Origin: a virus
Reading direction: 5' to 3' (one strand)
Length of the DNA stretch: 64,000 nucleotides
IMG/VR virus record: IMGVR_UViG_3300047462_000154
Location: 32,001 to 96,000 of that record
The first letter of the stretch is position 1; each line of letters begins with the position of its first letter. Position numbers and translations under genes: made by a program. The notes beneath the pieces are model-generated. The model was not told the origin of the DNA. It ran no database searches and saw nothing but the letters and a program-made list of their open reading frames with translations. Below are positions 1 through 64,000 of this stretch, piece after piece.

Positions 1-1
1 C

Positions 2-487
2 AACCGAACAAACAAACATCCATCTGGTGTATATTTTCAAAATATACCTATTCATCCAATTGATGGTATGGCAATATTTGACCATAATGAAGCTTCTGAA
101 AAAGGTTTTTTCAAAATAGATTTTTTGAAAAATTCAATTTATGAAGGTATTGAAGATGAAGAACATCTTGATAGATTGGTAAACACAGAACCAGTTTGGG
201 AATTGTTTCAAAATCAAAATATTGTTTCTCAATTAGCACAAATCAGTGAACATCATTCTTTGCTGGTTAAATTTAAACCAAAAAGTATTGAAGATTTGGC
301 AGTGTGTTTGGCATTAATGCGTCCAGGTAAAGCACATCTTCAAAACAAACCATATGTAAAAATAATTGAAGAAATTTGGAAACCATCCAAACATTATTAT
401 TATAAAAAATCACATTCAATTGCTTATGCATTATCTATTGTTGTACAATTAAATTTACTTGTTGAACAAATATGTTCAGACGAGTAA
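2..487 (+). CDS. DNA polymerase III alpha (DnaE)-like, compact C-terminal part; 5'-partial at window edge
   Basis: Frame is open from base 2 (NRTNKHPSGVYFQNIP...). Motifs KHPSGVY, FKIDFL, LALMRPG and KKSHSIAYA match DnaE HxxGVVI, KxDFL, ALxRPG and FNKSHxxAY. Confidence 0.8.
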   Translation, partial: NRTNKHPSGVYFQNIPIHPIDGMAIFDHNEASEKGFFKIDFLKNSIYEGIEDEEHLDRLVNTEPVWELFQNQNIVSQLAQISEHHSLLVKFKPKSIEDLAVCLALMRPGKAHLQNKPYVKIIEEIWKPSKHYYYKKSHSIAYALSIVVQLNLLVEQICSDE

Positions 488-490
488 ATC

Positions 491-862
491 ATGTGCGATT
501 TAGTGATTTACAACATAACAGAGCCGTTTTTACAACTTGATTGTTACGATATAACAACAAATAGATTAACATTTTCTGTTCCATTGATGCCATTATATGA
601 ACATGAAATTGAATTAAATTCTGGCAGATTTAAAAATTATTCTTTAATTATGTTTCCAAACAAAACATATTTGAGATATGATTCGAGATTACAAATACCT
701 TTAATTGAATGGTTTTGTTTAATAATTTCTTGGATAAATGAAATAAAAACAAAAAACCATTGGTCATTTTCTGGAAGAATAATTGATGAATATCGGGCTG
801 AATTTATTTTTGGATTTGATGATGTAGCAATTTCATTTATGTTTGCCATGGTTTGGATTTAA
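491..862 (+). CDS. Hypothetical protein, short family with C-terminal F-x-D-x-A-x-x-F-x-M/L tail
   Basis: 123-aa ORF. C-terminus FGFDDVAISFMFAMVW resembles that of the next ORF. Confidence 0.55.
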   Translation: MCDLVIYNITEPFLQLDCYDITTNRLTFSVPLMPLYEHEIELNSGRFKNYSLIMFPNKTYLRYDSRLQIPLIEWFCLIISWINEIKTKNHWSFSGRIIDEYRAEFIFGFDDVAISFMFAMVWI

Positions 863-1135
863 ATGTTTGTATTCACATTTCCAAAATTAATTTACTATAG
901 TGATGTTTTTCATTTTTATGAAATCAATGAAAAACATGCACATGATAATTTCAGAATACTATTTGAAAAACAATATGAGTTTTTAAATGATAATGGCATC
1001 TATTATGAATTATTTACTAATGAAACCAAAGATGATAGAGATATTGTGCTCTTTTACAAATTAAGTATTGTAATATACGATGAAACAGAAGCCGTATTGT
1101 ACAAATTGATGTTTGGGGAAGACCATCAAAGATAA
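863..1135 (+). CDS. Hypothetical protein, same short family (..DETEAVLYKLMF)
   Basis: 90-aa ORF, TAAATG-coupled to the previous gene. Confidence 0.6.
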   Translation: MFVFTFPKLIYYSDVFHFYEINEKHAHDNFRILFEKQYEFLNDNGIYYELFTNETKDDRDIVLFYKLSIVIYDETEAVLYKLMFGEDHQR

Positions 1136-1668
1136 GTCCATTTTCCGTTAATATCCATCATTGCAATATTTTCTTTATTAATTAAAAGTGGCACATCATG
1201 TTCGCAAATTATTTCACCTTCACGTCTTGCATATTTTAAATAATTCTGATTATCTTTTTTTGTTTGTGGTGGCAAATATTTGTAAATGCTTGCGATATCT
1301 AATATCATATTCAATTTGCTTGAAGGCATTTTAATAACAATACCACCATCAGAAAAATCTTCCGCAATATATGAATAATAAGTCCATGATGCTAATTTTG
1401 GCATTTTTAATATAATGGTTTCATTATTAAGAAGTTTTTCTTCCCATGCTTTATCAGAAGCATCCAATGCATTTGGCGAAATGCCTCTATAAAGCATGAT
1501 TGTATCTGTTCTAATAAATCGCATTGCTTCGTTTTTTACAGAAAGGATTTTCTGTTCAATTCGTTCTCTTGGAATTACCAATCCCCAACCTTTAATCCAA
1601 GATTTCGCTGCTGCTAAAAGTTTTGCTGAAGGAATTAAATTTTCTTGAATGATTTCATATAAACGCAT
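1126..1668 (-). CDS. ADP-ribosyltransferase-fold protein (R-S-E class) with MRLYEIIQE leader; putative virion-packaged effector
   Basis: LYRGIS ... LASWT..YIAEDF ... RREGEII matches the R / S-x-T / E-x-E motifs. ATAAATA lies 5 nt upstream. Confidence 0.65.
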   Translation of the reverse strand: MRLYEIIQENLIPSAKLLAAAKSWIKGWGLVIPRERIEQKILSVKNEAMRFIRTDTIMLYRGISPNALDASDKAWEEKLLNNETIILKMPKLASWTYYSYIAEDFSDGGIVIKMPSSKLNMILDIASIYKYLPPQTKKDNQNYLKYARREGEIICEHDVPLLINKENIAMMDINGKWTYL

Positions 1669-1746
1669 GAATATATTTATGTGAGGGCTTTATTATATAA
1701 ATTGAGATACTGCTTTCGTTAAAAGAACATTTGTTGTCGATTGTTT

Positions 1747-2130
1747 TTAATCCATTTTTTTGATTAATGTAACCTGACGTTTGCGAACACGTTTTGCAAT
1801 AGTTTCTTGTAATGAAACCATTGGTGGTCCACTAATTATTTCAAAATCTTTTCTTGAAAAATGTTTCAAACATATTCTAAATGGTCTAAATTTATCTTTT
1901 AAAAATATATTTATTGGAATTTGTCTGTTACTTCCCCACCACCATTCATCACCACATTTCAAAAATTCTTTTCTGGCAAGTCCTGCTGGAAGAACATCCA
2001 AAACATACATGGAAATCAATTGAGTATCACTGTTTTGAATTATTCCCAAATATTCTTTGTCAAGAAGTTTTGCGAATGTCAAAAACGGGAATTTTTCTAA
2101 TATTTCAATTATTTGTTGTGGATTCATCAA
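1747..2130 (-). CDS. Hypothetical phage protein
   Basis: 127-aa ORF with globular composition (EWWWGSNRQIPINIFL). Confidence 0.7.
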   Translation of the reverse strand: MMNPQQIIEILEKFPFLTFAKLLDKEYLGIIQNSDTQLISMYVLDVLPAGLARKEFLKCGDEWWWGSNRQIPINIFLKDKFRPFRICLKHFSRKDFEIISGPPMVSLQETIAKRVRKRQVTLIKKMD

Positions 2131-2132
2131 TT

Positions 2133-2510
2133 CTATTTAGTTTTTTGAAAATCAGTATTTATCCTTTTCTCTTTAATTGGTTGATAATATTGCTTTGTTT
2201 TATATAATTTTACTATTTTTGTTGATTCAACATTAATTTTTGACGTTTTTGCCTTCAAAATATTGTTCAAAAACCTTTTGTAACCAGCGCGATAATATCT
2301 TGCATCAATAATAAAATCATCTTTTGCAAGCATTGTTGAACAAATTATTTCTAATTCATTCAATTCATCATGAGATAATTGAATTTTTGCAATTCTATCA
2401 TTTCTTACTGCTAAGATTTTTTTATGAATTTTATAACAAACAACATCAGGATTTTCATCCCAATGTTTTCGAATTGTTTCTGGAATGGTAATAATCATAA
2501 ACAATCTCAT
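2133..2510 (-). CDS. Hypothetical protein (start may be 2498)
   Basis: 125-aa ORF coupled to the next gene; TTGACT -35-like box upstream. Confidence 0.55.
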   Translation of the reverse strand: MRLFMIITIPETIRKHWDENPDVVCYKIHKKILAVRNDRIAKIQLSHDELNELEIICSTMLAKDDFIIDARYYRAGYKRFLNNILKAKTSKINVESTKIVKLYKTKQYYQPIKEKRINTDFQKTK

Positions 2511-2550
2511 ATCACATTCAAATCATTAGTCAACGGCAATAAATAACAAT

Positions 2551-3684
2551 ATGCCCTTAAATTTATTCAACACCCCCCAAGTTGTAATTTTAACAAGACC
2601 CGAAAGCGGAAACTTATCAGGACCAATTTTAATGAATTATACAATAAATCGCTCTAATTTTAAAATCGTTCAAGGAATAACAAACACCTTGGAAGTGTTT
2701 ATTCAAGATGTGGACCATCAAGTTTCAATGATTAACACTTCAGCCACAGGAAGCGCAACATTCACTGGCACAACAGGAACAGATGTGCCAGCAGGAACCA
2801 TTGTAAGCACGTCTGATGGCATGCAATTTACTACCCAAACAGACTTCCTTATTGGCACTACAACTGGTTCTGTGACCATCCAGGCAGTTTCTACTGGTCC
2901 ATTATCTTATTCATCTGGTTCTGTATTAACCACAACCATTTCAGGCGTCACAGCAACGCTTACATCAGCGATTTCTGGTGGAAATACAGCTACAATTAAT
3001 TTCAATGTTGTTGACCCAAAATATCAATCACAAGTTTATGCATCTTGTGAAGGAAATTATCCAAATCCATATGATAATAGTGTTTTGTTATTATCAAGAC
3101 AAATGGTTGTCAAAGATATTACTCGTTCATTATATACAGTAACTTTTTTACCATCTGATATTATCGACTGGGATATTGGGGATTATCAATATTCCGTAAC
3201 AATCACTAATTCTGATTCAACAATTACTATTTTATATACTGATTTAGATTATTCGCCATATGGTGTTTTAACTTTAACATATGGACCATTTCCAGTTCCA
3301 GCACCAGTGCAAACATTTGACCCAAGCACATGGAATATTTCAAATTATTTTTCTTATAGTTCACCATTGGTTGGTTCCGCACAATTTGGTTATCCGCAAG
3401 GTTCACAAACTTTTGTTTTTTATTGTACAAATTATACAGGTGTTGTGAACATATATGGAAGTTTAAGTTCAAATCCAAATCCTACACAAATGGAAGATTG
3501 GTTTATTATCACACAACCATATTTTACAAATGTAAATGGTCCACAACAAGTTACTGTTAATGGAAATTATTTGTGGTTAATGGTTCAATTACCAGTATTC
3601 CAAATTGGTTTTTATCCAAATATGCCAAATACTGTACCACCTTATGTGATGGGAAGTATTACGAGTGTTACATATAAAAATTAA
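2551..3684 (+). CDS. Virion structural protein with an internal baseplate-J-like segment
   Basis: T/S/N-rich beta protein after ATAAATA. Internal ATGSATFTGTTGTDVPAGT...AVSTG...ISGG pattern. Confidence 0.65.
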   Translation: MPLNLFNTPQVVILTRPESGNLSGPILMNYTINRSNFKIVQGITNTLEVFIQDVDHQVSMINTSATGSATFTGTTGTDVPAGTIVSTSDGMQFTTQTDFLIGTTTGSVTIQAVSTGPLSYSSGSVLTTTISGVTATLTSAISGGNTATINFNVVDPKYQSQVYASCEGNYPNPYDNSVLLLSRQMVVKDITRSLYTVTFLPSDIIDWDIGDYQYSVTITNSDSTITILYTDLDYSPYGVLTLTYGPFPVPAPVQTFDPSTWNISNYFSYSSPLVGSAQFGYPQGSQTFVFYCTNYTGVVNIYGSLSSNPNPTQMEDWFIITQPYFTNVNGPQQVTVNGNYLWLMVQLPVFQIGFYPNMPNTVPPYVMGSITSVTYKN

Positions 3685-3902
3685 CGAATAGCTAATTGCA
3701 CCTGTTCAGATGGATTTTTAATATGTTTGATTGCATATCCATTTTTTTTAACAGCAGCTAATCGCACTTGTTCAGATGGATTTTTAATAAATTCGATTGC
3801 ATTTCCGTTTTGTTTAACAAAGATTAATTGCATTTGTTCAGATGGATTTATTAAAATTTTGACTTTTACTTGTGTTTGATATATTTGGATAAACATGAGC
3901 AC
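3681..3902 (-). pseudogene. Remnant of a DUF4116-like repeat protein (22-aa NPSEQVxLAAVKxNGxAIxxIK repeats)
   Basis: About 2.5 tandem 66-bp repeats (tgttcagatggatt three times). Short, with no convincing start. Confidence 0.5.
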
Positions 3903-4299
3903 ATATAAAATAAAAGTAAAAGAAACAGGAACTATTTTTTATTGTAAAAACGGTAAACCAATAAAAATTCTTCGATATAAAAATAAATTATTCCACCATG
4001 ATACATTGCCCGCAATAGAAAATTTTGAAGCATTTTCAAATGAAACAGAACCATCAAAATTTTGGTTTCAAAATGGACAACTTCATAGAATTGATGGTCC
4101 AGCAATTGAACATCCAAATGGTATGAAAGCTTGGTATAAATTTGGTAGATTACATCGTAATAATGGTCCTGCATTTATTCCAGCTACAGCAAATATTGCA
4201 TTGTATCTTTCTTTGCTGGCACTTTTAATTTCAAAAACAAAATTAGATATAAACGAAGAATATTATCTTCATGGCGAAAAACAAAGGAAATTCAAATGA
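3895..4299 (+). CDS. Hypothetical protein with LHRxDGPA repeats
   Basis: FHHDTLPA, LHRIDGPA and LHRNNGPA repeats. Confidence 0.7.
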   Translation: MSTYKIKVKETGTIFYCKNGKPIKILRYKNKLFHHDTLPAIENFEAFSNETEPSKFWFQNGQLHRIDGPAIEHPNGMKAWYKFGRLHRNNGPAFIPATANIALYLSLLALLISKTKLDINEEYYLHGEKQRKFK

Positions 4300-4835
4300 T
4301 TTATTATTGTTCAGATATACATTTTTTTCATTCTTCTATCATTACATTTTGTAAAAGACCATTTACTTCTGTTCCTGAAATGAATGAAGCATTAATTAAT
4401 AATTGGAATTCAAAAATCACAAACAACAATGATACCGTTTATTTCCTTGGTGATTTTGCATTAGGTTCATACACACCATCTGATTTGAAAAATATTTTTG
4501 ATAGATTAAATGGTCAAAAAGTTTTGATATATGGGAATCACGACCATTCAGAAATTAAAAAACTTCCTTGGGTATCACAACATGATATTCTTATGGTTAA
4601 AGATTCTGGTTATAAAATCATGTTATGTCATTACCCAATGCGGTCATGGAACGGTTCATTTCATGGCACCTATCATTTCTTTGGGCATGAACATGGAAGA
4701 ATTCCAAATATTGAAAGAGCCGCCGATGTTGGCGTTGATTCATGGAATTTATTTCCAACAACATTTGTAGAAGTTAAAAACAGATTAGATGAAGAACAAT
4801 TGCAAAGATTTTCGGCAGCGGTGAATGGAAAATAA
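4296..4835 (+). CDS. Calcineurin-like metallophosphoesterase
   Basis: SDIHF, LGDF, GNHD, CHYP and GHEH motifs. Confidence 0.9.
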   Translation: MIYYCSDIHFFHSSIITFCKRPFTSVPEMNEALINNWNSKITNNNDTVYFLGDFALGSYTPSDLKNIFDRLNGQKVLIYGNHDHSEIKKLPWVSQHDILMVKDSGYKIMLCHYPMRSWNGSFHGTYHFFGHEHGRIPNIERAADVGVDSWNLFPTTFVEVKNRLDEEQLQRFSAAVNGK

Positions 4836-5850
4836 TCAAATATGGGATGCGATTGATTCAAGATTAATTGGAGCAAAAAGAGGAAGCAAAGGTTTTCTTC
4901 AAATAAATTGTCCGATGTGTCAAATGATGGGCACATCAAAAGACACAAGAAAACGTTGTGGAATAAAAAATAGTATTGATACTATTGGTATAAATTGTTT
5001 CAATTGTGGTTTCAAAACCAAATATACTGTTGGTGAACAATTGAGTAGAAAAATGCAAAGTTTTATGGAAGAACTTGGTATTGCATCTACTGAAGTAAGT
5101 CGATTGCAATATTGGGCATGGCAAATTTATAAACAAAATATTCCATCAAATATTGAATTTAAACCAAAATTCACTAAACCAATTTTTAAAAAATCATCTT
5201 TACCAGAAAATTCTATGAGTATTGCTGTTCTTGCACAAGAAAATTTTAAATATCCTAAATTTTTACAGGCTGCTAATTATGTTTTAGAAAGACAACATTC
5301 AGCAAATCCAAATAATTTATATTGGAGTCCAGAATATGAAGATTATATTATTATTCCATTACTTCAAAATGGAAATATTGTTGGATATACAGCAAGAGCA
5401 ACAATAGAAAATATTCCGAAATACAATAACATCAGTATTCCAAAAGATTTTTTGTTTAATTGTGATGTTATTGAAAAAACAGATAGAAAATATTTGATTA
5501 TTGTTGAAGGGATATTTGATGCTTTATCAATTGATGCTGTTTCTACAATGGGGGCAAGATTAAATAAATTTCAAATTGATTGGCTAAATAACTCACCATT
5601 AACTAAAATACTTGTGCCTGATAAAGATGATACTGGAAAACGCCAGATAGACATAGCAGTTGAAAATAATTGGTATGTTTCTTTACCAAGTGCTGGCGTG
5701 GATAGATTATGGCATCGAGATATAAAAGATGTTGATGATGCTGTAAAAAAATATGGTAAATTATGGACTGTTCATTCTATTTTAAAAAATAGAAAAAATA
5801 ATAAAATCGATATTGAATCCGATAAGGAATTAATATACCAAACTAATTAA
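4825..5850 (+). CDS. DNA primase (T4 gp61-like; Zn finger plus TOPRIM)
   Basis: CPMC...CFNCG zinc finger; VEGIFDA and PDKDDTG TOPRIM motifs; adjacent to helicase. Confidence 0.9.
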   Translation: MENNQIWDAIDSRLIGAKRGSKGFLQINCPMCQMMGTSKDTRKRCGIKNSIDTIGINCFNCGFKTKYTVGEQLSRKMQSFMEELGIASTEVSRLQYWAWQIYKQNIPSNIEFKPKFTKPIFKKSSLPENSMSIAVLAQENFKYPKFLQAANYVLERQHSANPNNLYWSPEYEDYIIIPLLQNGNIVGYTARATIENIPKYNNISIPKDFLFNCDVIEKTDRKYLIIVEGIFDALSIDAVSTMGARLNKFQIDWLNNSPLTKILVPDKDDTGKRQIDIAVENNWYVSLPSAGVDRLWHRDIKDVDDAVKKYGKLWTVHSILKNRKNNKIDIESDKELIYQTN

Positions 5851-5859
5851 GAGAAATAA

Positions 5860-7227
5860 ATGAAAAATAATAATAAAAATATAGATGTAGAATTTAATGA
5901 AGACGTACAAAAAATATATTTGGAATGGTTTATCACAGAACCAAATATGTTTGCTTTATGCAGAAATATCATAAAGGTAGATTATTTTGATAATAATTTA
6001 CAAACCACTGCGCAATTCATCATTGATTATGCAAATGAAAATTCAACTTTGCCTTTACCAAATCAGATTAAAGCAAAAACTGGTGTTGAATTAAATAAAT
6101 TACCAGATGAATTAAAATCACATTCAATGTGGTTTATTAAGGAAATTGAAAAATTTTGTAGAACGAAAGCATTGGAATTAGCGGTATATTCTGGTGTTAA
6201 ATTAATCAATGAAAACAAAGGTGGAGAATTAGAAAAACGAATTAGAGATGCAATGTCAATCAGTCTTATGACTGATTTAGGAAGTAATTATTTTAAAGAT
6301 GATACGTTTTCTCGTTTAGAAAAAATGAAAGACAGGTCTGGTTTTATCAGCACTGGTTGGCATTCTCTTGATACAAAATTGTATGGTGGATTTACAAGGG
6401 GCGGCTTAAATGTGTTCGCTGGTGGTTCGGGTTCTGGCAAAAGTTTATTTTTACAAAATCTTGCAATAAATTGGGCAAGTTTTGGATATAATGTTGTTTA
6501 TTTTAGTTTAGAATTATCTGAATTATTAATTCAATTCAGATTAGATGCAATGGTTACGGAACAATCAACATCTGAAGTAATTAGAGATATCCCAAACGTT
6601 ACTGAAAAAATCAGAAAAATGGGACAAACTTCTGGTGATTTAATAATAAAACAAATGGGAAGTGGTACAACCATAAATGATTTTAGAGCATTTTTAAAAG
6701 AATATGAAATCAAAACAGGTAAACAATTTGATGCTATTGTTGTTGATTATTTGGATTTAATGCATCCTACAAATATCCAAATTAATCCAGGTGATTTATT
6801 TGTAAAGGACAAATACGTTGCTGAAGAATTGCGCGGCTTGATGCATGAATATGATGTTTTTGGCGCAACAGCATCGCAATTAAATCGAGGGTCCACGCAA
6901 AGTCAAGAGTTTGACCATAGCCATATTGCTGGTGGTATTTCAAAAATTAATACAGCAGATAACGTTTTTGGTATTTTTGCTCCAGATTCACTTAAAGATA
7001 AAGGCGAAATTGAATTGCAATTATTGAAAACAAGAAGTGCCGCTTCTTCTGGTCAAAAAATAAAATTGGCGTATGGAAGAGATACCATGAGAATTACAGA
7101 TAAAACAAATGGTAATGAAAACATAAAAACTGAATTAAAAAAAGAAATAAATTCAGCACCAAAAGAACAACCAAAGAAAAAATCTGCGATAGATTTAATT
7201 TCAGAAATGAAAAATAATTCAACTTGA
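5860..7227 (+). CDS. Replicative DnaB-family helicase (T4 gp41-like)
   Basis: Walker A GGSGSGKS, FSLEL, VVDYLDLM, ASQLNR and LKTR motifs. Confidence 0.95.
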   Translation: MKNNNKNIDVEFNEDVQKIYLEWFITEPNMFALCRNIIKVDYFDNNLQTTAQFIIDYANENSTLPLPNQIKAKTGVELNKLPDELKSHSMWFIKEIEKFCRTKALELAVYSGVKLINENKGGELEKRIRDAMSISLMTDLGSNYFKDDTFSRLEKMKDRSGFISTGWHSLDTKLYGGFTRGGLNVFAGGSGSGKSLFLQNLAINWASFGYNVVYFSLELSELLIQFRLDAMVTEQSTSEVIRDIPNVTEKIRKMGQTSGDLIIKQMGSGTTINDFRAFLKEYEIKTGKQFDAIVVDYLDLMHPTNIQINPGDLFVKDKYVAEELRGLMHEYDVFGATASQLNRGSTQSQEFDHSHIAGGISKINTADNVFGIFAPDSLKDKGEIELQLLKTRSAASSGQKIKLAYGRDTMRITDKTNGNENIKTELKKEINSAPKEQPKKKSAIDLISEMKNNST

Positions 7228-7251
7228 ACAATACTTTATAAATAGTATAAT
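7224..7251 (+). promoter_or_regulatory. Overlapping sigma70-like (TTGAAC-N16-TATAAT) and late (TATAAATA 7237-7244) promoters
   Basis: Both motifs lie at the helicase end / intergenic gap before the head-gene cluster. Confidence 0.55.
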
Positions 7252-7267
7252 TACTATTGGTGTTTTC

Positions 7268-7525
7268 ATGGACGAATTTGAACAAATGCGCTCTTTGATG
7301 AGATTAGTCGAAATATCCGACTATTCTCATCAAGATATCTATGAAACAGAAGAGGATAATACAATTCAAAATCCGCCAGATGTTATTGAAAAATTGAATT
7401 TATTGGTTACAAAATTACGTGACCATTATGAACCAGAAGAATCAGAAAAATCTGTTGGTGTTGAACTTGGTATGAATATGGCTGCTGATATGATTGAAAA
7501 TTTGATTAAAGAATTAAAAGGCTAA
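7268..7525 (+). CDS. Hypothetical acidic protein (head region)
   Basis: 85-aa ORF after the late promoter. Confidence 0.65.
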   Translation: MDEFEQMRSLMRLVEISDYSHQDIYETEEDNTIQNPPDVIEKLNLLVTKLRDHYEPEESEKSVGVELGMNMAADMIENLIKELKG

Positions 7526-7529
7526 TAAA

Positions 7530-7790
7530 ATGACAGATAAAAAATTTACCAGTTTATTAACTGAATTGTCAGATTATGCGCCCAAAAAAGATAAAGACTT
7601 GTTCATTGAATCAAGAGCGCAACAAGTTATTGCATCTGCTGTTCATTTGTTGAAATTGATTAGAGAAAATTATGATGCAGAAACAGCAGAAGATTTAAGT
7701 AAGCGTCTTGTTCGTTCAATTTTGTCAGAAGATGAAGATAAGTTTCGTCGCAAAATTCGTGCTATTAAAGAAGGAAAATCTGATAAATGA
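7530..7790 (+). CDS. Hypothetical phage protein (head region)
   Basis: 86-aa helical ORF, translationally coupled. Confidence 0.7.
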   Translation: MTDKKFTSLLTELSDYAPKKDKDLFIESRAQQVIASAVHLLKLIRENYDAETAEDLSKRLVRSILSEDEDKFRRKIRAIKEGKSDK

Positions 7791-9160
7791 CAGATAAATT
7801 AAATGAATTTGATATTCCTGGTATTAGTCATATAAATGATTGGGTAAACAAACAAAAAGGTAAACAACAGGCAATTAATATTTCCAAAGTATTGATGAAA
7901 AAATACATGGAATATCTTGGAAGAAATAAATTAAAAGCTAATCCAGGAACAATTAAAAACTTCTTTGAAAGAACAGTAGAAGATGGTGAAGAATATGTTC
8001 AAGATGCAATGAAAGTTGCTGTTGATTTGGCAAAAGAAAAAGACCGTAAAAAATTAGACGCGCAAAGAAAACAAGAAGAAAAACAGCAACAAACTGCTAA
8101 ACCATCCTCACCGCCACAAAATCCTTCTGCATCTTCTGCTCAACCAAAACCAAATAATCCAAACCCAGGAAATCCACCAAATAATGGTGGTGGTGCTAAT
8201 CTTAATCCGCAACAATCATATGGCAAAACTCCATCTGGTAATTCAAGAGTTGAGCCATCTTTAAATAATCAAAGAACACAAGATTCAAAAACATTAACTA
8301 ATGATTTAGCGCATCCAAACCCCGCCAATTTAAAAAGAGATTTAACAGATTTACATGATTTATTATCTCAGGCAAATGCACAAGGTGGCGAAGAAAAACA
8401 ACAAGTTTTAAATTATTTGAGCACATTAAGAAATAACAAATTTCTTCAAAACAAATATCCACAATTTTCAAAAGCTATTCGCGGCGAAAGTACAAATCGA
8501 ATTGTTAATTTTGCAACTTTTCTTGTAGAATATGATTTGCGTTCTAAACATGCATTGAATGGTGCTTTGAATTTTCTTTATGAAGATGACCCTGTATATG
8601 GTTCATCACAACCACCACCATATAATTATCATCCACAACCAGCACCAGAGCCACAATCTAAACCAGAAGATTTAGATGCAGAAGAGAATTCCGCAAAAAA
8701 CAGAAATGATGAAATTAGAAAAAATAAAGAATTTCAAGATTTTTTAGATACTCAATTATCTAGAGGCGAAATCATGAAAATTCTTTATGCTGCTGCTACT
8801 GAAATGATTAATAGTGGTGATTTTTATTATGACCCGAATGAAAACAAGAAAAACCATAATGATTTTAGAGGAATATCAAATTCTCATAGAGGAAACACAA
8901 AACCCTCCAATCATAATGGAGGAAAACCAAATCATTATGCTGGAGAAGTAAAAATTGATAAATTTCGTTCATATCTTTCTAATTTATCAAAAGACGAAAA
9001 ACAAAATATACAATCAACTGACTATTTCAATGTAAAACAAGCAGTTAGGTATTCAGCAGATACAACAGTAGATGGTATTATTAGATATATTAAAAAAAAT
9101 AATTTAAAACCATTATCAGCTACGGCGATTCATTATCTGCACAAAAGCGAATTAGATTAA
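7787..9160 (+). CDS. Low-complexity putative internal head protein
   Basis: P/N/Q-rich linkers; several L/V-x-E sites (KLNE, FLVE, FLYE). Confidence 0.55.
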   Translation: MTDKLNEFDIPGISHINDWVNKQKGKQQAINISKVLMKKYMEYLGRNKLKANPGTIKNFFERTVEDGEEYVQDAMKVAVDLAKEKDRKKLDAQRKQEEKQQQTAKPSSPPQNPSASSAQPKPNNPNPGNPPNNGGGANLNPQQSYGKTPSGNSRVEPSLNNQRTQDSKTLTNDLAHPNPANLKRDLTDLHDLLSQANAQGGEEKQQVLNYLSTLRNNKFLQNKYPQFSKAIRGESTNRIVNFATFLVEYDLRSKHALNGALNFLYEDDPVYGSSQPPPYNYHPQPAPEPQSKPEDLDAEENSAKNRNDEIRKNKEFQDFLDTQLSRGEIMKILYAAATEMINSGDFYYDPNENKKNHNDFRGISNSHRGNTKPSNHNGGKPNHYAGEVKIDKFRSYLSNLSKDEKQNIQSTDYFNVKQAVRYSADTTVDGIIRYIKKNNLKPLSATAIHYLHKSELD

Positions 9161-9162
9161 TA

Positions 9163-9903
9163 ATGTTTGAGTTTATTGCAAATTTATCAGAAAGTTTGTT
9201 GTTTTCATCCAAAACAGCAGTTGAAAGTTATAAAGAAAAAGAATTAGCAGAAATTGCTTATCTTTCAATTATAACTTTGCGCATTCTTTTGTGGAGCGAT
9301 GAATTTAAAGATGTGGCTAAATCCTATTGTAAGAGAACCACACACGGCTCTGATTTTGAATCTTGGCGCACAGATGCCACAGATTTATATGCAGCCATGT
9401 ATGGGCTTGTAAACGATTCTGACCGCTATGAATTATGTTCCAAAAAAGTTTGGTTATGGTTGCATAAAGCATCACAAGGACATTTAAGTCACAACAAATC
9501 AGATGAGTTATTTGTTAAATTGGATTACTATTTTCATATCAATAACGAATCCATGCGCGCTGTTAGAAGATTGGCTATGGAATTCTATAAACTTAATAGA
9601 ACAGAACAAAAACTATGTATTACAAGATTAATTCAATTATTACGTCATAGAGCATTAAAATCAGAATTGTTCAAAGAATTAAAAGAATATGCATCAACTC
9701 ATAATTACGAAATCAAAGACGCAAATGACCCAGAAAATAAACCAAATATTCTAAAAGGGTTTCATGAAAACGCTTCTGCTGGTGCTACAAGTGCTGCATC
9801 GATTGCAAGCGTTGCTGGTGGTCTTGGGGCAGGGTTTGATAATGATTATTCAAAATCTGTATATGGAAAACAAAAACCAATTGTAATTAGAAGAAATCCA
9901 TGA
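9163..9903 (+). CDS. Putative head-associated protein
   Basis: 246 aa; C-terminal E|NASAGATSAASIAS motif; late-gene context. Confidence 0.55.
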   Translation: MFEFIANLSESLLFSSKTAVESYKEKELAEIAYLSIITLRILLWSDEFKDVAKSYCKRTTHGSDFESWRTDATDLYAAMYGLVNDSDRYELCSKKVWLWLHKASQGHLSHNKSDELFVKLDYYFHINNESMRAVRRLAMEFYKLNRTEQKLCITRLIQLLRHRALKSELFKELKEYASTHNYEIKDANDPENKPNILKGFHENASAGATSAASIASVAGGLGAGFDNDYSKSVYGKQKPIVIRRNP

Positions 9904-10316
9904 AATTATCTGATATATTAGAAAGCAAAATCATAACTGAATCATATAATGAACCATATAGTATTAAATTATATGAATATTCTACGGAAGCTACTGTTAG
10001 ATTTAATATGAATGATATCAAACAAGAAAAAGAAGATAATTTGAGAGAAAGTATTAATTTAATAAGAGATACATATAGAAATAAAAATATTGATGAAGAA
10101 ACAAGAAAACAAATATTTGAAATGATATCTGATGTTTATTATGATAGACAAGGAACAGTTGATAACAAGTATCAAGAAGATTTAAATAAAATTGCACATG
10201 CTTTTTATGTTCTTTTAGAAACAAAACTACAAGAATATATTGTTGTAAAAAACGAACATTTCAACATAAAACTGCAAGAATTGCAACAACAAATCAAAGA
10301 AAAATTTGGTGTTTAA
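9900..10316 (+). CDS. Hypothetical protein with MKLSDILES leader
   Basis: 138-aa ORF carrying the shared leader motif. Confidence 0.65.
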   Translation: MKLSDILESKIITESYNEPYSIKLYEYSTEATVRFNMNDIKQEKEDNLRESINLIRDTYRNKNIDEETRKQIFEMISDVYYDRQGTVDNKYQEDLNKIAHAFYVLLETKLQEYIVVKNEHFNIKLQELQQQIKEKFGV

Positions 10317-11438
10317 ATGGACGTTGTAAAAACCGTTCCAGTAAGACTAATTGATGATTACGAAATACATCTAGCAACCGCATTTCAAGAAATAGTGAAT
10401 TTAGGTTTAGAAGCATTTCCATCAAAAGGAAAAGGTACAGATTTAGCAAAATATAAAATATTCAAAAAATCACTTATCAAATATTCAAATTATCCATTTG
10501 TCAAACCAATCATGCAAAAAGTTAAAGAATGGGATATTGAATTAATTGATATTTTTCAAGCGAAAAGACATGCTTTAACAAAAAATCAAGAAATACTCAA
10601 AATGTCTGCTAATCTAACAAATCTTTTCTTATCAGGTAATATTGATTCCGCATATGAATACGCAAAATCAATCGAAAATACGGTAGCAAATAATAAAAAA
10701 AGAAATTATGATGTTAATTCTTACATTGGTAAAAAACACAATCCATTACATATAGAAAATCCTTTGTTCTTCGGAAGATATGGTTTATTAAACCAATTTG
10801 AAAAAGATGATATGATTGATATAAAAAATAAAAACCTTAATGAATATAAATGGACATATTTGTCTTTGCCAGAAAATAAAATGAGTGATTTTGAATATAT
10901 TGTTCATTGGATTCAAGAATTAAAAAACAATCCAAATCCAGTAGAATTATCTCCTGGATTATATAACAAATATTCTGAATTTACATATTCTTCATCAGAA
11001 TTTGAAGAATTGAAAAAAACATTAGAACAATATTTGCATGGAAATAACAAAAATCTTATTCCAAAAATTATTGAATTGTTGAATAAAATTCCAGATTTAA
11101 ATCAAACCAATGAAGACCAAAAAGAAAAAATAACAGAAGTGTATCGTGGGATTGCCATTGAAGAAGGGACAACAAAAAAAAATATTGTAGAACAAGAAAA
11201 ACGCAACAAATTTGTTGCAACATCTAAAAGACGTTATACAGCGAAGAAATTCGCATTTCGTCTTGGACATTTGGAAAGTATGGAAAATAGACGTTCTGAT
11301 TATGGAGCAATTATAACATATGAAACAACACCAGATTCTATTTTAATTGATACAAGTATTCTTGGCGGAGTTTTTGGTGAATCAGAAGTTATTATTGATG
11401 TATCAAAAGCAAAAATTAAAGATATAGATTTCGTATAA
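10317..11438 (+). CDS. Protein with C-terminal ADP-ribosyltransferase fold (R-S-E class)
   Basis: VYRGIA ... VATSKRRYTAKKFA ... FGESEVII. Confidence 0.65.
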   Translation: MDVVKTVPVRLIDDYEIHLATAFQEIVNLGLEAFPSKGKGTDLAKYKIFKKSLIKYSNYPFVKPIMQKVKEWDIELIDIFQAKRHALTKNQEILKMSANLTNLFLSGNIDSAYEYAKSIENTVANNKKRNYDVNSYIGKKHNPLHIENPLFFGRYGLLNQFEKDDMIDIKNKNLNEYKWTYLSLPENKMSDFEYIVHWIQELKNNPNPVELSPGLYNKYSEFTYSSSEFEELKKTLEQYLHGNNKNLIPKIIELLNKIPDLNQTNEDQKEKITEVYRGIAIEEGTTKKNIVEQEKRNKFVATSKRRYTAKKFAFRLGHLESMENRRSDYGAIITYETTPDSILIDTSILGGVFGESEVIIDVSKAKIKDIDFV

Positions 11439-11446
11439 ATATTTAA

Positions 11447-12730
11447 ATGAAATATATAGAAATTTTAGAATCGCGTTTAGACGAAATTGATGTTGGTCAT
11501 ATTGAACATGGTGATGCAGACAAATATTACGGATATAGTTTAAACGGAAAACTTCATACATATCCAAAAAATTCTGATAGTTATGAACAAGATATGAAAA
11601 AAGATTGGCGCGGCGGTAATGGTAACGATAATCCAATATTCAAACAGGATTATTCAAAAGCAATATCAACACCATCTCATTTTGTTGTTGATAATAGAAA
11701 CAAAGCAGTTAATTTAAATGTTGATATAACAAGTGAATTTCAATCCAGAAGAGAAAATAAAAAAATAGATTCATATAATCAAGAAGGCAATAAAGATTTT
11801 TATCCCATAATTGACCACAATGTTTCATTTAAAAAAACAATTGATTTAATAAAAAATTTAAAAGCACTTGTAAAAATTGATTCAAAAACACTTGATTATC
11901 ATGTAATAGGTGATGATAGAATTCCAAAAAATACAACAGTTAGAGATATCATTTCAAATAATGTTTCATTAGATAAACATACAGATTTGTATGATTCAAA
12001 TAAAGATTTCATCATAACATATCATGGCACTTCAATGAAACGTGCCAGTATTATTTTGAAACAAGGTTTAATACCATCAAAAAGACAAGAACAATATGGA
12101 GATTTGTTAGATGATTATAGCGAACATAATGTTTATTTGACTTTGGAACCAAATGAAGCAGCCAATTATGCAACTCGTGAAGCCATTAATGATGGTTCTA
12201 ACCCAGTTATTTTAAAAGTGTTGGTAAAGAAAACAGATTTTTCAAAATTAAGACCTGATGAAGATGCGATGAGTTGGTTTGACTATTTGGACAAAAATAT
12301 ATTAGCTAAGTTTTTTGAAAGAAATCCAATTTTAAAAGATTTGGAATTAAATTTTCATATCGGTCATCTTGACAAAAAAAATAAATTGGTAGATATTCAT
12401 TATAAATTAGAACCAAATATGTATCATCCAAAAGCACATATTGAAGCCAAAAAAATATTCAAAAAATATGGTTTGACTACACCAGAAAAAATTCAAGCAG
12501 AAGAACATAAATTATATAATGATTTAATGCAGACATTTGTTTCTGGTTCGTTTAATAAAAGTTTTAAAGAGAATGGCACTTTTGCCTATAAAGGAGTTAT
12601 TTTGCCAAAATTTATTTCAATGTTTAAAACATGGAAAATTAAGGGTTCTAAATTTAGCTCAAAAAATTCTAATGATTATTTAAACGCTTATAATAAACAA
12701 CAAGCAACAAAACAATATTTCGATAAATAA
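11447..12730 (+). CDS. ADP-ribosyltransferase-fold protein (H-Y class) with MKYIEILES leader
   Basis: TYHGTS..ASIILKQGL, NVYLT..AANYA, PVILKV and AYKGVILPKFI. TATAAATA at 11434-11441. Confidence 0.65.
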   Translation: MKYIEILESRLDEIDVGHIEHGDADKYYGYSLNGKLHTYPKNSDSYEQDMKKDWRGGNGNDNPIFKQDYSKAISTPSHFVVDNRNKAVNLNVDITSEFQSRRENKKIDSYNQEGNKDFYPIIDHNVSFKKTIDLIKNLKALVKIDSKTLDYHVIGDDRIPKNTTVRDIISNNVSLDKHTDLYDSNKDFIITYHGTSMKRASIILKQGLIPSKRQEQYGDLLDDYSEHNVYLTLEPNEAANYATREAINDGSNPVILKVLVKKTDFSKLRPDEDAMSWFDYLDKNILAKFFERNPILKDLELNFHIGHLDKKNKLVDIHYKLEPNMYHPKAHIEAKKIFKKYGLTTPEKIQAEEHKLYNDLMQTFVSGSFNKSFKENGTFAYKGVILPKFISMFKTWKIKGSKFSSKNSNDYLNAYNKQQATKQYFDK

Positions 12731-12735
12731 ATCAC

Positions 12736-12777
12736 ATGTTATTAAAAGAAATTTTTGAATTATCAATGAAGCATTGA
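12736..12777 (+). pseudogene. Leader-only remnant MLLKEIFELSMKH*
   Basis: ATAAATA at 12723-12729, then the leader motif, then a stop after 13 codons. Confidence 0.45.
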
Positions 12778-12936
12778 ATGTCGAAATGACCGCAAATCGT
12801 TTCGGTCGCCCGTTGAAAGTGAAATTGTTTTAAATAATGCATCAATATCTACCTTTGTAGATATTTCATTAAATTCATACTTCTTATAATTTGTTTGAAA
12901 CTTGTCTAAACACTTTGATAGATTATCTATTTTCAT
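12763..12936 (-). CDS. Small hypothetical protein (57 aa, MKIDNLSKCL...), not in ORF track
   Basis: Translated by hand; fills the gap downstream of 12968-13393. Confidence 0.35.
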   Translation of the reverse strand: MKIDNLSKCLDKFQTNYKKYEFNEISTKVDIDALFKTISLSTGDRNDLRSFRHSMLH

Positions 12937-12967
12937 AAAAGAAGATTATCTTTGAAAGAATATTTTG

Positions 12968-13393
12968 TCAATACCTTTGATAATAATCACTGGTAAAATA
13001 ATATCGAACAATAGTTCCATTTTTAATCGATGCATCATATGGAATGATACTAAAACATCCTATCAAAACACCAACTATATTATTACCATCAAACAAAACT
13101 AAATCACTTTTATAACTTGCACAAATTCTTAAATCATAATTCAAACATGTGCTCATTTTCTCAACAAATGTTTGGTCATATTCAATATCACAACTTATAG
13201 TTGAACCATATAAAGATAATGCCGTTGGACAATTCCAAACAACATTAGAAATTTTAATAGATTGATTGTTTAAAGATATTTGCGTGCAAGGTATTTGAAT
13301 AATTTGATGATGTGGATGAATATATGCGAATGGTTCAAGAACATTTTTTTGTTTATAATTAAAAATATTTGACAATAATGATAAAAGTTTCAT
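12968..13393 (-). CDS. Hypothetical protein
   Basis: 141-aa ORF. Confidence 0.55.
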   Translation of the reverse strand: MKLLSLLSNIFNYKQKNVLEPFAYIHPHHQIIQIPCTQISLNNQSIKISNVVWNCPTALSLYGSTISCDIEYDQTFVEKMSTCLNYDLRICASYKSDLVLFDGNNIVGVLIGCFSIIPYDASIKNGTIVRYYFTSDYYQRY

Positions 13394-13430
13394 TTTATAA
13401 AATTAAAATATTTTAGAAAAATAATCAATA

Positions 13431-13459
13431 AAAAAGCCAGGAAAATTTCCTGGCTTTTT
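13431..13459. terminator. Rho-independent terminator (bidirectional form)
   Basis: AAAAAGCCAGGAAA-A-TTTCCTGGCTTTTT, downstream of 13486-13893(-). Confidence 0.85.
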
Positions 13460-13485
13460 GTAAATAGAAGATTTTAAATAATCTA

Positions 13486-13893
13486 TTATGGGATAACGTT
13501 GGTAAGAACGGTTGCAGATAAAAGATTATCTGTACCAAAGCCATAGTTAACGCCGTTGACCTGTATAGAACCAACCAAAGTTGTGGTTGTTGGTAATGTT
13601 GAATAAGTACCAGCAGTCCATGAACCAGGATGCTCAATTGCGAAAAGCAATGAGTATGTGCCAGCGGAACCAGTTGGGTTATTCAAAATCACAGGCTGTC
13701 CATTCAATGAAATAATCTCAACGAGTTTATTCAAAGCAGCTTGTGAAGTGGCAGAACCACCAACTTGTGTTGATGTGAGGATATTTACCGAAGTATTGAG
13801 GGTCCAAAAATCTAAACCTATAACCAATGCTTGATCATTAGATGCATTGTCAGCAGCGGATTGTTTAACAACCCCAAATGTATAGTCAACCAT
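13486..13893 (-). CDS. Small virion structural protein (monocistronic late gene)
   Basis: T/G/S-rich 135 aa; AAGGA RBS; TATAAATA at 13928-13935; own terminator. Confidence 0.7.
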   Translation of the reverse strand: MVDYTFGVVKQSAADNASNDQALVIGLDFWTLNTSVNILTSTQVGGSATSQAALNKLVEIISLNGQPVILNNPTGSAGTYSLLFAIEHPGSWTAGTYSTLPTTTTLVGSIQVNGVNYGFGTDNLLSATVLTNVIP

Positions 13894-14025
13894 ATTAATA
13901 TTTCCTTATAGAATAGTTGTGTAATTGTATTTATAAAATTAATTTAAAAATTAACTGTTAGCATTATTTTATTAAATACAATTTTTGCTAAATACAATAA
14001 ACTTATTAAATCCAAAGGACTATCT

Positions 14026-14184
14026 GTGAAAATATCTGAAATGTTTGGTGATTCTTTTTCTCACAAAAAGATTGTTTGGAAAAAACGTGGTGATAATATC
14101 GAACGTTGTGAAGTAGAAATTGCGCCAGTATTTAATTCAAATTTAAATACAAAAATTGAAATACAGGATAAAGAACAATCATGA
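14026..14184 (+). CDS. Small protein with MKISEMF leader (52 aa, GTG start), not in ORF track
   Basis: AAGGA RBS, CTAAATA upstream, ATGA overlap with 14181. Confidence 0.6.
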   Translation: MKISEMFGDSFSHKKIVWKKRGDNIERCEVEIAPVFNSNLNTKIEIQDKEQS

Positions 14185-15293
14185 GCACATATTTGGAAAA
14201 ATTAGCTAAATTACTTAACATCAAAGGTGATGAAGCAGAAAAACTTCTTGATGCTTCAGATATTTCTGAATTAGTTTCTTTGACTGTTGCTGTTAATAAT
14301 AATGACAAACAAGCTGGTTTAGATATAATGCATAAAATTGAAGGTAAAACTAATTTTTTTATTGGTGAACCAGTTAATGTAAATGGCGAAAAAGCAACAG
14401 TAATTGAACCAGATGCTCCTGGTAATACAATGAAAATATCTAAAGGTGGAGTTCCAGAAATGGTTGATAAAAAAGATGTGGAAAAAATTGAAGAAGCCGT
14501 TGGATTTAAATTGAAATGGCGTATTAATGAAAAACCAACTGGTCAATATCGGTCTTTTGCAAAACGTCAATTTCCTGGTGCTGACTATCCAAATGGAAAA
14601 ATTGCCGTGGCTATTAGATGTGAGGATTCATATGTTCCAGCAAATGTAAAATCTGGTGAACATAAACCATTAGATGTTTTGATTGCAGATTGGAATAATG
14701 AAACCACAGATGGTAGACCAACATTTAGATGGCGAAAACTCAAAAAGCAATTTGCTACATTAGGCGAAGCAAAAACTGCTGCCACTGAATTTCTTGCAAA
14801 ACATCCTGAATTTCATCCAAAAGACGAACCAAAGAAAATTGAAGAAGGTGTAATTGGCATGACTTCAATTCCTGGAATTGATAGAATGAAAGTATTGGCT
14901 GGCATTAAACCACAAGGTTCTGTTGGTCCTGGTGAAACTAATGACCCCAATAATTCTCAAAACAGTAATGCAACAAATGTTAATTCAAATTCTCCAAATA
15001 CTCAACAACAAGAAGTTCCAAATAATGAGAGGGATTTGCCAAATGATATTGGTAAATTGAAAGATATGATTTTAAAAAACAATGAAAATGTTAAAGAGGA
15101 AGTTCAATATATTAGTTTACAAATTGCTGAACAAGATGTTTGTGAAGTTTGTTTGAATGCGATTGAAACATTAGAAAATAATATTGATGAATTAAAAGTT
15201 GGTGATTTATCTGAAGTTCGTTCAAGACTATTGAAATTGTATAATCATTTAAATGAATCGGTTTCTTTTACTGGCAGACAAAAGAAAGTATAA
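14181..15293 (+). CDS. Putative head/internal polyprotein with an inserted module between two KIEE sites
   Basis: KIEE|AVG...KIEE|GVI; DRMKVLAGIK motif; HLNES near the C-terminus. Confidence 0.6.
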   Translation: MSTYLEKLAKLLNIKGDEAEKLLDASDISELVSLTVAVNNNDKQAGLDIMHKIEGKTNFFIGEPVNVNGEKATVIEPDAPGNTMKISKGGVPEMVDKKDVEKIEEAVGFKLKWRINEKPTGQYRSFAKRQFPGADYPNGKIAVAIRCEDSYVPANVKSGEHKPLDVLIADWNNETTDGRPTFRWRKLKKQFATLGEAKTAATEFLAKHPEFHPKDEPKKIEEGVIGMTSIPGIDRMKVLAGIKPQGSVGPGETNDPNNSQNSNATNVNSNSPNTQQQEVPNNERDLPNDIGKLKDMILKNNENVKEEVQYISLQIAEQDVCEVCLNAIETLENNIDELKVGDLSEVRSRLLKLYNHLNESVSFTGRQKKV

Positions 15294-15643
15294 TGGAATC
15301 AATTGGTATTGATATGTTTGATGCAATTAACTGGTTACAGGATGAATATGGTTATATTCGTCATGTAGCTGAGAAGATAATTGTTGAATCTATTAAAACT
15401 GGAAAAATTATTATATCTGAGAATGGTGTTTATTTGACTGAATCTGACGAAGAATTTGAAGAAAATAGCAAAGGTTTAGCGCACAATATTTCTAGAAAAT
15501 ATTCAAGAACTCAATTTAGAAATCACAATCGAATAAAAAGTGCAAGAAAAATGGCTAATAAAATGTCAAGTAATAATAATGGTGATGAAGCTGCTGATAA
15601 TATGTTAAGACCTATTATTGAAGATGATGAGACTGATAAATGA
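15293..15643 (+). CDS. Hypothetical protein (head region)
   Basis: 116-aa coupled ORF. Confidence 0.6.
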   Translation: MESIGIDMFDAINWLQDEYGYIRHVAEKIIVESIKTGKIIISENGVYLTESDEEFEENSKGLAHNISRKYSRTQFRNHNRIKSARKMANKMSSNNNGDEAADNMLRPIIEDDETDK

Positions 15644-15870
15644 GATATTTAGAAATTGCATCTGGCATTAGAACCATTGTAAACATGGAAGAACAAGAAA
15701 TTATTGATGGTGCAAAAAATGGCATTATTACTGGTTTTAATTCTTGTGATGAACGCAAAAAAGAAATTATTAGGAAAATGATTGAAAAAAATATTTTAAC
15801 TTTGCATAAGCTTAATGGTAAGAAGGTAATTGCTGTAAATTCAGTAAATGATATTTGGAGAGACAGATGA
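15640..15870 (+). CDS. Hypothetical protein with MRYLEI leader
   Basis: 76-aa coupled ORF. Confidence 0.6.
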   Translation: MRYLEIASGIRTIVNMEEQEIIDGAKNGIITGFNSCDERKKEIIRKMIEKNILTLHKLNGKKVIAVNSVNDIWRDR

Positions 15871-16439
15871 GTAATATTTCAGAGATGGCGCGATTAATGG
15901 ACATTATGAATGGTAAGAAAACTTCTGCTGTTTCTGGTAATGTTGATGCTAAAACTGATTCTATGAAGAAGATTTTAGAAGCATTTTATGGTATGAGTGC
16001 GAATGCTGTTGAGACTGCCAAAGAGATTAAAGAAGTAAGAGAAGCGTATTTGACAGAAGAAACTGCGACTGGCGTTAAGATTGCTAATTGGTATATTGAT
16101 TGTTCTAAACAAAGTAATTTAAAAACTTATAGTATTCGTGAAGAATATTCTAGTTCTTATTTGGTTCATGATTTGGTTTTATATGAAGCGGCTTATGGTT
16201 TAGTTAAATTATTATTGGCAAATGAGGGTTTAGAATCCAATAATGTGAATATGATTTTGAAATTAGAATCAGATTATTCGAAATTTTTAAATGATGCTAT
16301 TAATTATAAACACATGTTATCAAGCAAAAATTTAAATGAGTCTAAACGCGCTATTTTGGAAGACAGATATGAATCTGCAAAATATTCTGCGGTTGCTGCA
16401 AAAAATCGTATAATGCAATTGTATAATGAAAAAATGTAA
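15855..16439 (+). CDS. Hypothetical head-region protein (likely start 15867)
   Basis: Helical; MKKILE and YLTEE motifs; GGAG RBS before ATG 15867. Confidence 0.65.
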   Translation: MERQMSNISEMARLMDIMNGKKTSAVSGNVDAKTDSMKKILEAFYGMSANAVETAKEIKEVREAYLTEETATGVKIANWYIDCSKQSNLKTYSIREEYSSSYLVHDLVLYEAAYGLVKLLLANEGLESNNVNMILKLESDYSKFLNDAINYKHMLSSKNLNESKRAILEDRYESAKYSAVAAKNRIMQLYNEKM

Positions 16440-16569
16440 ATCTTGTAAGACACCAGAAACTTGTGAAAAACAGGAAAAATGTGAAAAAATTAAATTTAAA
16501 GAATCTTTAAAAAATCCAGTAATTTGCAAAAAAGAAATTTGTGATTGTGGAAAGCAGGATTGCAAGTAA
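16426..16569 (+). CDS. 47-aa Cys/Lys-rich microprotein (8 Cys), not in ORF track
   Basis: MKKCKSCKTPETCEKQEKCEKIKFKESLKNPVICKKEICDCGKQDCK; overlaps the upstream stop and fills the gap. Confidence 0.55.
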   Translation: MKKCKSCKTPETCEKQEKCEKIKFKESLKNPVICKKEICDCGKQDCK

Positions 16570-16611
16570 AATCTTATAAAGAATAAATACCTGAAAATGG
16601 ATTAATTCTTT

Positions 16612-17724
16612 ATGGCTCAACTACATTTAAATTTAGGAACAACTGGTTCAAATAGTGGTGGTGATTCTTTACCTGTTATATTAACCAAAACAGAATCAAA
16701 TTTTATTGAATTATATGACCATGTTGCAAATTTAAATAATCCACATCAAGTTACTGCTGCACAAATAAATTTGGGCGCATACAATGTGATTGCCGCGTTG
16801 GGATATGTTCCTGCAAATGGTGGCGCATATAATGGTTCGATTAGTACAGCAAATCTTGGAAATATAACTTTAACTTTAACTGGTAGCGTTACTGGTGGAG
16901 CAACAAGTTCGGATGGTGTTTTATCTGTTCCGACAACTTTAATTCTTATGTCAAGTGATGTGACAAATGCTCTTGGTTACATCCCTTCAACACCAGTAAC
17001 CACAACACCAGGAACCTACAATACACTTGTGATTAATGGTGCTGGACAAGTTGTTTCTGCTTCAAACACGTCTTCTGGTTCTGGTGGCGGAATTAGTAAT
17101 ATAAATTTGACTTTAACTGGTTCTGTAAATGGTTCTGCATCAAGTGCAAGTGGCACATTATCATTGGCTACTACAGTATCATTGTCATCTTCTGATATTT
17201 CAAATGCGCTTGGTTATATTCCTTCTGCTCCTGTAAATACTACTGCTGGAACGTATAATAAGGTAGTAATAAATAATTCTGGACAAGTTGTTTCCGCTTC
17301 GAATTCTGGTGGAAGTTCTGGACCATTGATTTTCACTAATAATTCGTTAAGTTCCGTTAATAGTACATCTTCTGGTACTGTTGCTTCAGCTTCAATAACT
17401 TTGCAACCAGCGGCAATTTATTCATATATGTTAATAGGAAATTATTATACATCTTCTACATTGGGGGGTTCTGGAACTGGAGGAAATCCAAATTTTTATA
17501 TAACTGATAGTGGATTTGTATCAACTATTACAAATAAAATTTTTTCATCAAATCCATATGCAAGTTATTTAGGTGGTGGTAGTGGTCCAGGTAATGGAAA
17601 TGCTTTTGCATTATTATCTTTTACAAATCCAACAAGTTCTCCAGTAGTTGCGACTTTTAACGTAACCCAAACGGCTTCTGGATTTATAAACGCAAATATT
17701 CTTGCTGTTCCTATATCACATTAA
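16612..17724 (+). CDS. Baseplate/fibre protein with gp9/gp10-like N-terminal attachment motif and fibre repeats
   Basis: LGTTGSNSGGDSL...TKTESNFIELY; HVANLNNPHQVT; ALGYIPS..GTYN repeats shared with the 33.8-42 kb fibres. Confidence 0.7.
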   Translation: MAQLHLNLGTTGSNSGGDSLPVILTKTESNFIELYDHVANLNNPHQVTAAQINLGAYNVIAALGYVPANGGAYNGSISTANLGNITLTLTGSVTGGATSSDGVLSVPTTLILMSSDVTNALGYIPSTPVTTTPGTYNTLVINGAGQVVSASNTSSGSGGGISNINLTLTGSVNGSASSASGTLSLATTVSLSSSDISNALGYIPSAPVNTTAGTYNKVVINNSGQVVSASNSGGSSGPLIFTNNSLSSVNSTSSGTVASASITLQPAAIYSYMLIGNYYTSSTLGGSGTGGNPNFYITDSGFVSTITNKIFSSNPYASYLGGGSGPGNGNAFALLSFTNPTSSPVVATFNVTQTASGFINANILAVPISH

Positions 17725-17735
17725 TAAATAGAATT

Positions 17736-17987
17736 ATGAATAAAACCGATAATGCAATTAATAAATTCAATCATTTGCTTGAATCTAAATATGGTCTTTC
17801 CATAAATAATTCATCAATTGATGATTTGAATTTTATTTTTGAATATTATACCGAACAAAGAAATAATTATTCATCAGATGATGTGAGATATAAAAAAGCT
17901 TTTTTAATAAGTGAAGTTGCACGTTTGATGATTTTAAAAGAAATTATGCCTAAACCAAAAGGCAAAAAGAAAAGAGGAAGTCAATGA
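17736..17987 (+). CDS. Hypothetical protein (late)
   Basis: 83 aa; ATAAATA upstream. Confidence 0.6.
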   Translation: MNKTDNAINKFNHLLESKYGLSINNSSIDDLNFIFEYYTEQRNNYSSDDVRYKKAFLISEVARLMILKEIMPKPKGKKKRGSQ

Positions 17988-19918
17988 AGAAAATCGTTTT
18001 GTGGGAATCAAGTGAATTAGAGCAAGCTGAAGTTGTTTTGGCTGCAAAATCAATTTCAGAAAAACTTCAAAGTATGGCTGAAAATGTTGCCAAAATTGAA
18101 GTTAATGATTTGATGCCATTAGGAGATACATTACGTCTCGCTTTTGGTGAACAAATGGCTGATAGTTTTAATAAAACAACATCAGAACAATTAAGACAAT
18201 TATTGCAATATGTATCAACTGCAAAAGTGCAAATTGATAATCAAATTCTTCGTTTTGAAAATATCGTAAATGGTAATCCAGATGCAGGCAATGATATGGC
18301 AATGAATACTGGTGTTGATGCCAATGCTCCACCTAATGATATGCAAGACGGCGTTGATGTAAATGAACCAAAAGATAGCGCACCAGAACAAGGTTCTGAT
18401 GATGGCATGTTTGCTCCAGAAGATAATGCTGATGGTGGTGAGCCTGAACCAGAACAGCAAGCGCCACTTCCGCCAGAAGGCAGAGCGAGAAAAGAATCAT
18501 TTGTTTATTTGGATAAAGTGATTTTGGAATCATTCAAAAGAATGTTGAAAGAAAAAGTAAATCCAACTCGTGCTGTAAAATATATTTCTGAAAGACATGG
18601 TGTAGAATTATCTGAAGTTGTTAATATTATCAAAGAAGCCAAATCTGTAAATGAAGCAGTTCATGTCAGTGGCAAAAAATCAAAAATGACAAGAAACGAA
18701 GCTTTGAAAAAAGATGATGGTTTTTATGTAGAAAAAGATGATGGAAAAATTGGTGATAATATGTGGCACGTTTTTGGTGACCAAACTGGTTTTTCATATG
18801 GGCATTTTAATTCGAAAACAGAAGCAAGAACCTTATTTGATGAATTGAAAGCGAATTTAAAAAAAAAAGTAAATGAAGTAGATAAATCAAAACAAACAAG
18901 TTTTGATTCTGATATGAATGTTTTTAGAAATAAGGGTTTAACGCCACAGCAAAGAACATATGCAATGGCATGCTTAAAAGGCGGTGATTCCCATGATGCC
19001 GCTGCAAAAAAATCATTGAAAAAATATCCAAATGCAGATAAAAAAACTAATGAATCAAACGATAGTTTAATTGCTGGAAAATCATTAGGAATGGGTAATT
19101 CAACATTTGGATTATTAAATGTTGGAGATAAATTTCATTGGAGAGATTCTGAAGAAATTTATACAAAACATTCAAAAGATTCTTACAAAGATTCAAAAGG
19201 AAAAATTTTTAAAACTGGTAACGGCGCGAGTGTTTTCAAAGAAAAAACTAATGAAAAAGATAATCATTGGATAGAAAAAGCAACTACCAAAAATCCAGGT
19301 AAGTTTGCTGCCAAAGCTAAAGCTGCTGGAGAAACAACGGCTGAATATGCTGATGAAAAAGAAAATGCAAAAGGTGTTCTTGGTAAAGAAGCAAGATTAG
19401 CAAAAACTTTAAGTAAAGAACGCAAAAAAGTTAATGAAAGTTTTGCTATTGGTGATGAAGTAAAAACTACCATGGGTGTTAAAAGAACTGGAAAAGTTAT
19501 CAAACCATTTGATTATAAAAAAGCTACTGACGGCACTTATAGAGAACCATACGCAAAAGATAAAGTTGTTTATGTTGAATGGGATGATGGAACAAAAGGG
19601 TGGTCTCATGAAATTCATCTTGAAAAAACAAAAAAAAAAGAATATGATGGTTCAACACCAATGCCCACTTTTGCCGAAAGAAAGAAAGCATTTTCTCAAG
19701 ATTTTGGATTTGTTTATAAACAATCAGAAGATGGTATATGGGGATGTTATGGACAACAAACTGGTTATTGTTATGCAACAGGTACAGAAGATGAAGCCAA
19801 ACTTGTAGCAGATAAACTTTTTGATATTAAAAAACATCCAGAAGAAAATATGGAAATGCCAGCAAATATTCAAAAAGAATCTGTTAAAAACAAACGCGGA
19901 ATTAAATTGGACAAATAA
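17984..19918 (+). CDS. Prohead core/scaffold-like polyprotein with a string of modules separated by K-x-N-E sites
   Basis: N-terminal coiled coil (EQAEVVLAAK), acidic P-rich linker, then KSVNE/KKVNE/KKTNE/EKTNE/KKVNE-delimited modules. Confidence 0.6.
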   Translation: MKKIVLWESSELEQAEVVLAAKSISEKLQSMAENVAKIEVNDLMPLGDTLRLAFGEQMADSFNKTTSEQLRQLLQYVSTAKVQIDNQILRFENIVNGNPDAGNDMAMNTGVDANAPPNDMQDGVDVNEPKDSAPEQGSDDGMFAPEDNADGGEPEPEQQAPLPPEGRARKESFVYLDKVILESFKRMLKEKVNPTRAVKYISERHGVELSEVVNIIKEAKSVNEAVHVSGKKSKMTRNEALKKDDGFYVEKDDGKIGDNMWHVFGDQTGFSYGHFNSKTEARTLFDELKANLKKKVNEVDKSKQTSFDSDMNVFRNKGLTPQQRTYAMACLKGGDSHDAAAKKSLKKYPNADKKTNESNDSLIAGKSLGMGNSTFGLLNVGDKFHWRDSEEIYTKHSKDSYKDSKGKIFKTGNGASVFKEKTNEKDNHWIEKATTKNPGKFAAKAKAAGETTAEYADEKENAKGVLGKEARLAKTLSKERKKVNESFAIGDEVKTTMGVKRTGKVIKPFDYKKATDGTYREPYAKDKVVYVEWDDGTKGWSHEIHLEKTKKKEYDGSTPMPTFAERKKAFSQDFGFVYKQSEDGIWGCYGQQTGYCYATGTEDEAKLVADKLFDIKKHPEENMEMPANIQKESVKNKRGIKLDK

Positions 19919-19919
19919 A

Positions 19920-20261
19920 ATGCTACTTTTTGAATTGTTTTCAGACAATGATTTAACAACAAATTTAAAACAAGCAGCGTTGGATTATCTAACGCCGCTT
20001 GTTGCTCATAATGTTCCTTATGTAACTATTCAAAGTATGGTTGATGAATTGCGTAAATTGAATTCTGGTTTGACAATTGATAGAGCATTTATAATGAATT
20101 TATTAAATGACGTTCAAGTTGTTTCACAAATTCAAGGGGATAGAATTTATATTTCTAAACCAGATAATGAAAAAGATGAAGATGAAAAAGAAGGCGAAGA
20201 TAATATTCAAAGAGTTAAAGACGCTGCTATAAAACAAGCCAAAGAAAACATTAAAAAATAA
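19920..20261 (+). CDS. Hypothetical protein with MLLFELF leader (start reassigned from 19821)
   Basis: ATG 1 nt after the upstream stop; 113 aa. Confidence 0.7.
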   Translation: MLLFELFSDNDLTTNLKQAALDYLTPLVAHNVPYVTIQSMVDELRKLNSGLTIDRAFIMNLLNDVQVVSQIQGDRIYISKPDNEKDEDEKEGEDNIQRVKDAAIKQAKENIKK

Positions 20262-20262
20262 T

Positions 20263-20350
20263 TTATAAAAATAATTTAAATAAAGCAGCATCTCCCTTAT
20301 TTCTAAAACGTAGAGAATTATATCCAGCAAATCCCCATTCATCTTTTGGT
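20263..20350 (-). pseudogene. C-terminal remnant of a ..DAALFKL family gene
   Basis: PKDEWGFAGYNSLRFRNKGDAALFKLFL*; tail motif as in 863-1135. Confidence 0.45.
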
Positions 20351-20487
20351 TCGGGCACGGCAGAAGGGACCGCGAAAAGGGAGAAGCAGCAAGACGAAGA
20401 GAGAAGGAGGAAAGCACGGCAAACGGACGGGGGAGCAGGAAGGGCAAAAACGAGCGAAATGACGGAAGAGGAAGAAGCGAACAAAAC

Positions 20488-20589
20488 ACAAAACAACGAT
20501 GCAATGAGTGTGGAGTAATTAAGAAACTCAAATTATCTGAAAGAATATATTGTTGTGATGATTGTGGATTTGTTATAGATATCAAATGA
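20488..20589 (+). mobile_element. IS200/IS605 TnpB C-terminal zinc-ribbon remnant
   Basis: TKQRCNECGVIKKLKLSERIYCCDDCGFVID matches TnpB S/TxxCxxCG..LxLSERxYxCxxCGxxxDRD, cut before RD-NA. No start codon in frame. Confidence 0.7.
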
Positions 20590-20602
20590 AGGAAATTTCA
20601 AA

Positions 20603-21295
20603 TTGAGACACTACCTAATTAATAGAAAATTTCAATATAAAGAACTATCTCGTATAACTCAACCATCTGGAATCAGACATTATATGTGTCCAGATACAAA
20701 TACTCTTTTACCATCAGTAACTACCGTTTTAGATTCTACAATGGACAAAAGCGGAATTCTTGAATGGAAAGAATTTGTTGGTGAAAAAAAAGCCAATCTT
20801 GTTAAAAAAGAAGCTACAGATTTAGGTTCACTTGTTCATGAACATATTGAAAAACATGTTATGAATATTGAAAGACCATCTGGAAATAATATTATCAGAA
20901 TTCAATCCAAAAAAATGGCTGACCAAATCATTTTAAACGGTTTACAGCACGTTAATGAAGTTTGGGGACAAGAGGTTGGATTATATTATCCAGGGCTGTA
21001 TGCTGGCACTACAGACCTTGTAGGTGTGTATAAAGGCAAAGAAGCCATCATGGACCATAAAACAGCCAAGAAAATTCGTTCACCTGATATGATACAAGCA
21101 TATTATTTTCAAATTGCTGCTTATGCTATGGCACATAATCATCTTTTTAATACAAATATTAAAACGGGTGTAATTTTTATGGTTGATAGAGATTTCAATT
21201 ATAAAGATTTTTATATTGATGAATATGAAATGGAAAAAAACCAAGAATTGTTTTTACAAAAAGTAGAAGAATACGCAAACAAGATAGCAGCATAA
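20603..21295 (+). CDS. PD-(D/E)XK exonuclease (RecB/Cas4-like)
   Basis: PSVTTVL, GSLVH, E, YAGTTD, IMDHKT and QIAAY motifs. Confidence 0.85.
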   Translation: MRHYLINRKFQYKELSRITQPSGIRHYMCPDTNTLLPSVTTVLDSTMDKSGILEWKEFVGEKKANLVKKEATDLGSLVHEHIEKHVMNIERPSGNNIIRIQSKKMADQIILNGLQHVNEVWGQEVGLYYPGLYAGTTDLVGVYKGKEAIMDHKTAKKIRSPDMIQAYYFQIAAYAMAHNHLFNTNIKTGVIFMVDRDFNYKDFYIDEYEMEKNQELFLQKVEEYANKIAA

Positions 21296-21324
21296 ATAAT
21301 AGAAATACTTTTTGGAATAATAAT

Positions 21325-22449
21325 TTGTCAGGCTCCATTTCAACACCAGTAATCGAAGTTAGCAAAATACAATTAAGACGCGGATTGTCTAATGACCTTC
21401 CTGGTGCGCCAACTATTGGAAATCCATCATTACCAACAACACCATTAGATGTTGGTGAATTAGCATTTACAACTGATACGGGTCAAGTGTTTATTGGACC
21501 AGAATTACAAAATAATGGCGGGTCTACATTCAATAGATCATTTTTCCCATATCAAAATATTGAAGTTTTAACAGAAAACAGCAGAACATTTCTCAATAGT
21601 CTTTTTGATTATTACTATCGAGACGTTCAAACTGGATTTTATGCAACCACTCCTTTAAACAATACAACGAACACAAATACATGGCAGACGGTTTTAGTAA
21701 ATGCTGCTTCTGGTGAAGTGCCATGTATTGTAAGTGCAACATCTAATTTGGCATGTGCTCAATTAACTTATTATTTGTATGATACCAACACGACTGTAAG
21801 AACTGGAAAAATATCAATTGTTTATATTGGTGGTTCTCAACAACCAATATTAGAAGATGATTATACTGTTTATCCAAGAACAGATTTATCGACACAAAAT
21901 GCCATGAATCCAGATATGTTATATGGAAGTTTGCAATTCAGAGCCGTACCTATATCAAACGGTAGTGGTCAAAATGTTGTTTTAGAATATCAAAATCTTG
22001 GTGCAACAACACCAATCATGTTTTTTAAAATTGATAGGGGTGCTGCTTTTCAAGGAAACACAATTACAAATTCAAATTCAGAATCATCAAATAATTCTGG
22101 AAATGTTATTTTAACATTCCAAATTGGAAACACACCAGTATTGGTAGATACTTGGGGAACATCAACGGTTACTGGTGGAGTTTGCCAATATTTTGTTATT
22201 GCAACTACAAATTCTGGAACTGGCACTGGTTCACAAGTTAGTCAATTGGTTGTTGGCACTGATGGCGTTTCTGGTAATTTTACAGATGATGCTATGTATT
22301 TTTCTCCTGGTTCTATGGCTCCAAATGTTTTAAATTATCAAGTTTCTGTAACTTCTGGTGTTGTTTCGGTTTTAGCAAATACAATAGAAACTGGTGCGGT
22401 TGCAACGGTAACATTGATTAAATTTCCTCTATATTTGGTTCAGAGTTAA
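21325..22449 (+). CDS. Virion/tail protein with IQLRRG...GELAFTTDT N-terminal domain
   Basis: Mtd_N/hyaluronidase-N-like motif; ATAAATA at 21292-21298. Confidence 0.7.
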   Translation: MSGSISTPVIEVSKIQLRRGLSNDLPGAPTIGNPSLPTTPLDVGELAFTTDTGQVFIGPELQNNGGSTFNRSFFPYQNIEVLTENSRTFLNSLFDYYYRDVQTGFYATTPLNNTTNTNTWQTVLVNAASGEVPCIVSATSNLACAQLTYYLYDTNTTVRTGKISIVYIGGSQQPILEDDYTVYPRTDLSTQNAMNPDMLYGSLQFRAVPISNGSGQNVVLEYQNLGATTPIMFFKIDRGAAFQGNTITNSNSESSNNSGNVILTFQIGNTPVLVDTWGTSTVTGGVCQYFVIATTNSGTGTGSQVSQLVVGTDGVSGNFTDDAMYFSPGSMAPNVLNYQVSVTSGVVSVLANTIETGAVATVTLIKFPLYLVQS

Positions 22450-22452
22450 AAT

Positions 22453-22902
22453 GTGAATAATCCGTTTTTGATGAGTCCTTCAGAAAGACTTACTGATTGG
22501 AAAAAATTCAGAAATGCAATCATAGATTTTTCTGAAATGGAAAAATTCGATGCTGTTGTAAAATATTTTTCACAAGCGCCATTAAAAAATATTGCATATG
22601 ATATTGAAGATATTGAAAATATTCCAACACCTTGGGAAATGATTCATGATGGCGAATGGTGTAGAAATTCTATAGCTATTGGTATGGAATTTACTTTAAG
22701 ATTGGTTGGTATTGAAGCATCAAGACTGCAATTAAAAATGATTTTAGACCCAACGATTTCCGATATGATGTTGACCGTTGTTGTAGATGAAAAATATATT
22801 TTAAATTATGATTGGGGTAATGTTTTTGATAAAAAATTGTCAAAAGATGCAAGAATAATAAAGAAAATTGTTTTTAAGAAAGACAAATATAAAGTTATTT
22901 AA
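22453..22902 (+). CDS. Hypothetical phage protein
   Basis: 149 aa; PTPWEMI motif. Confidence 0.7.
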   Translation: MNNPFLMSPSERLTDWKKFRNAIIDFSEMEKFDAVVKYFSQAPLKNIAYDIEDIENIPTPWEMIHDGEWCRNSIAIGMEFTLRLVGIEASRLQLKMILDPTISDMMLTVVVDEKYILNYDWGNVFDKKLSKDARIIKKIVFKKDKYKVI

Positions 22903-23060
22903 AACGTAATTTATTCTCTAAAAAAGTTCATTAAAGAGAGATATTTTAATTTTTTTTGTTATTTAAATATTCTTTCAATCGATAAAATGAATTTGCTTTT
23001 TTTGATATTAAATGTCATAAAATATAATTCAAAATAAAAATAATAAGGGATAATAAAATC

Positions 23061-25397
23061 GTGGTATCATCGAAAAATATTTTTGTCATTAAAAGAAATG
23101 GTAAAAAAGAATTATTAAATTTAGATAAATGGCAAAAACAAATAGCAAAAATTTGTAAAGGTATTTCAGATGTTTCCCAAAGTATGATTGAAATAAAAAC
23201 ATCTCCAAATTTTTATGATGGTATTACAACAAGAGAAATAGATTCAATAACATTAAGAGCAATAGTTGATTTAATTGATGTTGAATCTAATCCAGAAGTA
23301 GGACATGTAAATTATCAATATGTTGCAGGAAAACAACGTCTTTCAATGTTAAGAAAAGATATATATGGTCAATATGAAGTTCCAAAATTATATGAAATAG
23401 TTAAAAAAAATATTGCAGAAAATCGATATACTTCTGAATTATTTGATTGGTATACAGAAGAAGAATGGAATAAAATGGAAACTTTTATTGACCATTCAAA
23501 AGATGAATTATATTCATACGCGGCTATTGAACAATTAATTGAAAAATATTTGATACGCAATCGTTCAACAAAAGAAATTTATGAAACACCACAAATTAGA
23601 TATATAATTGCTGCTGCTACTGCATTTCATAAAGAAGACCCGAAAATTCGTATGAAATTAGTAAAAGATTATTATAATTGCGCAAGTGACGGATTATTTA
23701 CATTAGCAACTCCTGTATTGGCTGGATTAGGAACACCAACAAAACAATTTAGTTCGTGTGTTTTAATTCGCACAAATGACAGTTTAGATTCGATTTTTGC
23801 ATCAGGCGAAATGATGGCAAAATATGCTGCTAAACGTGCTGGTATTGGATTTGAATTTGGCAGACTTCGTTCATTAGGAAGTCCCATTAGAAATGGAGAA
23901 ATTGTTCATACTGGTATGATACCATTTTTAAAAAAATGGTTTGGTGACCTTCGTAGCTGTTCGCAAGGTGGTTTAAGAAATTCAAGTGCTACATTTACAT
24001 ACCCAATATGGCATTATCAATTTGATGACCTTATTGTATTAAAAAACAATCAAGGAACAGAATCAACCAGAATACGCGGTTTAGATTATTGTGTTGTTTT
24101 GAATTCATTTTTTTGGAAAAGATTTAAAAACAAAGAAAATATTACTTTGTTTGACCCAGATGAATTGCCTGATTTATATGAAGCATTTTATTCAGATACA
24201 AAACTTTTCGAAGAACTTTACTTAAAATACGAAAAAGATAATTCGTTAAGAAAAAAAGTTATATCTGCTGAAGAAATTTTTAAAAATGGAATATTAAAGG
24301 AACGAACTGATACAGGAAGAATTTATCTCATGTATACTGATAATGTTCAAAAACATGTTCCATTTGATACAAAAACCCATCCAATTTATCAAAGTAATTT
24401 ATGTCAAGAAATTTTACTTAGCACAAAACCGTTTGAACGAATTGATGATGATAAAGGTAGAATTGCTTTATGTACTCTTGGAAGTATCAATTGGGGTGCT
24501 TTTAGAAATCCAGAAGATATGAAAAGAGCATGCCATCTATTAGTTAGAAGTTTAACCAATCTATTAGAATATCAAGATTTTCTTTCCATTCAAAGCAAGT
24601 TAGCAAATGAAGAATTTATGCCACTTGGTGTGGGTGTTACTAACCTTGCATATTGGCATGCAAAACGCAATTTAAAATATGGCGAAAGCGAATCGTTATC
24701 TGAAGTTAAATCTTGGATAGAACATCAAACTTATTATCTAACAGAAGCAACAGTTGAATTAGCCAAAGAAAGAGGCGCGTGTAAATTAAGTCATACAACA
24801 AAATATGGTAAGGGTATTTTTCCTTGGGAAGAACGTTCTAAAGGCGTTAATGAATTAACTGATTTTACACCAGATATTAATTTGGATTGGGAACTTTTGC
24901 GAACTAATATGATAAAATATGGCGTTAGAAATGCAACAGTTCAAGCAATTGCGCCAGTAGAATCAAGTTCAGTTGTTATTAATTCAACAAATGGCATTGA
25001 ATTGCCAATGCAGTTGATATCCGTTAAGGAATCAAAAGCAGCATCATTAGTTCAAGTGGTTCCCGAATATACCAGACTTAAATCAAAATATCAATTGATG
25101 TGGGACCAAAAAGATTGCGTCAACTATCTTAAAACCGCTGCTGTATTAGCGGCATATGTAGATCAATCTATCAGCACAAACACTTTTTATAATCCAGCAC
25201 ATTTTGCAGACAAACATGTACCAACAACATTAATTGCTAAAAATTTGATGTTAGCACATAAATGGGGTATTCGAACAATTTATTATTCTTTAATTAATAA
25301 AACTGGTTCAAAAGAAGATAGCGAAGTTATTGAAGATTTGAAAATTGAGATGATTGATGAAGAAACCTCGTCTGATTGCGAATCTTGCAAATTATAA
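23061..25397 (+). CDS. nrdA: Ribonucleotide reductase class Ia alpha subunit
   Basis: ATP-cone start VIKRNG; QFSSCVL; SQGGLR; SNLCQEI; CTLG; TIYY; C-terminal CESC. Confidence 0.97.
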   Translation: MVSSKNIFVIKRNGKKELLNLDKWQKQIAKICKGISDVSQSMIEIKTSPNFYDGITTREIDSITLRAIVDLIDVESNPEVGHVNYQYVAGKQRLSMLRKDIYGQYEVPKLYEIVKKNIAENRYTSELFDWYTEEEWNKMETFIDHSKDELYSYAAIEQLIEKYLIRNRSTKEIYETPQIRYIIAAATAFHKEDPKIRMKLVKDYYNCASDGLFTLATPVLAGLGTPTKQFSSCVLIRTNDSLDSIFASGEMMAKYAAKRAGIGFEFGRLRSLGSPIRNGEIVHTGMIPFLKKWFGDLRSCSQGGLRNSSATFTYPIWHYQFDDLIVLKNNQGTESTRIRGLDYCVVLNSFFWKRFKNKENITLFDPDELPDLYEAFYSDTKLFEELYLKYEKDNSLRKKVISAEEIFKNGILKERTDTGRIYLMYTDNVQKHVPFDTKTHPIYQSNLCQEILLSTKPFERIDDDKGRIALCTLGSINWGAFRNPEDMKRACHLLVRSLTNLLEYQDFLSIQSKLANEEFMPLGVGVTNLAYWHAKRNLKYGESESLSEVKSWIEHQTYYLTEATVELAKERGACKLSHTTKYGKGIFPWEERSKGVNELTDFTPDINLDWELLRTNMIKYGVRNATVQAIAPVESSSVVINSTNGIELPMQLISVKESKAASLVQVVPEYTRLKSKYQLMWDQKDCVNYLKTAAVLAAYVDQSISTNTFYNPAHFADKHVPTTLIAKNLMLAHKWGIRTIYYSLINKTGSKEDSEVIEDLKIEMIDEETSSDCESCKL

Positions 25398-25411
25398 AAG
25401 GATTAAATAAA

Positions 25412-26515
25412 ATGAGTATAGAACAATATGATTTAAAGAAAAAAACAAATTATTTAACAAGAAAAATGTTTTTGGACCCAGAAGGTCCAGTTAGCATTCA
25501 ACGTTTTGAAGAACTGAAATATGATAAAATTGGTTTATTTGAAGAACGTGCCAGAGGTTTTTTTTGGGTTCCAGAAGAAATTGATTTAACAAAAGATGCA
25601 TCTGATTTTAAAGATGCCAGTGAAGCCATGAAACATATTTTTACCAGCAACCTACTTCGTCAGACTGCACTTGATTCAATTCAGGGTAGAGCACCCAATC
25701 AAGTATTTTCACCAGTTATTTCAATACCAGAATTAGAAGCATTGGTTTCAAATTGGTCATTTTTTGAAACAAATATTCATTCAAAAAGTTATAGCCATAT
25801 GATTAGGAATATTTACAATGTTCCAAAAGATGAATTTAATAAAATTCATGATACTACCGAAATTATTGATATGGCATCTAATATTGGAAATTATTATAAT
25901 GATTTGCATATATTAAATTGCAAAAAAGAATTAGGAGAAGAAGTATCAGAATATGAACACATTAAATCAATTTGGTTAGCATTAAATGCTTCTTATGGAT
26001 TAGAAGCATTTAGATTTATGGTTAGTTTTGCTACATCTTTGGCGATGGTAGAAAATAAAATTTTTATGGGTAATGGAAACATTATCAGCTTAATTCTTCA
26101 AGATGAATTATTGCATAAAGAATGGACTGCTTGGATAATTAAACAAGTTGTAAAAGAAGACCAAAGATTCGCACAAGCTAAAAAAGATTGTGAACAAGAA
26201 GTTTACAATATGTATCTTGACGTTATTCGTGAAGAAAAAACTTGGGCTGATTTCTTATTTAAAAAGGGACCAGTAATTGGACTTTCATCAAACATAATGA
26301 AAGATTTTGTTGATTTTACTGCATTTGAAGCACTTAAAGCAATCGGTATTCAATATAAAGGTAGTGCACCTAAAACTACCCCAATTCCTTGGTTTAATAA
26401 ACACACAGACCCAAGTAAAAAACAAGTTGCTCTTCAAGAACTTGAATCTACTAATTATGTGATTGGTTTAATGAATGGCGAAATTTTATATAACGATTTA
26501 CCTGAGTTATTATAA
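25412..26515 (+). CDS. nrdB: Ribonucleotide reductase class Ia beta subunit (start reassigned from 25376)
   Basis: FFWVPEE, ALDSIQ, ETNIHSKSY (radical Tyr), LEAFRF and DELLH motifs. Confidence 0.97.
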   Translation: MSIEQYDLKKKTNYLTRKMFLDPEGPVSIQRFEELKYDKIGLFEERARGFFWVPEEIDLTKDASDFKDASEAMKHIFTSNLLRQTALDSIQGRAPNQVFSPVISIPELEALVSNWSFFETNIHSKSYSHMIRNIYNVPKDEFNKIHDTTEIIDMASNIGNYYNDLHILNCKKELGEEVSEYEHIKSIWLALNASYGLEAFRFMVSFATSLAMVENKIFMGNGNIISLILQDELLHKEWTAWIIKQVVKEDQRFAQAKKDCEQEVYNMYLDVIREEKTWADFLFKKGPVIGLSSNIMKDFVDFTAFEALKAIGIQYKGSAPKTTPIPWFNKHTDPSKKQVALQELESTNYVIGLMNGEILYNDLPELL

Positions 26516-26553
26516 TTTGACAACTTTGAGAAATTAATTTAAGAGAAATTCTT

Positions 26554-26799
26554 ATGAAAATTGCTCAAAAACTCGCCCAAATCATCCAAGAACAAAATCT
26601 TTCCACTACTTTTATGTGGGGTGATGGTGTTATGGTTGATTTGGGATGTGCCGTTGGTTTTGAAGGGCATCCTTTAGACGTTATGGATAAAGTATGCCGT
26701 GCTTGCAGACGTTCTCCAGAAATATTTGAGCATTTTAAAGTTCATGGTTTAGATTCTCGTGGCAGAGAACGTGTTGTCAGTGCCTATAAATTAAAATGA
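26554..26799 (+). CDS. Hypothetical protein
   Basis: 81-aa ORF; TTGACA upstream. Confidence 0.6.
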   Translation: MKIAQKLAQIIQEQNLSTTFMWGDGVMVDLGCAVGFEGHPLDVMDKVCRACRRSPEIFEHFKVHGLDSRGRERVVSAYKLK

Positions 26800-26884
26800 T
26801 TTTTGATTTTCATACTGCTTTTTATTGTATTCTTGCAATGCCATATGCCGCTATTGATTGTAATTTATTGTTTAATTTTATTGA

Positions 26885-27994
26885 TTGTTTTGCTTTAATT
26901 TGGATAATGAATTACGTCATACTTTTTTTGAAGGTGGTAGAGATATTCCCATGTCAGAAGAAGAACGTATTGCGATGCTTCGTGAAGGAATTCTCGGTGT
27001 TAAACCAAGCAATAATGGAATTTGGAAACATATTAATTCTAAAAAATTAGCATCAGAAATAAATCGCATGCATCGTAATGGTTCTTGGAAAACAAATGAT
27101 TTATGGAATTTTCAAGATTATGTAAAAGGCAGCGGAGGAATTAGCAGAGATTCTTCGATTGGTACAATTGGCGGCGGAAATCATTTCCAAGAACTGCAAT
27201 ATGTAGAAGAATGTATTGATAGAAAAACTTGTTATGATTGGGGAATTAAAAAAGGTTATGTGGCGATAATGGCACATACTGGTTCTGTTGATTTTGGAAG
27301 CAGTGTTGGTGGCTATTTTATGGATTTAGCCAAAGAAATATTTCCAAAAATTGAACATCCAGAACATGGTTTTTATCCTTTGCCTACTGTTGGAAAATTA
27401 AAAGATAATGGTATGAAATATTTGTCTGCAATGGGTTTGGCGGCGAATTTTTCAATTGTTAATCGTTTAATGCTTACAGAATTAACATTGCGTTGTTTAT
27501 CAAAAGTTTCTGGTAAAGAAATTACTGGTCATTTGGTATATGATGCGCCACACAATCTTGTTTGGAGTGATGCTGATTGTTGCACACATATACATCGAAA
27601 AGGCGCTACACCAGCAGAAAAATTTGATTGTGATGATGGATTTCCAAATGGTCATCCAGTAATCATTCCTGGTTCTATGGGCGATGCGAGTTATGTTTTA
27701 AAGGGCAATGGCTCACTTGCAAGTCTTTGCAGCGCACCGCATGGCGCAGGCAGAATAACGGCACGTGGAGAGGGCAGGAGAGGCGATATTAAAGAATTGG
27801 ATACTGTTAGGGTAATTACAAAAATGGACCCTAAAAAGGTTCGCAAAGACATTCGTGACGAATTGATTAAAAACTTAATGGAAGAAGCACCAAGCAATTA
27901 TAAAGATGTTATGCCAGCCATTGAAACGGTAAAAAATGCTGGTATTGCAGAACCAGTTGCGAAATTAATGCCATTGCTTACGGTGAAAGGATAA
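26885..27994 (+). CDS. rtcB: RtcB-family RNA ligase, N-terminally truncated
   Basis: GTIGGGNHFQE, AHTGS, APHN, HRKGAT, IPGSMG, SAPHGAGR and EEAPxxYK present. N-terminal D..H/DIGCG block absent; in-frame TGA at 26882. Confidence 0.85.
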   Translation: MFCFNLDNELRHTFFEGGRDIPMSEEERIAMLREGILGVKPSNNGIWKHINSKKLASEINRMHRNGSWKTNDLWNFQDYVKGSGGISRDSSIGTIGGGNHFQELQYVEECIDRKTCYDWGIKKGYVAIMAHTGSVDFGSSVGGYFMDLAKEIFPKIEHPEHGFYPLPTVGKLKDNGMKYLSAMGLAANFSIVNRLMLTELTLRCLSKVSGKEITGHLVYDAPHNLVWSDADCCTHIHRKGATPAEKFDCDDGFPNGHPVIIPGSMGDASYVLKGNGSLASLCSAPHGAGRITARGEGRRGDIKELDTVRVITKMDPKKVRKDIRDELIKNLMEEAPSNYKDVMPAIETVKNAGIAEPVAKLMPLLTVKG

Positions 27995-28058
27995 AAAAAT
28001 CTTGATTAAAATATTTTTATAATATAAATAGATTTCTCATTTCTTTGGAGTAAAAATT

Positions 28059-28232
28059 ATGAAAATCAAAACCATTAAGTTCGAAAACAATGTTGTTGCA
28101 ATTGAAACCGACGATAATAAATTTTCATTTTGCACTGAAAATCATTTGATGCTATTAAAAAGTGGTAGATATGTTAAAGCAAAATTTTTGAAAGAAAATG
28201 ATTTGCTTAACGATGAATTAGAAAACGTTTAA
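28059..28232 (+). CDS. 57-aa stand-alone partial Hint/intein-fold protein, not in ORF track
   Basis: MKIKTIKFENNVVAIETDDNKFSFCTENHLMLLKSGRYVKAKFLKENDLLNDELENV; block-B TxxH plus G.YV.A..L...D.L. GGAG RBS; TATAAATA at 28023-28030. Confidence 0.75.
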   Translation: MKIKTIKFENNVVAIETDDNKFSFCTENHLMLLKSGRYVKAKFLKENDLLNDELENV

Positions 28233-28247
28233 AATAATCGCGTTAAA

Positions 28248-29102
28248 TCACATAACATAAACTTTACCAATGGAAGCGCCAAGAAGATTTTCAATATCTT
28301 CTTCGGTGTTTTCTCTCATTGATACTAATTCAATATTAGCATCTTCTAAATTTGAACAACGATAATATTGTCCTTTATATCCTTTAAATATTGCAGGACA
28401 TGGATTAAATTTTATTGTTCCAGTAATTAAATATTGCGCAATTAATTCACAATAAAATTCAAAAAATGTTCTTAATTTTTTATCTCTTGCTGATTTGAAT
28501 GTTCCTATTTCTTGAACAAATTTTTTTAATGTTATAGGAATTTCTTCTGCATTTCTAAATAAAAAATAACTTGGTGGCTGATTTACAAAATTATGACCAA
28601 CATCAATTCTATATAATTTCATAATTTCTTTTAAATACATTTTAAAAGTTTTTGTAAATTTTTCAAATTCATAACTACCGTTAATTCCGCCTTTTCTATA
28701 CAATACATGTCCTAGCCTATGACCTAAAATCCAAGCTGTCATTGGCACGCGCTCTGAGCCTTTATTGTTTGTGAAAATAACATTGATTGCCTCTGGACTT
28801 AATAAATCATTAGAAGTTATTTTGCCTTCTTTGACCATTTCTTCATAAAATTTTGGCATATTTTCATAAAGCCAGTTTCTACCAACTTCCCCAACTTCGG
28901 TATGACGATTTGCTTCTGGTGAATTTACAAAATAAAAATTAAATGGAATGGTTGTATTCAACCATTGTTGTTTTATTTTTTCTTGTGCTTTTGGATTAGT
29001 TAATAATTTTCTATCTTGTTCTTTGTAAGAAGAATTTTTATTCCAGTTTCCATGTAGCGCAAAATCTTCGATTGGCGTTTCAAAAAGTTGTTTAATCAGC
29101 AT
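28248..29102 (-). CDS. Zincin-like protein with degenerate HRxxH motif and MLIKQLFE leader
   Basis: WILGHRLGHVL plus downstream EFYCELIAQYL helix. Confidence 0.55.
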   Translation of the reverse strand: MLIKQLFETPIEDFALHGNWNKNSSYKEQDRKLLTNPKAQEKIKQQWLNTTIPFNFYFVNSPEANRHTEVGEVGRNWLYENMPKFYEEMVKEGKITSNDLLSPEAINVIFTNNKGSERVPMTAWILGHRLGHVLYRKGGINGSYEFEKFTKTFKMYLKEIMKLYRIDVGHNFVNQPPSYFLFRNAEEIPITLKKFVQEIGTFKSARDKKLRTFFEFYCELIAQYLITGTIKFNPCPAIFKGYKGQYYRCSNLEDANIELVSMRENTEEDIENLLGASIGKVYVM

Positions 29103-29116
29103 TATAGAATCCTTGT

Positions 29117-29130
29117 GATAAATATTTATC
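29117..29130. promoter_or_regulatory. Palindromic bidirectional late promoter GATAAATATTTATC
   Basis: Perfect 14-bp palindrome giving ATAAATA on both strands, in a 30-bp gap between divergent genes. Confidence 0.65.
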
Positions 29131-29132
29131 TA

Positions 29133-30347
29133 ATGAACCTACAAGATATATTTTTAACTGAACAAAAAGTTTTGCCAAAGGTTTTTTACCATGGCACGCC
29201 TAACAAATTTGAGCATTTTGATTTAGATTTTATTGGTGCTAAAGAAGCAAAAGACCAAGATGGTCCTGGTTTTTATTTTACTGACAATATAGACACAGCA
29301 AGAGGATATGCTGGAAAAACTGGTGTTATTTTAAAATGTGAATTATTTCCAAGAAAAATTGTAAAATCTACTGGAAAAATAAATTTTAATATGGTAAATT
29401 TTATGATTAAAAATGCACCAGATTATCAATCCACATTAGAAAATTTCGATGAAAACCCAATCAAAGCTTTTAATGATGCAATTAGATTAATTGTAACACC
29501 AAATAATCCAAAACAAACGTTTGAACAAATTTGGTATGATTTTTATCGATATGAAGCAAAACAATGGGCAATAAACATGAGCAAATTTACTTATGATGCT
29601 GTTCTTGTAAACACACAAAATGGCGACACCCATATTATTATGTTAAATCCAGATAAGATAAAAATAATAGAACGTATTGCACCATTAAATGAAATAGAAC
29701 TTGGTGGTGGCGTATCATCAATTGATTTGGAAGATAAAAGAAATCTTGATTATAAAAATAAACAACAAGATTTGTTTCCAGAAATACCAACGATAGAACC
29801 AAACGTTCCAAGAGGTTATCAATATGTTGGTAACATGGGCGAATACGGAATTGTTAAGAAAAAAGACACTTATGACCATTATAATTATTATGGTAAAATT
29901 GAATCCACACATAATAGTTTTCAATATGTTTTCACGCATTTTGGTAAACCAATTGGTTATGTTTATGTTGTTGAAAATCCACCTATAGCTTCGCATTTGG
30001 AATTATCTGGAAAAGGATTATTGATCAAGCAAGTTTATATTGAAGAAGATGAACGTGGCAAAAATTTAGATTTAAAATTTTATTATTGGCTTTTGACACA
30101 TGTTTGTGATTATATTTTACCCGACACTACTCATACAGAAGAGGGTGCAAGATTATGGAGAAAATTGAATCAATCGAGATTGTTTGATATGTATGTGTAT
30201 GACCCAAGAACTGGAACGTCTCGTAAAAGATGGGCGGGAAAAGATTGGAATCAAATATATAATAACGATGATTTACAACCATTTCTTACATTAAAAGGTA
30301 GATATGTTGATTCAGATGAATATGAAAGCGAATTTGATGACAATTAA
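29133..30347 (+). CDS. Two-domain effector: ADP-ribosyltransferase fold (ART-PolyVal-like) plus GNAT-like domain, with MNLQDIFLTE leader (start reassigned from 29088)
   Basis: FYHGT, GPGFYFTD..ARGYA, YDAVL; linker APLNE; then IKQVYIEEDERGKNL..FY and T.EGARLWRKL. Confidence 0.65.
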   Translation: MNLQDIFLTEQKVLPKVFYHGTPNKFEHFDLDFIGAKEAKDQDGPGFYFTDNIDTARGYAGKTGVILKCELFPRKIVKSTGKINFNMVNFMIKNAPDYQSTLENFDENPIKAFNDAIRLIVTPNNPKQTFEQIWYDFYRYEAKQWAINMSKFTYDAVLVNTQNGDTHIIMLNPDKIKIIERIAPLNEIELGGGVSSIDLEDKRNLDYKNKQQDLFPEIPTIEPNVPRGYQYVGNMGEYGIVKKKDTYDHYNYYGKIESTHNSFQYVFTHFGKPIGYVYVVENPPIASHLELSGKGLLIKQVYIEEDERGKNLDLKFYYWLLTHVCDYILPDTTHTEEGARLWRKLNQSRLFDMYVYDPRTGTSRKRWAGKDWNQIYNNDDLQPFLTLKGRYVDSDEYESEFDDN

Positions 30348-30804
30348 AGATGTAACTATTCAATTATTTCAAAGATATAAATCAATTATTGAAAAATATC
30401 CTGAAGAAGATGGCGACGAAACATCGTTAAATCATTTAAAGTGGATGTGTGACCATGTTTTAAATTCTGACATGCCAATTGATAAAATGTCTCGTTGGTT
30501 AGGGTTTGTTCAAGGGTTATTGACGGCTAAAAAAATAATTTCTGTAGAAGAAGAAAGAAATTTTTCAAGACCATTATTTCATCAAGCTTATGAAAATGAA
30601 GATATAAATAATCCTGGTAAACACGAAAGAAAAGTTTTTAGGACAGAGGACGTATCAGAAGAAACCATTAAGGTAATTATGAATTCAAAAATGGATGAAA
30701 AACATAATTATTTAAATGATGAACTTTTATTTGATTGGAATCCAGAAGAAGTTTTTGAGATTAATAGAAAAACAATTTATTTAAACAAAGAAATAGGAGA
30801 TTAA
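30304..30804 (+). CDS. Hypothetical protein (likely start 30337)
   Basis: HLKWMC...KMSRWLGFVQG motif. Confidence 0.65.
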   Translation: MLIQMNMKANLMTIKDVTIQLFQRYKSIIEKYPEEDGDETSLNHLKWMCDHVLNSDMPIDKMSRWLGFVQGLLTAKKIISVEEERNFSRPLFHQAYENEDINNPGKHERKVFRTEDVSEETIKVIMNSKMDEKHNYLNDELLFDWNPEEVFEINRKTIYLNKEIGD

Positions 30805-30805
30805 T

Positions 30806-31081
30806 ATGAATCAATTTATTTTATGGGGGAAACCAGATTGCAAGTTTTGCAGTCTTGCAAAATTTTTAATTAAAAACAAAGGCGATATTATCAATCAAGA
30901 ATATTCTGTGACAGAAGGCGATGTTTCTGAAGGCGTAATTAAATCAACAAAACAAGAACTTTTAAATAAAAATATGTTTGCTAAATCATATCCTCAAATT
31001 TGGTTATTGAATGAAGATGGTTCTGAAAAATATATTGGTGGGTTTGATGATTTAACTGCATGGTATAATTCAAAAGTTTAA
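30806..31081 (+). CDS. Glutaredoxin
   Basis: CKFC, SYPQI and YIGGFDDL motifs; AGGAG RBS. Confidence 0.9.
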   Translation: MNQFILWGKPDCKFCSLAKFLIKNKGDIINQEYSVTEGDVSEGVIKSTKQELLNKNMFAKSYPQIWLLNEDGSEKYIGGFDDLTAWYNSKV

Positions 31082-31083
31082 AA

Positions 31084-31275
31084 ATGACTATTTACAGCGC
31101 CAAAGATATTTTGAAACTTGGTGATTTTACCAACAACGTAGATGATGTAGAAAAATTATTTGCTAAAGCTTTAACATATGCTCACGATAAATATGACCCA
31201 TGTGATGTTGTTATTTCTTACAATCATTTGATTGTAGAATATTTGGCATCACATGGATTTATAATTAAAAAATAG
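31084..31275 (+). CDS. Hypothetical protein
   Basis: 63-aa coupled ORF. Confidence 0.5.
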   Translation: MTIYSAKDILKLGDFTNNVDDVEKLFAKALTYAHDKYDPCDVVISYNHLIVEYLASHGFIIKK

Positions 31276-31293
31276 TTTTATAAAACTATTTTT
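31268..31293. terminator. 26-bp perfect AT-rich palindrome (hairpin/terminator candidate)
   Basis: AAAAATAGTTTTA|TAAAACTATTTTT spans the stop of 31084-31275. Confidence 0.45.
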
Positions 31294-31448
31294 ATAATTA
31301 AATTGATATTATGATTTATATTTTGCTACAAATTAATGAAGAAATTGAAATTAATGGGAATAAAATAAAGAAGATTTTTTCTTCGCCACGTTTAAGAAAA
31401 ACACTTAATGAAAATATTCAATATGAAATGGCGGCATAAATATATTTT

Positions 31449-32249
31449 ATGAATGGTAAAAAATTAGACCAATTTTATACGAAAAAAGATATTGCATTTG
31501 AATGTTTCAATACAACGGTATCAACAATAACTCAAAATAATATAATTTTTGACTTATGGTTGGAACCTTCTGCTGGAACAGGAGCATTTTTTAAATTATT
31601 ACCAAATAATAAAATAGGTATTGATTTAAAACCAAAATCAGAAAATATTATACAGTCTGATTTTTTAAAATTTGATATGTTGCCATATATTTTAGAAGAT
31701 AAAAAATTTGTTACTATCGGAAATCCGCCATTTGGAAAAAATTCATCACTTGCAATAAAATTCTTTAACAAATGTGCGGAAAATTCTGTTTTAATTGCTT
31801 TTATATTACCAAAAACATTTAAAAAAATAAGCATATTAAACAAATTAAATAAAAGTTTTCATTTAATATATGAAATAGATTTACCAAAATATTCTTTTGA
31901 GTTTGAAAACAATGAATATGATGTTCCGTGTGTATTTCAAATTTGGAAAAAAGACGAGGCAAAAAGAAAAAAAATTATTTTTACAACAACACATGATGAT
32001 TTTTCTTTTGTTAAAAAAAATGAAGGAGACTTTGCAATACAAAGAGTTGGTGTTAATGCAGGCACAGTAAAAAAATCATTTTTAAATTGTGCCATTCCAT
32101 CACATTATTTTATTCGAGCAGAAGCTAATGTAATGGATATTTTTTTAAAAATAAACTGGGATTCTGTTAAATATAACACAGCAGGAAATCCAAGCATATC
32201 TAAACATGAATTGATTTATCTCTATAACAAAGAAAAGGAAAAATTATGA
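31449..32249 (+). CDS. N6-adenine DNA methyltransferase-like
   Basis: DQFYT, LEPSAGTG (motif I) and GNPPF (motif IV). Confidence 0.85.
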   Translation: MNGKKLDQFYTKKDIAFECFNTTVSTITQNNIIFDLWLEPSAGTGAFFKLLPNNKIGIDLKPKSENIIQSDFLKFDMLPYILEDKKFVTIGNPPFGKNSSLAIKFFNKCAENSVLIAFILPKTFKKISILNKLNKSFHLIYEIDLPKYSFEFENNEYDVPCVFQIWKKDEAKRKKIIFTTTHDDFSFVKKNEGDFAIQRVGVNAGTVKKSFLNCAIPSHYFIRAEANVMDIFLKINWDSVKYNTAGNPSISKHELIYLYNKEKEKL

Positions 32250-32815
32250 TTTTATTATCGATATTATATGTATTATTTGGTGGAATTATTTGGCGTTTTC
32301 GTGGGGGTGCATTAGCAACAATACTTAATTCTAAATTAGGTGGAACAACAGTTGATAGAATTGTTACTTCTTTGGTTTTTCCTTTGCCATTAATATTTGT
32401 TTCAAATCCAGGAATTTATTCAATTTTGGTTCTTGGAATATTTTTTGGATTAACAATTTCAGGATGGGGACCATTTCAAGGTTTTGGATTACCATCACCA
32501 TATGCACCAGAAAAGTCTTGGTTGGCATGGTTGCCAATTAAATTAGGTTTTTCCGTTGATACTTTACAATATTGTCTTGTTGGAATGATTGAAAATGGTT
32601 TAATTTTTGTTTTACCAAGTTTAATTATGCTATTGGTATTTGGTTTTGGAATTCATATGTTATTATTGCTTTTAATGATGGTATTTTTTCCAACAGCTTA
32701 TGCAATTCCAAGATTTTTGTCTTTACCATCGATTCCTAAATTTGCATCTGGACAAGAATGGGGAGAAATATTTGTTGGTATATTTTTGGCGTTTGTTTTA
32801 CTATTAATTTATTAA
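32246..32815 (+). CDS. Integral membrane protein
   Basis: Several hydrophobic segments; WRFRGG motif. Confidence 0.7.
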   Translation: MILLSILYVLFGGIIWRFRGGALATILNSKLGGTTVDRIVTSLVFPLPLIFVSNPGIYSILVLGIFFGLTISGWGPFQGFGLPSPYAPEKSWLAWLPIKLGFSVDTLQYCLVGMIENGLIFVLPSLIMLLVFGFGIHMLLLLLMMVFFPTAYAIPRFLSLPSIPKFASGQEWGEIFVGIFLAFVLLLIY

Positions 32816-33342
32816 AAAATAAACCAGCCAGAATCACCATATATTAAATTAATACTTCCGTAATTCACATTAATTGAATATTGTGAAGCGCCATCTATTG
32901 TATCAGACCCATTTGGAATAATTACGATTGGCTGATTAAATGCTTGTCCAGATTCATCTTTAATTGTAAATGTTTTATCTGGCGTTCCTGCTGGCAAATA
33001 TATTGTTGTGCCTTGTAATGATGCACCAAGATAAGATTCAGAATTATTTGCTGTAAATGATGTAGTGGTTATTTTTGTTCTTGCTAATGTGCTTGAACCA
33101 TTTCCAGAATTACCAGAACCACCACCAGAACCTACGGTAACTTCCCATCCATTTGCAGTAGAAAATTGCAATATTGATGGACTATTTCCAAGCAAAATAA
33201 ATAAATCGCCCTGATTCCCAACGAGATTAGAAACGTTTGGACTTATATATCCTTGATATATCGTTAATCCACCAGAACCACCAATTTGAAAACTTTGGTT
33301 GGTTGTTCCAGCTAAAGCCGAATAATTATTAAATACCGTCAT
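32812..33342 (-). CDS. Small tail/fibre protein
   Basis: C-terminal IKDESG..TIDG..NVNY..LIY domain shared with the end of 33857-36796. Confidence 0.7.
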   Translation of the reverse strand: MTVFNNYSALAGTTNQSFQIGGSGGLTIYQGYISPNVSNLVGNQGDLFILLGNSPSILQFSTANGWEVTVGSGGGSGNSGNGSSTLARTKITTTSFTANNSESYLGASLQGTTIYLPAGTPDKTFTIKDESGQAFNQPIVIIPNGSDTIDGASQYSINVNYGSINLIYGDSGWFIF

Positions 33343-33403
33343 TATTGCTTCCAGTTATCCCTTATTTATTTATTTTTATATAAATATTTAAAAAGAGTAA
33401 ATT

Positions 33404-33805
33404 ATGCACGACAACATATATCAAAATTTGCAATCTATAGCAGTTGCTATAAAAATATTTTGTTTGTAAATTAAAATGTCAATTATTTCTTATTTTGAAT
33501 CTGTTGGTGTGGGTTTAGATATTTTTTTATGTTCAATAATAACATGACAAAAAGATACAACATTATCTTTAGCAGCAGCAAATGCGGCAAAGAAAAAAAT
33601 ATTTATTGCTTGTATTTTTTGTAAATTACTTTCTTTTCTTATTCAAAAAAATCATTGCGAAAACCAATTAAATGGAATGCCTATGCAAATCAATAATTAT
33701 ATTAGAGCATTTTTTTGTTTGACATTATTAGCTTTGTTTTTGCAATTTATAATTTTTTTATTCATTAATAATAATAAGCTGTTTATAAAAATTAAAGCAA
33801 TATAA
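33404..33805 (+). pseudogene. Decayed membrane-protein gene
   Basis: One frame with internal TAA/TGA (..GLDIFLCSIIT*QKDTTLSLAAANA..ACIFCKLL), then a frameshift to QKNHCE..hydrophobic tail. TATAAATA at 33379-33386. Confidence 0.5.
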
Positions 33806-33856
33806 ATTTTTATTTTATTTTTAATAAATAAAAATAAAAGAAAAAAGGTTTAATCC

Positions 33857-36796
33857 ATGGCTTATATTAATACAGCATTTATCAATAACGGCACTTTATT
33901 AGCAACTGCTCATAAATTTGCTATGACTACGAGATTAAATGCTTCTTATGATGGTTCTTCAACCGTAACATTAGATTTAGCATCTGTTGGGACCGTTGGA
34001 ACATATAACAGCATAACAACCGACGTATATGGTAGAATAGTTTCTGGTTCATTACTTGCATATCTAACTTCTAATCAGCCAATAACAGTAACAGGAGATG
34101 CTACTGGTACTGGAACTACATCAATTGCATTAACATTAGCAAATATAGCCACTGCTGGAACCTTTCAATCTATTGTAATAAATTCAAAAGGTTTGGTTAC
34201 CGCTGGTGGTTCTCTTACTTCTACAAACGTAACAAACGCTCTTGGTTTTATTCCAGTATCGACAGCGGCACTTGGTGCAGCAAGTGGTGTTGCTACTTTA
34301 GATGTAACAGGAAAATTAACAACAACACAAATTCCAACTTCATTAATTGGTGGCTTAAACTATCAAGGCACATGGAACGCTTCAACAAACTCACCAACAT
34401 TAACAAGCAGCACTGGAACAAAAGGATATTATTATAAAGTATCCACTGCTGGTTCAACCACATTAGATGGTATTTCTGTTTGGTATGTTGGTGATACTGC
34501 GGTTTTCGACGGCACAACTTGGGATAAAATTGACGGCATAACTAACGAAGTTGTTTCAGTTAATGGTTTCACTGGTGCGGTTGTATTAACCGTATCAAAT
34601 ATTTCTGGTGCGGCACCATTGGCATCTCCAGCATTTACTGGGACACCTACTGCACCAACACCAATTTTAACAGATAATTCTGGTAATCTTGCAACAACTT
34701 CATTTGTTAAAGGACAGGGATATCTTACAACTAACCAAAGCATCACGGTATCTGGTGATGCTACTGGCACCGGCACAAATGCTATTACATTAACTTTAGC
34801 TACGGTAAACTCAACTCCTGGAACATTCACATCTTTTGTTGTGAACGGAAAAGGATTAGTAACTTCTGGTGCAAACTTGGCGGTATCTGGTGACGTAACT
34901 GGAACTGCATCTAACTCAACATTAGTTCTTACTCTTGCAACTGTAGCAACTGCTGGAACATATCAATCTGTTGTTATTAATAACAAAGGTTTAGTAGTTT
35001 CTGGTTCATCATTAACTTCCGCAAACGTAACAACTGCACTTGGGTATACTCCATCAACTCCCGTAGTAACAACTCCAGGCACATATAATAGCGTAACCAT
35101 TAACTCTGCTGGACAAGTTATAGCCGCTACTAACGCTTCATATTCTGGTGGTAACATTATTTTAACCTTAAATGGCGCGGTAACTGGTACGGTAGCAAGT
35201 TCTTCTGGTACAATTACTGTTTCAACAACATTCCAATCATCTCCTGCATTTTTGGGAATTCCAACTGCACCAACTGCAATTTATGGCACAAATACAACAC
35301 AATTAGCAACAACCGCATTTGTTACTTCTGCCCAAGGCAACAATCCTCCAACTATTTTCATCACAAACACTGGCAATACTATTGCTGGTTCTCAAGCTGG
35401 TGCAATGGTAGAAATTACCGGAACCGTTATTTCTGCGGCTACTGTAGTTTCTGCTGTTGGTGTTTCTGGTGAGCAATTTACTTTCTTCAATAATTCAACA
35501 CAGGTATTTACAGGCACATCCCTTGGTGGCGTATTTAGTGGTCCTGGTGGTTCTGGTAATACATTATTAAGTGTTCCTGCTGGTGCAAAAGTTTCAATCA
35601 CTTCAGATGGAACTAATTGGATTGCAGGCGGATATGCTTACACAGGAAATATTGGTCCATGGCTGCAATTATCGGGTGGCGCGGTAACAGGGACAGTTTC
35701 GTTTGCTACAACCGTGACTGCACCAACTGTTGTTTTAACTGATAGCTCAACTAACGTTGCCACCACATCATTTGTTAAAGGACAAGGATATTTAACAACT
35801 AACCAAAGTATCACGATATCTGGTGATGCTTCTGGAACTGGCACAACATCTATTCCTTTAACTTTGGCAACAGTTAACGTTGCACCAGGAACCTTCACAT
35901 CTTTTGTTGTAAATGGCAAAGGTTTAGTTACTTCTGGCGTTAATATGACATTTACTGGCGATGCCACTGGAACTGCAACTGGTTCGACTGTTGCATTAAC
36001 CTTGGCAACTGTAGTAACGGCTGGTACATATCAAAGTGTTTCAGTTAACGCAAAAGGTTTAGTGGTTGCTGGTTCTTCATTAACTTCTGCAAACGTAACA
36101 ACTGCTCTTGGGTATACTCCATCAACACCAATAGTTTCAACTGCTGGAACGTACAATAACGTTGTTATTAACACCGCTGGACAAGTTGTTTCTGGAACAA
36201 GTGTTGGTTATATAACTGCCAACCAAACAATAACATTATCTGGAGACGTTTCTGGTTCTGGAACAACCGCAATTCCTACAACTTTAGCAACCGTTAACGC
36301 ATCTCCTGGAACCTTCACATCTTTTGTTGTAAATGGCAAAGGTTTAGTTACTTCTGGTGTTAACTTAACGGCTACTGGTGATGCCACTGGAACTGCTTCT
36401 GGTTCTTCAATTGCATTAACATTGGCGGCTTCTGGTGTAACTCCTGGAACATATTCAAGCATCGTTGTTAACTCAAAAGGTTTAGTAACGCAAGGTTTGG
36501 CTGGAAATGCTGCTTGGTCAAGATTAGCTGTATCTACTGCTACAGCAACCGTTGGTACAGCATCAACTTATGTTGGTGTTAACTATGCTGGAACTGTTAC
36601 TGTAACTTTGGCTCTTGGCAGCACAGAAGGAAGAATTCTTTACATCAAAGATGAATCTGGTGCAGCATATACCAATAACATTACGATTGTTGCTTCAACA
36701 CCAGATACGATTGATGGTTCAACAACTACTATTTTAAATGTTAATTATGAAGGCGCACAATTAATTTATTCTGGAAGTGCTTGGCGTCAACTCTAA
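33857..36796 (+). CDS. Long tail fibre protein with GDATGTGT/GTYxxVxVNxKGLV repeats
   Basis: 979 aa, T/G/S-rich; SPAFTGTPTAPT..ATTxFV motifs; YQGTWNAS module. Confidence 0.85.
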   Translation: MAYINTAFINNGTLLATAHKFAMTTRLNASYDGSSTVTLDLASVGTVGTYNSITTDVYGRIVSGSLLAYLTSNQPITVTGDATGTGTTSIALTLANIATAGTFQSIVINSKGLVTAGGSLTSTNVTNALGFIPVSTAALGAASGVATLDVTGKLTTTQIPTSLIGGLNYQGTWNASTNSPTLTSSTGTKGYYYKVSTAGSTTLDGISVWYVGDTAVFDGTTWDKIDGITNEVVSVNGFTGAVVLTVSNISGAAPLASPAFTGTPTAPTPILTDNSGNLATTSFVKGQGYLTTNQSITVSGDATGTGTNAITLTLATVNSTPGTFTSFVVNGKGLVTSGANLAVSGDVTGTASNSTLVLTLATVATAGTYQSVVINNKGLVVSGSSLTSANVTTALGYTPSTPVVTTPGTYNSVTINSAGQVIAATNASYSGGNIILTLNGAVTGTVASSSGTITVSTTFQSSPAFLGIPTAPTAIYGTNTTQLATTAFVTSAQGNNPPTIFITNTGNTIAGSQAGAMVEITGTVISAATVVSAVGVSGEQFTFFNNSTQVFTGTSLGGVFSGPGGSGNTLLSVPAGAKVSITSDGTNWIAGGYAYTGNIGPWLQLSGGAVTGTVSFATTVTAPTVVLTDSSTNVATTSFVKGQGYLTTNQSITISGDASGTGTTSIPLTLATVNVAPGTFTSFVVNGKGLVTSGVNMTFTGDATGTATGSTVALTLATVVTAGTYQSVSVNAKGLVVAGSSLTSANVTTALGYTPSTPIVSTAGTYNNVVINTAGQVVSGTSVGYITANQTITLSGDVSGSGTTAIPTTLATVNASPGTFTSFVVNGKGLVTSGVNLTATGDATGTASGSSIALTLAASGVTPGTYSSIVVNSKGLVTQGLAGNAAWSRLAVSTATATVGTASTYVGVNYAGTVTVTLALGSTEGRILYIKDESGAAYTNNITIVASTPDTIDGSTTTILNVNYEGAQLIYSGSAWRQL

Positions 36797-36897
36797 TTTT
36801 TAAAAATGGTGGAGATATGAATAGTGCGCGGGATAGGAATTACCATTATTAAATTATGTCAATCATATAATCTTAACGATATAAGAAGAAGTAAAAT

Positions 36898-39321
36898 ATG
36901 CGCGGGATAGGTATAACAAATAACGGCACGTTATTAACCAGTAATTTGAGTGTATTAACATCAACTGCGCCCTTTATTTTTACACAAGGTGTTAATAGTG
37001 AAGTTATACTTTTAAGCCTTTCTAACTCTGGTGTTACGGCTGGAACATATAATAATGTTGTTGTTAATACTTTTGGATTGGTTACATCTGCATCAAATAT
37101 TGCATATTTGACAACTAACCAAAGTATAACATTGTCTGGGGATGTTTCTGGAACTGGTGCAACTTCCATAACAACCACGCTTGCTACTATTGGAAGTGTT
37201 GGAACTTATACTGCTGTTGTTACTGATTCAAAAGGAAGAGTTTCTGTAGGCGCTAACATGACGTTTACTGGTGATGCAACTGGCACCGCCACAAATGCAA
37301 CTGTTGCTTTAACTTTAGCTGCTACTGGTGTATCTGCCGGAACATATACCAAAGTTACGGTGAATACAAAAGGATTAATTACTTCTGCTACAAATTTATC
37401 TTCTTCTGATGTTACGACTGCGCTTGGTTTCACTCCTTCAACTCCTGTTGTAACAACCACTGGAACTTATAATACCGTTGTTATTAATTCTTCTGGACAA
37501 GTAATTTCTGCCACAAATTCATCAAGTGGCACTGGAAATATTGGTAACATTAATTTAACATTGACTGGTGCTGTTACTGGTACTTCTTCAAGTGCTAACG
37601 GAACATTATCTTTACCAACAACATTTGCGTCAAATGGAACATTTCTTGGTAATTTAACAGTAGTTGGTTCATTTACTGCTGGATATTTAGATAACACAAT
37701 TATTGGACAAACAACTCCTGCAAACGGAACATTTACAAATTTAGTTGCATCTTCAGAAACAATTGGTTCTGGAACTGATGGAACATTATTTGAAGATAAT
37801 TATAGCACCACTTATCTTGGAGATATTTTATCAGCAAAACCATATTTTGCTATTTTAAGAACAACTGGTCAAATTGGTTCAGTCAATCAAGCAAATTATA
37901 ATTCTGCGCCAACATTTAGAAATACATTAGATGATGGCTCTGGAAATTTAATTATTCCTGGTAGCGCGACTATTGGAAATCTTACTGTAACTTCTTCTCT
38001 TAATATATCATCATCTTCACTTAATATAACATCCGCAACTATTGGAACGATGACCGGAAACACGATAAATGTTTCAGGAACAATAAATGCGAATACAATT
38101 TCTTCGTCATCTGGTACTTTAAATTTGGGTGCAAATTTAGTTGGAACATATGGAAAATTTACTTCAACTAGCGGTTCCAATGTAATTAACCTTACTGTTG
38201 GTAGTGCTAGTTATCCAATTAACATTTATGATTGGAGTGGTGCAGGCTCATGGATTGATTTAACCGCTGGTTCGTTAAGCGGAATAGGTACTGGTGGTCC
38301 TGGTATGAATGCTTGGATTGCTTATGCAAAAATCTCAGGTAATTGGTTTGGTGATTCGCAAGCGGGTGATATTGTATATAGAAATTCAGGCACAAATGCT
38401 CTTCTTTTTGGCTCAGGCTCAAATAGTGATTTTTCTTTAAGAAATTCACAAGCCACATTTAGATTAATGGCAACATTTACTGGTGGCGTTGCATTACTTG
38501 CTGCATCAACAGGCGTAACAGCAAGCACTACGGATAACTCTACAAATTTAGCCACTACCGCATTTGTAAAAAATCAAAATTATTTAAATAGTTTATCTAT
38601 AACTGGTGCTGCAACTGGCACAGCAACAGGTTCAAATGGTACGTATTCATTACCATTAACATTAGCTACTTCTGGCGTCACTGCGGGCACTTATAATAAT
38701 GTGGTGGTAAACACCTACGGTATTGTAACAAGTGCCTCTAACGTTACGTATTCGGCTGGAAATATAGCAATTACTGCAACTGGTGCTGCTAATGGCACGG
38801 CAACGGTTTCAAACGGCACATATTCATTACCATTAACATTAAATAATGCTGGTATTGTTGCTGGTTTAGGATATGCACCAGACCAAACATATTATGGAAC
38901 AGCAACAATTAATTTTGGTAGTGCTCCTGGTTCATCAACTGCTACAGTAAATGTTTCACAAACAAACACAACTGCAACATCATGTCCAAAACTTTTTGTA
39001 AATGGAACAAGTTCTACAACAACACATAATGCTTCTGAACATGCATTAGCAAATATGTTATTTACATTATCTTGTACAAGTATAACTTCTGGAGTTGGTT
39101 TTACAATATCGGCTTATAGCCTTGTTGGAAATTTAACTGGAACATTTATAATTTCATATGAAATGTTAGTTATCGGGTCAACTGTAGCTGTTAGTGGATT
39201 TGTAAATCCAGTACCAAATTTAGAAACAATAAATTCAACACAAACTTATCAGGGACCAGTGATTGTTCAATCTGGCGGAACATTGGTTGTTCCATCAGGT
39301 GTTACATTTACTGTTACGTGA
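36898..39321 (+). CDS. Tail fibre protein
   Basis: Same repeat family (SGVTAGTYNNVVVN); 807 aa. Confidence 0.85.
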   Translation: MRGIGITNNGTLLTSNLSVLTSTAPFIFTQGVNSEVILLSLSNSGVTAGTYNNVVVNTFGLVTSASNIAYLTTNQSITLSGDVSGTGATSITTTLATIGSVGTYTAVVTDSKGRVSVGANMTFTGDATGTATNATVALTLAATGVSAGTYTKVTVNTKGLITSATNLSSSDVTTALGFTPSTPVVTTTGTYNTVVINSSGQVISATNSSSGTGNIGNINLTLTGAVTGTSSSANGTLSLPTTFASNGTFLGNLTVVGSFTAGYLDNTIIGQTTPANGTFTNLVASSETIGSGTDGTLFEDNYSTTYLGDILSAKPYFAILRTTGQIGSVNQANYNSAPTFRNTLDDGSGNLIIPGSATIGNLTVTSSLNISSSSLNITSATIGTMTGNTINVSGTINANTISSSSGTLNLGANLVGTYGKFTSTSGSNVINLTVGSASYPINIYDWSGAGSWIDLTAGSLSGIGTGGPGMNAWIAYAKISGNWFGDSQAGDIVYRNSGTNALLFGSGSNSDFSLRNSQATFRLMATFTGGVALLAASTGVTASTTDNSTNLATTAFVKNQNYLNSLSITGAATGTATGSNGTYSLPLTLATSGVTAGTYNNVVVNTYGIVTSASNVTYSAGNIAITATGAANGTATVSNGTYSLPLTLNNAGIVAGLGYAPDQTYYGTATINFGSAPGSSTATVNVSQTNTTATSCPKLFVNGTSSTTTHNASEHALANMLFTLSCTSITSGVGFTISAYSLVGNLTGTFIISYEMLVIGSTVAVSGFVNPVPNLETINSTQTYQGPVIVQSGGTLVVPSGVTFTVT

Positions 39322-39364
39322 TTTTAAAAATTTTTATAAATATACTAAAAATAGGAAATAAAAA

Positions 39365-40804
39365 ATGGGTATTCCAATACAAGGTTATGTTACAGGAAAT
39401 GGTGTTGAAGCCGATTCAAACAATCGTTTACTTGTAAATACTCCAACATTAGCCGCTAGTGCTGGTTATGTAAATGCAAATTCGATGTTAGATACAGGAA
39501 CTTATACAGGTGCTCCATTAATTCGTTCGCCAAAAATATCTTCAAGAAACAACACAAGTATTTCATTTGATGCCCCATTAGTGAATGAAATTTTTAATTA
39601 TCCAGCACAAAACACAGCAGATTATAAGTATTTAAGCAATGTTTCTACAACATCTTTTAATAATGGTTTTGCTTTATTAAATTCTGGTTCTTCGACTGCT
39701 TCTGGTCAAACATTACTGCAATCTTATCGCTCAATACCAATTTATGGTGTTGGTGGAATGATTATAAATTTCAGTCTTGGATTGAACATTGCACCAATAA
39801 CTAATTTCCAAGCAGAATTTGGTATTTTTTCACAATCTGGTACTGCGCCATATACACCAACGGATGGTGTATATTTTAGATTTACATCTGCTGGGTTGAT
39901 TGGGGTAACAAATTTTAATGGGACTGAAACAACAACAGCAACATTAATTGCTGCTGCTAATTTAACATTAAATGTTCAAACATTTTATGAAATAAGAATT
40001 CATTCAACAAGAGCCGAATTTTGGACAATTTCTTCTTCTGGTGTTTTTACACTACTCGGATATTTAAATAATACTGGAAACAATCTTCCATTTTTATCTG
40101 GTGCGTTACCTATTGCAGTTAGACATAATAATACTGGCACAACAAGTTCTGCTGTTCAAATCAAACTTGGTTCTTGGGCGGCAACATTAGTTGATTATGA
40201 ACCAAATAAACCATGGGCACATGCTTTGGCTGGCGATGGCGCATTTTTGTATCAAGGACAGCCAGGAGGCACGATGGGGTCCACAGCGCTTTCTGTGAAC
40301 AATACAGCCCCTACCGCTGCTGTTCCCACAAATACAACCGCTGCTTTGGGTTCAGGATTAGGTGGATTATTTTATTCAACAGCAACTATTGCAGTCACAA
40401 CCGATGGTATTATAAGTTCATATCAAAATCCTTTAGGTTCTATAAACCAGCAACCAAGAGGAATGTATGTAACTGGTGTTCGAGTTGATACAGCGGTAAT
40501 CACTGTTTTGGCTGGTGGTCCTTTTATTTTATCTTGGGGATTAGCTTTTGGTCATACTGCTGTGTCATTGGCAACAACAGAAAGCGCATCAACAAAAGCA
40601 CCAAGACGATTAGTTTTAGGCATTCAAGTATTTCCTGCTACTGCTGCGGTTGGAACACAAGGAAATACTGTTGCTATAGAATTTACTACACCAATTTATT
40701 TAAATCCTGGTGAATTTATTCAAACATTTTATAGAAATATTGGAACTGTTGGTACAAGCGGAACATTTGCTCACGCAATAGCATTTGATGGATATTGGGA
40801 ATAA
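39365..40804 (+). CDS. Tail/virion beta-sandwich protein
   Basis: 479 aa; TATAAATA at 39335-39342; AGGA RBS; fibre-cluster context. Confidence 0.65.
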   Translation: MGIPIQGYVTGNGVEADSNNRLLVNTPTLAASAGYVNANSMLDTGTYTGAPLIRSPKISSRNNTSISFDAPLVNEIFNYPAQNTADYKYLSNVSTTSFNNGFALLNSGSSTASGQTLLQSYRSIPIYGVGGMIINFSLGLNIAPITNFQAEFGIFSQSGTAPYTPTDGVYFRFTSAGLIGVTNFNGTETTTATLIAAANLTLNVQTFYEIRIHSTRAEFWTISSSGVFTLLGYLNNTGNNLPFLSGALPIAVRHNNTGTTSSAVQIKLGSWAATLVDYEPNKPWAHALAGDGAFLYQGQPGGTMGSTALSVNNTAPTAAVPTNTTAALGSGLGGLFYSTATIAVTTDGIISSYQNPLGSINQQPRGMYVTGVRVDTAVITVLAGGPFILSWGLAFGHTAVSLATTESASTKAPRRLVLGIQVFPATAAVGTQGNTVAIEFTTPIYLNPGEFIQTFYRNIGTVGTSGTFAHAIAFDGYWE

Positions 40805-40809
40805 TTTAA

Positions 40810-41949
40810 ATGACAACAACAATTGACGGTACATTAGGCGTAACCGCACCAGCCTTAAATATCACAGGAACATCATCATTAACAACTGTTTTTGTATCAG
40901 CAACTTTAACTGCACCAACTGTTGTTTTAACCGATAGCTCAACTAACGTTGCCACTACGTCATTTGTTAAAGGTCAAAATTATCTAACTTCTAATCAAAG
41001 TATAACAATTACTGGTGACGTATCTGGTACTGGCAATTCAGCGATAACATTAACATTGGCGTCTACAGGCGTAACTGCCGGAACATATAATACCGTAGTA
41101 GTTAATGGAAAAGGTTTAGTAACAAGTGCATCTAATGTCGCTTATGGCACTGGTGGCACAGGAAGTGTTGTTATAACCGCAACAGGAGCCGCAACCGGTG
41201 CCACAACAGGTTCAAATGGCACTTACTCTCTCCCATTAACATTAGCCACTTCAGGCATCACTGCTGGAACATATAACAACGTTGTATTTAATACTTACGG
41301 AATTGCAACAAGTGGAACATTATTATCTTATTTAACTACTAATCAAAGCATTACTGTTTCAGGTGATGCTTCTGGAACTGGCACTACAGCTATTACTTTA
41401 ACTTTAGCAACCGTTAACGCAACTCCTGGAACATATACTGCATTTGTTGTCAATAGTAAGGGATTAATTACTTCGGTTATTAACCAAACATTTACTGGGG
41501 ACGTATCTGGAACTGGTTCTGCTTCTGTAACGTCATTGACATTAGCAACTGTTAACAGCACACCAGGAACATTTAATACTGTTGTGGTTAATGCCAAAGG
41601 ATTAGTAACAAGTGCATCTAATGCTACTTATGGTGTTACTCCTGTAACTACTGTTGGTTCCGCAACCGCATCACAAGCATTGGTTTTTGCAACATCTGGG
41701 AATAATTGTTACGATATAACATTAACTCAAAATTGCACTATAACATTAACTGGTGGAACTACTGGACAATACCAACAATGTGTTCTGATTATTAGACAAA
41801 ATTCAACTGCTGGATGGACGCCAACATTACCTAGTGGTGTTAAATGGTCTGGTGGTGTTGCGCCAACTCCCAACACAACTGCTGGGAAAATAGACCTTTT
41901 CACATTTTCTACATCTGATGGTGGCGTGACATTATTTGGTAGTTATTAA
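40810..41949 (+). CDS. Tail fibre protein
   Basis: Same repeats; C-terminal VKWSGGVAPT..KIDLFTF domain. Confidence 0.8.
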   Translation: MTTTIDGTLGVTAPALNITGTSSLTTVFVSATLTAPTVVLTDSSTNVATTSFVKGQNYLTSNQSITITGDVSGTGNSAITLTLASTGVTAGTYNTVVVNGKGLVTSASNVAYGTGGTGSVVITATGAATGATTGSNGTYSLPLTLATSGITAGTYNNVVFNTYGIATSGTLLSYLTTNQSITVSGDASGTGTTAITLTLATVNATPGTYTAFVVNSKGLITSVINQTFTGDVSGTGSASVTSLTLATVNSTPGTFNTVVVNAKGLVTSASNATYGVTPVTTVGSATASQALVFATSGNNCYDITLTQNCTITLTGGTTGQYQQCVLIIRQNSTAGWTPTLPSGVKWSGGVAPTPNTTAGKIDLFTFSTSDGGVTLFGSY

Positions 41950-41967
41950 TTAAATTAGGAATTTATT

Positions 41968-44364
41968 ATGGCTGGAAATAATTTAACTTTAACAACACCA
42001 TCATATAGCACAACAACTGTAAAATTTGGCACTGCTTCTTTAGCAAGTGGCTATGGTCTTGCTCCTGGAGGAATAATCACAGGATACCCATATACAATTG
42101 AATGTTGGGTAAACACAACGATTATGACTGGCTCAACAGAATTTTTTATTGGGCAAAATAATTTAATTAGTATTTCTTCTGTTCCAGTAGCAAATATTTT
42201 TGCATTTTCTTATAATTTTCCAAATTCATCTATTTATAATACTGATGCTTATTCAATGATTAGTAATGGAAGTTGGCATCATATTGCTGTTACTACTATT
42301 AGCCAAAATCTTTCCTTAAATTTTGTTGATGGAACATTAGTTGGTTCTTACACGGCAATTCCAGCGGCTACATCATTTACACAAGGCACTTTTGGTATTG
42401 GTATTTTGTATTCTAGCGGAAGTTATCTTTATCCATTTACTGGATATATTGATGAAGTGGTGGTTTGGAATGAGGCAAGATATCTTTCAAATTTTACACC
42501 AAACACTTCAGCTTATACTGGCACAGAAGGAATGACTGCGCTTTATCATTTTGATAGTAATGGAAACGATAGTTCTTCTGCTATTCCAACGATAAGCAAT
42601 AGAACAATGACAATGACAAGCGCAACATATGACGCTTCTACAGAAAAATTTGGTCAGGCTGCATTGTCTGGTGGTTATGGTGTTATGCCAAATACAAATC
42701 CACCAGTTCAAGGGTATCCATTTACAGTGGAGTGTTGGGCAAAAGCAACAACCGTTCCAACCGCCGTATCTATTGCCGTTGGTCAAAGTGCGTGTTTTGG
42801 AATTGGTGCTGCTGCTACTGGAAAATATGAATTTATTGTTGGTGGAACAACCACCGTTACAACAACATCAGTTCCATCTGGTAGTTGGAATCACTTGGCA
42901 TTGGTTGCCACAGCAACTTTGGCAACAATGTATGTCAATGGTCAAGTTGCTGGAACATTAGCATCTCCGGGCACATTAAATTATACTGCCGTTCCTGCTT
43001 ATGTTAATTCATTGGTTACAACAACTAATCCATGGTTAGGTGAAGTTGATGAAGTAGCAATTTGGAATACCGCACAATATACAGGAACATTTACACCACC
43101 AACTGTGCCTTATATTGGAACAGAAGGCATGGTATCTTTGTTTCATTTAAGTGGAAATGGTTTTGATTACGCATTACCGAACATATCTTCAAGTTTTGTT
43201 CCAGCAACAAATTCAAATATAGTTTATTCTCCTTATACATGGAATGTAACTAATGAGGGGGCATTTACTACATGTGCTGGTGCATATTTTAGAATGATGT
43301 TTACTGGTTCTTATTGTGTTTTATTATTTGATACAAGTAATTCGGCAACTTATTTTTCAGAAATTTATTATCGAGTTGATGCATATGAAACACAAGCACC
43401 TTGGACTTTAGTTACCTTAACTCAAACACCAAATCATTATATAAACGTAACATTCCCAACAAACACGGCGTCCAATACTTATCATTTGATTGAAGTTAAG
43501 GTTAAAAGTACATCAATTTATTTAATAAGATATTTTACACCAAGTTCAGCAGCGGTTGTTTTCAGAGGATGTGAATTGTCTCAAGGTGCTACTTTGGTTG
43601 TGCCTCCAAAATATTCAAAAAATGTTTTATATTATGGGGATTCAATTACAGAAGGTTATTATTCCGTTAACAATGTTGGCGGCACTGATGGTGACCCGGA
43701 TGCACATGATAATCAAGCATGCTCTTCAAGCAAAGTTTGTGAAATGTTACCAGCGGAATATGGAATTGTTGCATATGGTGCAACTGGCTGGCAAGCAATT
43801 TCTCCAGTAGCAAATTCTGCTCCAAGCATGCAAACCTATTATAATACAATTGCTCCAGGTGTTCCTCGCTCTTTTACAAATCCTGCGCCTGATTTAGTTA
43901 TTTTCAATCATGGAGTTAATGATTTTGCTCAATCAATTAACGGTGGAACATTAACATTTGCCGTTGTTCAAGCAGCAATTCAAAATGTTTTAGGAAATAT
44001 TTTATCAGCAACCCCGACAACAACCAAACTAGCAGTTCTTCAACCATTTAATGCTCAAGAAACTAACGCAACATATTCTGGTGGAACGATTGGTGGAGTT
44101 GCGTATACATTTGCTAATTATTGTGCATCATTATTTCCAGCAGCGATTTCTGCATTAGCAGCTACTTATTCTGGTGGTTCTGCAATAGTTAATTCAAGAG
44201 TTAGTTATATTTCCACTGCTGGTTTTTTAAATGCTACATACGGATTAGAAGCAGATGGCGCTCATCCAATTTGTGGCAATCATATTGGTCAAATTGCACC
44301 ACAATTAGCATCTGTATTACAGCCATTTCTTTTTCCCACAATTAATCGAAATACACATTCATAA
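41968..44364 (+). CDS. Tail-associated 2x LamG plus SGNH/GDSL esterase (intact catalytic motifs)
   Basis: Two TIECW..WHHIA..GYIDEV LamG repeats; GDSIT, GVND and DGAHP motifs. Confidence 0.8.
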   Translation: MAGNNLTLTTPSYSTTTVKFGTASLASGYGLAPGGIITGYPYTIECWVNTTIMTGSTEFFIGQNNLISISSVPVANIFAFSYNFPNSSIYNTDAYSMISNGSWHHIAVTTISQNLSLNFVDGTLVGSYTAIPAATSFTQGTFGIGILYSSGSYLYPFTGYIDEVVVWNEARYLSNFTPNTSAYTGTEGMTALYHFDSNGNDSSSAIPTISNRTMTMTSATYDASTEKFGQAALSGGYGVMPNTNPPVQGYPFTVECWAKATTVPTAVSIAVGQSACFGIGAAATGKYEFIVGGTTTVTTTSVPSGSWNHLALVATATLATMYVNGQVAGTLASPGTLNYTAVPAYVNSLVTTTNPWLGEVDEVAIWNTAQYTGTFTPPTVPYIGTEGMVSLFHLSGNGFDYALPNISSSFVPATNSNIVYSPYTWNVTNEGAFTTCAGAYFRMMFTGSYCVLLFDTSNSATYFSEIYYRVDAYETQAPWTLVTLTQTPNHYINVTFPTNTASNTYHLIEVKVKSTSIYLIRYFTPSSAAVVFRGCELSQGATLVVPPKYSKNVLYYGDSITEGYYSVNNVGGTDGDPDAHDNQACSSSKVCEMLPAEYGIVAYGATGWQAISPVANSAPSMQTYYNTIAPGVPRSFTNPAPDLVIFNHGVNDFAQSINGGTLTFAVVQAAIQNVLGNILSATPTTTKLAVLQPFNAQETNATYSGGTIGGVAYTFANYCASLFPAAISALAATYSGGSAIVNSRVSYISTAGFLNATYGLEADGAHPICGNHIGQIAPQLASVLQPFLFPTINRNTHS

Positions 44365-44390
44365 TAAATATATAAGAAATGGAATAAAAT

Positions 44391-46715
44391 ATGCCAGGTA
44401 ATAATTTAACAGGAAGCAGCGTAACTTATAGCACAACAACTTATAAATTTGGAACTGCATCATTTAGTGGTGGTACGGGAACGGCGGTTTCTTCGACTAA
44501 TTTAATTACTGCTCCACCATATACAATTGAAGGTTGGATAAACAGCACATCTACTGGAGAAGTTTTTGCGTTTGGTGAATATCAAGTAGTATTTGTTGGT
44601 TTATATTCAAATGACGCTCTTGCTATTTTAGGAAATGTTGCTGGTTTTCCTGGTGGTTCAACAGCTATTAATAATGGCGCATGGCATCATTTAGCATTTT
44701 CTGTTAGTTCAGGAGGGGCATATAATTTTTTTGTTGATGGTTCATCAGTTGCAACAGGAACGATGCCAGCGGTAACTTATGGTGCATTTGCTGTTGGATA
44801 TGATAATGCATTAGGCGGATATAATTTTTCTGGATATATTGATGAAGTTGCTGTTTGGAGCACACAAAAATATACTTCAAACTTTACACCACCAACATCT
44901 GCATATTTAGGAACAGAAACAGGATTAATTGCACTTTATCATTTTGATAGTAATTTAAATGATAGCTCTACCGTTGCTTCAACAATCGGAACAGGTGGTA
45001 GAGGACTTACAATGGTAAGTGCCACTTATGATGGTCTTGGTCAAAAATTTGGGCAAGCCGCATTATCTGGTGGATATGGGTCTATGCCAACGTTAATGCC
45101 TACTGCTATTGGTTCTTATCCGTTTACTGTAGAGTGTTTTGCAAAAGCAACAATTGTTCCTACTTCTGTAGGATATGTTGCTGCACAAAGTGCTTGTTTT
45201 GGTATTGGTGTTACTGCTTCAGCAACATATCAATTTATTGTTGGTGGTACAACTACAGTAACTTCAAGTCCGGTTGCATCTGGAAGTTGGAATCATTTAG
45301 CATTGGTTGCTACGGCAACTTTGGCAACAATGTATGTCAATGGGCAAATAGCAGGAACATTAGCAAGTCCAGGTTCATTAACGACAACAGCGTTAACTTA
45401 CATTCATTCTCAATCAACAACAACTAATCCCTTTCTTGGGGATGTTCAAGATGTTGCTTTTTGGAATACTGCAAAATATACAACAACATTTGCTCCACCA
45501 ACCACACAATATACTGGTTCTGAAGGTATGTTGTCGCTTTATCATTTGGGTGGTTCTGGCACTGATTATGCGTTTACAGCAAATTCAGGTTGGGTTCCAG
45601 CAACAAGTTCTTCAATAGTATATTCTCCATATAATTGGTGGGTAACTAATATTGGAGCATATACCACATGTGCTGGTGCTTATTTCAAAATAATGTTTAC
45701 TGGAAACACGGCTATATTAACCTTTGACACTTCAAATTTATTATCACCATATTCTGAAATATATTATAGAATTGATGGGTATTCTGCGCAAACTCCTTGG
45801 ACATTGGCTACTTTGTCTACTGTTCCACAAGCAACTGTAACTTGCACAGTTGGAACCTTAACAACAACAGGTTCACCATTAATTACGCCATTATATCATT
45901 TATTAGAAGTTAGAGTTAAAAGCACTTCTATTAATTTAAATAGATTTATACATCCAAGCAATACTGCCATTATTTTACAAGGTATTCAATTAACCACTGG
46001 TGCATTAACTGTTGCTCCAGCTACATATCCAAAACATATTTTGTTTTATGGAGATACTTTAACTGAAGGATATTATTCAGTAAATTCAACTGCTGCAAAT
46101 GACACCGATTCTCATGATGCTTCAACGTGTTATTCAACTTTAACATGCGAAAAATTAAATGCAGAATATGGAATTGTTGCTTATGGAAATACTGGATGGA
46201 GTGTTGCATCAACCACATCTGCTGGTGCGGTTCCTGCATTAACTTCATTTTATGGATATTTAACACCAACAACAGCAAGAACGTTTACACCAACACCAGA
46301 TTTAATTATAATAAATATGGGCACAGTTGATTGGAGTCAAAGTTCGCCTGTTGCAACCACAAAAACCGCAATCAATACAGTATTAACTGGTCTTTTGGCA
46401 GCAACGCCAGCAAGCACAAAAATTATTGTTATGGTTCCATTTGCTGCTGATGGTTTAAATTTTACTGGAACAGCCATAAGTACCATTAATGGTTATACTG
46501 TAAGTGCCTATTGCGGTTCTACTATACCAGGAGCAATTACTTCAACTACTAGAGTAACATATTTGTCAACATCTGGATTTTTGAATGCTAATTATGGAAT
46601 GAATGATAGTATTCATCCAACAGGGGTTAATCATATTTCACAAATTACCCCACAATTAGTCAATGCTATTATTCCTATCTTTTTGCCAGCAAACAATAAA
46701 TACACGCATTCATAA
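44391..46715 (+). CDS. Paralogous 2x LamG plus SGNH-like domain with altered catalytic motifs
   Basis: Colinear with 41968-44364; GDTLT, GTVD and DSIHP motifs. Confidence 0.8.
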   Translation: MPGNNLTGSSVTYSTTTYKFGTASFSGGTGTAVSSTNLITAPPYTIEGWINSTSTGEVFAFGEYQVVFVGLYSNDALAILGNVAGFPGGSTAINNGAWHHLAFSVSSGGAYNFFVDGSSVATGTMPAVTYGAFAVGYDNALGGYNFSGYIDEVAVWSTQKYTSNFTPPTSAYLGTETGLIALYHFDSNLNDSSTVASTIGTGGRGLTMVSATYDGLGQKFGQAALSGGYGSMPTLMPTAIGSYPFTVECFAKATIVPTSVGYVAAQSACFGIGVTASATYQFIVGGTTTVTSSPVASGSWNHLALVATATLATMYVNGQIAGTLASPGSLTTTALTYIHSQSTTTNPFLGDVQDVAFWNTAKYTTTFAPPTTQYTGSEGMLSLYHLGGSGTDYAFTANSGWVPATSSSIVYSPYNWWVTNIGAYTTCAGAYFKIMFTGNTAILTFDTSNLLSPYSEIYYRIDGYSAQTPWTLATLSTVPQATVTCTVGTLTTTGSPLITPLYHLLEVRVKSTSINLNRFIHPSNTAIILQGIQLTTGALTVAPATYPKHILFYGDTLTEGYYSVNSTAANDTDSHDASTCYSTLTCEKLNAEYGIVAYGNTGWSVASTTSAGAVPALTSFYGYLTPTTARTFTPTPDLIIINMGTVDWSQSSPVATTKTAINTVLTGLLAATPASTKIIVMVPFAADGLNFTGTAISTINGYTVSAYCGSTIPGAITSTTRVTYLSTSGFLNANYGMNDSIHPTGVNHISQITPQLVNAIIPIFLPANNKYTHS

Positions 46716-46721
46716 ATCGAT

Positions 46722-46750
46722 TTGTCAAACGGTTTTAAATGTTGTATCAT
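46722..46750 (+). promoter_or_regulatory. sigma70-type promoter TTGTCA-N17-TATCAT
   Basis: Near-consensus boxes with 17-nt spacer, upstream of 46783. Confidence 0.65.
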
Positions 46751-46782
46751 ATATTCGTTGCAACTTTAAATAGGAAACCTAA

Positions 46783-46968
46783 ATGACGTATCTTGATTGG
46801 GTTGAACAAAATATGGAGTTTTCAAAAAAAGTTTTTGAAACTTCTATGAATATAGCGGAATCAAATATCAAAACAGCATATGCGGTTGCTGATATTGCAA
46901 GAGAAAATACCGAGACAATTATTCAATCAACACAGAAAATTATCTCTGGATTGAAAATCTCGAATTGA
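46783..46968 (+). CDS. 61-aa amphipathic helical protein (phasin-like?)
   Basis: Own promoter, AGGA RBS and terminator. Confidence 0.6.
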   Translation: MTYLDWVEQNMEFSKKVFETSMNIAESNIKTAYAVADIARENTETIIQSTQKIISGLKISN

Positions 46969-46971
46969 AAG

Positions 46972-47002
46972 AAAAAGGCTCACTTTTTGTGAGCCTTTTT
47001 TT
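46972..47002. terminator. Bidirectional rho-independent terminator
   Basis: AAAAAGGCTCAC-TTTTT-GTGAGCCTTTTT between convergent genes. Confidence 0.9.
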
Positions 47003-47694
47003 ACTTAAAAATCTTTATTTTAAAAGATTTTGGTTTAACGACAATTTCAGATTCATTTCTGCCAGCAAAATAAGCCATAATATTTTCTTTATCAATAATG
47101 GCTTCATAAACAATACCATTTTGATTAAAACGATTGGCAAAAAATTCAGCTTTTCTGATATCAAGCGTCCAAGATAATCCGTGTTTGTTTTTTTGAATTC
47201 CGCCACGATAGGCAATAATTTTTTCATCAAAAGAATTATAAATTTCTTTTTCTTTTTCATCCATACAAAATTCACGATTGGGAATATTTATTGTCCACAA
47301 ATATTCCCATGTATCAACAGCTTGCCATGAATTTTCTGTATCGGTCCAAATAGAACCCAACATTTCCCAATATGTTTCACTATCCAAATTTGGATAAATA
47401 TCACAAAATGCGTTCAAGCGAAATGGGCGTTCATGTGACCAAACATAACGCGAAAAATCTTTTTCCAATAAAGCTTTGTTGATGCCTTCTTTTTTATCCA
47501 GATAGCGCATATTGACCATTTTATTCATGGCATCAGAATGCGGAACCGAATATACCAAAGGATGTTGAATTACCTGAAATCCAGTTTTTGAAGTTTTATT
47601 CAAATATGGTATCAAATCAGGATGCAACCTCTTCTGGTTCAAACATTTTCTGTAATTGATTTATTTTTTCAATATCTATTTGATTCAAATTCAT
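47001..47694 (-). pseudogene. ADP-ribosyltransferase-fold gene (R-S-E) with an apparent 1-nt frameshift near 47628
   Basis: AYRGG, GLSWT..KAEFFA, RNESEIVV. The RBS-led ATG at 47694 reads ..MFEPEE and stops at 47617, while the long frame continues LHPDL. Confidence 0.55.
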
Positions 47695-47707
47695 TTGAAA
47701 AAATCCT

Positions 47708-48073
47708 TTAACGATAATGTTTTGAAAGACGTTCAAATGCCGCCATCGCTTCACGAACGGCTTCATTAGAGCCGCCATGGTCAGGATGATATATAAACAA
47801 TGAATTACGAAATGCTTTTTTCAACAATTCTGGTGTTGCTGGCATTTCAAACAAATTCAAATAAGCAAGGTCTTTTGAATTCTTATCTTCTTTTGAAAAA
47901 ACAAGTTTTGCGCCGCCACCAAGCAAAGCTTCTGCAATACGAATCCATTCATCAGCAGAACCAAATCCTTCTGATTCATCATAATGTTTATAAGCAGCAT
48001 CAGAAAAAGAATAAACCGTCCTTGCTTTAATACGGGCGGCGCGTTCTTCATCGGTTAATTTAACTCTTGGCAT
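47708..48073 (-). CDS. J-domain (DnaJ-like) protein
   Basis: LKKAFR..YHPDHGG C-terminal J domain. Confidence 0.85.
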   Translation of the reverse strand: MPRVKLTDEERAARIKARTVYSFSDAAYKHYDESEGFGSADEWIRIAEALLGGGAKLVFSKEDKNSKDLAYLNLFEMPATPELLKKAFRNSLFIYHPDHGGSNEAVREAMAAFERLSKHYR

Positions 48074-48077
48074 GTAA

Positions 48078-48332
48078 TTAACCTTTAATTTGAAGTTTTT
48101 TCTCTGTTGAAGCTAAAAGCGGAACAATTGAAGAAAGATGCTTGCAATTGCGACGAGTTTTCCATCCTGGACAAGAACATCCCCAAGAATTATCTGATTT
48201 CCGTTGAGCAACCGTATATAACCGATTGCTTGACTCGGAACGAATTTCAAATCGATTTTTCCATTGCTGATTATCAGGCAACAATGAAGCACCAACTTGA
48301 TTAGCCACAATAATGATTGCTTTATCTACCAT
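48078..48332 (-). CDS. SWIM zinc-finger protein
   Basis: YTV...WGCSCPGW..RRNCKH. Confidence 0.8.
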   Translation of the reverse strand: MVDKAIIIVANQVGASLLPDNQQWKNRFEIRSESSNRLYTVAQRKSDNSWGCSCPGWKTRRNCKHLSSIVPLLASTEKKLQIKG

Positions 48333-48338
48333 ATGCTT

Positions 48339-48366
48339 ATTATAGCATATAAAAATTATTTGTCAA
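48339..48366 (-). promoter_or_regulatory. Consensus sigma70 promoter TTGACA-N16-TATAAT (extended -10), leaderless
   Basis: The -10 box ends 6 nt before ATG 48332; no RBS. Confidence 0.8.
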
Positions 48367-48370
48367 CTTT

Positions 48371-48616
48371 TTAAAAAACTTTTTGGTATAAAACCATTCC
48401 AACCACAATACCGATAGCACCAGATGTTCCCATAACGATTGTTGCTGGTAATAATCCTATTGATATGGCAATATGAACAAATACTACTTGCACGGCGCTA
48501 ATGATTAATTGACAGATTAATGCTGAATAATATTTGTTGTTAGTGATATTTTTTGTTTGATATGATATCAAAACAATTTGAATAAAATTTACTAACCATA
48601 AAAAAAATATTTCCAT
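48371..48616 (-). CDS. Small membrane protein
   Basis: Three hydrophobic segments; GGAG RBS. Confidence 0.65.
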   Translation of the reverse strand: MEIFFLWLVNFIQIVLISYQTKNITNNKYYSALICQLIISAVQVVFVHIAISIGLLPATIVMGTSGAIGIVVGMVLYQKVF

Positions 48617-48659
48617 TTTTATCTCCGGTCATATTTAGAATAGAAATATTTTTTTTATA

Positions 48660-48860
48660 TTAGGTTGAAATTGTTACAACTGGTTGAGTGCTGCCATTAT
48701 AAGGAATAGTATAAAAAACAGAAGCGTTTAATTGTTGTACAATTGCGGCTGGATTTTGTTGTGTTAAAACGAGCGCGCCCAATTGAGCATAATTTTGTGA
48801 AATTGATTTTGATGTTAAAACAAGTGCACCAAATTGTGCTACATTAACGTTATCTGTCAT
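48660..48860 (-). CDS. Small virion-associated protein
   Basis: Repeated AQxGALVLT; coupled to the upstream structural gene. Confidence 0.55.
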   Translation of the reverse strand: MTDNVNVAQFGALVLTSKSISQNYAQLGALVLTQQNPAAIVQQLNASVFYTIPYNGSTQPVVTIST

Positions 48861-49975
48861 CCTATTACCTTATATCCAAGAATTAAAGAATTTATACCAG
48901 AAGGCGTCCATTGAACACCTGTATTTGGGTCAGTTAAATATGTATCTGTATGAGGATAAGAACCAACTGTTAAATAATTATTTTTTCCAATCACAGTTGT
49001 TGAACCAGAAGTTAAAATTTTTGCTAGTCCTCTTGTTCCAGAATCATTTTTATAAGAAGTATCTGTTATAGAAAGATTTAAAACTGTTGCGTTTGTTGGA
49101 ATTGTTGAAAACTTAAATGTATCTTGCGTTCCAACTGTTGAACTATAATTATATATTCCTCCATTTGCTGGGACAGTTGCGGCGGCTTGATAATTTGCTG
49201 AAGTTGAAGAAAAGCTTGTAGATACATTTGATTGCGGAGTTAAAAATCCAGCATTAAAATTTCCAAGAAAAGTATTATATGGTGAACTACCAGTATTATC
49301 TATGAAATAAAAATCTCTAAGATATGGAGGTTCTATTTGTGGCTGTAAATGATTTGAATATAAAATATTTCCAGACGCACATTCAAAAAATATAATAGGT
49401 AATGAACTGGAATCACTTGCTGTATTAACACCTGTTATGCTAATTATTGGTGAAGGATTGCCATTTATGCGAATAACAACACTTCCGTTAGTTGAAGAAA
49501 CATTTAAATAAATTTCAAAATAAAATGTTGAATACGCTGGAATTATATTTCCCGTTGATGCCAAAAGTGTATTGCCACCGCCAGCCTGTTTACTAATTGT
49601 TCCACCACTATATACATTAATGCCACCTGAAGGCGTAAAATAAACATTTATTTGTGGATTTCCATTAGCATTTCCAAAATAAAAATTTGTTCCTTGTGCC
49701 ATCGTTCCAACATACATTCTACAACCAAAATATATTGGATTTGCATAAATTCCTGGTTGCCAATGTAAATTTTTGTATTCTTGTCCATAAAAATTATTAA
49801 CCGAAGCACCAGTAAAAAAATATTGCCCATTATTTGAAATAATAGATAAATCCAAAGCAGGATAAAGCGCACCATTTGGATTATAAACAACTTCATATAA
49901 ATTATAATTTGTGCCATAATAACCAAAATTATTAGGTGCTTGGTCTCCACCATCTAAATAATAAAAATATGACAT
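48857..49975 (-). CDS. Tail/virion lectin-like protein, paralog 3
   Basis: YLDGG N-terminus, RDFYF.DxTG..P.NTFLG and C-terminal WT..IN.L.LGYKVI, shared with neighbours. Confidence 0.7.
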   Translation of the reverse strand: MSYFYYLDGGDQAPNNFGYYGTNYNLYEVVYNPNGALYPALDLSIISNNGQYFFTGASVNNFYGQEYKNLHWQPGIYANPIYFGCRMYVGTMAQGTNFYFGNANGNPQINVYFTPSGGINVYSGGTISKQAGGGNTLLASTGNIIPAYSTFYFEIYLNVSSTNGSVVIRINGNPSPIISITGVNTASDSSSLPIIFFECASGNILYSNHLQPQIEPPYLRDFYFIDNTGSSPYNTFLGNFNAGFLTPQSNVSTSFSSTSANYQAAATVPANGGIYNYSSTVGTQDTFKFSTIPTNATVLNLSITDTSYKNDSGTRGLAKILTSGSTTVIGKNNYLTVGSYPHTDTYLTDPNTGVQWTPSGINSLILGYKVIG

Positions 49976-51078
49976 TAACTAATTACCTTATAACCAATCG
50001 TTAATGCGTTTACTGCTGTTGTTGTCCATGTTCCAGAAGTTGATGGATTTGTAGTATATGTATCAGAATGTATACCAACGGTTGTTGTTAAAGTATTGAC
50101 TGTTCCTGTTACAGTAGTTGAACCAGAAGTTATTGTTTTAGCTAATCCACCAGAACCATAAGAATAATCAAAAAGTTTTACTGCAAATGTATTTAATGTA
50201 TCAGAAGCCAAAGAATTTACGGTAAAAGTATCTGTAGACCCAACCGTTGTTGCATTATTATAATCTGTTCCTGAATTTGGTGGTGTTTGTGCGGCATTTA
50301 AATAATTTGAAGAATTTCCATTTGGTGTAAATTGCACAGCGACATTTGCTGAAGGAGTAAGATATTGAACAGACACATCTCCCAAAAATGTATTAAATGG
50401 CGCACTACCAGTTCCATCGGTAAAATATATATCTCTCACAAAACAATTATTACTTGTTCCTGTACATTCCAAAAATGTTATTGGTAATGAACTCGTATCA
50501 GAAGCAGTGTTTACATTAGTTAAATTTAATACCGGCGTCGTTTGATTGCCATTTAAATGTATGGTAACAACACCAGAAGTTGCTGAAACAACTAGATAAA
50601 TTTCTAAGAAAATAATAGAATATGGGGAAACCAATCCAGCAGCGGTGCTACCAAGAAAATTACCAAAACCTTTAAATTTGTTTGTTGCGCCACTATATAC
50701 AACGATAGAACCATCAGTATTTAAATAAATTGCTAATTGAGGAACGCCATTTGCATTACATAGATAAAATAGCGTATAATTTCCTAATGGACCTGTATAT
50801 ATTCTTGCTCCAAAATAAATTGTGCTAGAAGATAATCCGCTTGGTGTCCAACGCAAATTATTTAATAATCCAGCGTTTGTTCCGCCGCCATAGGCATAGG
50901 ATTGTGATGTACTAAAATAACATTGACCATTTACGTTTGTATTAATATATAAATTTCCAACAGTTTCACCAAGAGTTCCGCCACCATTATAAAATATTTG
51001 AGATATTCCTTCGGATGCATAATATCCAAAATTATTTGTGGCTCTTTCTCCACCATCAAGATAAGCTAGATATGCCAT
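49975..51078 (-). CDS. Tail/virion lectin-like protein, paralog 2
   Basis: 367 aa, colinear with 51117-52220. Confidence 0.7.
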   Translation of the reverse strand: MAYLAYLDGGERATNNFGYYASEGISQIFYNGGGTLGETVGNLYINTNVNGQCYFSTSQSYAYGGGTNAGLLNNLRWTPSGLSSSTIYFGARIYTGPLGNYTLFYLCNANGVPQLAIYLNTDGSIVVYSGATNKFKGFGNFLGSTAAGLVSPYSIIFLEIYLVVSATSGVVTIHLNGNQTTPVLNLTNVNTASDTSSLPITFLECTGTSNNCFVRDIYFTDGTGSAPFNTFLGDVSVQYLTPSANVAVQFTPNGNSSNYLNAAQTPPNSGTDYNNATTVGSTDTFTVNSLASDTLNTFAVKLFDYSYGSGGLAKTITSGSTTVTGTVNTLTTTVGIHSDTYTTNPSTSGTWTTTAVNALTIGYKVIS

Positions 51079-51500
51079 ATTATTGTTCCTTTATTTTATT
51101 TATCGCACAAAATTGATTAACTAATTACCGTATAACCAATCGTTAATGCGTTTACTGCTGTTGTAGTCCATGTTCCAGAAGTTGATGGATTTGCAGTATA
51201 TAGATCAAAATATACACCAGCAGTTGGTGTTAAATAATTGACTGTTCCTGTTACAGTAGTTGAACCAGAAGTTAATATTTTTGCGGATGCACCAGAACCA
51301 TAAGAATATCCAAAAAGTTTTACTGCTAATGCATTTGATGTATTAGAAGCCAAAGAATTTACGGTAAAAGTATCTGTAGACCCAACCGTTGTTGCATTAT
51401 TATAATCTGTTCCTGAATTTGGTGGTGTTTGTGCGGCATTTAAATAATTTGAAGAATTTCCATTTGGTGTAAATTGCACAGCGACATTTGCTGAAGGAGT
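50203..51500. repeat. 156-bp identical direct repeat (50203-50358 and 51345-51500)
   Basis: Base-for-base identity read from the sequence within paralogs 1 and 2. Confidence 0.85.
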
Positions 51501-52220
51501 GAGATTTTGAATAGACACATCTCCCAAAAACGTATTAAATGGCGCACTACCAGTTCCATCGGTAAAATATATATCTCTTATATATGTTGAATTTGTTGCA
51601 TTAGTGGTTTCCAAAAATGTTATTGGTAAAGAACTAGAATCGCTCGCTGTGTTTACACCAGACACATTGATTATTGCGGTTGGATTGCCATTCAACCGCA
51701 AAATGACAGTACCAGAAGAAGAAACAACTAAATAAATTTCAAGATAAATTGTTGAATTTGCGATAACTGAGTTTATTGAAGAACCGCCAATAAAAGTATT
51801 ACCATTGCCTTTTTGTTTGTTTATTATTCCTCCACTATATACATTTATTGCACCATTTGATGCAAAATTAATACTAATTTGAGGATTTCCGTTTCCATTA
51901 CACAAATAAATAGTAGTATAACCATCTAATGTTCCAGTATAAAAACGAAATCCACAATAAATCGTGCTTGAATATAATCCTAATGGAGACCATCTAAAAT
52001 TATTATTAATGCCGCCGAACGTTGTAAAATCATTAGAGCCAGTCTGACCAGCACTAAAATAACATTGACCATTTACATTTGTATTAATAAATAAATTATT
52101 TAAATTTCCTTGCCCAAGACCGCCAGCATTATAAAATATTTGAGATACGTTTTCATATGCATAATATCCAAAATTATTTGAACAACGTTCACCGCCATCA
52201 AGATAAGCTAGATACGCCAT
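51117..52220 (-). CDS. Tail/virion lectin-like protein, paralog 1
   Basis: 367 aa; AAGGA RBS. Confidence 0.7.
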   Translation of the reverse strand: MAYLAYLDGGERCSNNFGYYAYENVSQIFYNAGGLGQGNLNNLFINTNVNGQCYFSAGQTGSNDFTTFGGINNNFRWSPLGLYSSTIYCGFRFYTGTLDGYTTIYLCNGNGNPQISINFASNGAINVYSGGIINKQKGNGNTFIGGSSINSVIANSTIYLEIYLVVSSSGTVILRLNGNPTAIINVSGVNTASDSSSLPITFLETTNATNSTYIRDIYFTDGTGSAPFNTFLGDVSIQNLTPSANVAVQFTPNGNSSNYLNAAQTPPNSGTDYNNATTVGSTDTFTVNSLASNTSNALAVKLFGYSYGSGASAKILTSGSTTVTGTVNYLTPTAGVYFDLYTANPSTSGTWTTTAVNALTIGYTVIS

Positions 52221-52241
52221 ATTATTATTCCTTTATTTTAT

Positions 52242-52760
52242 TTATCTCATACCAGCTAAAGTAATCGAAGAATTGGAAAATGTTGTATCTGGAGACGTTA
52301 TCAAAGCAACTGTAAGCACATCGCCAACATTAAATGTTGTTGCGGTGCTATTAGAAGTAATTGTTCCTGTTGAAGAAGATGCTGGAAACACAATACTTCC
52401 AATCTGACTACCATTTTTATTTAAGCTTAAAGTTGTTAAATTTGTTGGTGTGTTTCCACATGTTGCTATGCTTGGTGAAAAATTATTAGAAAATGTAACT
52501 ATTCTAGGAAATTGTATACTTGCTAATATTTGTCCAGATGTTGTAATAATGTTTGGATAATAAATTCCAATATCATATGGTGCAGTATAAGAAACATTTG
52601 CTGCTCCAGAATTTGTTCCAGATGTGGTTACGTTAAAATTAATAAAATTGATTGCGGATACCGCACTACTTAATATTGTTCCATTACTTTGAACAGCAAT
52701 GTTACCAGAAGTATATGTAGGAACGGTTGTTCCAGGCGCTATGATTTTTATAATACTCAT
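52242..52760 (-). CDS. Tail-associated protein
   Basis: C-terminal domain (ATCG.TPT..FNVGD.LT..D.T..N.SI.L.G) shared with the end of 52783-56454. Confidence 0.7.
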   Translation of the reverse strand: MSIIKIIAPGTTVPTYTSGNIAVQSNGTILSSAVSAINFINFNVTTSGTNSGAANVSYTAPYDIGIYYPNIITTSGQILASIQFPRIVTFSNNFSPSIATCGNTPTNLTTLSLNKNGSQIGSIVFPASSSTGTITSNSTATTFNVGDVLTVALITSPDTTFSNSSITLAGMR

Positions 52761-52782
52761 TTATTTTTCACTTTTTATATAT

Positions 52783-55700
52783 TTATCTAGCACCAGAATA
52801 ACCACAGAGAGAAATTGAAACATTCGCTAATGTTGCATCTTGATTAAATGGAGCATTTATTGTTAATATATCACCAACATTAAAATATAATAATCCAGAA
52901 CTATTTACATAAAAAACTGCATTGTAATTTCCTGGATTAAATTGAATATAACCAAGAACACCACCATTAATATTGATTGTAAATGTTGAAGTAGAAGTTG
53001 GTGTTGTGCCACATGTTGCGACACTTGGATTAAATTGACTATTAAAATAAATGGGTCTTACAATATTATATCTAATAACTTGTTGATATGACCCAGGAAT
53101 TCCAGAAACAAAAAAATCTAAATCATATGATGCATAATTTTGCACCATAATATTGTTGATACCCAAAGTGCCTTGGCTTTTTAAAACAGGATAAACATTT
53201 AATGTGTTTGTAGTATTAAATAATCCAGCAGGACTTATTGAATTAGATGTTGGATATCTATTAGAATATTTAAAATATGGTTCACCAAAACTTATAGAAT
53301 TTTTATAATAATTGCTATTACATGATAATAACCAATCGTAATTCCCAACTGTTATTATATTTACTGCTCTATCGCCGCCAGAAATTGTTCCTGCATTATA
53401 AAAATAAACTGGCTGCGGCACGCCGCTTGCCCAAGTATTTGCAGTATAATTTGCCAAATTTGTGTAATTTATTCCATCATTAGAACCTTGAATCGTTATT
53501 GTTGCTGGTCCTTGATATGCATCGTCAGTTCTTGAGTAAAATATTATTTCATCAACCGCTGTTGATAATGGAAATTGATACACAACTGATGAATTTGTAT
53601 CATCAACTCTTCCAGTCCACCAAGTAGATTGATTTGAATCAAACATATTAGATGCAGGATTTGTTGATGCATTGTAAGAAGATGATGCCGTAACTATGCC
53701 GCCAGTTAATGTAATTTGTGTTCCAGAAAGATAAAATTGAATTTCGGATAATGCAATATATCCTGTTCCTACAGTTGATAATGTAAAATAAAATTTCCAA
53801 TAAGTATATGTTTTTTGAATATTTGTTATTGAACCATTATAAAAAATATAATTACTGTTATTTGTTGTTGATATATAATATTGATTATTATTAGTAAAAA
53901 ATCTTGGAATATAATTTTGTTGACTTGTATCAGAAAATACCAATGTCCAAGTTACTAAATCTGGAGATGTTGCCATCGAAGTATAATAAGAACCGCCTGA
54001 TGTAGTGATGGAATAACATATTCTATATAATGAAACACTTGAATCATAAATTAATTGCGAAACACCACACCCAGAATTTCCATTCAATGGAAGATTTAAT
54101 TGCGCGGTTCCTGAAAGAATTGTAATTGGAGATGTTAATATATCTGGTCCAGATGTAATTAAAACTCCTTGAACAGTTATTGTGCTTGTTGTTTGATTAG
54201 TTGATGCAATTCCCCAAGTAGTTAACGTTAAATAACGATTTCCATTAGGATAATATATAATTGATATGTCTAAATCGTTTTGTAAATATCCACCACGCTG
54301 ATTATAAATTACGCCAATTTGTGTTAATGATTGAGATTGTGAAGTAGTTGTTGGTAAAGTTGCTTGAAATAATCCTTGATAAAATGCTCCATTAGAATCA
54401 TTACAAATCGCGGTAAAAAGTATTGTATTATTTGATGGAAAATAAGGTGTTCCATTTTGATTTGTTACTAATGTATATTCACGTAATCCCGTATACCCAA
54501 ATCTTCCAGATTTGAAATTTGCAAATTGCATTGAACCAGTACCGCCTGCTGTTGCATACGTGAATGCAGCACCCCAACCAGATAAATTACCAACTGTAGA
54601 AAAATTATAATAAGAATTTATCGCGGTGGTTCCAGTAATTTGTTGCCATGTTGAACTACTTGAAGACCCTCCGGGTTTTATCCAACCAACAACGCTATTA
54701 TTAATTAAACTCATACCTAAAGAAAATGGCAATGAAGTAGAATATGTGACATTTGTAACAAAGGTAACTGAGCCTGCAATTTTTACTTCAATACCAACTT
54801 GATTGCCTGAAAATTGGTAAACGCAAAATAAAAAATTATTTCCATCTTTTGCAATACCAACACCAACATTTGCATAACCAGTTTCGTTTGCTATCGGATG
54901 TGCAATAACATCAATTGCAACAAACATTTGTGGAATCGAATATGTACTAGATGATTCAACAAAAATATCATTGGCAGCAATTGAATGATAAACGGTAGCA
55001 ACATTTGAAGCCACCGAAAATGAACCAAATGTTCCAGTTTCGGAATATCTTGTGAAATTTAATGTTGTTGTAAATGTATCAGTAAAATCCATTAATGTGG
55101 ATTGTGGTTGGAAATAATTTGACAACAAAAATTGTGGAGAATAATTGAAATTTAGTTGATTTGGTAATAATTCAATTTGATTTTCTATTAAAAATCCAGT
55201 ATTGTAATTCGCATTATAATGTGAAGATATTTGATGTGGTGTTAAACATGTTTTATAAAAAGCTAAATTCGAATAATATCCAGGTGTATAATCTCCACTA
55301 TAACTAGGATTATATCCCAAACTAAAATTATTATCTCCTGCACAAACACCAATAGCACTTGTCCATTTTTGAGTTAAAGCCCCATTTACATAAAATGACA
55401 AATTAGAATATCCATCATACGTTACTGCAAAATGATAAATCTCACCAAGAATAGGTGTTCCCGTAATGTTATTTAAATCTGCTGCTCTAACCCCATTAAA
55501 CGCCACATCTAAAAAAGGCGGATTCCCAGTTCTTGCAAATATTTGTAAACCAGTATTTGCGGTATCGGTATGTGAATTTGCACATATTCTATTAGAACTA
55601 GTAATTGAAATTATTTGACAAAAAAACTCAAAAGACCATGATGGATTTGGTGCAACATAAAATCCTTGTTGGACTCCTGATTGCCAAGCTGCTGGATAAA

Positions 55701-56454
55701 CTTTATTTAAAACAGTATAATTAACACCATCATTTGATGCTTGAATCGTTATTGTTCCTGGTCCTTCAACAATATCATTTCTACAAAAAAAACCAATCCA
55801 ACCACATGCAATTGCTGATGGAAAAACATATTGCAAAACAACATTTTGACCACCTGAATATGCTTCAAAAAATGTGCTAGTATTTCCATCAAATGCATTA
55901 GAAGCAGCATTGTTGACTCCATATGGAGCAACAGGAACGCTTGCTGTTCCATTGCGTGTATAGGCATTAGCAAAACCATCATTGAAATATATTTCAGATA
56001 AATCAACATTTCCTGATGTATTGATATTATTTGGGCTGTTTGAATTTAAAACAAATTGCCAATATTGATATGAGACCGTATTGATAGGAGGATTACGAAA
56101 TGGTACAGTCATATAACCAGAATTTAGCCAAGTAGAATATGTATTATCACAAGTAATTGGTGGTGAACCATTAACGATATTTCCACCATAAGTTCCATTT
56201 AATCCACCAATACTATCAATTGCGGCAGCAGCGGGTGCTTGATTTGGTAATGAGATTTCGTTCATTAAATAAAGATTACAAGCGCCATCTTTTATTTGTT
56301 GTGCGGCAATATAATTTCTTTGATGTGTAGTAAAATTTATAGCTTCAAAATTACCAACCAAAGTTCCATTCTTACTAACTTTAATTCCACCAGTTGCATT
56401 TACAACACTGCCTGTGCCATTAGTTCCAGTGCTTATTATTTGTTTACCAACCAC
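52783..56454 (-). CDS. Large tail adhesin with LamG and two F5/8-C (discoidin)-like domains
   Basis: ASNAFDGN / ASNMFDSN..TITIQ.SNDG.NYT discoidin repeats; YHFAVTYDG LamG; TATAAATA at 56477-56484. Confidence 0.75.
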   Translation of the reverse strand: MVGKQIISTGTNGTGSVVNATGGIKVSKNGTLVGNFEAINFTTHQRNYIAAQQIKDGACNLYLMNEISLPNQAPAAAAIDSIGGLNGTYGGNIVNGSPPITCDNTYSTWLNSGYMTVPFRNPPINTVSYQYWQFVLNSNSPNNINTSGNVDLSEIYFNDGFANAYTRNGTASVPVAPYGVNNAASNAFDGNTSTFFEAYSGGQNVVLQYVFPSAIACGWIGFFCRNDIVEGPGTITIQASNDGVNYTVLNKVYPAAWQSGVQQGFYVAPNPSWSFEFFCQIISITSSNRICANSHTDTANTGLQIFARTGNPPFLDVAFNGVRAADLNNITGTPILGEIYHFAVTYDGYSNLSFYVNGALTQKWTSAIGVCAGDNNFSLGYNPSYSGDYTPGYYSNLAFYKTCLTPHQISSHYNANYNTGFLIENQIELLPNQLNFNYSPQFLLSNYFQPQSTLMDFTDTFTTTLNFTRYSETGTFGSFSVASNVATVYHSIAANDIFVESSSTYSIPQMFVAIDVIAHPIANETGYANVGVGIAKDGNNFLFCVYQFSGNQVGIEVKIAGSVTFVTNVTYSTSLPFSLGMSLINNSVVGWIKPGGSSSSSTWQQITGTTAINSYYNFSTVGNLSGWGAAFTYATAGGTGSMQFANFKSGRFGYTGLREYTLVTNQNGTPYFPSNNTILFTAICNDSNGAFYQGLFQATLPTTTSQSQSLTQIGVIYNQRGGYLQNDLDISIIYYPNGNRYLTLTTWGIASTNQTTSTITVQGVLITSGPDILTSPITILSGTAQLNLPLNGNSGCGVSQLIYDSSVSLYRICYSITTSGGSYYTSMATSPDLVTWTLVFSDTSQQNYIPRFFTNNNQYYISTTNNSNYIFYNGSITNIQKTYTYWKFYFTLSTVGTGYIALSEIQFYLSGTQITLTGGIVTASSSYNASTNPASNMFDSNQSTWWTGRVDDTNSSVVYQFPLSTAVDEIIFYSRTDDAYQGPATITIQGSNDGINYTNLANYTANTWASGVPQPVYFYNAGTISGGDRAVNIITVGNYDWLLSCNSNYYKNSISFGEPYFKYSNRYPTSNSISPAGLFNTTNTLNVYPVLKSQGTLGINNIMVQNYASYDLDFFVSGIPGSYQQVIRYNIVRPIYFNSQFNPSVATCGTTPTSTSTFTININGGVLGYIQFNPGNYNAVFYVNSSGLLYFNVGDILTINAPFNQDATLANVSISLCGYSGAR

Positions 56455-56487
56455 TATTTTATTCCGCTTTTACTCTTATTTATAATA

Positions 56488-56516
56488 TTGACTGACTGAT
56501 ATTTACCATTTATACT
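56488..56516 (+). promoter_or_regulatory. sigma70-type promoter TTGACT-N17-TATACT
   Basis: Upstream of AAGGA RBS and GTG 56543. Confidence 0.65.
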
Positions 56517-56542
56517 TATAAAGTCATAACGTTAAGGAACTT

Positions 56543-57250
56543 GTGTTAATGTTGTTTTTTAAAAAGAAAAAAGCAGAACCAATTATCGTTAAACCAAAAC
56601 AACAAATCCCATATGATGATTTAAAAAAATCTTGTTTGGAAGAACTAAAAAACAAAAGGCAAGAAACTTATGAAAAATATCTAGAAAATTATCAAAAAGA
56701 ATTCAAAAATTTTGAATTTTCTTTGAAAAAATATGATAATTTTCTTTCAATTACAATTAAAACAGAAAAAGAAAATTTTACTCGCGCATTCAATTTAAAT
56801 TGTATAGAAACTATTTCTTTTAATGAAGGGTATCCTGTAAAAAAAACAGGAGAAAAATGTTATGCTTATTTAAAATGGTCTGATTCAGACAATGAAAATT
56901 TTGCATATAAAAGAAATGATTTTGAAAACGATCATGAAATTTATTTGGATTACTATAATAACAACTATGATTTTGATGACAGTTACACATTTTTTTATAA
57001 AGCATCAATTCCAGAAAATCTTGAATATAGTGTTTTTTGTAATTATGAAAATTGTAATAGAATGATTTATAATCTAAGAAAATTTTCATCAGAAGGTGGT
57101 ATAGGACGATATACAATTACCGATGATGATTTTTGTTCTTTTTCTATGCCAGATTTAATTATTTTAGATAAAATTGGCATGTTATGTGTTCCTTATGGTA
57201 AAGGAAAAGAAATATATCAACAAATATTGGAGACAAAAAATGAAGGTTAA
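56543..57250 (+). CDS. Hypothetical protein
   Basis: 235-aa ORF. Confidence 0.6.
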   Translation: MLMLFFKKKKAEPIIVKPKQQIPYDDLKKSCLEELKNKRQETYEKYLENYQKEFKNFEFSLKKYDNFLSITIKTEKENFTRAFNLNCIETISFNEGYPVKKTGEKCYAYLKWSDSDNENFAYKRNDFENDHEIYLDYYNNNYDFDDSYTFFYKASIPENLEYSVFCNYENCNRMIYNLRKFSSEGGIGRYTITDDDFCSFSMPDLIILDKIGMLCVPYGKGKEIYQQILETKNEG

Positions 57251-58502
57251 ATTATCAACTTTATCAAACGGATTGCGCGTTATCACAACAGAAATGCCAA
57301 ATCTTATTTCTGCAACATGTAAAGTATTAGTGAATACTGGTTCAAGAAATGAAAAAGAATTTGAAAAAGGTGTAACGCATGCATTGGAACATCTTCGATT
57401 TAAAAGTACCAAAAACAGAAGCACATTTGATATAGCAAAAGAATTAGAAATGCTTGGTGGTTATACCAATGCATATACTTCAAAAGAAACAACTGTTTAT
57501 TATGCAAGTGGATTATCTGAATCTATTCCAAAATTTATAGAAATTTTGGGAGATACAATGTCAAATACTCTTTTTGAAGATAAAGATGTTAGAACAGAAA
57601 GTGGTGTAATTTTACAAGAAATTGCAATGTATGCAGATAATGTGAGTGATATTTCAGCCGATGCTTATTATGATGCTGCTTTTAATGGACAACCAATAGC
57701 ACATCCAATATTAGGAACAAAAGAATTTGTTGCTAACATGAAACGAGAAGATTTTTTACGTTATGAAGACGAACATTATTTTGCAAAAAATATGGTATTA
57801 AGTATTGCTGGTAATGTTAATCATGATGAAATTTGTGAACTTGCAGAAAAACATCTTGGGCATATTAAATCAGATAACCCAAATAGAGAAATTAGAAGCA
57901 AAACCATTTTTCAAAATAAAGAAAAAATAATCGTAAATGATTTTGAACAAATTTGTCTTAATGTTGGTTTTCATTCATCATTATTTCAAAACGATTTAGA
58001 AACAGGTAAAATAGCACATGCATTAGCTGGTACAGCTTTGGGTGGTGGTATGTGCAGTCCATTATGGCAAGAAATTAGAGAAAAACGCGCATTAGTATAT
58101 TCTACATATTCTTATAGTGATGAATTATCTGATTTAAATTCAATGATTATCGGTGCTGGAACAACACCAGATAATTTTGAAGAATTATTACAAACCATGT
58201 CCAATATTGCAAATAATTTTAATTCCTTAGTAACCAATGATGATATTTTTCGGGCAAAAAATGCACAATTAGTTCAATTATCAGCATTAGTCGAAAATGC
58301 AAATAGAATAACAAGTCATTTTGGATATCTTTTGCTTGAAGGCAGAGCATTAGAAATGCCAGAAATTACAATTCAAAAAGTAAAAGATTTTGATGAAAAA
58401 AATATTAGAGATTTATTTGATGATTTTAAAAATTTAAATATTGCCGTTGGGGCTGCTGGTCCAGTGCCATTTGATAATGTCATTGACAAAATTAAAAACT
58501 AA
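57240..58502 (+). CDS. M16B zinc peptidase (MPP/PqqL-like; start reassigned from 57174)
   Basis: LSNGLRV, TGSRNE, HALEH (HxxEH), NAYTS and LGGGMCSPLWQEIREKR motifs. Confidence 0.9.
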   Translation: MKVKLSTLSNGLRVITTEMPNLISATCKVLVNTGSRNEKEFEKGVTHALEHLRFKSTKNRSTFDIAKELEMLGGYTNAYTSKETTVYYASGLSESIPKFIEILGDTMSNTLFEDKDVRTESGVILQEIAMYADNVSDISADAYYDAAFNGQPIAHPILGTKEFVANMKREDFLRYEDEHYFAKNMVLSIAGNVNHDEICELAEKHLGHIKSDNPNREIRSKTIFQNKEKIIVNDFEQICLNVGFHSSLFQNDLETGKIAHALAGTALGGGMCSPLWQEIREKRALVYSTYSYSDELSDLNSMIIGAGTTPDNFEELLQTMSNIANNFNSLVTNDDIFRAKNAQLVQLSALVENANRITSHFGYLLLEGRALEMPEITIQKVKDFDEKNIRDLFDDFKNLNIAVGAAGPVPFDNVIDKIKN

Positions 58503-58510
58503 TATATAAT
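58483..58510 (+). promoter_or_regulatory. Consensus sigma70 promoter TTGACA-N16-TATAAT, leaderless
   Basis: The -10 box ends 6 nt before ATG 58517; no RBS. Confidence 0.8.
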
Positions 58511-58516
58511 GATGAT

Positions 58517-59404
58517 ATGATATTAGAACGCCTACATAAACAGGGTATTATTCAATGCCCGCCATGGATGATTAATTCAATTCATTATCTCACAATAATG
58601 GGCAGTGATGCTTATGGTGTTTCATCAGGTAGTTCTGATATTGATTATTATGGCTATTGTGTTCCACCAAGAAATATTGTGTTTCCTCATGAGGCATCGA
58701 TAATTTTTGGGTTCGATGACGACAAAATTCAGAAATTTGAACAATGGCAACAACATCATTGCATCGATAATTCAACACAAAAAGAATATGATTTTTCTGT
58801 TTTTAATGTCGTTAGATATTTTAAATTGTGTATGGATGGAAATCCAAATGTTTTGGACAGTTTATTCGCGCCAAGACGTTGCATTGCCGTAATTACACCA
58901 ATGGCTGAACACATTCGCCATAATAGAAAAATATTTTTGTCAAAAAAATGTTATAGTAAATTTAAAGGCTATGGTTTTTCGCAAATGGCGAAGATAAAAA
59001 ATGGTTCAAATTCTTCAAATCCAAAACGCAAAGCAGATATTGAAACCCATGGGCTAGATTTAAAATTCGGGTATCACATTGCGAGGCTATGCCAAGAAAA
59101 TGAACAAATTTTGCTTGAACATGATTTGGACATTGAACAAAATCGCGAATTACTTAAATCAATTAGACGGGGTGAATGGGATTTTCAACGTTTGGAATCT
59201 TGGTGGATAGAAAAAGAAAAATCTTTAGAAAAACTTTATGTTGAAAGCACTTTACGCCATGAACCAGCATATGATGAAATCAAAGCATTATTATTACAAT
59301 GCTTGGAAATGGTGTTCGGTTCTTTAGATAAAGCGTACAAACAAGATTTATCTGTTGATAAAATGATTGTGGAATTGGATAACGTTATTCAAAAATACCG
59401 TTAA
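58517..59404 (+). CDS. Pol-beta-family nucleotidyltransferase (YcgL/RlaP-like)
   Basis: MGSDAYG..SSDIDY motif; GNPNVLD; K..YH..RL. Confidence 0.85.
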   Translation: MILERLHKQGIIQCPPWMINSIHYLTIMGSDAYGVSSGSSDIDYYGYCVPPRNIVFPHEASIIFGFDDDKIQKFEQWQQHHCIDNSTQKEYDFSVFNVVRYFKLCMDGNPNVLDSLFAPRRCIAVITPMAEHIRHNRKIFLSKKCYSKFKGYGFSQMAKIKNGSNSSNPKRKADIETHGLDLKFGYHIARLCQENEQILLEHDLDIEQNRELLKSIRRGEWDFQRLESWWIEKEKSLEKLYVESTLRHEPAYDEIKALLLQCLEMVFGSLDKAYKQDLSVDKMIVELDNVIQKYR

Positions 59405-59709
59405 TAATAACAATCTCTCAAAATATTATTTACCAAAAAGAAATCACCAGATTTCTTCATTCTGTCAGTGTAAATACATTTATAATGCATAATAAGAATT
59501 TCTGAATCCTGTCTATTACCCAAAGCGCGATAGTAAATATCGCAGGCGGTTTTTTTTGGGACAATATTATTTACATTACTCATTTCAAAGCCATTTAAAG
59601 CCTTCTGGGCGGCTTTGATAATGTTTTTGAGATAACCTACCGTAAACGTCTCAGAAGCCGCCAGAGCGCGTGCTTTGTCTTTGCTGATGCCATGTTTAAT
59701 AATTTCCAT
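59401..59709 (-). CDS. Hypothetical protein
   Basis: 102-aa ORF. Confidence 0.55.
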   Translation of the reverse strand: MEIIKHGISKDKARALAASETFTVGYLKNIIKAAQKALNGFEMSNVNNIVPKKTACDIYYRALGNRQDSEILIMHYKCIYTDRMKKSGDFFLVNNILRDCYY

Positions 59710-59765
59710 TGACCTATTTTATCATATATGTCATGAAACATCTACAAAATATTGGAGATACACTG

Positions 59766-60119
59766 ATGTTGACTGATGTTCGCGATAGTAGTTTTGAAAT
59801 TGAAAAAGACCATGCGATTGAAATTTATCTACGCAAGCGTGGTATGTATAATCAACCACTAGCATCAGTAAAATTGTTGAGTTTTGAATTCCAAGAAAAC
59901 ACGCAAGAATATTTGAACATTTACTTGATACGAAACACAAACAAACATTTCATCAAAAAAATTAAATTGAATGAAAAATTTGAAAAATTATCAAAAGATT
60001 TTGAAGATGTTGAAATCAAATATACTTTGAATATGAAAGCAAATCTTGTTGTTCATATTAGCAAACCAGATATGGTTGAAGTATCAAGAGTGCGTTTACA
60101 TTCATCTTATAGAAAATAG
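59766..60119 (+). CDS. Hypothetical protein (start reassigned from 59709)
   Basis: GGAG RBS before ATG 59766. Confidence 0.55.
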   Translation: MLTDVRDSSFEIEKDHAIEIYLRKRGMYNQPLASVKLLSFEFQENTQEYLNIYLIRNTNKHFIKKIKLNEKFEKLSKDFEDVEIKYTLNMKANLVVHISKPDMVEVSRVRLHSSYRK

Positions 60120-60145
60120 ATGGTGATATTATCACCATCTATTTT
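60113..60145. terminator. 16-bp-arm inverted repeat between convergent genes
   Basis: AAAATAGATGGTGATA-T-TATCACCATCTATTTT contains both TAG stops. Confidence 0.75.
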
Positions 60146-60687
60146 ACAAGTTTCCTGTAAGTTAAACTAATTCTCGGACGCACCTTAAAACCAGCTTTAG
60201 GAATGCGGTGAAAATGTGTATCTTGCATGCCTGCATCCATTAAAAACAAAGAACCATCACCCAAAATAAAACTTTCAATTTCGGATGTTTCTTTGTTCTT
60301 TGTTTGAATTGTCCGTAAACCAGCATTGACTGGTTCTCCATATAAAGAAATCACCGCAATAGGAAATGCATGGTCAATGCCAGGGTCATCATCCGCATGC
60401 CAACCTAAAGCATCTCGTTCAGATTCGTAGCCATTTAAAAAACATCCTTCAAATCTGAATCCCAAATGCTTTTCTAAAGCATCAGTGCATTTTTCAATCA
60501 AAGGATGAGTTTCTTGTGGAAAATATGTCCGCACACCAACACCACGTCCATAAGTATATGACCGATTCAACGTGTTAATCCAATATTCACGTCTTGGTGC
60601 ATCAGCACGCCTTTCCCAATTCAATTCATCCCATAAAGATTTGAATATGTTTTCAGGCTCAACAAATTTCTCAATATACGTTGTCAT
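60139..60687 (-). CDS. AlkB-family 2OG-Fe(II) dioxygenase
   Basis: CFLNGY, GWHADD (HxD), HRIPK and RISLTYR motifs. Confidence 0.9.
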   Translation of the reverse strand: MTTYIEKFVEPENIFKSLWDELNWERRADAPRREYWINTLNRSYTYGRGVGVRTYFPQETHPLIEKCTDALEKHLGFRFEGCFLNGYESERDALGWHADDDPGIDHAFPIAVISLYGEPVNAGLRTIQTKNKETSEIESFILGDGSLFLMDAGMQDTHFHRIPKAGFKVRPRISLTYRKLVK

Positions 60688-60725
60688 ATAATACCCATAT
60701 CATCTCAAAATTTATTTGTCAAGTT

Positions 60726-61139
60726 TTATAAAATATTGTATATATCATTTTCATCAGTTGTATAAATTATTTTCTTGATTGAAAATGTAGCTATACATTT
60801 TTTACATCCCGCGCAGGGATATGCATTTCCAGTAATCCATTCTTTTTTGTCAGATTTTTTTATTCGATAAATATAAAGAGTTGCTTTTTTCAAATCTTCT
60901 ATTTCTAAAAATCTTAATGAATTATATATAGCGCTTGTTTCTGCATGTAAATATATTGATTCTATATTTTTTCCATATTTCAATTGAAATGGATGAGACC
61001 TTCTTTCATTGTATCCAAAACTTATTACTGAGTTTTTGATTGTAAGAATTGAAGAAATTTTACTATTTCGAACTGGTTTAACGGATATGGCAAATTTTCT
61101 TGCCATTTTCATAAATTTTATATCATGTTTTGAAAACAT
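60726..61139 (-). CDS. CMP/dCMP-type zinc deaminase
   Basis: LHAE ... PCAGC. Confidence 0.85.
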   Translation of the reverse strand: MFSKHDIKFMKMARKFAISVKPVRNSKISSILTIKNSVISFGYNERRSHPFQLKYGKNIESIYLHAETSAIYNSLRFLEIEDLKKATLYIYRIKKSDKKEWITGNAYPCAGCKKCIATFSIKKIIYTTDENDIYNIL

Positions 61140-62332
61140 TTAATTTTTTCTTTACTAATAATAAAATATGGTTTTAGATTTTTTTCTTCCAAGGATGTAT
61201 TTTTTATTAATCCATTGAATTTTTCTCCACATCCAGTGAAATATAAATGATATTTTCCTGGTTCTATTTTAACATCAACAAAATCATCTTCATCTTCCCT
61301 GTAAAGATTATATATTTCTTCACTACCCATGATTTCAATTAATTTTTCCTTTTCAATAATAGTAATCCACCATAATCCAGTTGACACATGACCTAATTTT
61401 TTTTCTTTTAAATCTTTTATTGCTTCTTGATATAGTTCTTTTGTTTCATAGTCATAATCATCAAAAATATTTGAGCAATCGGCAACAACAATATTACCAT
61501 TGCTTTCAAAAACATCTGGTGATGTATTACTTACATTAACATGAATTATTCCCAATTTTTTCCAATACAAATTGGTTGCATTTACTCTTCCAATTGCAGA
61601 ATTGACACTGATTTTAGCCCATTCTTTTTTTATTTTTTTACAATATTCATCAAAAATTTGATTTTTATAGAACCAATCTGTTATAATTAAATTACCCGTT
61701 TTAAATTCTATTTCTAAATGTTCTATTTTTTGTGGTGCAATTGGGGATATTTCTTTAAAATCATTTAATATAGAACAAAATCGAGTAAGTTTAAAATTCT
61801 GCCAATTTTCAAAATTTAAACAATATATGTGATTATCGCCTTCACAATACCATTCAATATGAGTTTTCCAATCTTTACTAGCGTAATTACCAGCATTTAT
61901 AATTTCAACAATTTCTTCATATGTTGGTTCTTTATCTTTATTTTTTCTTACCAAATCAACTATTAATGTTCTAAAAAGTTGATAAAATAAATGAAATGCT
62001 GTATAATCATCATCATTTTCATCGTCGCAATCATCATCATCTGAATAAGTTGGTTTATTTGGTAAAGTTTTTGTTTCAACAAATTTATTCCAAAAAATTG
62101 CTTTTGGTATTAAATGTCCTTCAATTCCAGAAATTTTATTTAAATGATTTTTATTGTTTAAATCTTTCAAAAATTCAACAAAACAAAATAAACAATCGTC
62201 ATAATTGGTCGCCTTATCCAATACTCTAAGAATATTAGATGTTATGTGGGAATTATATGCATCTTTTTGTATTTGCTTACCAAAAAATTTGTCAAAATCT
62301 TCTTTTGAAAAAAAATCAGCAAAATTAGACAT
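61118..62332 (-). CDS. Hypothetical protein
   Basis: 404-aa ORF; GGAG RBS. Confidence 0.7.
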   Translation of the reverse strand: MSNFADFFSKEDFDKFFGKQIQKDAYNSHITSNILRVLDKATNYDDCLFCFVEFLKDLNNKNHLNKISGIEGHLIPKAIFWNKFVETKTLPNKPTYSDDDDCDDENDDDYTAFHLFYQLFRTLIVDLVRKNKDKEPTYEEIVEIINAGNYASKDWKTHIEWYCEGDNHIYCLNFENWQNFKLTRFCSILNDFKEISPIAPQKIEHLEIEFKTGNLIITDWFYKNQIFDEYCKKIKKEWAKISVNSAIGRVNATNLYWKKLGIIHVNVSNTSPDVFESNGNIVVADCSNIFDDYDYETKELYQEAIKDLKEKKLGHVSTGLWWITIIEKEKLIEIMGSEEIYNLYREDEDDFVDVKIEPGKYHLYFTGCGEKFNGLIKNTSLEEKNLKPYFIISKEKIKCFQNMI

Positions 62333-62370
62333 GATAAAGGCTCCAAAAAAACCTTTATACGGAAATAATT

Positions 62371-63066
62371 TTAGTTTGTATAGAGGAAATTTACATAGCT
62401 TTGCATACCAGCAATAAAATTAGTTCTACTTCCCGAAAAATCAATTGCATTTAATGCATTTTGTAATGGTCCTGCTGTTGGGGATACAAAAACACCAGAT
62501 AACCCATGAATGATAGCATTTAAATAATTAAAAGTCATTTGGTCAGAATTAGAATATCCATATGAACCAACATTATTTACAGTAAAACCTTCAAGAGATG
62601 TATATTTTGTTCCAACACCAATTACATTATTTCCATTACCTGTAGGTACAATTCCATTTGTTATCGCTTGTATAAAAGTAAAAAATGCAGGAAATATACC
62701 TCTCATTGTATTGCCATAAGAATCTCCACCACCATAAGAATCTTGGCTTATTTGAACCCAAGATGTTCCAGACCAATAATAATTAGCAAAATGGTCAGAA
62801 CTTGAATATGGCGGCATTTCTATTCCACCAGGAACAGAATTTACTAAACTATTAGCTTTTGACATAATCGTTGTAATATCAAAAGGATAATTATAACTAT
62901 TTCTAAAATTAGCTAAAGATATAGTACCACTTGTTGGTATGTTAGAATTTTGTGGAGTGTTATAAACATACGAGCCGCCACGATATAATTGATTCATATT
63001 AATTGGATGAGGAACACCAAAATATAATGAAATTTGACCAAGTGATATTGAACCAGTAGAAAACAT
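62371..63066 (-). CDS. Fibre-tip adhesin-like protein
   Basis: N-terminal GSISLGQI..FG..LYRGG..IPTSGTISLANF motif, typical of proteins encoded right after S74-chaperone fibres. Confidence 0.6.
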   Translation of the reverse strand: MFSTGSISLGQISLYFGVPHPINMNQLYRGGSYVYNTPQNSNIPTSGTISLANFRNSYNYPFDITTIMSKANSLVNSVPGGIEMPPYSSSDHFANYYWSGTSWVQISQDSYGGGDSYGNTMRGIFPAFFTFIQAITNGIVPTGNGNNVIGVGTKYTSLEGFTVNNVGSYGYSNSDQMTFNYLNAIIHGLSGVFVSPTAGPLQNALNAIDFSGSRTNFIAGMQSYVNFLYTN

Positions 63067-64000
63067 TATTTTGATTCCAAAATATCAATTTTATCTGATA
63101 ATTCTTTTACCGCTTCAATTAAAAATGCAATTATATTATTATACCCAACTGTTAAATATCCACTATTTTCGCCCACAATTTCAGGCAAAACTTTTTGAAT
63201 TTCTTGTGCTATAACACCATATCTTTGGTTGCCATCTTTTTTATATTTTACACCGCGTAATTGTTTAATAATATCTAATCCTTTTGATGTTTCTATATCA
63301 GTTTTTAATCTTTCATCAGAAAAAGCAACAACACTACCATTCATAATCAAATCAGAATTTGAATCAATATTACCAACAATAGTTGTTCCAGAAACAAAAT
63401 TAATTCCTTGGGCACTATTAGCTGGTGCTTGTATGCCCCAATTATTAGTTAAATAATACGATGGAGAATATGCTGGTAAATTAAATGTCGCACGTGTATT
63501 AGAACAATCAAACACATTAATAATTCCAGTTCCATTGGTATTAGGAACAAATATTGCTAAATTACCGGCAATATTTCCTGAATATATTCCAGAATTTAAA
63601 TTACTACCATTAACACCAACAGCAAAACCAGTTGGAGAATATACATATCCAGTATTATCAAAATTATAATTAAAACTTCCTACTTCAATATCCAAAGTAT
63701 TTGTAGTAGAAGTCAAAGACATTGGAATTGTATTTTTTACAACAAATGATGGTGAAGAAATAGAAGTGAGATTTGATACCGCACCGTTATTCAAATTTAT
63801 AACAAATGGATAACTCATATTAGTTCCATTTGATGCAACAATATTATAATTGGTTCCATCATTTGAATGAATAATTTCCAAATTAGAAATATTGGTGTTA
63901 GTCAAAGCAAATGTTGAATTAACAACCAATGCTCCAGACATTGTACCACCGCTTTCTGGAACATAATTACCTTGAGAAAAATTAGCAGTAGAATATACTT
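63066..64000 (-). CDS. Tail fibre with C-terminal peptidase S74 intramolecular chaperone; 5'-partial
   Basis: FSDERLKTDI..GVIAQE..LIEAVKEL. Frame is open to the window edge (YVPESGGTMSG). Confidence 0.85.
   Translation of the reverse strand, partial: VYSTANFSQGNYVPESGGTMSGALVVNSTFALTNTNISNLEIIHSNDGTNYNIVASNGTNMSYPFVINLNNGAVSNLTSISSPSFVVKNTIPMSLTSTTNTLDIEVGSFNYNFDNTGYVYSPTGFAVGVNGSNLNSGIYSGNIAGNLAIFVPNTNGTGIINVFDCSNTRATFNLPAYSPSYYLTNNWGIQAPANSAQGINFVSGTTIVGNIDSNSDLIMNGSVVAFSDERLKTDIETSKGLDIIKQLRGVKYKKDGNQRYGVIAQEIQKVLPEIVGENSGYLTVGYNNIIAFLIEAVKELSDKIDILESK

Follow-up and report, generated by a model that had tools for sequence, protein, structure and literature searches.

The 64,000-nucleotide window analysed here forms part of a 172 kb contig, which is a fragment of a giant phage akin to Agrobacterium phage Atu_ph07 and has an estimated completeness of 39% (CheckV). 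Between positions 1126 and 30347 of the window, eight genes begin with a similar short peptide, referred to below as the leader or tag. These genes, and the elements that accompany them, are as follows.

1126–1668, minus strand: tagged gene, 180 aa, MRLYEIIQE
1674–1680, minus strand: ATAAATA late-promoter motif exactly 5 nt 5′ of the ATG of 1126–1668; a leaderless mRNA is predicted
9900–10316, plus strand: tagged gene, 138 aa, MKLSDILES; the start overlaps the preceding stop (ATGA) and there is no promoter of its own
11435–11441, plus strand: (T)ATAAATA motif 5 nt ahead of the ATG at 11447
11447–12730, plus strand: tagged gene, 427 aa, MKYIEILES; ART-superfamily body
12723–12777, plus strand: orphan unit comprising ATAAATA, 6 nt, a 13-codon ORF MLLKEIFELSMKH with stop, and then a GACCG...CGGTC hairpin
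14026–14184, plus strand: tagged gene, 52 aa, (M)KISEMF; GTG start with a Shine-Dalgarno site
15293–20261, plus strand: block syntenic with Atu_ph07 gp47–gp43
15640–15870, plus strand: tagged gene, 76 aa, MRYLEIASG; homologue of Atu_ph07 gp46, which is detected in virions
19920–20261, plus strand: tagged gene, 113 aa, MLLFELFSD; phrog_15050 'virion structural protein'
28248–29102, minus strand: tagged gene, 284 aa, MLIKQLFE
29117–29130, no strand: perfect 14-bp palindrome GATAAATATTTATC in the 30-bp gap between the divergent tagged genes 28248–29102 and 29133–30347
29133–30347, plus strand: tagged gene, 404 aa, MNLQDIFLTE; ART-PolyVal and a GNAT-like C-terminal domain

A first-pass annotation had listed nine ORFs with this leader. 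All nine N-termini read as claimed and eight belong to real genes, but the ninth, at 12736, is the 13-codon stub of the orphan unit, which is probably a truncated tagged gene. The same annotation placed TAAATA upstream of six of the nine, and the motif is indeed present within 50 nt of the starts at 1668, 11447, 12736, 14026, 29102 and 29133; the palindrome GATAAATATTTATC gives each strand a copy of ATAAATA. The 180-aa protein has no relatives in a word-indexed database. In a protein atlas the 284-aa protein gave no leads and the 427-aa protein only weak ones to the ART superfamily; homologues of the latter contain Pfam PARP or ART-PolyVal domains and have leader-like N-termini. Within the syntenic block, gene 19920–20261 matches the position of Atu_ph07 gp43 (MRLIDLLES, detected in virions). 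The block also encodes a 644-aa protein (17984–19918) with repeated K-x-[VT]-N-E motifs, for which a related-locus search returned no match.

Across the whole contig, an N-terminus of the form M-[KR]-hydrophobic-x-E-[IL]-hydrophobic-(x)-E is found on 20–22 of 235 genes, against approximately 0.5–1 expected. A pattern fitted to the leaders matched 20 of the 235 N-termini, with two looser matches (0.46 expected from the within-protein frequency), and a simpler six-position pattern matched 21 (0.98 expected); both patterns were built post hoc, after the data had been seen, and position 3 was opened to Trp once Atu_ph07 had been inspected. Application of the same pattern and gene caller to Pectobacterium phage CBB, the negative control, gave 3 matches against 3.1 expected. 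The tag is 8–10 residues long, occurs on roughly one gene in ten of the fragment and is scattered across at least ten loci. It is absent from the canonical shell, sheath, baseplate and portal proteins, both of this phage as far as they lie on the contig and of Atu_ph07.

The proteins behind the leader are unrelated to one another, as had been proposed: BLASTP beyond residue 12 found just one similar pair among the 22 tagged proteins (tandem paralogues, 32% identity), and the Pfam domains are distinct. The bodies include ART-PolyVal joined to a GNAT-like fold, ART joined to glucosaminidase, NUDIX, small head-module proteins and proteins of no assigned family, and the Pfam domains start past the tag (ART-PolyVal from residue 15, NUDIX from residue 28). 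The leader codons differ from gene to gene (Arg as AGA, CGT or CGG; Leu as CTT, TTA or CTA; Ile as ATA, ATT or ATC), and since synonymous and similar codons vary in this way the leader is conserved at the level of the peptide.

The ART and GNAT bodies predicted by the first-pass annotation were confirmed. In the 404-aa protein (29133–30347) ART-PolyVal (PF18760) spans residues 15–185 and scores 48.9 bits against a gathering cut-off of 31.2, and the GNAT-like domain occupies residues 225–390 or thereabouts; in a 429-aa protein the ART-PolyVal match, at 26.9 bits, falls under the cut-off. AlphaFold2 models residues 1–12 of the 404-aa protein as a low-confidence short helix, unpacked and outside the ART fold. 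Each of its two domains is also found alone elsewhere, and some of these stand-alone copies sit directly behind a leader, e.g. MKLNEIFLNEVELGG and MRVIEITEALENSTLFYHG. One relative, P0002, is 55% identical. Many ART homologues begin right at the YHG core and have no leader, and at 58 viral loci encoding the ART family the tag is barely enriched (12 against 6.7, with crude gene calls), so the tag is specific to a lineage and is not carried along by the ART domain. The zincin-like body that had also been suggested was not substantiated, as the HExxH motif is present in none of the tagged proteins.

Megablast and tblastn searches of a phage collection with the structural genes found distant jumbo phages and no close relative. 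The contig is syntenic with Atu_ph07, including the portal, sheath, baseplate and gp55-like sigma factor genes, and a published virion proteome exists for this cultured phage. The leader pattern matches 31 called N-termini of Atu_ph07 (4.5 expected), of which one, a 30-codon ORF, was discarded to leave 30 tagged proteins. In the ESI-MS/MS list of PMC6102473, which reports presence in the virion and not location within it, 24 of these 30 proteins appear, compared with 131 of 714 genes overall. They are gp43, gp46, gp47, gp53–63, gp196, gp199, gp381, gp408, gp482, gp483, gp487, gp548, gp561 and gp672. The association between tag and virion presence is strong (Fisher p = 7e-14) and persists when the gp53–63 tandem array (11 genes with similar tags) is counted once (1.6e-7). 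Moreover, 14 matches beyond 200 kb were chosen before their status was looked up, and 8 of them are in the virion list against a background of about 12.5%. Four of the six tagged genes whose products were undetected lack K or R at position 2. Atu_ph07 gp44 and gp53 (86–87 kDa) reach their highest abundance in low-mass gel bands. The motif is strongly enriched and precedes unrelated bodies, and the cultured relative has tagged proteins in its virions; the tag probably marks proteins that are carried along with the phage DNA.

The predicted timing of expression also resembles that of T4. About 60 of the 111 copies of ATAAATA on the contig lie within 40 nt upstream of starts and in the correct orientation, and gene 76185–78008 (minus strand) is a homologue of the Atu_ph07 sigma factor gp694 and encodes a gp55-like sigma factor; the two hallmarks of T4-type late promoters, (T)ATAAATA upstream of late or structural genes and a gp55-like sigma factor, are thus both found. 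The same late motif has been described for CBB and GAP32 (PMC5259590), and in T4 it lies at −13 to −6 (PMC1524935); the PA5oct paper contains nothing on late promoters or propeptides. TAAATA lies within 45 nt upstream of 12 of the 22 tagged genes, and about half of the tagged genes are operon-internal and have no ATAAATA of their own. Among those with their own promoter, roughly half have it fused directly to the ATG, which is a difference from T4.

A short N-terminal capsid targeting sequence (CTS) of T4 internal proteins was reportedly described by Mullaney and Black in 1996. The CTS concept is established for IPI–III, Alt, gp67 and gp68 (PMC9026906, PMC3012670); residues 4 and 7 are needed for targeting and residues 8 and 10 for processing (PMC9026906), and Alt is cleaved at ITE-6 (PMC5694885). 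The T4 IPIII N-terminus is MKTYQEFIAE, and the consensus here, with hydrophobic residues at 3, 6 and 7 and Glu at 8–9, has the T4 spacing one residue earlier (M-K-hydrophobic, as opposed to M-K-T-hydrophobic in T4). The exact T4 register (M-x-x-hydrophobic...) shows no enrichment on the contig (1 against 0.68 expected). In both systems a short N-terminal peptide is common to unrelated proteins, with two hydrophobic residues three apart followed by hydrophobic-x-Glu, the type of site used by the T4 head protease, at a fixed place; in both, late-expressed cargo includes an ADP-ribosyltransferase and small core proteins beside the portal gene, and tagged proteins occur in virions (on this side, those of the relative Atu_ph07). 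An 80-aa tagged gene directly follows the portal gene, as does T4 gene 67 (80 aa); the parallel is one of position and size, and no sequence similarity to T4 gp67 was found. The cargo set is far larger: 39% of a genome already holds at least 22 such genes, compared with about eight in T4. The earlier proposal that the leader is a T4-type capsid tag is accordingly upheld by the T4 pattern shifted by one residue, by the unrelated domains and by the presence of 24 of 30 tagged proteins in the Atu_ph07 virion proteome.

Taken as a whole (loading, cleavage after Glu and ejection with the DNA), it is reasonably probable that the shared N-terminus is a T4-type capsid-targeting, or head-loading, propeptide. 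In such a mechanism the tag would dock each protein onto the scaffolding core while the prohead forms, so that the domain behind it ends up inside the head. Cleavage behind the Glu of the tag's hydrophobic-x-Glu site or sites, probably by a gp21-family prohead protease, would follow, and the freed proteins would remain with the DNA and exit the head at infection, entering the host. ATAAATA promoters and the gp55-like sigma factor would time synthesis to head assembly. The predicted cargo comprises ADP-ribosyltransferases, a GNAT-like acetyltransferase, a NUDIX hydrolase, a peptidoglycan hydrolase and small core proteins. Searches with PF03420 and Atu_ph07 gp204 found no prohead protease on the contig, which at 39% completeness (CheckV) also contains no major capsid or terminase gene. 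Gp21-family proteases are encoded by both Atu_ph07 and CBB, and because the contig has no protease gene we infer the processing enzyme from these relatives; core binding, cleavage and ejection, established in T4, are in this lineage likewise presumed.

Mass spectrometry reports virion presence only, and the tag could therefore be an assembly address that is never cleaved and that anchors proteins to the portal, an inner body or the tail whiskers, in which case these would be components of the particle and not effectors for injection. Several small tagged proteins are encoded amid structural genes, the second Glu at positions 8–10 is missing from several tagged proteins, and Atu_ph07 and Rak2-like phages have unusual whiskers and many unassigned virion proteins (PMC6102473). 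Against this, ART, GNAT-like, NUDIX and peptidoglycan hydrolase bodies suit delivered enzymes better than building blocks, the protease-type site has a fixed place in the tag, one tagged gene is placed as is T4 core-protein gene 67, and the bubblegram signals of coliphage 121Q and phAPEC6 are those of a DNA-embedded internal protein (PMC7247149). On balance we regard an uncleaved structural address as unlikely.

Two further explanations were considered. The leader might be a functionless by-product of gene expression, with A/T-rich 5′ codons favouring translation of late and often leaderless mRNAs; AAA is the commonest second codon, and ATAAATA lies 4–8 nt ahead of the start in 10 of the 22 tagged genes compared with 7 of the 213 others. 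Twelve tagged genes, however, are operon-internal and lack a promoter of this kind, and six genes with the N5 spacing have no leader peptide. Residue classes hold despite the varying codons. Atu_ph07 conserves the peptide and has no N5 class (all but two of its ATAAATA motifs are 16 nt or more upstream of a start), and there the leader predicts virion presence; this explanation is very improbable. The tagged genes might instead be diverged paralogues of one ancestor, of which the N-terminus is the last recognisable part. Tandem paralogues do exist, in the one contig pair and in the 11 genes of Atu_ph07 gp53–63, and several bodies are ART-like, but NUDIX, GNAT-like, glucosaminidase and ART are different folds, and within the ART family the leader may be present or absent while the core starts at the same aligned column. 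Common descent of the tagged genes is the least credible of the readings considered.

A head-loading propeptide also bears comparison with other head-packed proteins. Phages of the phiKZ-like SPN3US type likewise pack many ejection or inner-body proteins in the head, and a gp21-related protease cuts these after Glu in a short motif, A/S/G-x-E; their propeptides, however, are long and varied, with no common N-terminal tag of 8–10 residues described (PMC5694885, PMC7411985), and these nucleus-forming phages belong to an unrelated clade. The head-packaged ART/Nudix/Macro effectors and polyvalent proteins of the Aravind group include ART-PolyVal and NUDIX proteins of large myoviruses, for which packing and injection have been predicted. 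Packaging was deduced there from MuF or portal fusion or from neighbourhood (PMC9503650), whereas in the present phage the domains are encoded by separate genes, each with its own short address tag.

The first-pass annotation had further proposed that promoter and leader together form a portable cassette. Some genes do have both, but the operon-internal half have no promoter of their own, and the flanks of tagged genes share no DNA homology beyond the 7-nt motif (mean pairwise identity over −70 to −13 of 0.32, compared with 0.31 for other genes). Repoila et al., in EMBO J in 1994, are said to have described polymorphic T-even IP loci in which variable ORFs share a conserved leader, some with promoters just upstream, and are flanked by ~70 bp of homologous DNA thought to drive shuffling. 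The variable ORFs behind a shared leader, read as an arms-race cargo set, are alike in the two cases; the conserved flanks are absent here, and at least ten loci are involved. It is possible, albeit doubtful, that the late promoter of this lineage has fused with the head-loading tag, so that ATAAATA-N5-ATG plus the tag codons makes up a minimal plug-in unit. If so, ~45 bp of DNA would suffice to have whatever domain follows expressed late from a leaderless mRNA, with no need of a ribosome-binding site, and loaded into the head. This would explain the build-up of dozens of unrelated packaged enzymes, and the injected proteome of uncultured giant phages would be readable from sequence alone.

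The loading principle is known from T4, and the finding extends known biology and is not of a new kind; what is added is the comparison with a published virion proteome and the class of ATAAATA-N5-ATG genes with predicted leaderless late mRNAs. Should the tag function as it does in T4, the proteins brought into the cell by giant phages of this lineage, uncultured ones included, could be listed from their genomes. The list would here contain several ADP-ribosyltransferases, an acetyltransferase-like domain, a NUDIX hydrolase and a cell-wall hydrolase, and in Atu_ph07 the tag would account for most of the ~100 unassigned virion proteins. Giant-phage heads of laboratory strains could then be loaded with foreign proteins by means of this short tag, and the T4 loading mechanism would be much older, and wider in use, than the T-even phages suggest.

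The nine N-termini listed in the first-pass annotation all read as given there. Eight of them open real genes, while the ninth, at 12736, belongs to a 13-codon ORF. The observation is thereby confirmed, and it widens when the whole contig is considered: one pattern is matched by 20 N-termini, where its frequency inside proteins would predict 0.46, and two more fit it loosely. The 22 share the consensus M, K/R, L/I/Y, x, E (D in five), I/L, F/L/I, and a Glu is found at position 8, 9 or 10 in 11 of them. A simpler, six-position pattern is likewise enriched on the contig (21 versus 0.98 expected) and in Agrobacterium phage Atu_ph07, a cultured relative (31 versus 4.5), and shows no enrichment in Pectobacterium phage CBB (3 versus 3.1), the negative control for gene caller and statistic alike. 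Because codon choice differs at the conserved positions of this leader, or tag, selection acts on the peptide.

The window spans bases 32001-96000 of one IMG/VR contig. This contig (172,315 bp, ∼30% G+C) amounts to 39% of a genome by CheckV estimate, and a close relative of it was not found in the phage collection searched. Protein matches point to jumbo myoviruses that are distant kin of T4, namely Atu_ph07, Sinorhizobium phage Phosso, Salmonella phage Munch and Rak2-like phages. Our own gene call gave 235 genes (93% coverage), 62 of which have BLASTP matches in Atu_ph07. These are arranged in long syntenic runs and include portal, sheath, baseplate, helicase and a gp55-like sigma factor, and the Atu_ph07 gene order gp47-46-45-44-43 is preserved, with its counterpart at 15293-20261 of the window. 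The portal homologue, which lies beyond the window (genome C1:146906-151408(-); 114906-119408 on the window scale), has 1500 aa versus 584 aa in Atu_ph07, and the alignment of the two covers the first 363 residues only. The sigma homologue, also beyond the window (76185-78008(-) on the window scale), has 607 aa versus 277 aa in Atu_ph07; inteins or large insertions may be present in both.

The tag is an addition to the domains that follow it and no part of them. As had been proposed, the bodies are unrelated: past residue 12, BLASTP likeness is limited to one adjacent pair. The protein encoded by 29133-30347 (404 aa) matches ART-PolyVal in Pfam at 48.9 bits (cut-off 31.2), and a tagged 429-aa protein encoded beyond the window combines a weak ART-PolyVal match with a glucosaminidase domain. 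A tagged 167-aa protein has a NUDIX domain, precomputed annotation assigns PARP or ART-PolyVal domains to homologues of the 427-aa protein at 11447, and tagged proteins of 76 and 113 aa match PHROGs labelled ‘virion structural protein’. The proposed zincin-like body was not borne out, the HExxH motif being found in no tagged protein. The Pfam domains begin beyond the tag, ART from residue 15 and NUDIX from residue 28. In the AlphaFold2 model of the 404-aa protein (mean pLDDT 75.6), residues 1–12 lie outside the fold as a short helix of low confidence. The C-terminal domain is modelled confidently, and GNAT acetyltransferases make up all of its best PDB matches, a consistent result despite weak E-values (∼1e-3); no Pfam family was matched by this half at E ≤ 0.01.

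An exhaustive search returned 834 relatives of the 404-aa protein, and its ART and GNAT-like halves exist elsewhere as separate proteins. In the GNAT-like stand-alone proteins a leader is often joined directly to the first motif of the domain, E-[IV]-E-L-G-G; the ART stand-alone proteins have either a similar leader or an N-terminus right at the [FY]-Y-H-G core. When nine ART members were aligned, the core began in one column for all; in six it is preceded by an extension with hydrophobic-x-Glu at columns 9–11, and the other three lack this N-terminal stretch. Homologues of the 427-aa protein begin with MKVSEILYE, MLKFKQFIKE or MLLEELVLSE, and ART-protein homologues with MNLKELQES in phage Munch and MEMKKLMED in CBB. 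The GNAT-like half defines a family with the conserved E-[IV]-E-L-G-G start (proteins P0003-P0152), widespread as metagenomic stand-alone genes of ∼225 aa, many of which stand directly behind a leader.

The virion proteome of Atu_ph07 links the tag to the particle. ESI-MS/MS of purified virions detected 131 of 714 gene products (PMC6102473, Table S5). The tag pattern was applied to the whole Atu_ph07 genome, and matches were assigned gp numbers via coordinates or molecular mass to two decimals. The leaders include MRLIDLLES (gp43), MKFIDIVG (gp46) and MRYKDLKLNE (gp47), together with a tandem array, gp53-gp63, that has N-termini of the form M-[KR]-W-x-Q-L-[TN]-E, as do gp408 and gp482. The virion list contains 24 of the 30 tagged genes (gp43, 46, 47, 53-63, 196, 199, 381, 408, 482, 483, 487, 548, 561 and 672), and 23 of the 25 whose second residue is K or R. 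The association is significant by Fisher's exact test (p = 7e-14, or 1.6e-7 with the gp53-63 array counted as one), with the gp43-63 part not blind, as Trp at position 3 was added to the pattern after those genes had been seen. The 14 matches past 200 kb were picked before their virion status was known; eight are in the virion list against a background there of ∼12.5%, which our own binomial estimate puts at ∼1e-4. The canonical shell, portal, sheath and baseplate proteins bear no tag. In gp381 the tag is followed by V-Y-H-G-S, the start of the ART core. At NC_042013.1 22449-22868(+) in Atu_ph07, in the RefSeq annotation gap between gp026 and gp027, there is also a 139-aa ORF that opens with MRIIDLEYAEDSF and bears the leader; if it was absent from the authors' search database too, it would be undetectable by mass spectrometry.

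The tagged virion protein gp199 (77 aa) comes after the Atu_ph07 portal gene, and its contig homologue (80 aa, MKLFELDQQD) is likewise placed. This is the slot occupied in T4 by gene 67 (80 aa); sequence similarity between T4 gp67 and the 80-aa contig protein was not found. For gp44 and gp53, two large Atu_ph07 proteins from the tagged block (86–87 kDa), abundance peaks in gel bands otherwise made up of proteins of ∼20 kDa or less, which fits proteolytic processing. The gp44 homologue, a 644-aa protein encoded by 17984-19918(+), contains K-x-[VT]-N-E four times (residues 220, 294, 353 and 481) at spacings of 60–130 residues, and is probably a polyprotein cut by a head protease. It also has [RQ]KES at residues 169 and 630.

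[quoted passage not shown] The first ten residues of the internal protein IPIII are enough for packaging; targeting relies chiefly on residues 4 and 7, and processing on 8 and 10 (PMC9026906). N-termini in the T4 record are MKTYQEFIAE (IPIII), MKTFKEFTST (IPI), MEGLIEAIKS (gp67), MLKEQLIAE (gp22) and MAKINELLRE (gp24). In the tag, positions 3, 6 and 7 are hydrophobic and Glu stands at 8–9, which is the T4 spacing one residue earlier. Patterns derived from the shifted T4 rule are enriched (4 versus 0.69 and 7 versus 0.63), and one in the exact T4 register shows no enrichment. In 16 of the 22 tagged proteins, residue 5 is also the end of a hydrophobic-x-Glu. Proteases of the family of gp21, the T4 prohead protease, are encoded by Atu_ph07 (gp204) and CBB; gp21-family protease, major capsid and terminase genes were not found on the contig, an estimated 39% of the genome.

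The tag is associated with late promoters. ATAAATA is reported as the late motif in CBB and GAP32, alongside a gp55-like sigma factor (PMC5259590), and a homologue of this factor is present on the contig. TAAATA, noted in the first-pass annotation ahead of six leaders, is indeed present within 50 nt upstream of six of the nine. Contig-wide it lies within 45 nt upstream of 12/22 tagged genes versus 46/213 others (p = 0.0015), and the remaining tagged genes begin inside operons, often overlapping the preceding stop codon. The features concerned are as follows.

1674-1680 (-): ATAAATA, 5 nt before a start codon
2539-2545: ATAAATA, 5 nt before a start codon
11435-11441: ATAAATA, 5 nt before a start codon
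17724-17730: ATAAATA, 5 nt before a start codon (more copies elsewhere on the contig)
12723-12810 (+): orphan unit of ATAAATA, 6 nt, a 13-codon ORF with full leader (MLLKEIFELSMKH), then a GACCG...CGGTC hairpin
29117-29130: perfect 14-bp palindrome GATAAATATTTATC, most of the 30-bp gap between divergent tagged genes

On the contig, the spacing between ATAAATA and the start codon is bimodally distributed: either 17–30 nt with a Shine-Dalgarno sequence between, or exactly 5 nt without one. The latter class comprises 12 genes, seven of them tagged, and the gap is 4 or 8 nt in three further tagged genes; Atu_ph07 has no 5-nt ATAAATA class. Since the T4 late motif spans -13 to -6 (PMC1524935), a 5-nt gap would set the transcript start at the A of the ATG, and leaderless late mRNAs are predicted for these genes. 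The conserved peptide confirms translation start at these ATGs. The palindrome gives a late motif on both strands and looks like a bidirectional late promoter. A late motif also precedes each gene in two further sets, probably of fibre or spike paralogues: three tandem paralogues of ∼370 aa at 48857-52220(-), with N-termini MAYLAYLDGGER in two and MSYFYYLDGGDQ in the third, and six large genes at 33857-46715(+) with like N-termini (...NNGTLL, ...NNLT...).

Promoter and leader had been read as one portable cassette, and this holds at the protein level only. With the motif excluded, upstream DNA identity is 0.32 for tagged and 0.31 for other genes; tagged genes thus resemble each other upstream no more than other genes do, and promoter and tag are associated rather than one mobile DNA unit. 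This differs from the T-even internal protein loci, where flank homology has been described. The orphan unit, located at the junction with three reverse-strand genes, is probably what remains of a tagged gene after loss of the rest to a rearrangement.

In the literature searched, no paper connects Rak2-like or Atu_ph07-like phages with a capsid targeting sequence, and the motif goes unmentioned in the description of Atu_ph07 (PMC6102473). The loading principle itself is already known, being textbook T4 biology: T-even internal proteins are diverse defence proteins with only a CTS in common (PMC3012670), and the CTS is perhaps an evolutionary route for loading various proteins (PMC9026906). Overall, the reading of the leader as a head-loading tag of the T4 type has good support as to virion presence, through the relative Atu_ph07; that the tag would be cleaved and the tagged proteins injected is plausible.

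Follow-up and report, generated by a model that had tools for sequence, protein, structure and literature searches.

The locus described here raises the question of why a T4-like phage should carry a 57-residue open reading frame (ORF; P0001) that resembles the back ('N2') half of a split-intein IntN piece and stands as a gene on its own, and whether such a gene is debris or a product maintained by selection. The window, that is the whole stretch of 64,000 nucleotides that was analysed, comprises bases 32001-96000 of a 172,315-bp IMG/VR viral contig (record IMGVR_UViG_3300047462_000154) rated 39% complete by CheckV. Positions are those of the window except where prefixed by G000:C1, which denotes the contig. 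The contig is that of a T4-like phage, with a gp20-type portal, nrdA/nrdB and uvsX.

Position and expression signals of the ORF

The ORF runs from an ATG start to a TAA stop at positions 28059-28232 on the plus strand, as given in the ORF list, and its frame is closed nine codons upstream by a TAG within TATAAATAG. It begins 64 nt past the stop codon of an RtcB gene and ends 15 nt ahead of a convergent gene. The start codon is preceded by a GGAG Shine-Dalgarno sequence (28047-28050, plus strand) with an 8-nt spacer and, 28 nt 5' of the ATG, by TATAAATA (28023-28030, plus strand), a T4-type late-promoter-like element. An initial annotation of this DNA had drawn attention to a missed 57-residue ORF with both of these signals and a clean start and stop, and each of these features is confirmed from the sequence. 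A stretch of 490 bases including the ORF is letter-identical in the NCBI metagenome assembly GCA_024513685.1, and the order of genes at the locus is identical in the Logan contig ERR9963787; this recurrence indicates that the ORF is not an assembly artefact. Nor is it a fresh import, since its GC content (0.26) fits that of the phage (0.31). No hairpin masking the ribosome-binding site was detected at the ORF (fold z-score +0.82, unlike the Aeh1 mobE control), and no Rfam family, and hence no annotated intron, was found anywhere in the window. The open frame itself is a weak sign of selection, because just 5.4% of single substitutions in it yield a stop codon and about 39% of neutral copies are still open at 10% divergence.

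The overall count of TATAAATA is not enriched, with nine copies in the window against 13 expected; sites in the window include 7237, 11434, 13928 (minus strand), 28023, 39335 and 56477 (minus strand). Its placement is another matter. Over the whole 172-kb contig 13 of the 28 copies lie 0-45 nt upstream of gene starts, taken from crude ATG gene calls, as against 2.7% of all positions, and this strong placement before gene starts indicates that TATAAATA behaves as a late-promoter element. The spacing of 28 nt at the ORF is typical, the other copies standing 19-34 nt from their ATG. Judged by these signals, separate late expression of the ORF is plausible.

The convergent gene (28248-29102, minus strand) encodes a 284-residue protein that matches no family but has a conserved H-R-L/I-x-H motif; its three distant relatives, 33-43% identical, come from other viral contigs that differ greatly in GC content and gene context. 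The adjoining plus-strand region at 29088-30347 encodes a protein that opens with an ART-PolyVal ADP-ribosyltransferase domain (Pfam E 1.7e-12), followed by about 220 C-terminal residues without a family. This layout permits an explanation in which it is the promoter that matters and the ORF is an incidental leader, a late antisense transcript serving to shut off the 284-residue gene. The proximity of that gene on the opposite strand would suit such a role, as would the lack of any terminator-like site between it and the ORF, and the ORF is the sole plus-strand frame that the TATAAATA promoter can serve. A good Shine-Dalgarno sequence and an ATG at ideal spacing would, however, be superfluous for an antisense RNA, and the presence of an intact, well-conserved Hint fragment as leader would be left without explanation. 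Antisense control is for these reasons considered improbable.

Homology to inteins

The intein-like block B and G-x-Y-V-x-A motif noticed in the initial annotation reflect real homology, as found by phmmer, HMM and profile searches alike. The motif of the ORF reads C-T-E-N-H, followed by G-R-Y-V-K-A-K-F-L-K-E-N-D-L-L. An exhaustive phmmer search of 1.84 billion representative proteins returned 47 proteins at E<=1e-3 (best E 4.4e-10), although these whole-protein E-values are inflated, the matched proteins holding two to four inteins each. Nine of the ten matches examined bear the Pfam domains Intein_splicing or PT-HINT, several of them in T4-type portal proteins. The exception, P0033 (244 residues), was set aside, its score being the sum of weak identical repeats; the protein contains four exact tandem repeats of 56 residues, each scoring 8.1 bits against the N2 unit, and these repeats may be genuine or the product of misassembly. 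The best single stretch belongs to P0017 (36.5 bits, E 5.2e-6 for the whole library), which is 46% identical to the ORF over 48 ungapped residues and is its closest relative. P0017 is a gene for an N-extein and an IntN piece with its own stop codon, and its N-extein has no Pfam match.

More sensitive comparisons agree with these results. An HMM of the N2 segments of 42 inteins, from which the ORF was left out, gives the ORF 58.9 bits; the two working inteins in the portal gene of this phage score 76.4 and 50.5 bits, one above and one below it. When the ORF is aligned with the 42 intein segments (alignment A2), H29 shows no variation and T26, G36, A41 and L50 each reach 90% conservation or more; the ORF keeps all five. 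The check by profile search against Hint and intein families that had been proposed for the ORF produced matches to solved inteins (best 8ubs, 1.7e-8), and a language-model search also leads to Hint families. With alignment A2, AF2 predicts a fold of four strands (pLDDT 83.9). Foldseek matches this model best to inteins, at an rmsd of 1-3 A and with weak E-values, but these matches are not independent evidence because the alignment behind the model consists of inteins; the model from the single sequence reached a pLDDT of 58.7, and Foldseek on it was uninformative. Scans of the ORF against Pfam and PHROGs gave unrelated families at best (E 0.07 and E 0.11, respectively), and the best hit of a PDB sequence search had an E of 0.2. 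By the sequence evidence assembled here, the ORF is a genuine Hint/intein-derived piece.

The part of the Hint domain encoded by the ORF

The ORF starts 39-54 residues (median 48) past the Cys1 of the 42 aligned inteins and ends just past the L-K-x-N-D-S-L-M-P motif, which is the natural split or nuclease insertion point. Profile alignment places it on residues 53-104 of NrdJ-1, on 50-83 of Npu DnaE and on about 44-87 of gp41-1; over its whole length it covers about residues 50-102 of Npu DnaE and 38-88 of gp41-1, the gp41-1 mapping being accurate to about three residues. The C2 units of gp41-1 comprise residues 3-52 and 60-110 (bioRxiv 10.1101/546465). The initial annotation had taken the ORF for one symmetric half-unit of the Hint fold; this does not hold, as the ORF straddles both units: it takes in the final hairpin of unit 1 and the linker strand, and runs on through the first half of unit 2 as far as the split site. 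The M-K-I-K start, which had been likened to the beginning of IntC pieces, is a mere resemblance to the symmetry mate and aligns to a hairpin of the N-domain; an HMM of IntC gave the ORF no score at E<5. In terms of its alignment, the ORF is the 'N2' (back) half of a split-intein IntN piece.

Four elements can be followed along the ORF, all on the plus strand. Residues 1-19 (28059-28115) form a long beta-hairpin with a basic strand (K2, K4, K7) and an acidic strand (E16, D18, D19), and by alignment match the strand of IntN that forms a zipper with IntC's first strand. In gp41-1 this 'charge zipper' is formed by beta3 of IntN pairing with beta6 at the start of IntC (10.1101/546465). Block B follows as T26-E-N-H29 (28134-28145), a TxxH motif with the conservation seen in alignment A2. 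Residues 36-50 (28164-28208) have the pattern G-x-Y-V-x-A-x-x-L-x-x-x-D-x-L, align with '...DGSYxEAxxLKxNDSL' of inteins and represent the end of the N-terminal splicing domain. The last element is the acidic tail N-D-E-L-E-N-V with the stop codon (28209-28232), at the natural end point of IntN; residues 44-57 have a net charge of -4. This end point is shared, to within a few residues, by P0017 and 21 IntN pieces of the uvsX type.

The absence of Cys1, of blocks F/G and of an extein, which the initial annotation had reported, is upheld. The ORF has the TxxH motif of inteins and the canonical split-site end of IntN pieces; it has no block A nucleophile, no His-Asn of blocks F/G, no insertion in an extein, no N-extein and no IntC-extein gene nearby. 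As it lacks Cys1, blocks F/G and an extein, the ORF product cannot splice alone.

Inteins and fractured genes elsewhere on the contig

The contig is rich in inteins, every one of them outside the window. A T4-type portal ORF of 1500 residues (G000:C1:146909-151408, minus strand) holds two HNH-type inteins, beginning at residues 351 and 744, which belong to the same intein subfamily as the best database matches of the ORF. A gp55-like ORF holds one further intein. The guaC/IMPDH gene (G000:C1:104197-106282, minus strand) is fractured into an N-extein with a 105-residue IntN, broken pieces of a Vsr-like endonuclease, and an IntC with the C-extein; the IntC is acidic and 42 residues long, and the split intein is complete. 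This order is the one that Dassa et al. (2009; PMC2677866) described for 'fractured genes', and their list of host genes does not include UvsX. At the end of the contig lies a uvsX/recA-type 39-residue IntC with its C-extein (L005; G000:C1:171687-172223, minus strand). No N-piece or N-extein of uvsX is found on the contig, and exact 34-mer scans of IMG/VR and JGI metagenomes revealed nothing that extends the contig past uvsX; UvsX relatives in IMG/VR that seemed to cover the IntC proved to be intein-less. Two-piece uvsX/recA-type N-pieces with a full IntN occur at 21 or more metagenome loci (among L092-L131). Apart from guaC and uvsX (C1:104811-104197 and C1:172223-171687), which lie 44 kb and 111 kb from the ORF, the contig has no IntC gene, and it also lacks a PAAR-like host gene. 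The ORF has no paralogue in its own genome; its best other six-frame match has an E of 0.46, which indicates that it did not arise by recent copying of an intein of this phage.

At the locus itself, no parent gene or other intein debris is left. The RtcB gene upstream (26885-27994, plus strand) has a complete C-terminus. It covers the Pfam RtcB profile only from position 114 to 426 and matches only the last 280 or so residues of a 502-residue phage RtcB; because the matches cover the C-terminal part only, the N-terminal Asp/Cys metal-ligand block is missing. The N-terminal part of RtcB was not found elsewhere on the contig, nor was a close RtcB relative found in IMG/VR. An 81-residue ORF at 26554-26799 (plus strand) was considered as an RtcB N-piece or as an intein N1 piece and rejected (BLAST match E 2.7); a structure search of the Atlas relates it to HTH or winged-helix folds.

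The presence of IntC pieces on the contig bears on the idea that the ORF product is the middle part of a split intein that naturally comes in three pieces, in which a host protein would end in Cys1 and about 48 residues (N1 only) and an IntC-extein piece would complete the fold. The catalytic TxxH of block B, relevant only for splicing, is kept; the ORF begins at about the end of N1 and ends at the natural split site; the N partner of the IntC-uvsX piece would lie beyond the end of the contig; and three-piece split inteins have been engineered. The search for ORFs ending in block A or N1 only, which had been suggested as a check, yielded none in the 172 kb (about 39% of the genome) with two N1 HMMs (portal and uvsX type) and the Pfam families Intein_splicing, PT-HINT, Hint and Hint_2, the N1 HMMs being poorly sensitive across intein families, so that each misses the N1 of the other family. 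The uvsX locus L092, whose IntC is 63% identical to that of the phage, and 20 others carry a complete IntN of N1 and N2, the ORF is just 34% identical to the L092 uvsX IntN, and the guaC split intein is complete. A role as the middle piece is considered very improbable.

Other free-standing copies

A search for further free-standing copies, by tblastn and other means, had been proposed as a way of judging the ORF, and produced none in the collections examined. No orthologue was found in a word index of 5.8 billion clusters (searched at near and longer lengths, and returning only the ORF itself), in the 1.84 billion representatives searched by phmmer, in INPHARED phages by tblastn, or in IMG/VR. 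About 0.96 Mb of fetched loci, mostly phage contigs, contained no free-standing N2-only ORF; the N2 matches there all belong to a full intein or an extein-IntN piece, or else run off the end of a contig. A profile search of proteins of 30-100 residues returned ten short N2-like proteins, and the context of three of these was examined. P0050 and P0056 were dismissed as frameshift fragments of intein-bearing GyrB and NifU-like genes in long-read assemblies, and P0051 as cut by the end of its contig.

P0051 (L014:1-309, plus strand; a JGI contig) is an intein N-domain (the end of N1 with N2) that runs into the last 13 residues of an RtcB (…KQVVCVKG), has no blocks F/G and is adjoined by a DDE transposase, and looks like a degenerate intein in an RtcB gene. 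It is a second instance of an intein N2 fragment at the 3' end of an RtcB gene, which may be coincidence.

Possible self-pairing and pairing with IntC

A model of the ORF product as a homodimer scored 0.45 and reached the mark used for pairing, the best of three controls scoring 0.02; among proteins of solved structure, 20 of 30 same-chain pairs and one of 23 single chains reach this mark, counts that hold only roughly for a model built, as here, on a custom alignment. The runs share at least 98% of their contacts, and the pLDDT of the partner is at least 79. The predicted interface comprises residues 1-19 of both copies together with residues 44-50. These models hint at a foldable, self-pairing protein. 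The top contacts of the dimer (12-9, 13-8, 14-7 and 16-5) are in the register of the native intramolecular hairpin, and the modelled dimer may owe its score to a hairpin swap or to intein dimers of solved structure that the predictor had learned. The charges of the hairpin are self-complementary, residues 1-9 carrying +2 and residues 12-19 carrying -3. The hairpin is also charge-complementary to the uvsX IntC (residues 1-13, +6), and not to the acidic guaC IntC (net -10). This pattern fits self-pairing and pairing with IntC alike.

On these grounds the ORF could be a selected, late-expressed, intein-derived microprotein acting through its 'charge zipper' hairpin and acidic tail, a reading to which a fair minority of our expectation is assigned. 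Two modes of action can be envisaged. Either the product would form a C2 homodimer, in which the hairpin of the second copy would take the place of IntC in the Hint fold, or it would bind the basic first strand of an IntC piece, that of its own uvsX or of a co-infecting phage, and slow, time or block trans-splicing. The late-promoter element and the ideally spaced Shine-Dalgarno sequence are the ORF's own, its frame is intact with all structural positions kept, the fold predicted with the alignment is confident, and the homodimer score and hairpin charges are as such a protein would have them. The equivalent strand of the gp41-1 IntN, moreover, is the one that pairs with the first IntC strand (10.1101/546465). 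Against this, there is no orthologue in the collections searched, hence no sign of purifying selection, and the best contacts of the dimer are those of the native hairpin. T26 and H29 would not be needed for a role without splicing, and inhibiting the maturation of its own UvsX would come at a cost to the phage.

The initial annotation had named homodimerisation into a Hint fold, a middle-piece role and late modulation of other inteins in trans as possible functions. The most far-reaching reading of the present evidence combines such roles in a natural, separately expressed Hint fragment, made late and kept by selection, which would act as a C2-symmetric self-pairing core, through IntC pairing that tunes or blocks trans-splicing (of UvsX or in a rival phage), or, at the extreme, as the middle of a three-piece intein. 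Taken as a whole, this reading is rated as rather unlikely.

Possible origin as a leftover of a split-intein gene

The best explanation is that the ORF is the still-expressed leftover of a gene for a split-intein N-piece, which we give an even chance of being right; the choice between such a leftover and a selected pairing microprotein is about evenly balanced. The parent would have been a gene for an N-extein and an IntN that lost its extein and the first 48 or so intein residues, including the Cys1 nucleophile. The loss probably came about through a deletion, either internal or at the 5' end; the genome concerned carries several inteins as well as two fractured genes and the decayed remains of a homing endonuclease. 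The remnant would be a small gene that a late promoter still transcribes and that has a good ribosome-binding site. The ORF would be evolutionarily young, and its youth would explain why TxxH is kept and why the ORF scores like working inteins. By itself the peptide would be chemically unable to splice. If it is made at all, it would retain the surface through which the C-terminal half of IntN pairs, consisting of the charge-zipper hairpin and the acidic tail, and might adhere to an IntC-type strand or to another copy of the peptide without selection for pairing.

Several observations count in favour of a leftover. Homology is solely to the N2 segment, and the ORF ends at the split or endonuclease-insertion site, the position at which P0017 and the 21 fractured uvsX N-pieces also end. 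The contig is full of intein debris, the ORF lacks an orthologue, and TxxH is kept though now useless. T26 and H29 are retained and the HMM score falls in the range spanned by the two portal inteins, as would be expected if the ORF arose recently from a functional intein. Other observations count against it. The expression signals look 'too good' for debris, with the ATG right at the start of homology; for a leftover to possess TATAAATA and GGAG, these signals need to have been inherited through an in-frame internal deletion. The match in GC content, the homodimer model that reaches the mark and the lack of a parent gene at the locus likewise speak against a leftover.

Significance and comparison with known systems

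If the ORF is a relic, it offers a dated snapshot of the decay of a fractured gene, and a warning that debris can bear perfect expression signals. If it is selected, it would provide the first natural case of an intein fragment that acts in trans, could serve as a regulator or decoy of protein trans-splicing or as a self-pairing Hint piece, and might provide a small natural module for controlling split-intein tools. It would also be relevant to the long-standing proposal that smaller units paired to give the Hint fold. To our knowledge, inteins occur whole or in two pieces and always fused to a host protein, and we know of no description of a free gene for only the back half of IntN.

Three-piece split inteins were reportedly engineered by Sun, Yang and Liu in 2004. 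The ORF resembles these systems in that its product would be a free middle piece complementing two extein-bearing pieces, and differs from them in that they are artificial and in that no N1-only partner was found for it in 172 kb. The nearest natural systems are the IntN pieces of phage fractured genes (gp41-1, NrdJ-1 and IMPDH-1; PMC2677866) and that of Npu DnaE, with which the ORF shares the same back-half family. Like the fractured-gene pieces it has TxxH, the G-x-Y-V-x-A-x-x-L...D-x-L pattern, an end at the split site and an acidic tail, and it resides in a T4-like phage with true fractured genes and TATAAATA late promoters. Unlike them, it is without an N-extein, without Cys1 and block A, without the first 48 or so intein residues, and without an adjoining endonuclease or IntC-extein gene, and it has its own promoter and start codon.

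A further parallel is with parts of IntN defined in other split inteins. A capture-and-collapse model involving the 'N2' half of Npu DnaE IntN is said to have been put forward by Shah and colleagues in 2013. The ORF covers residues equivalent to this 'N2' half and to the beta3/beta6 zipper of gp41-1 (10.1101/546465), including the strand that pairs with IntC. The Npu DnaE and gp41-1 parts were dissected from a longer chain, whereas the ORF is a separate gene.
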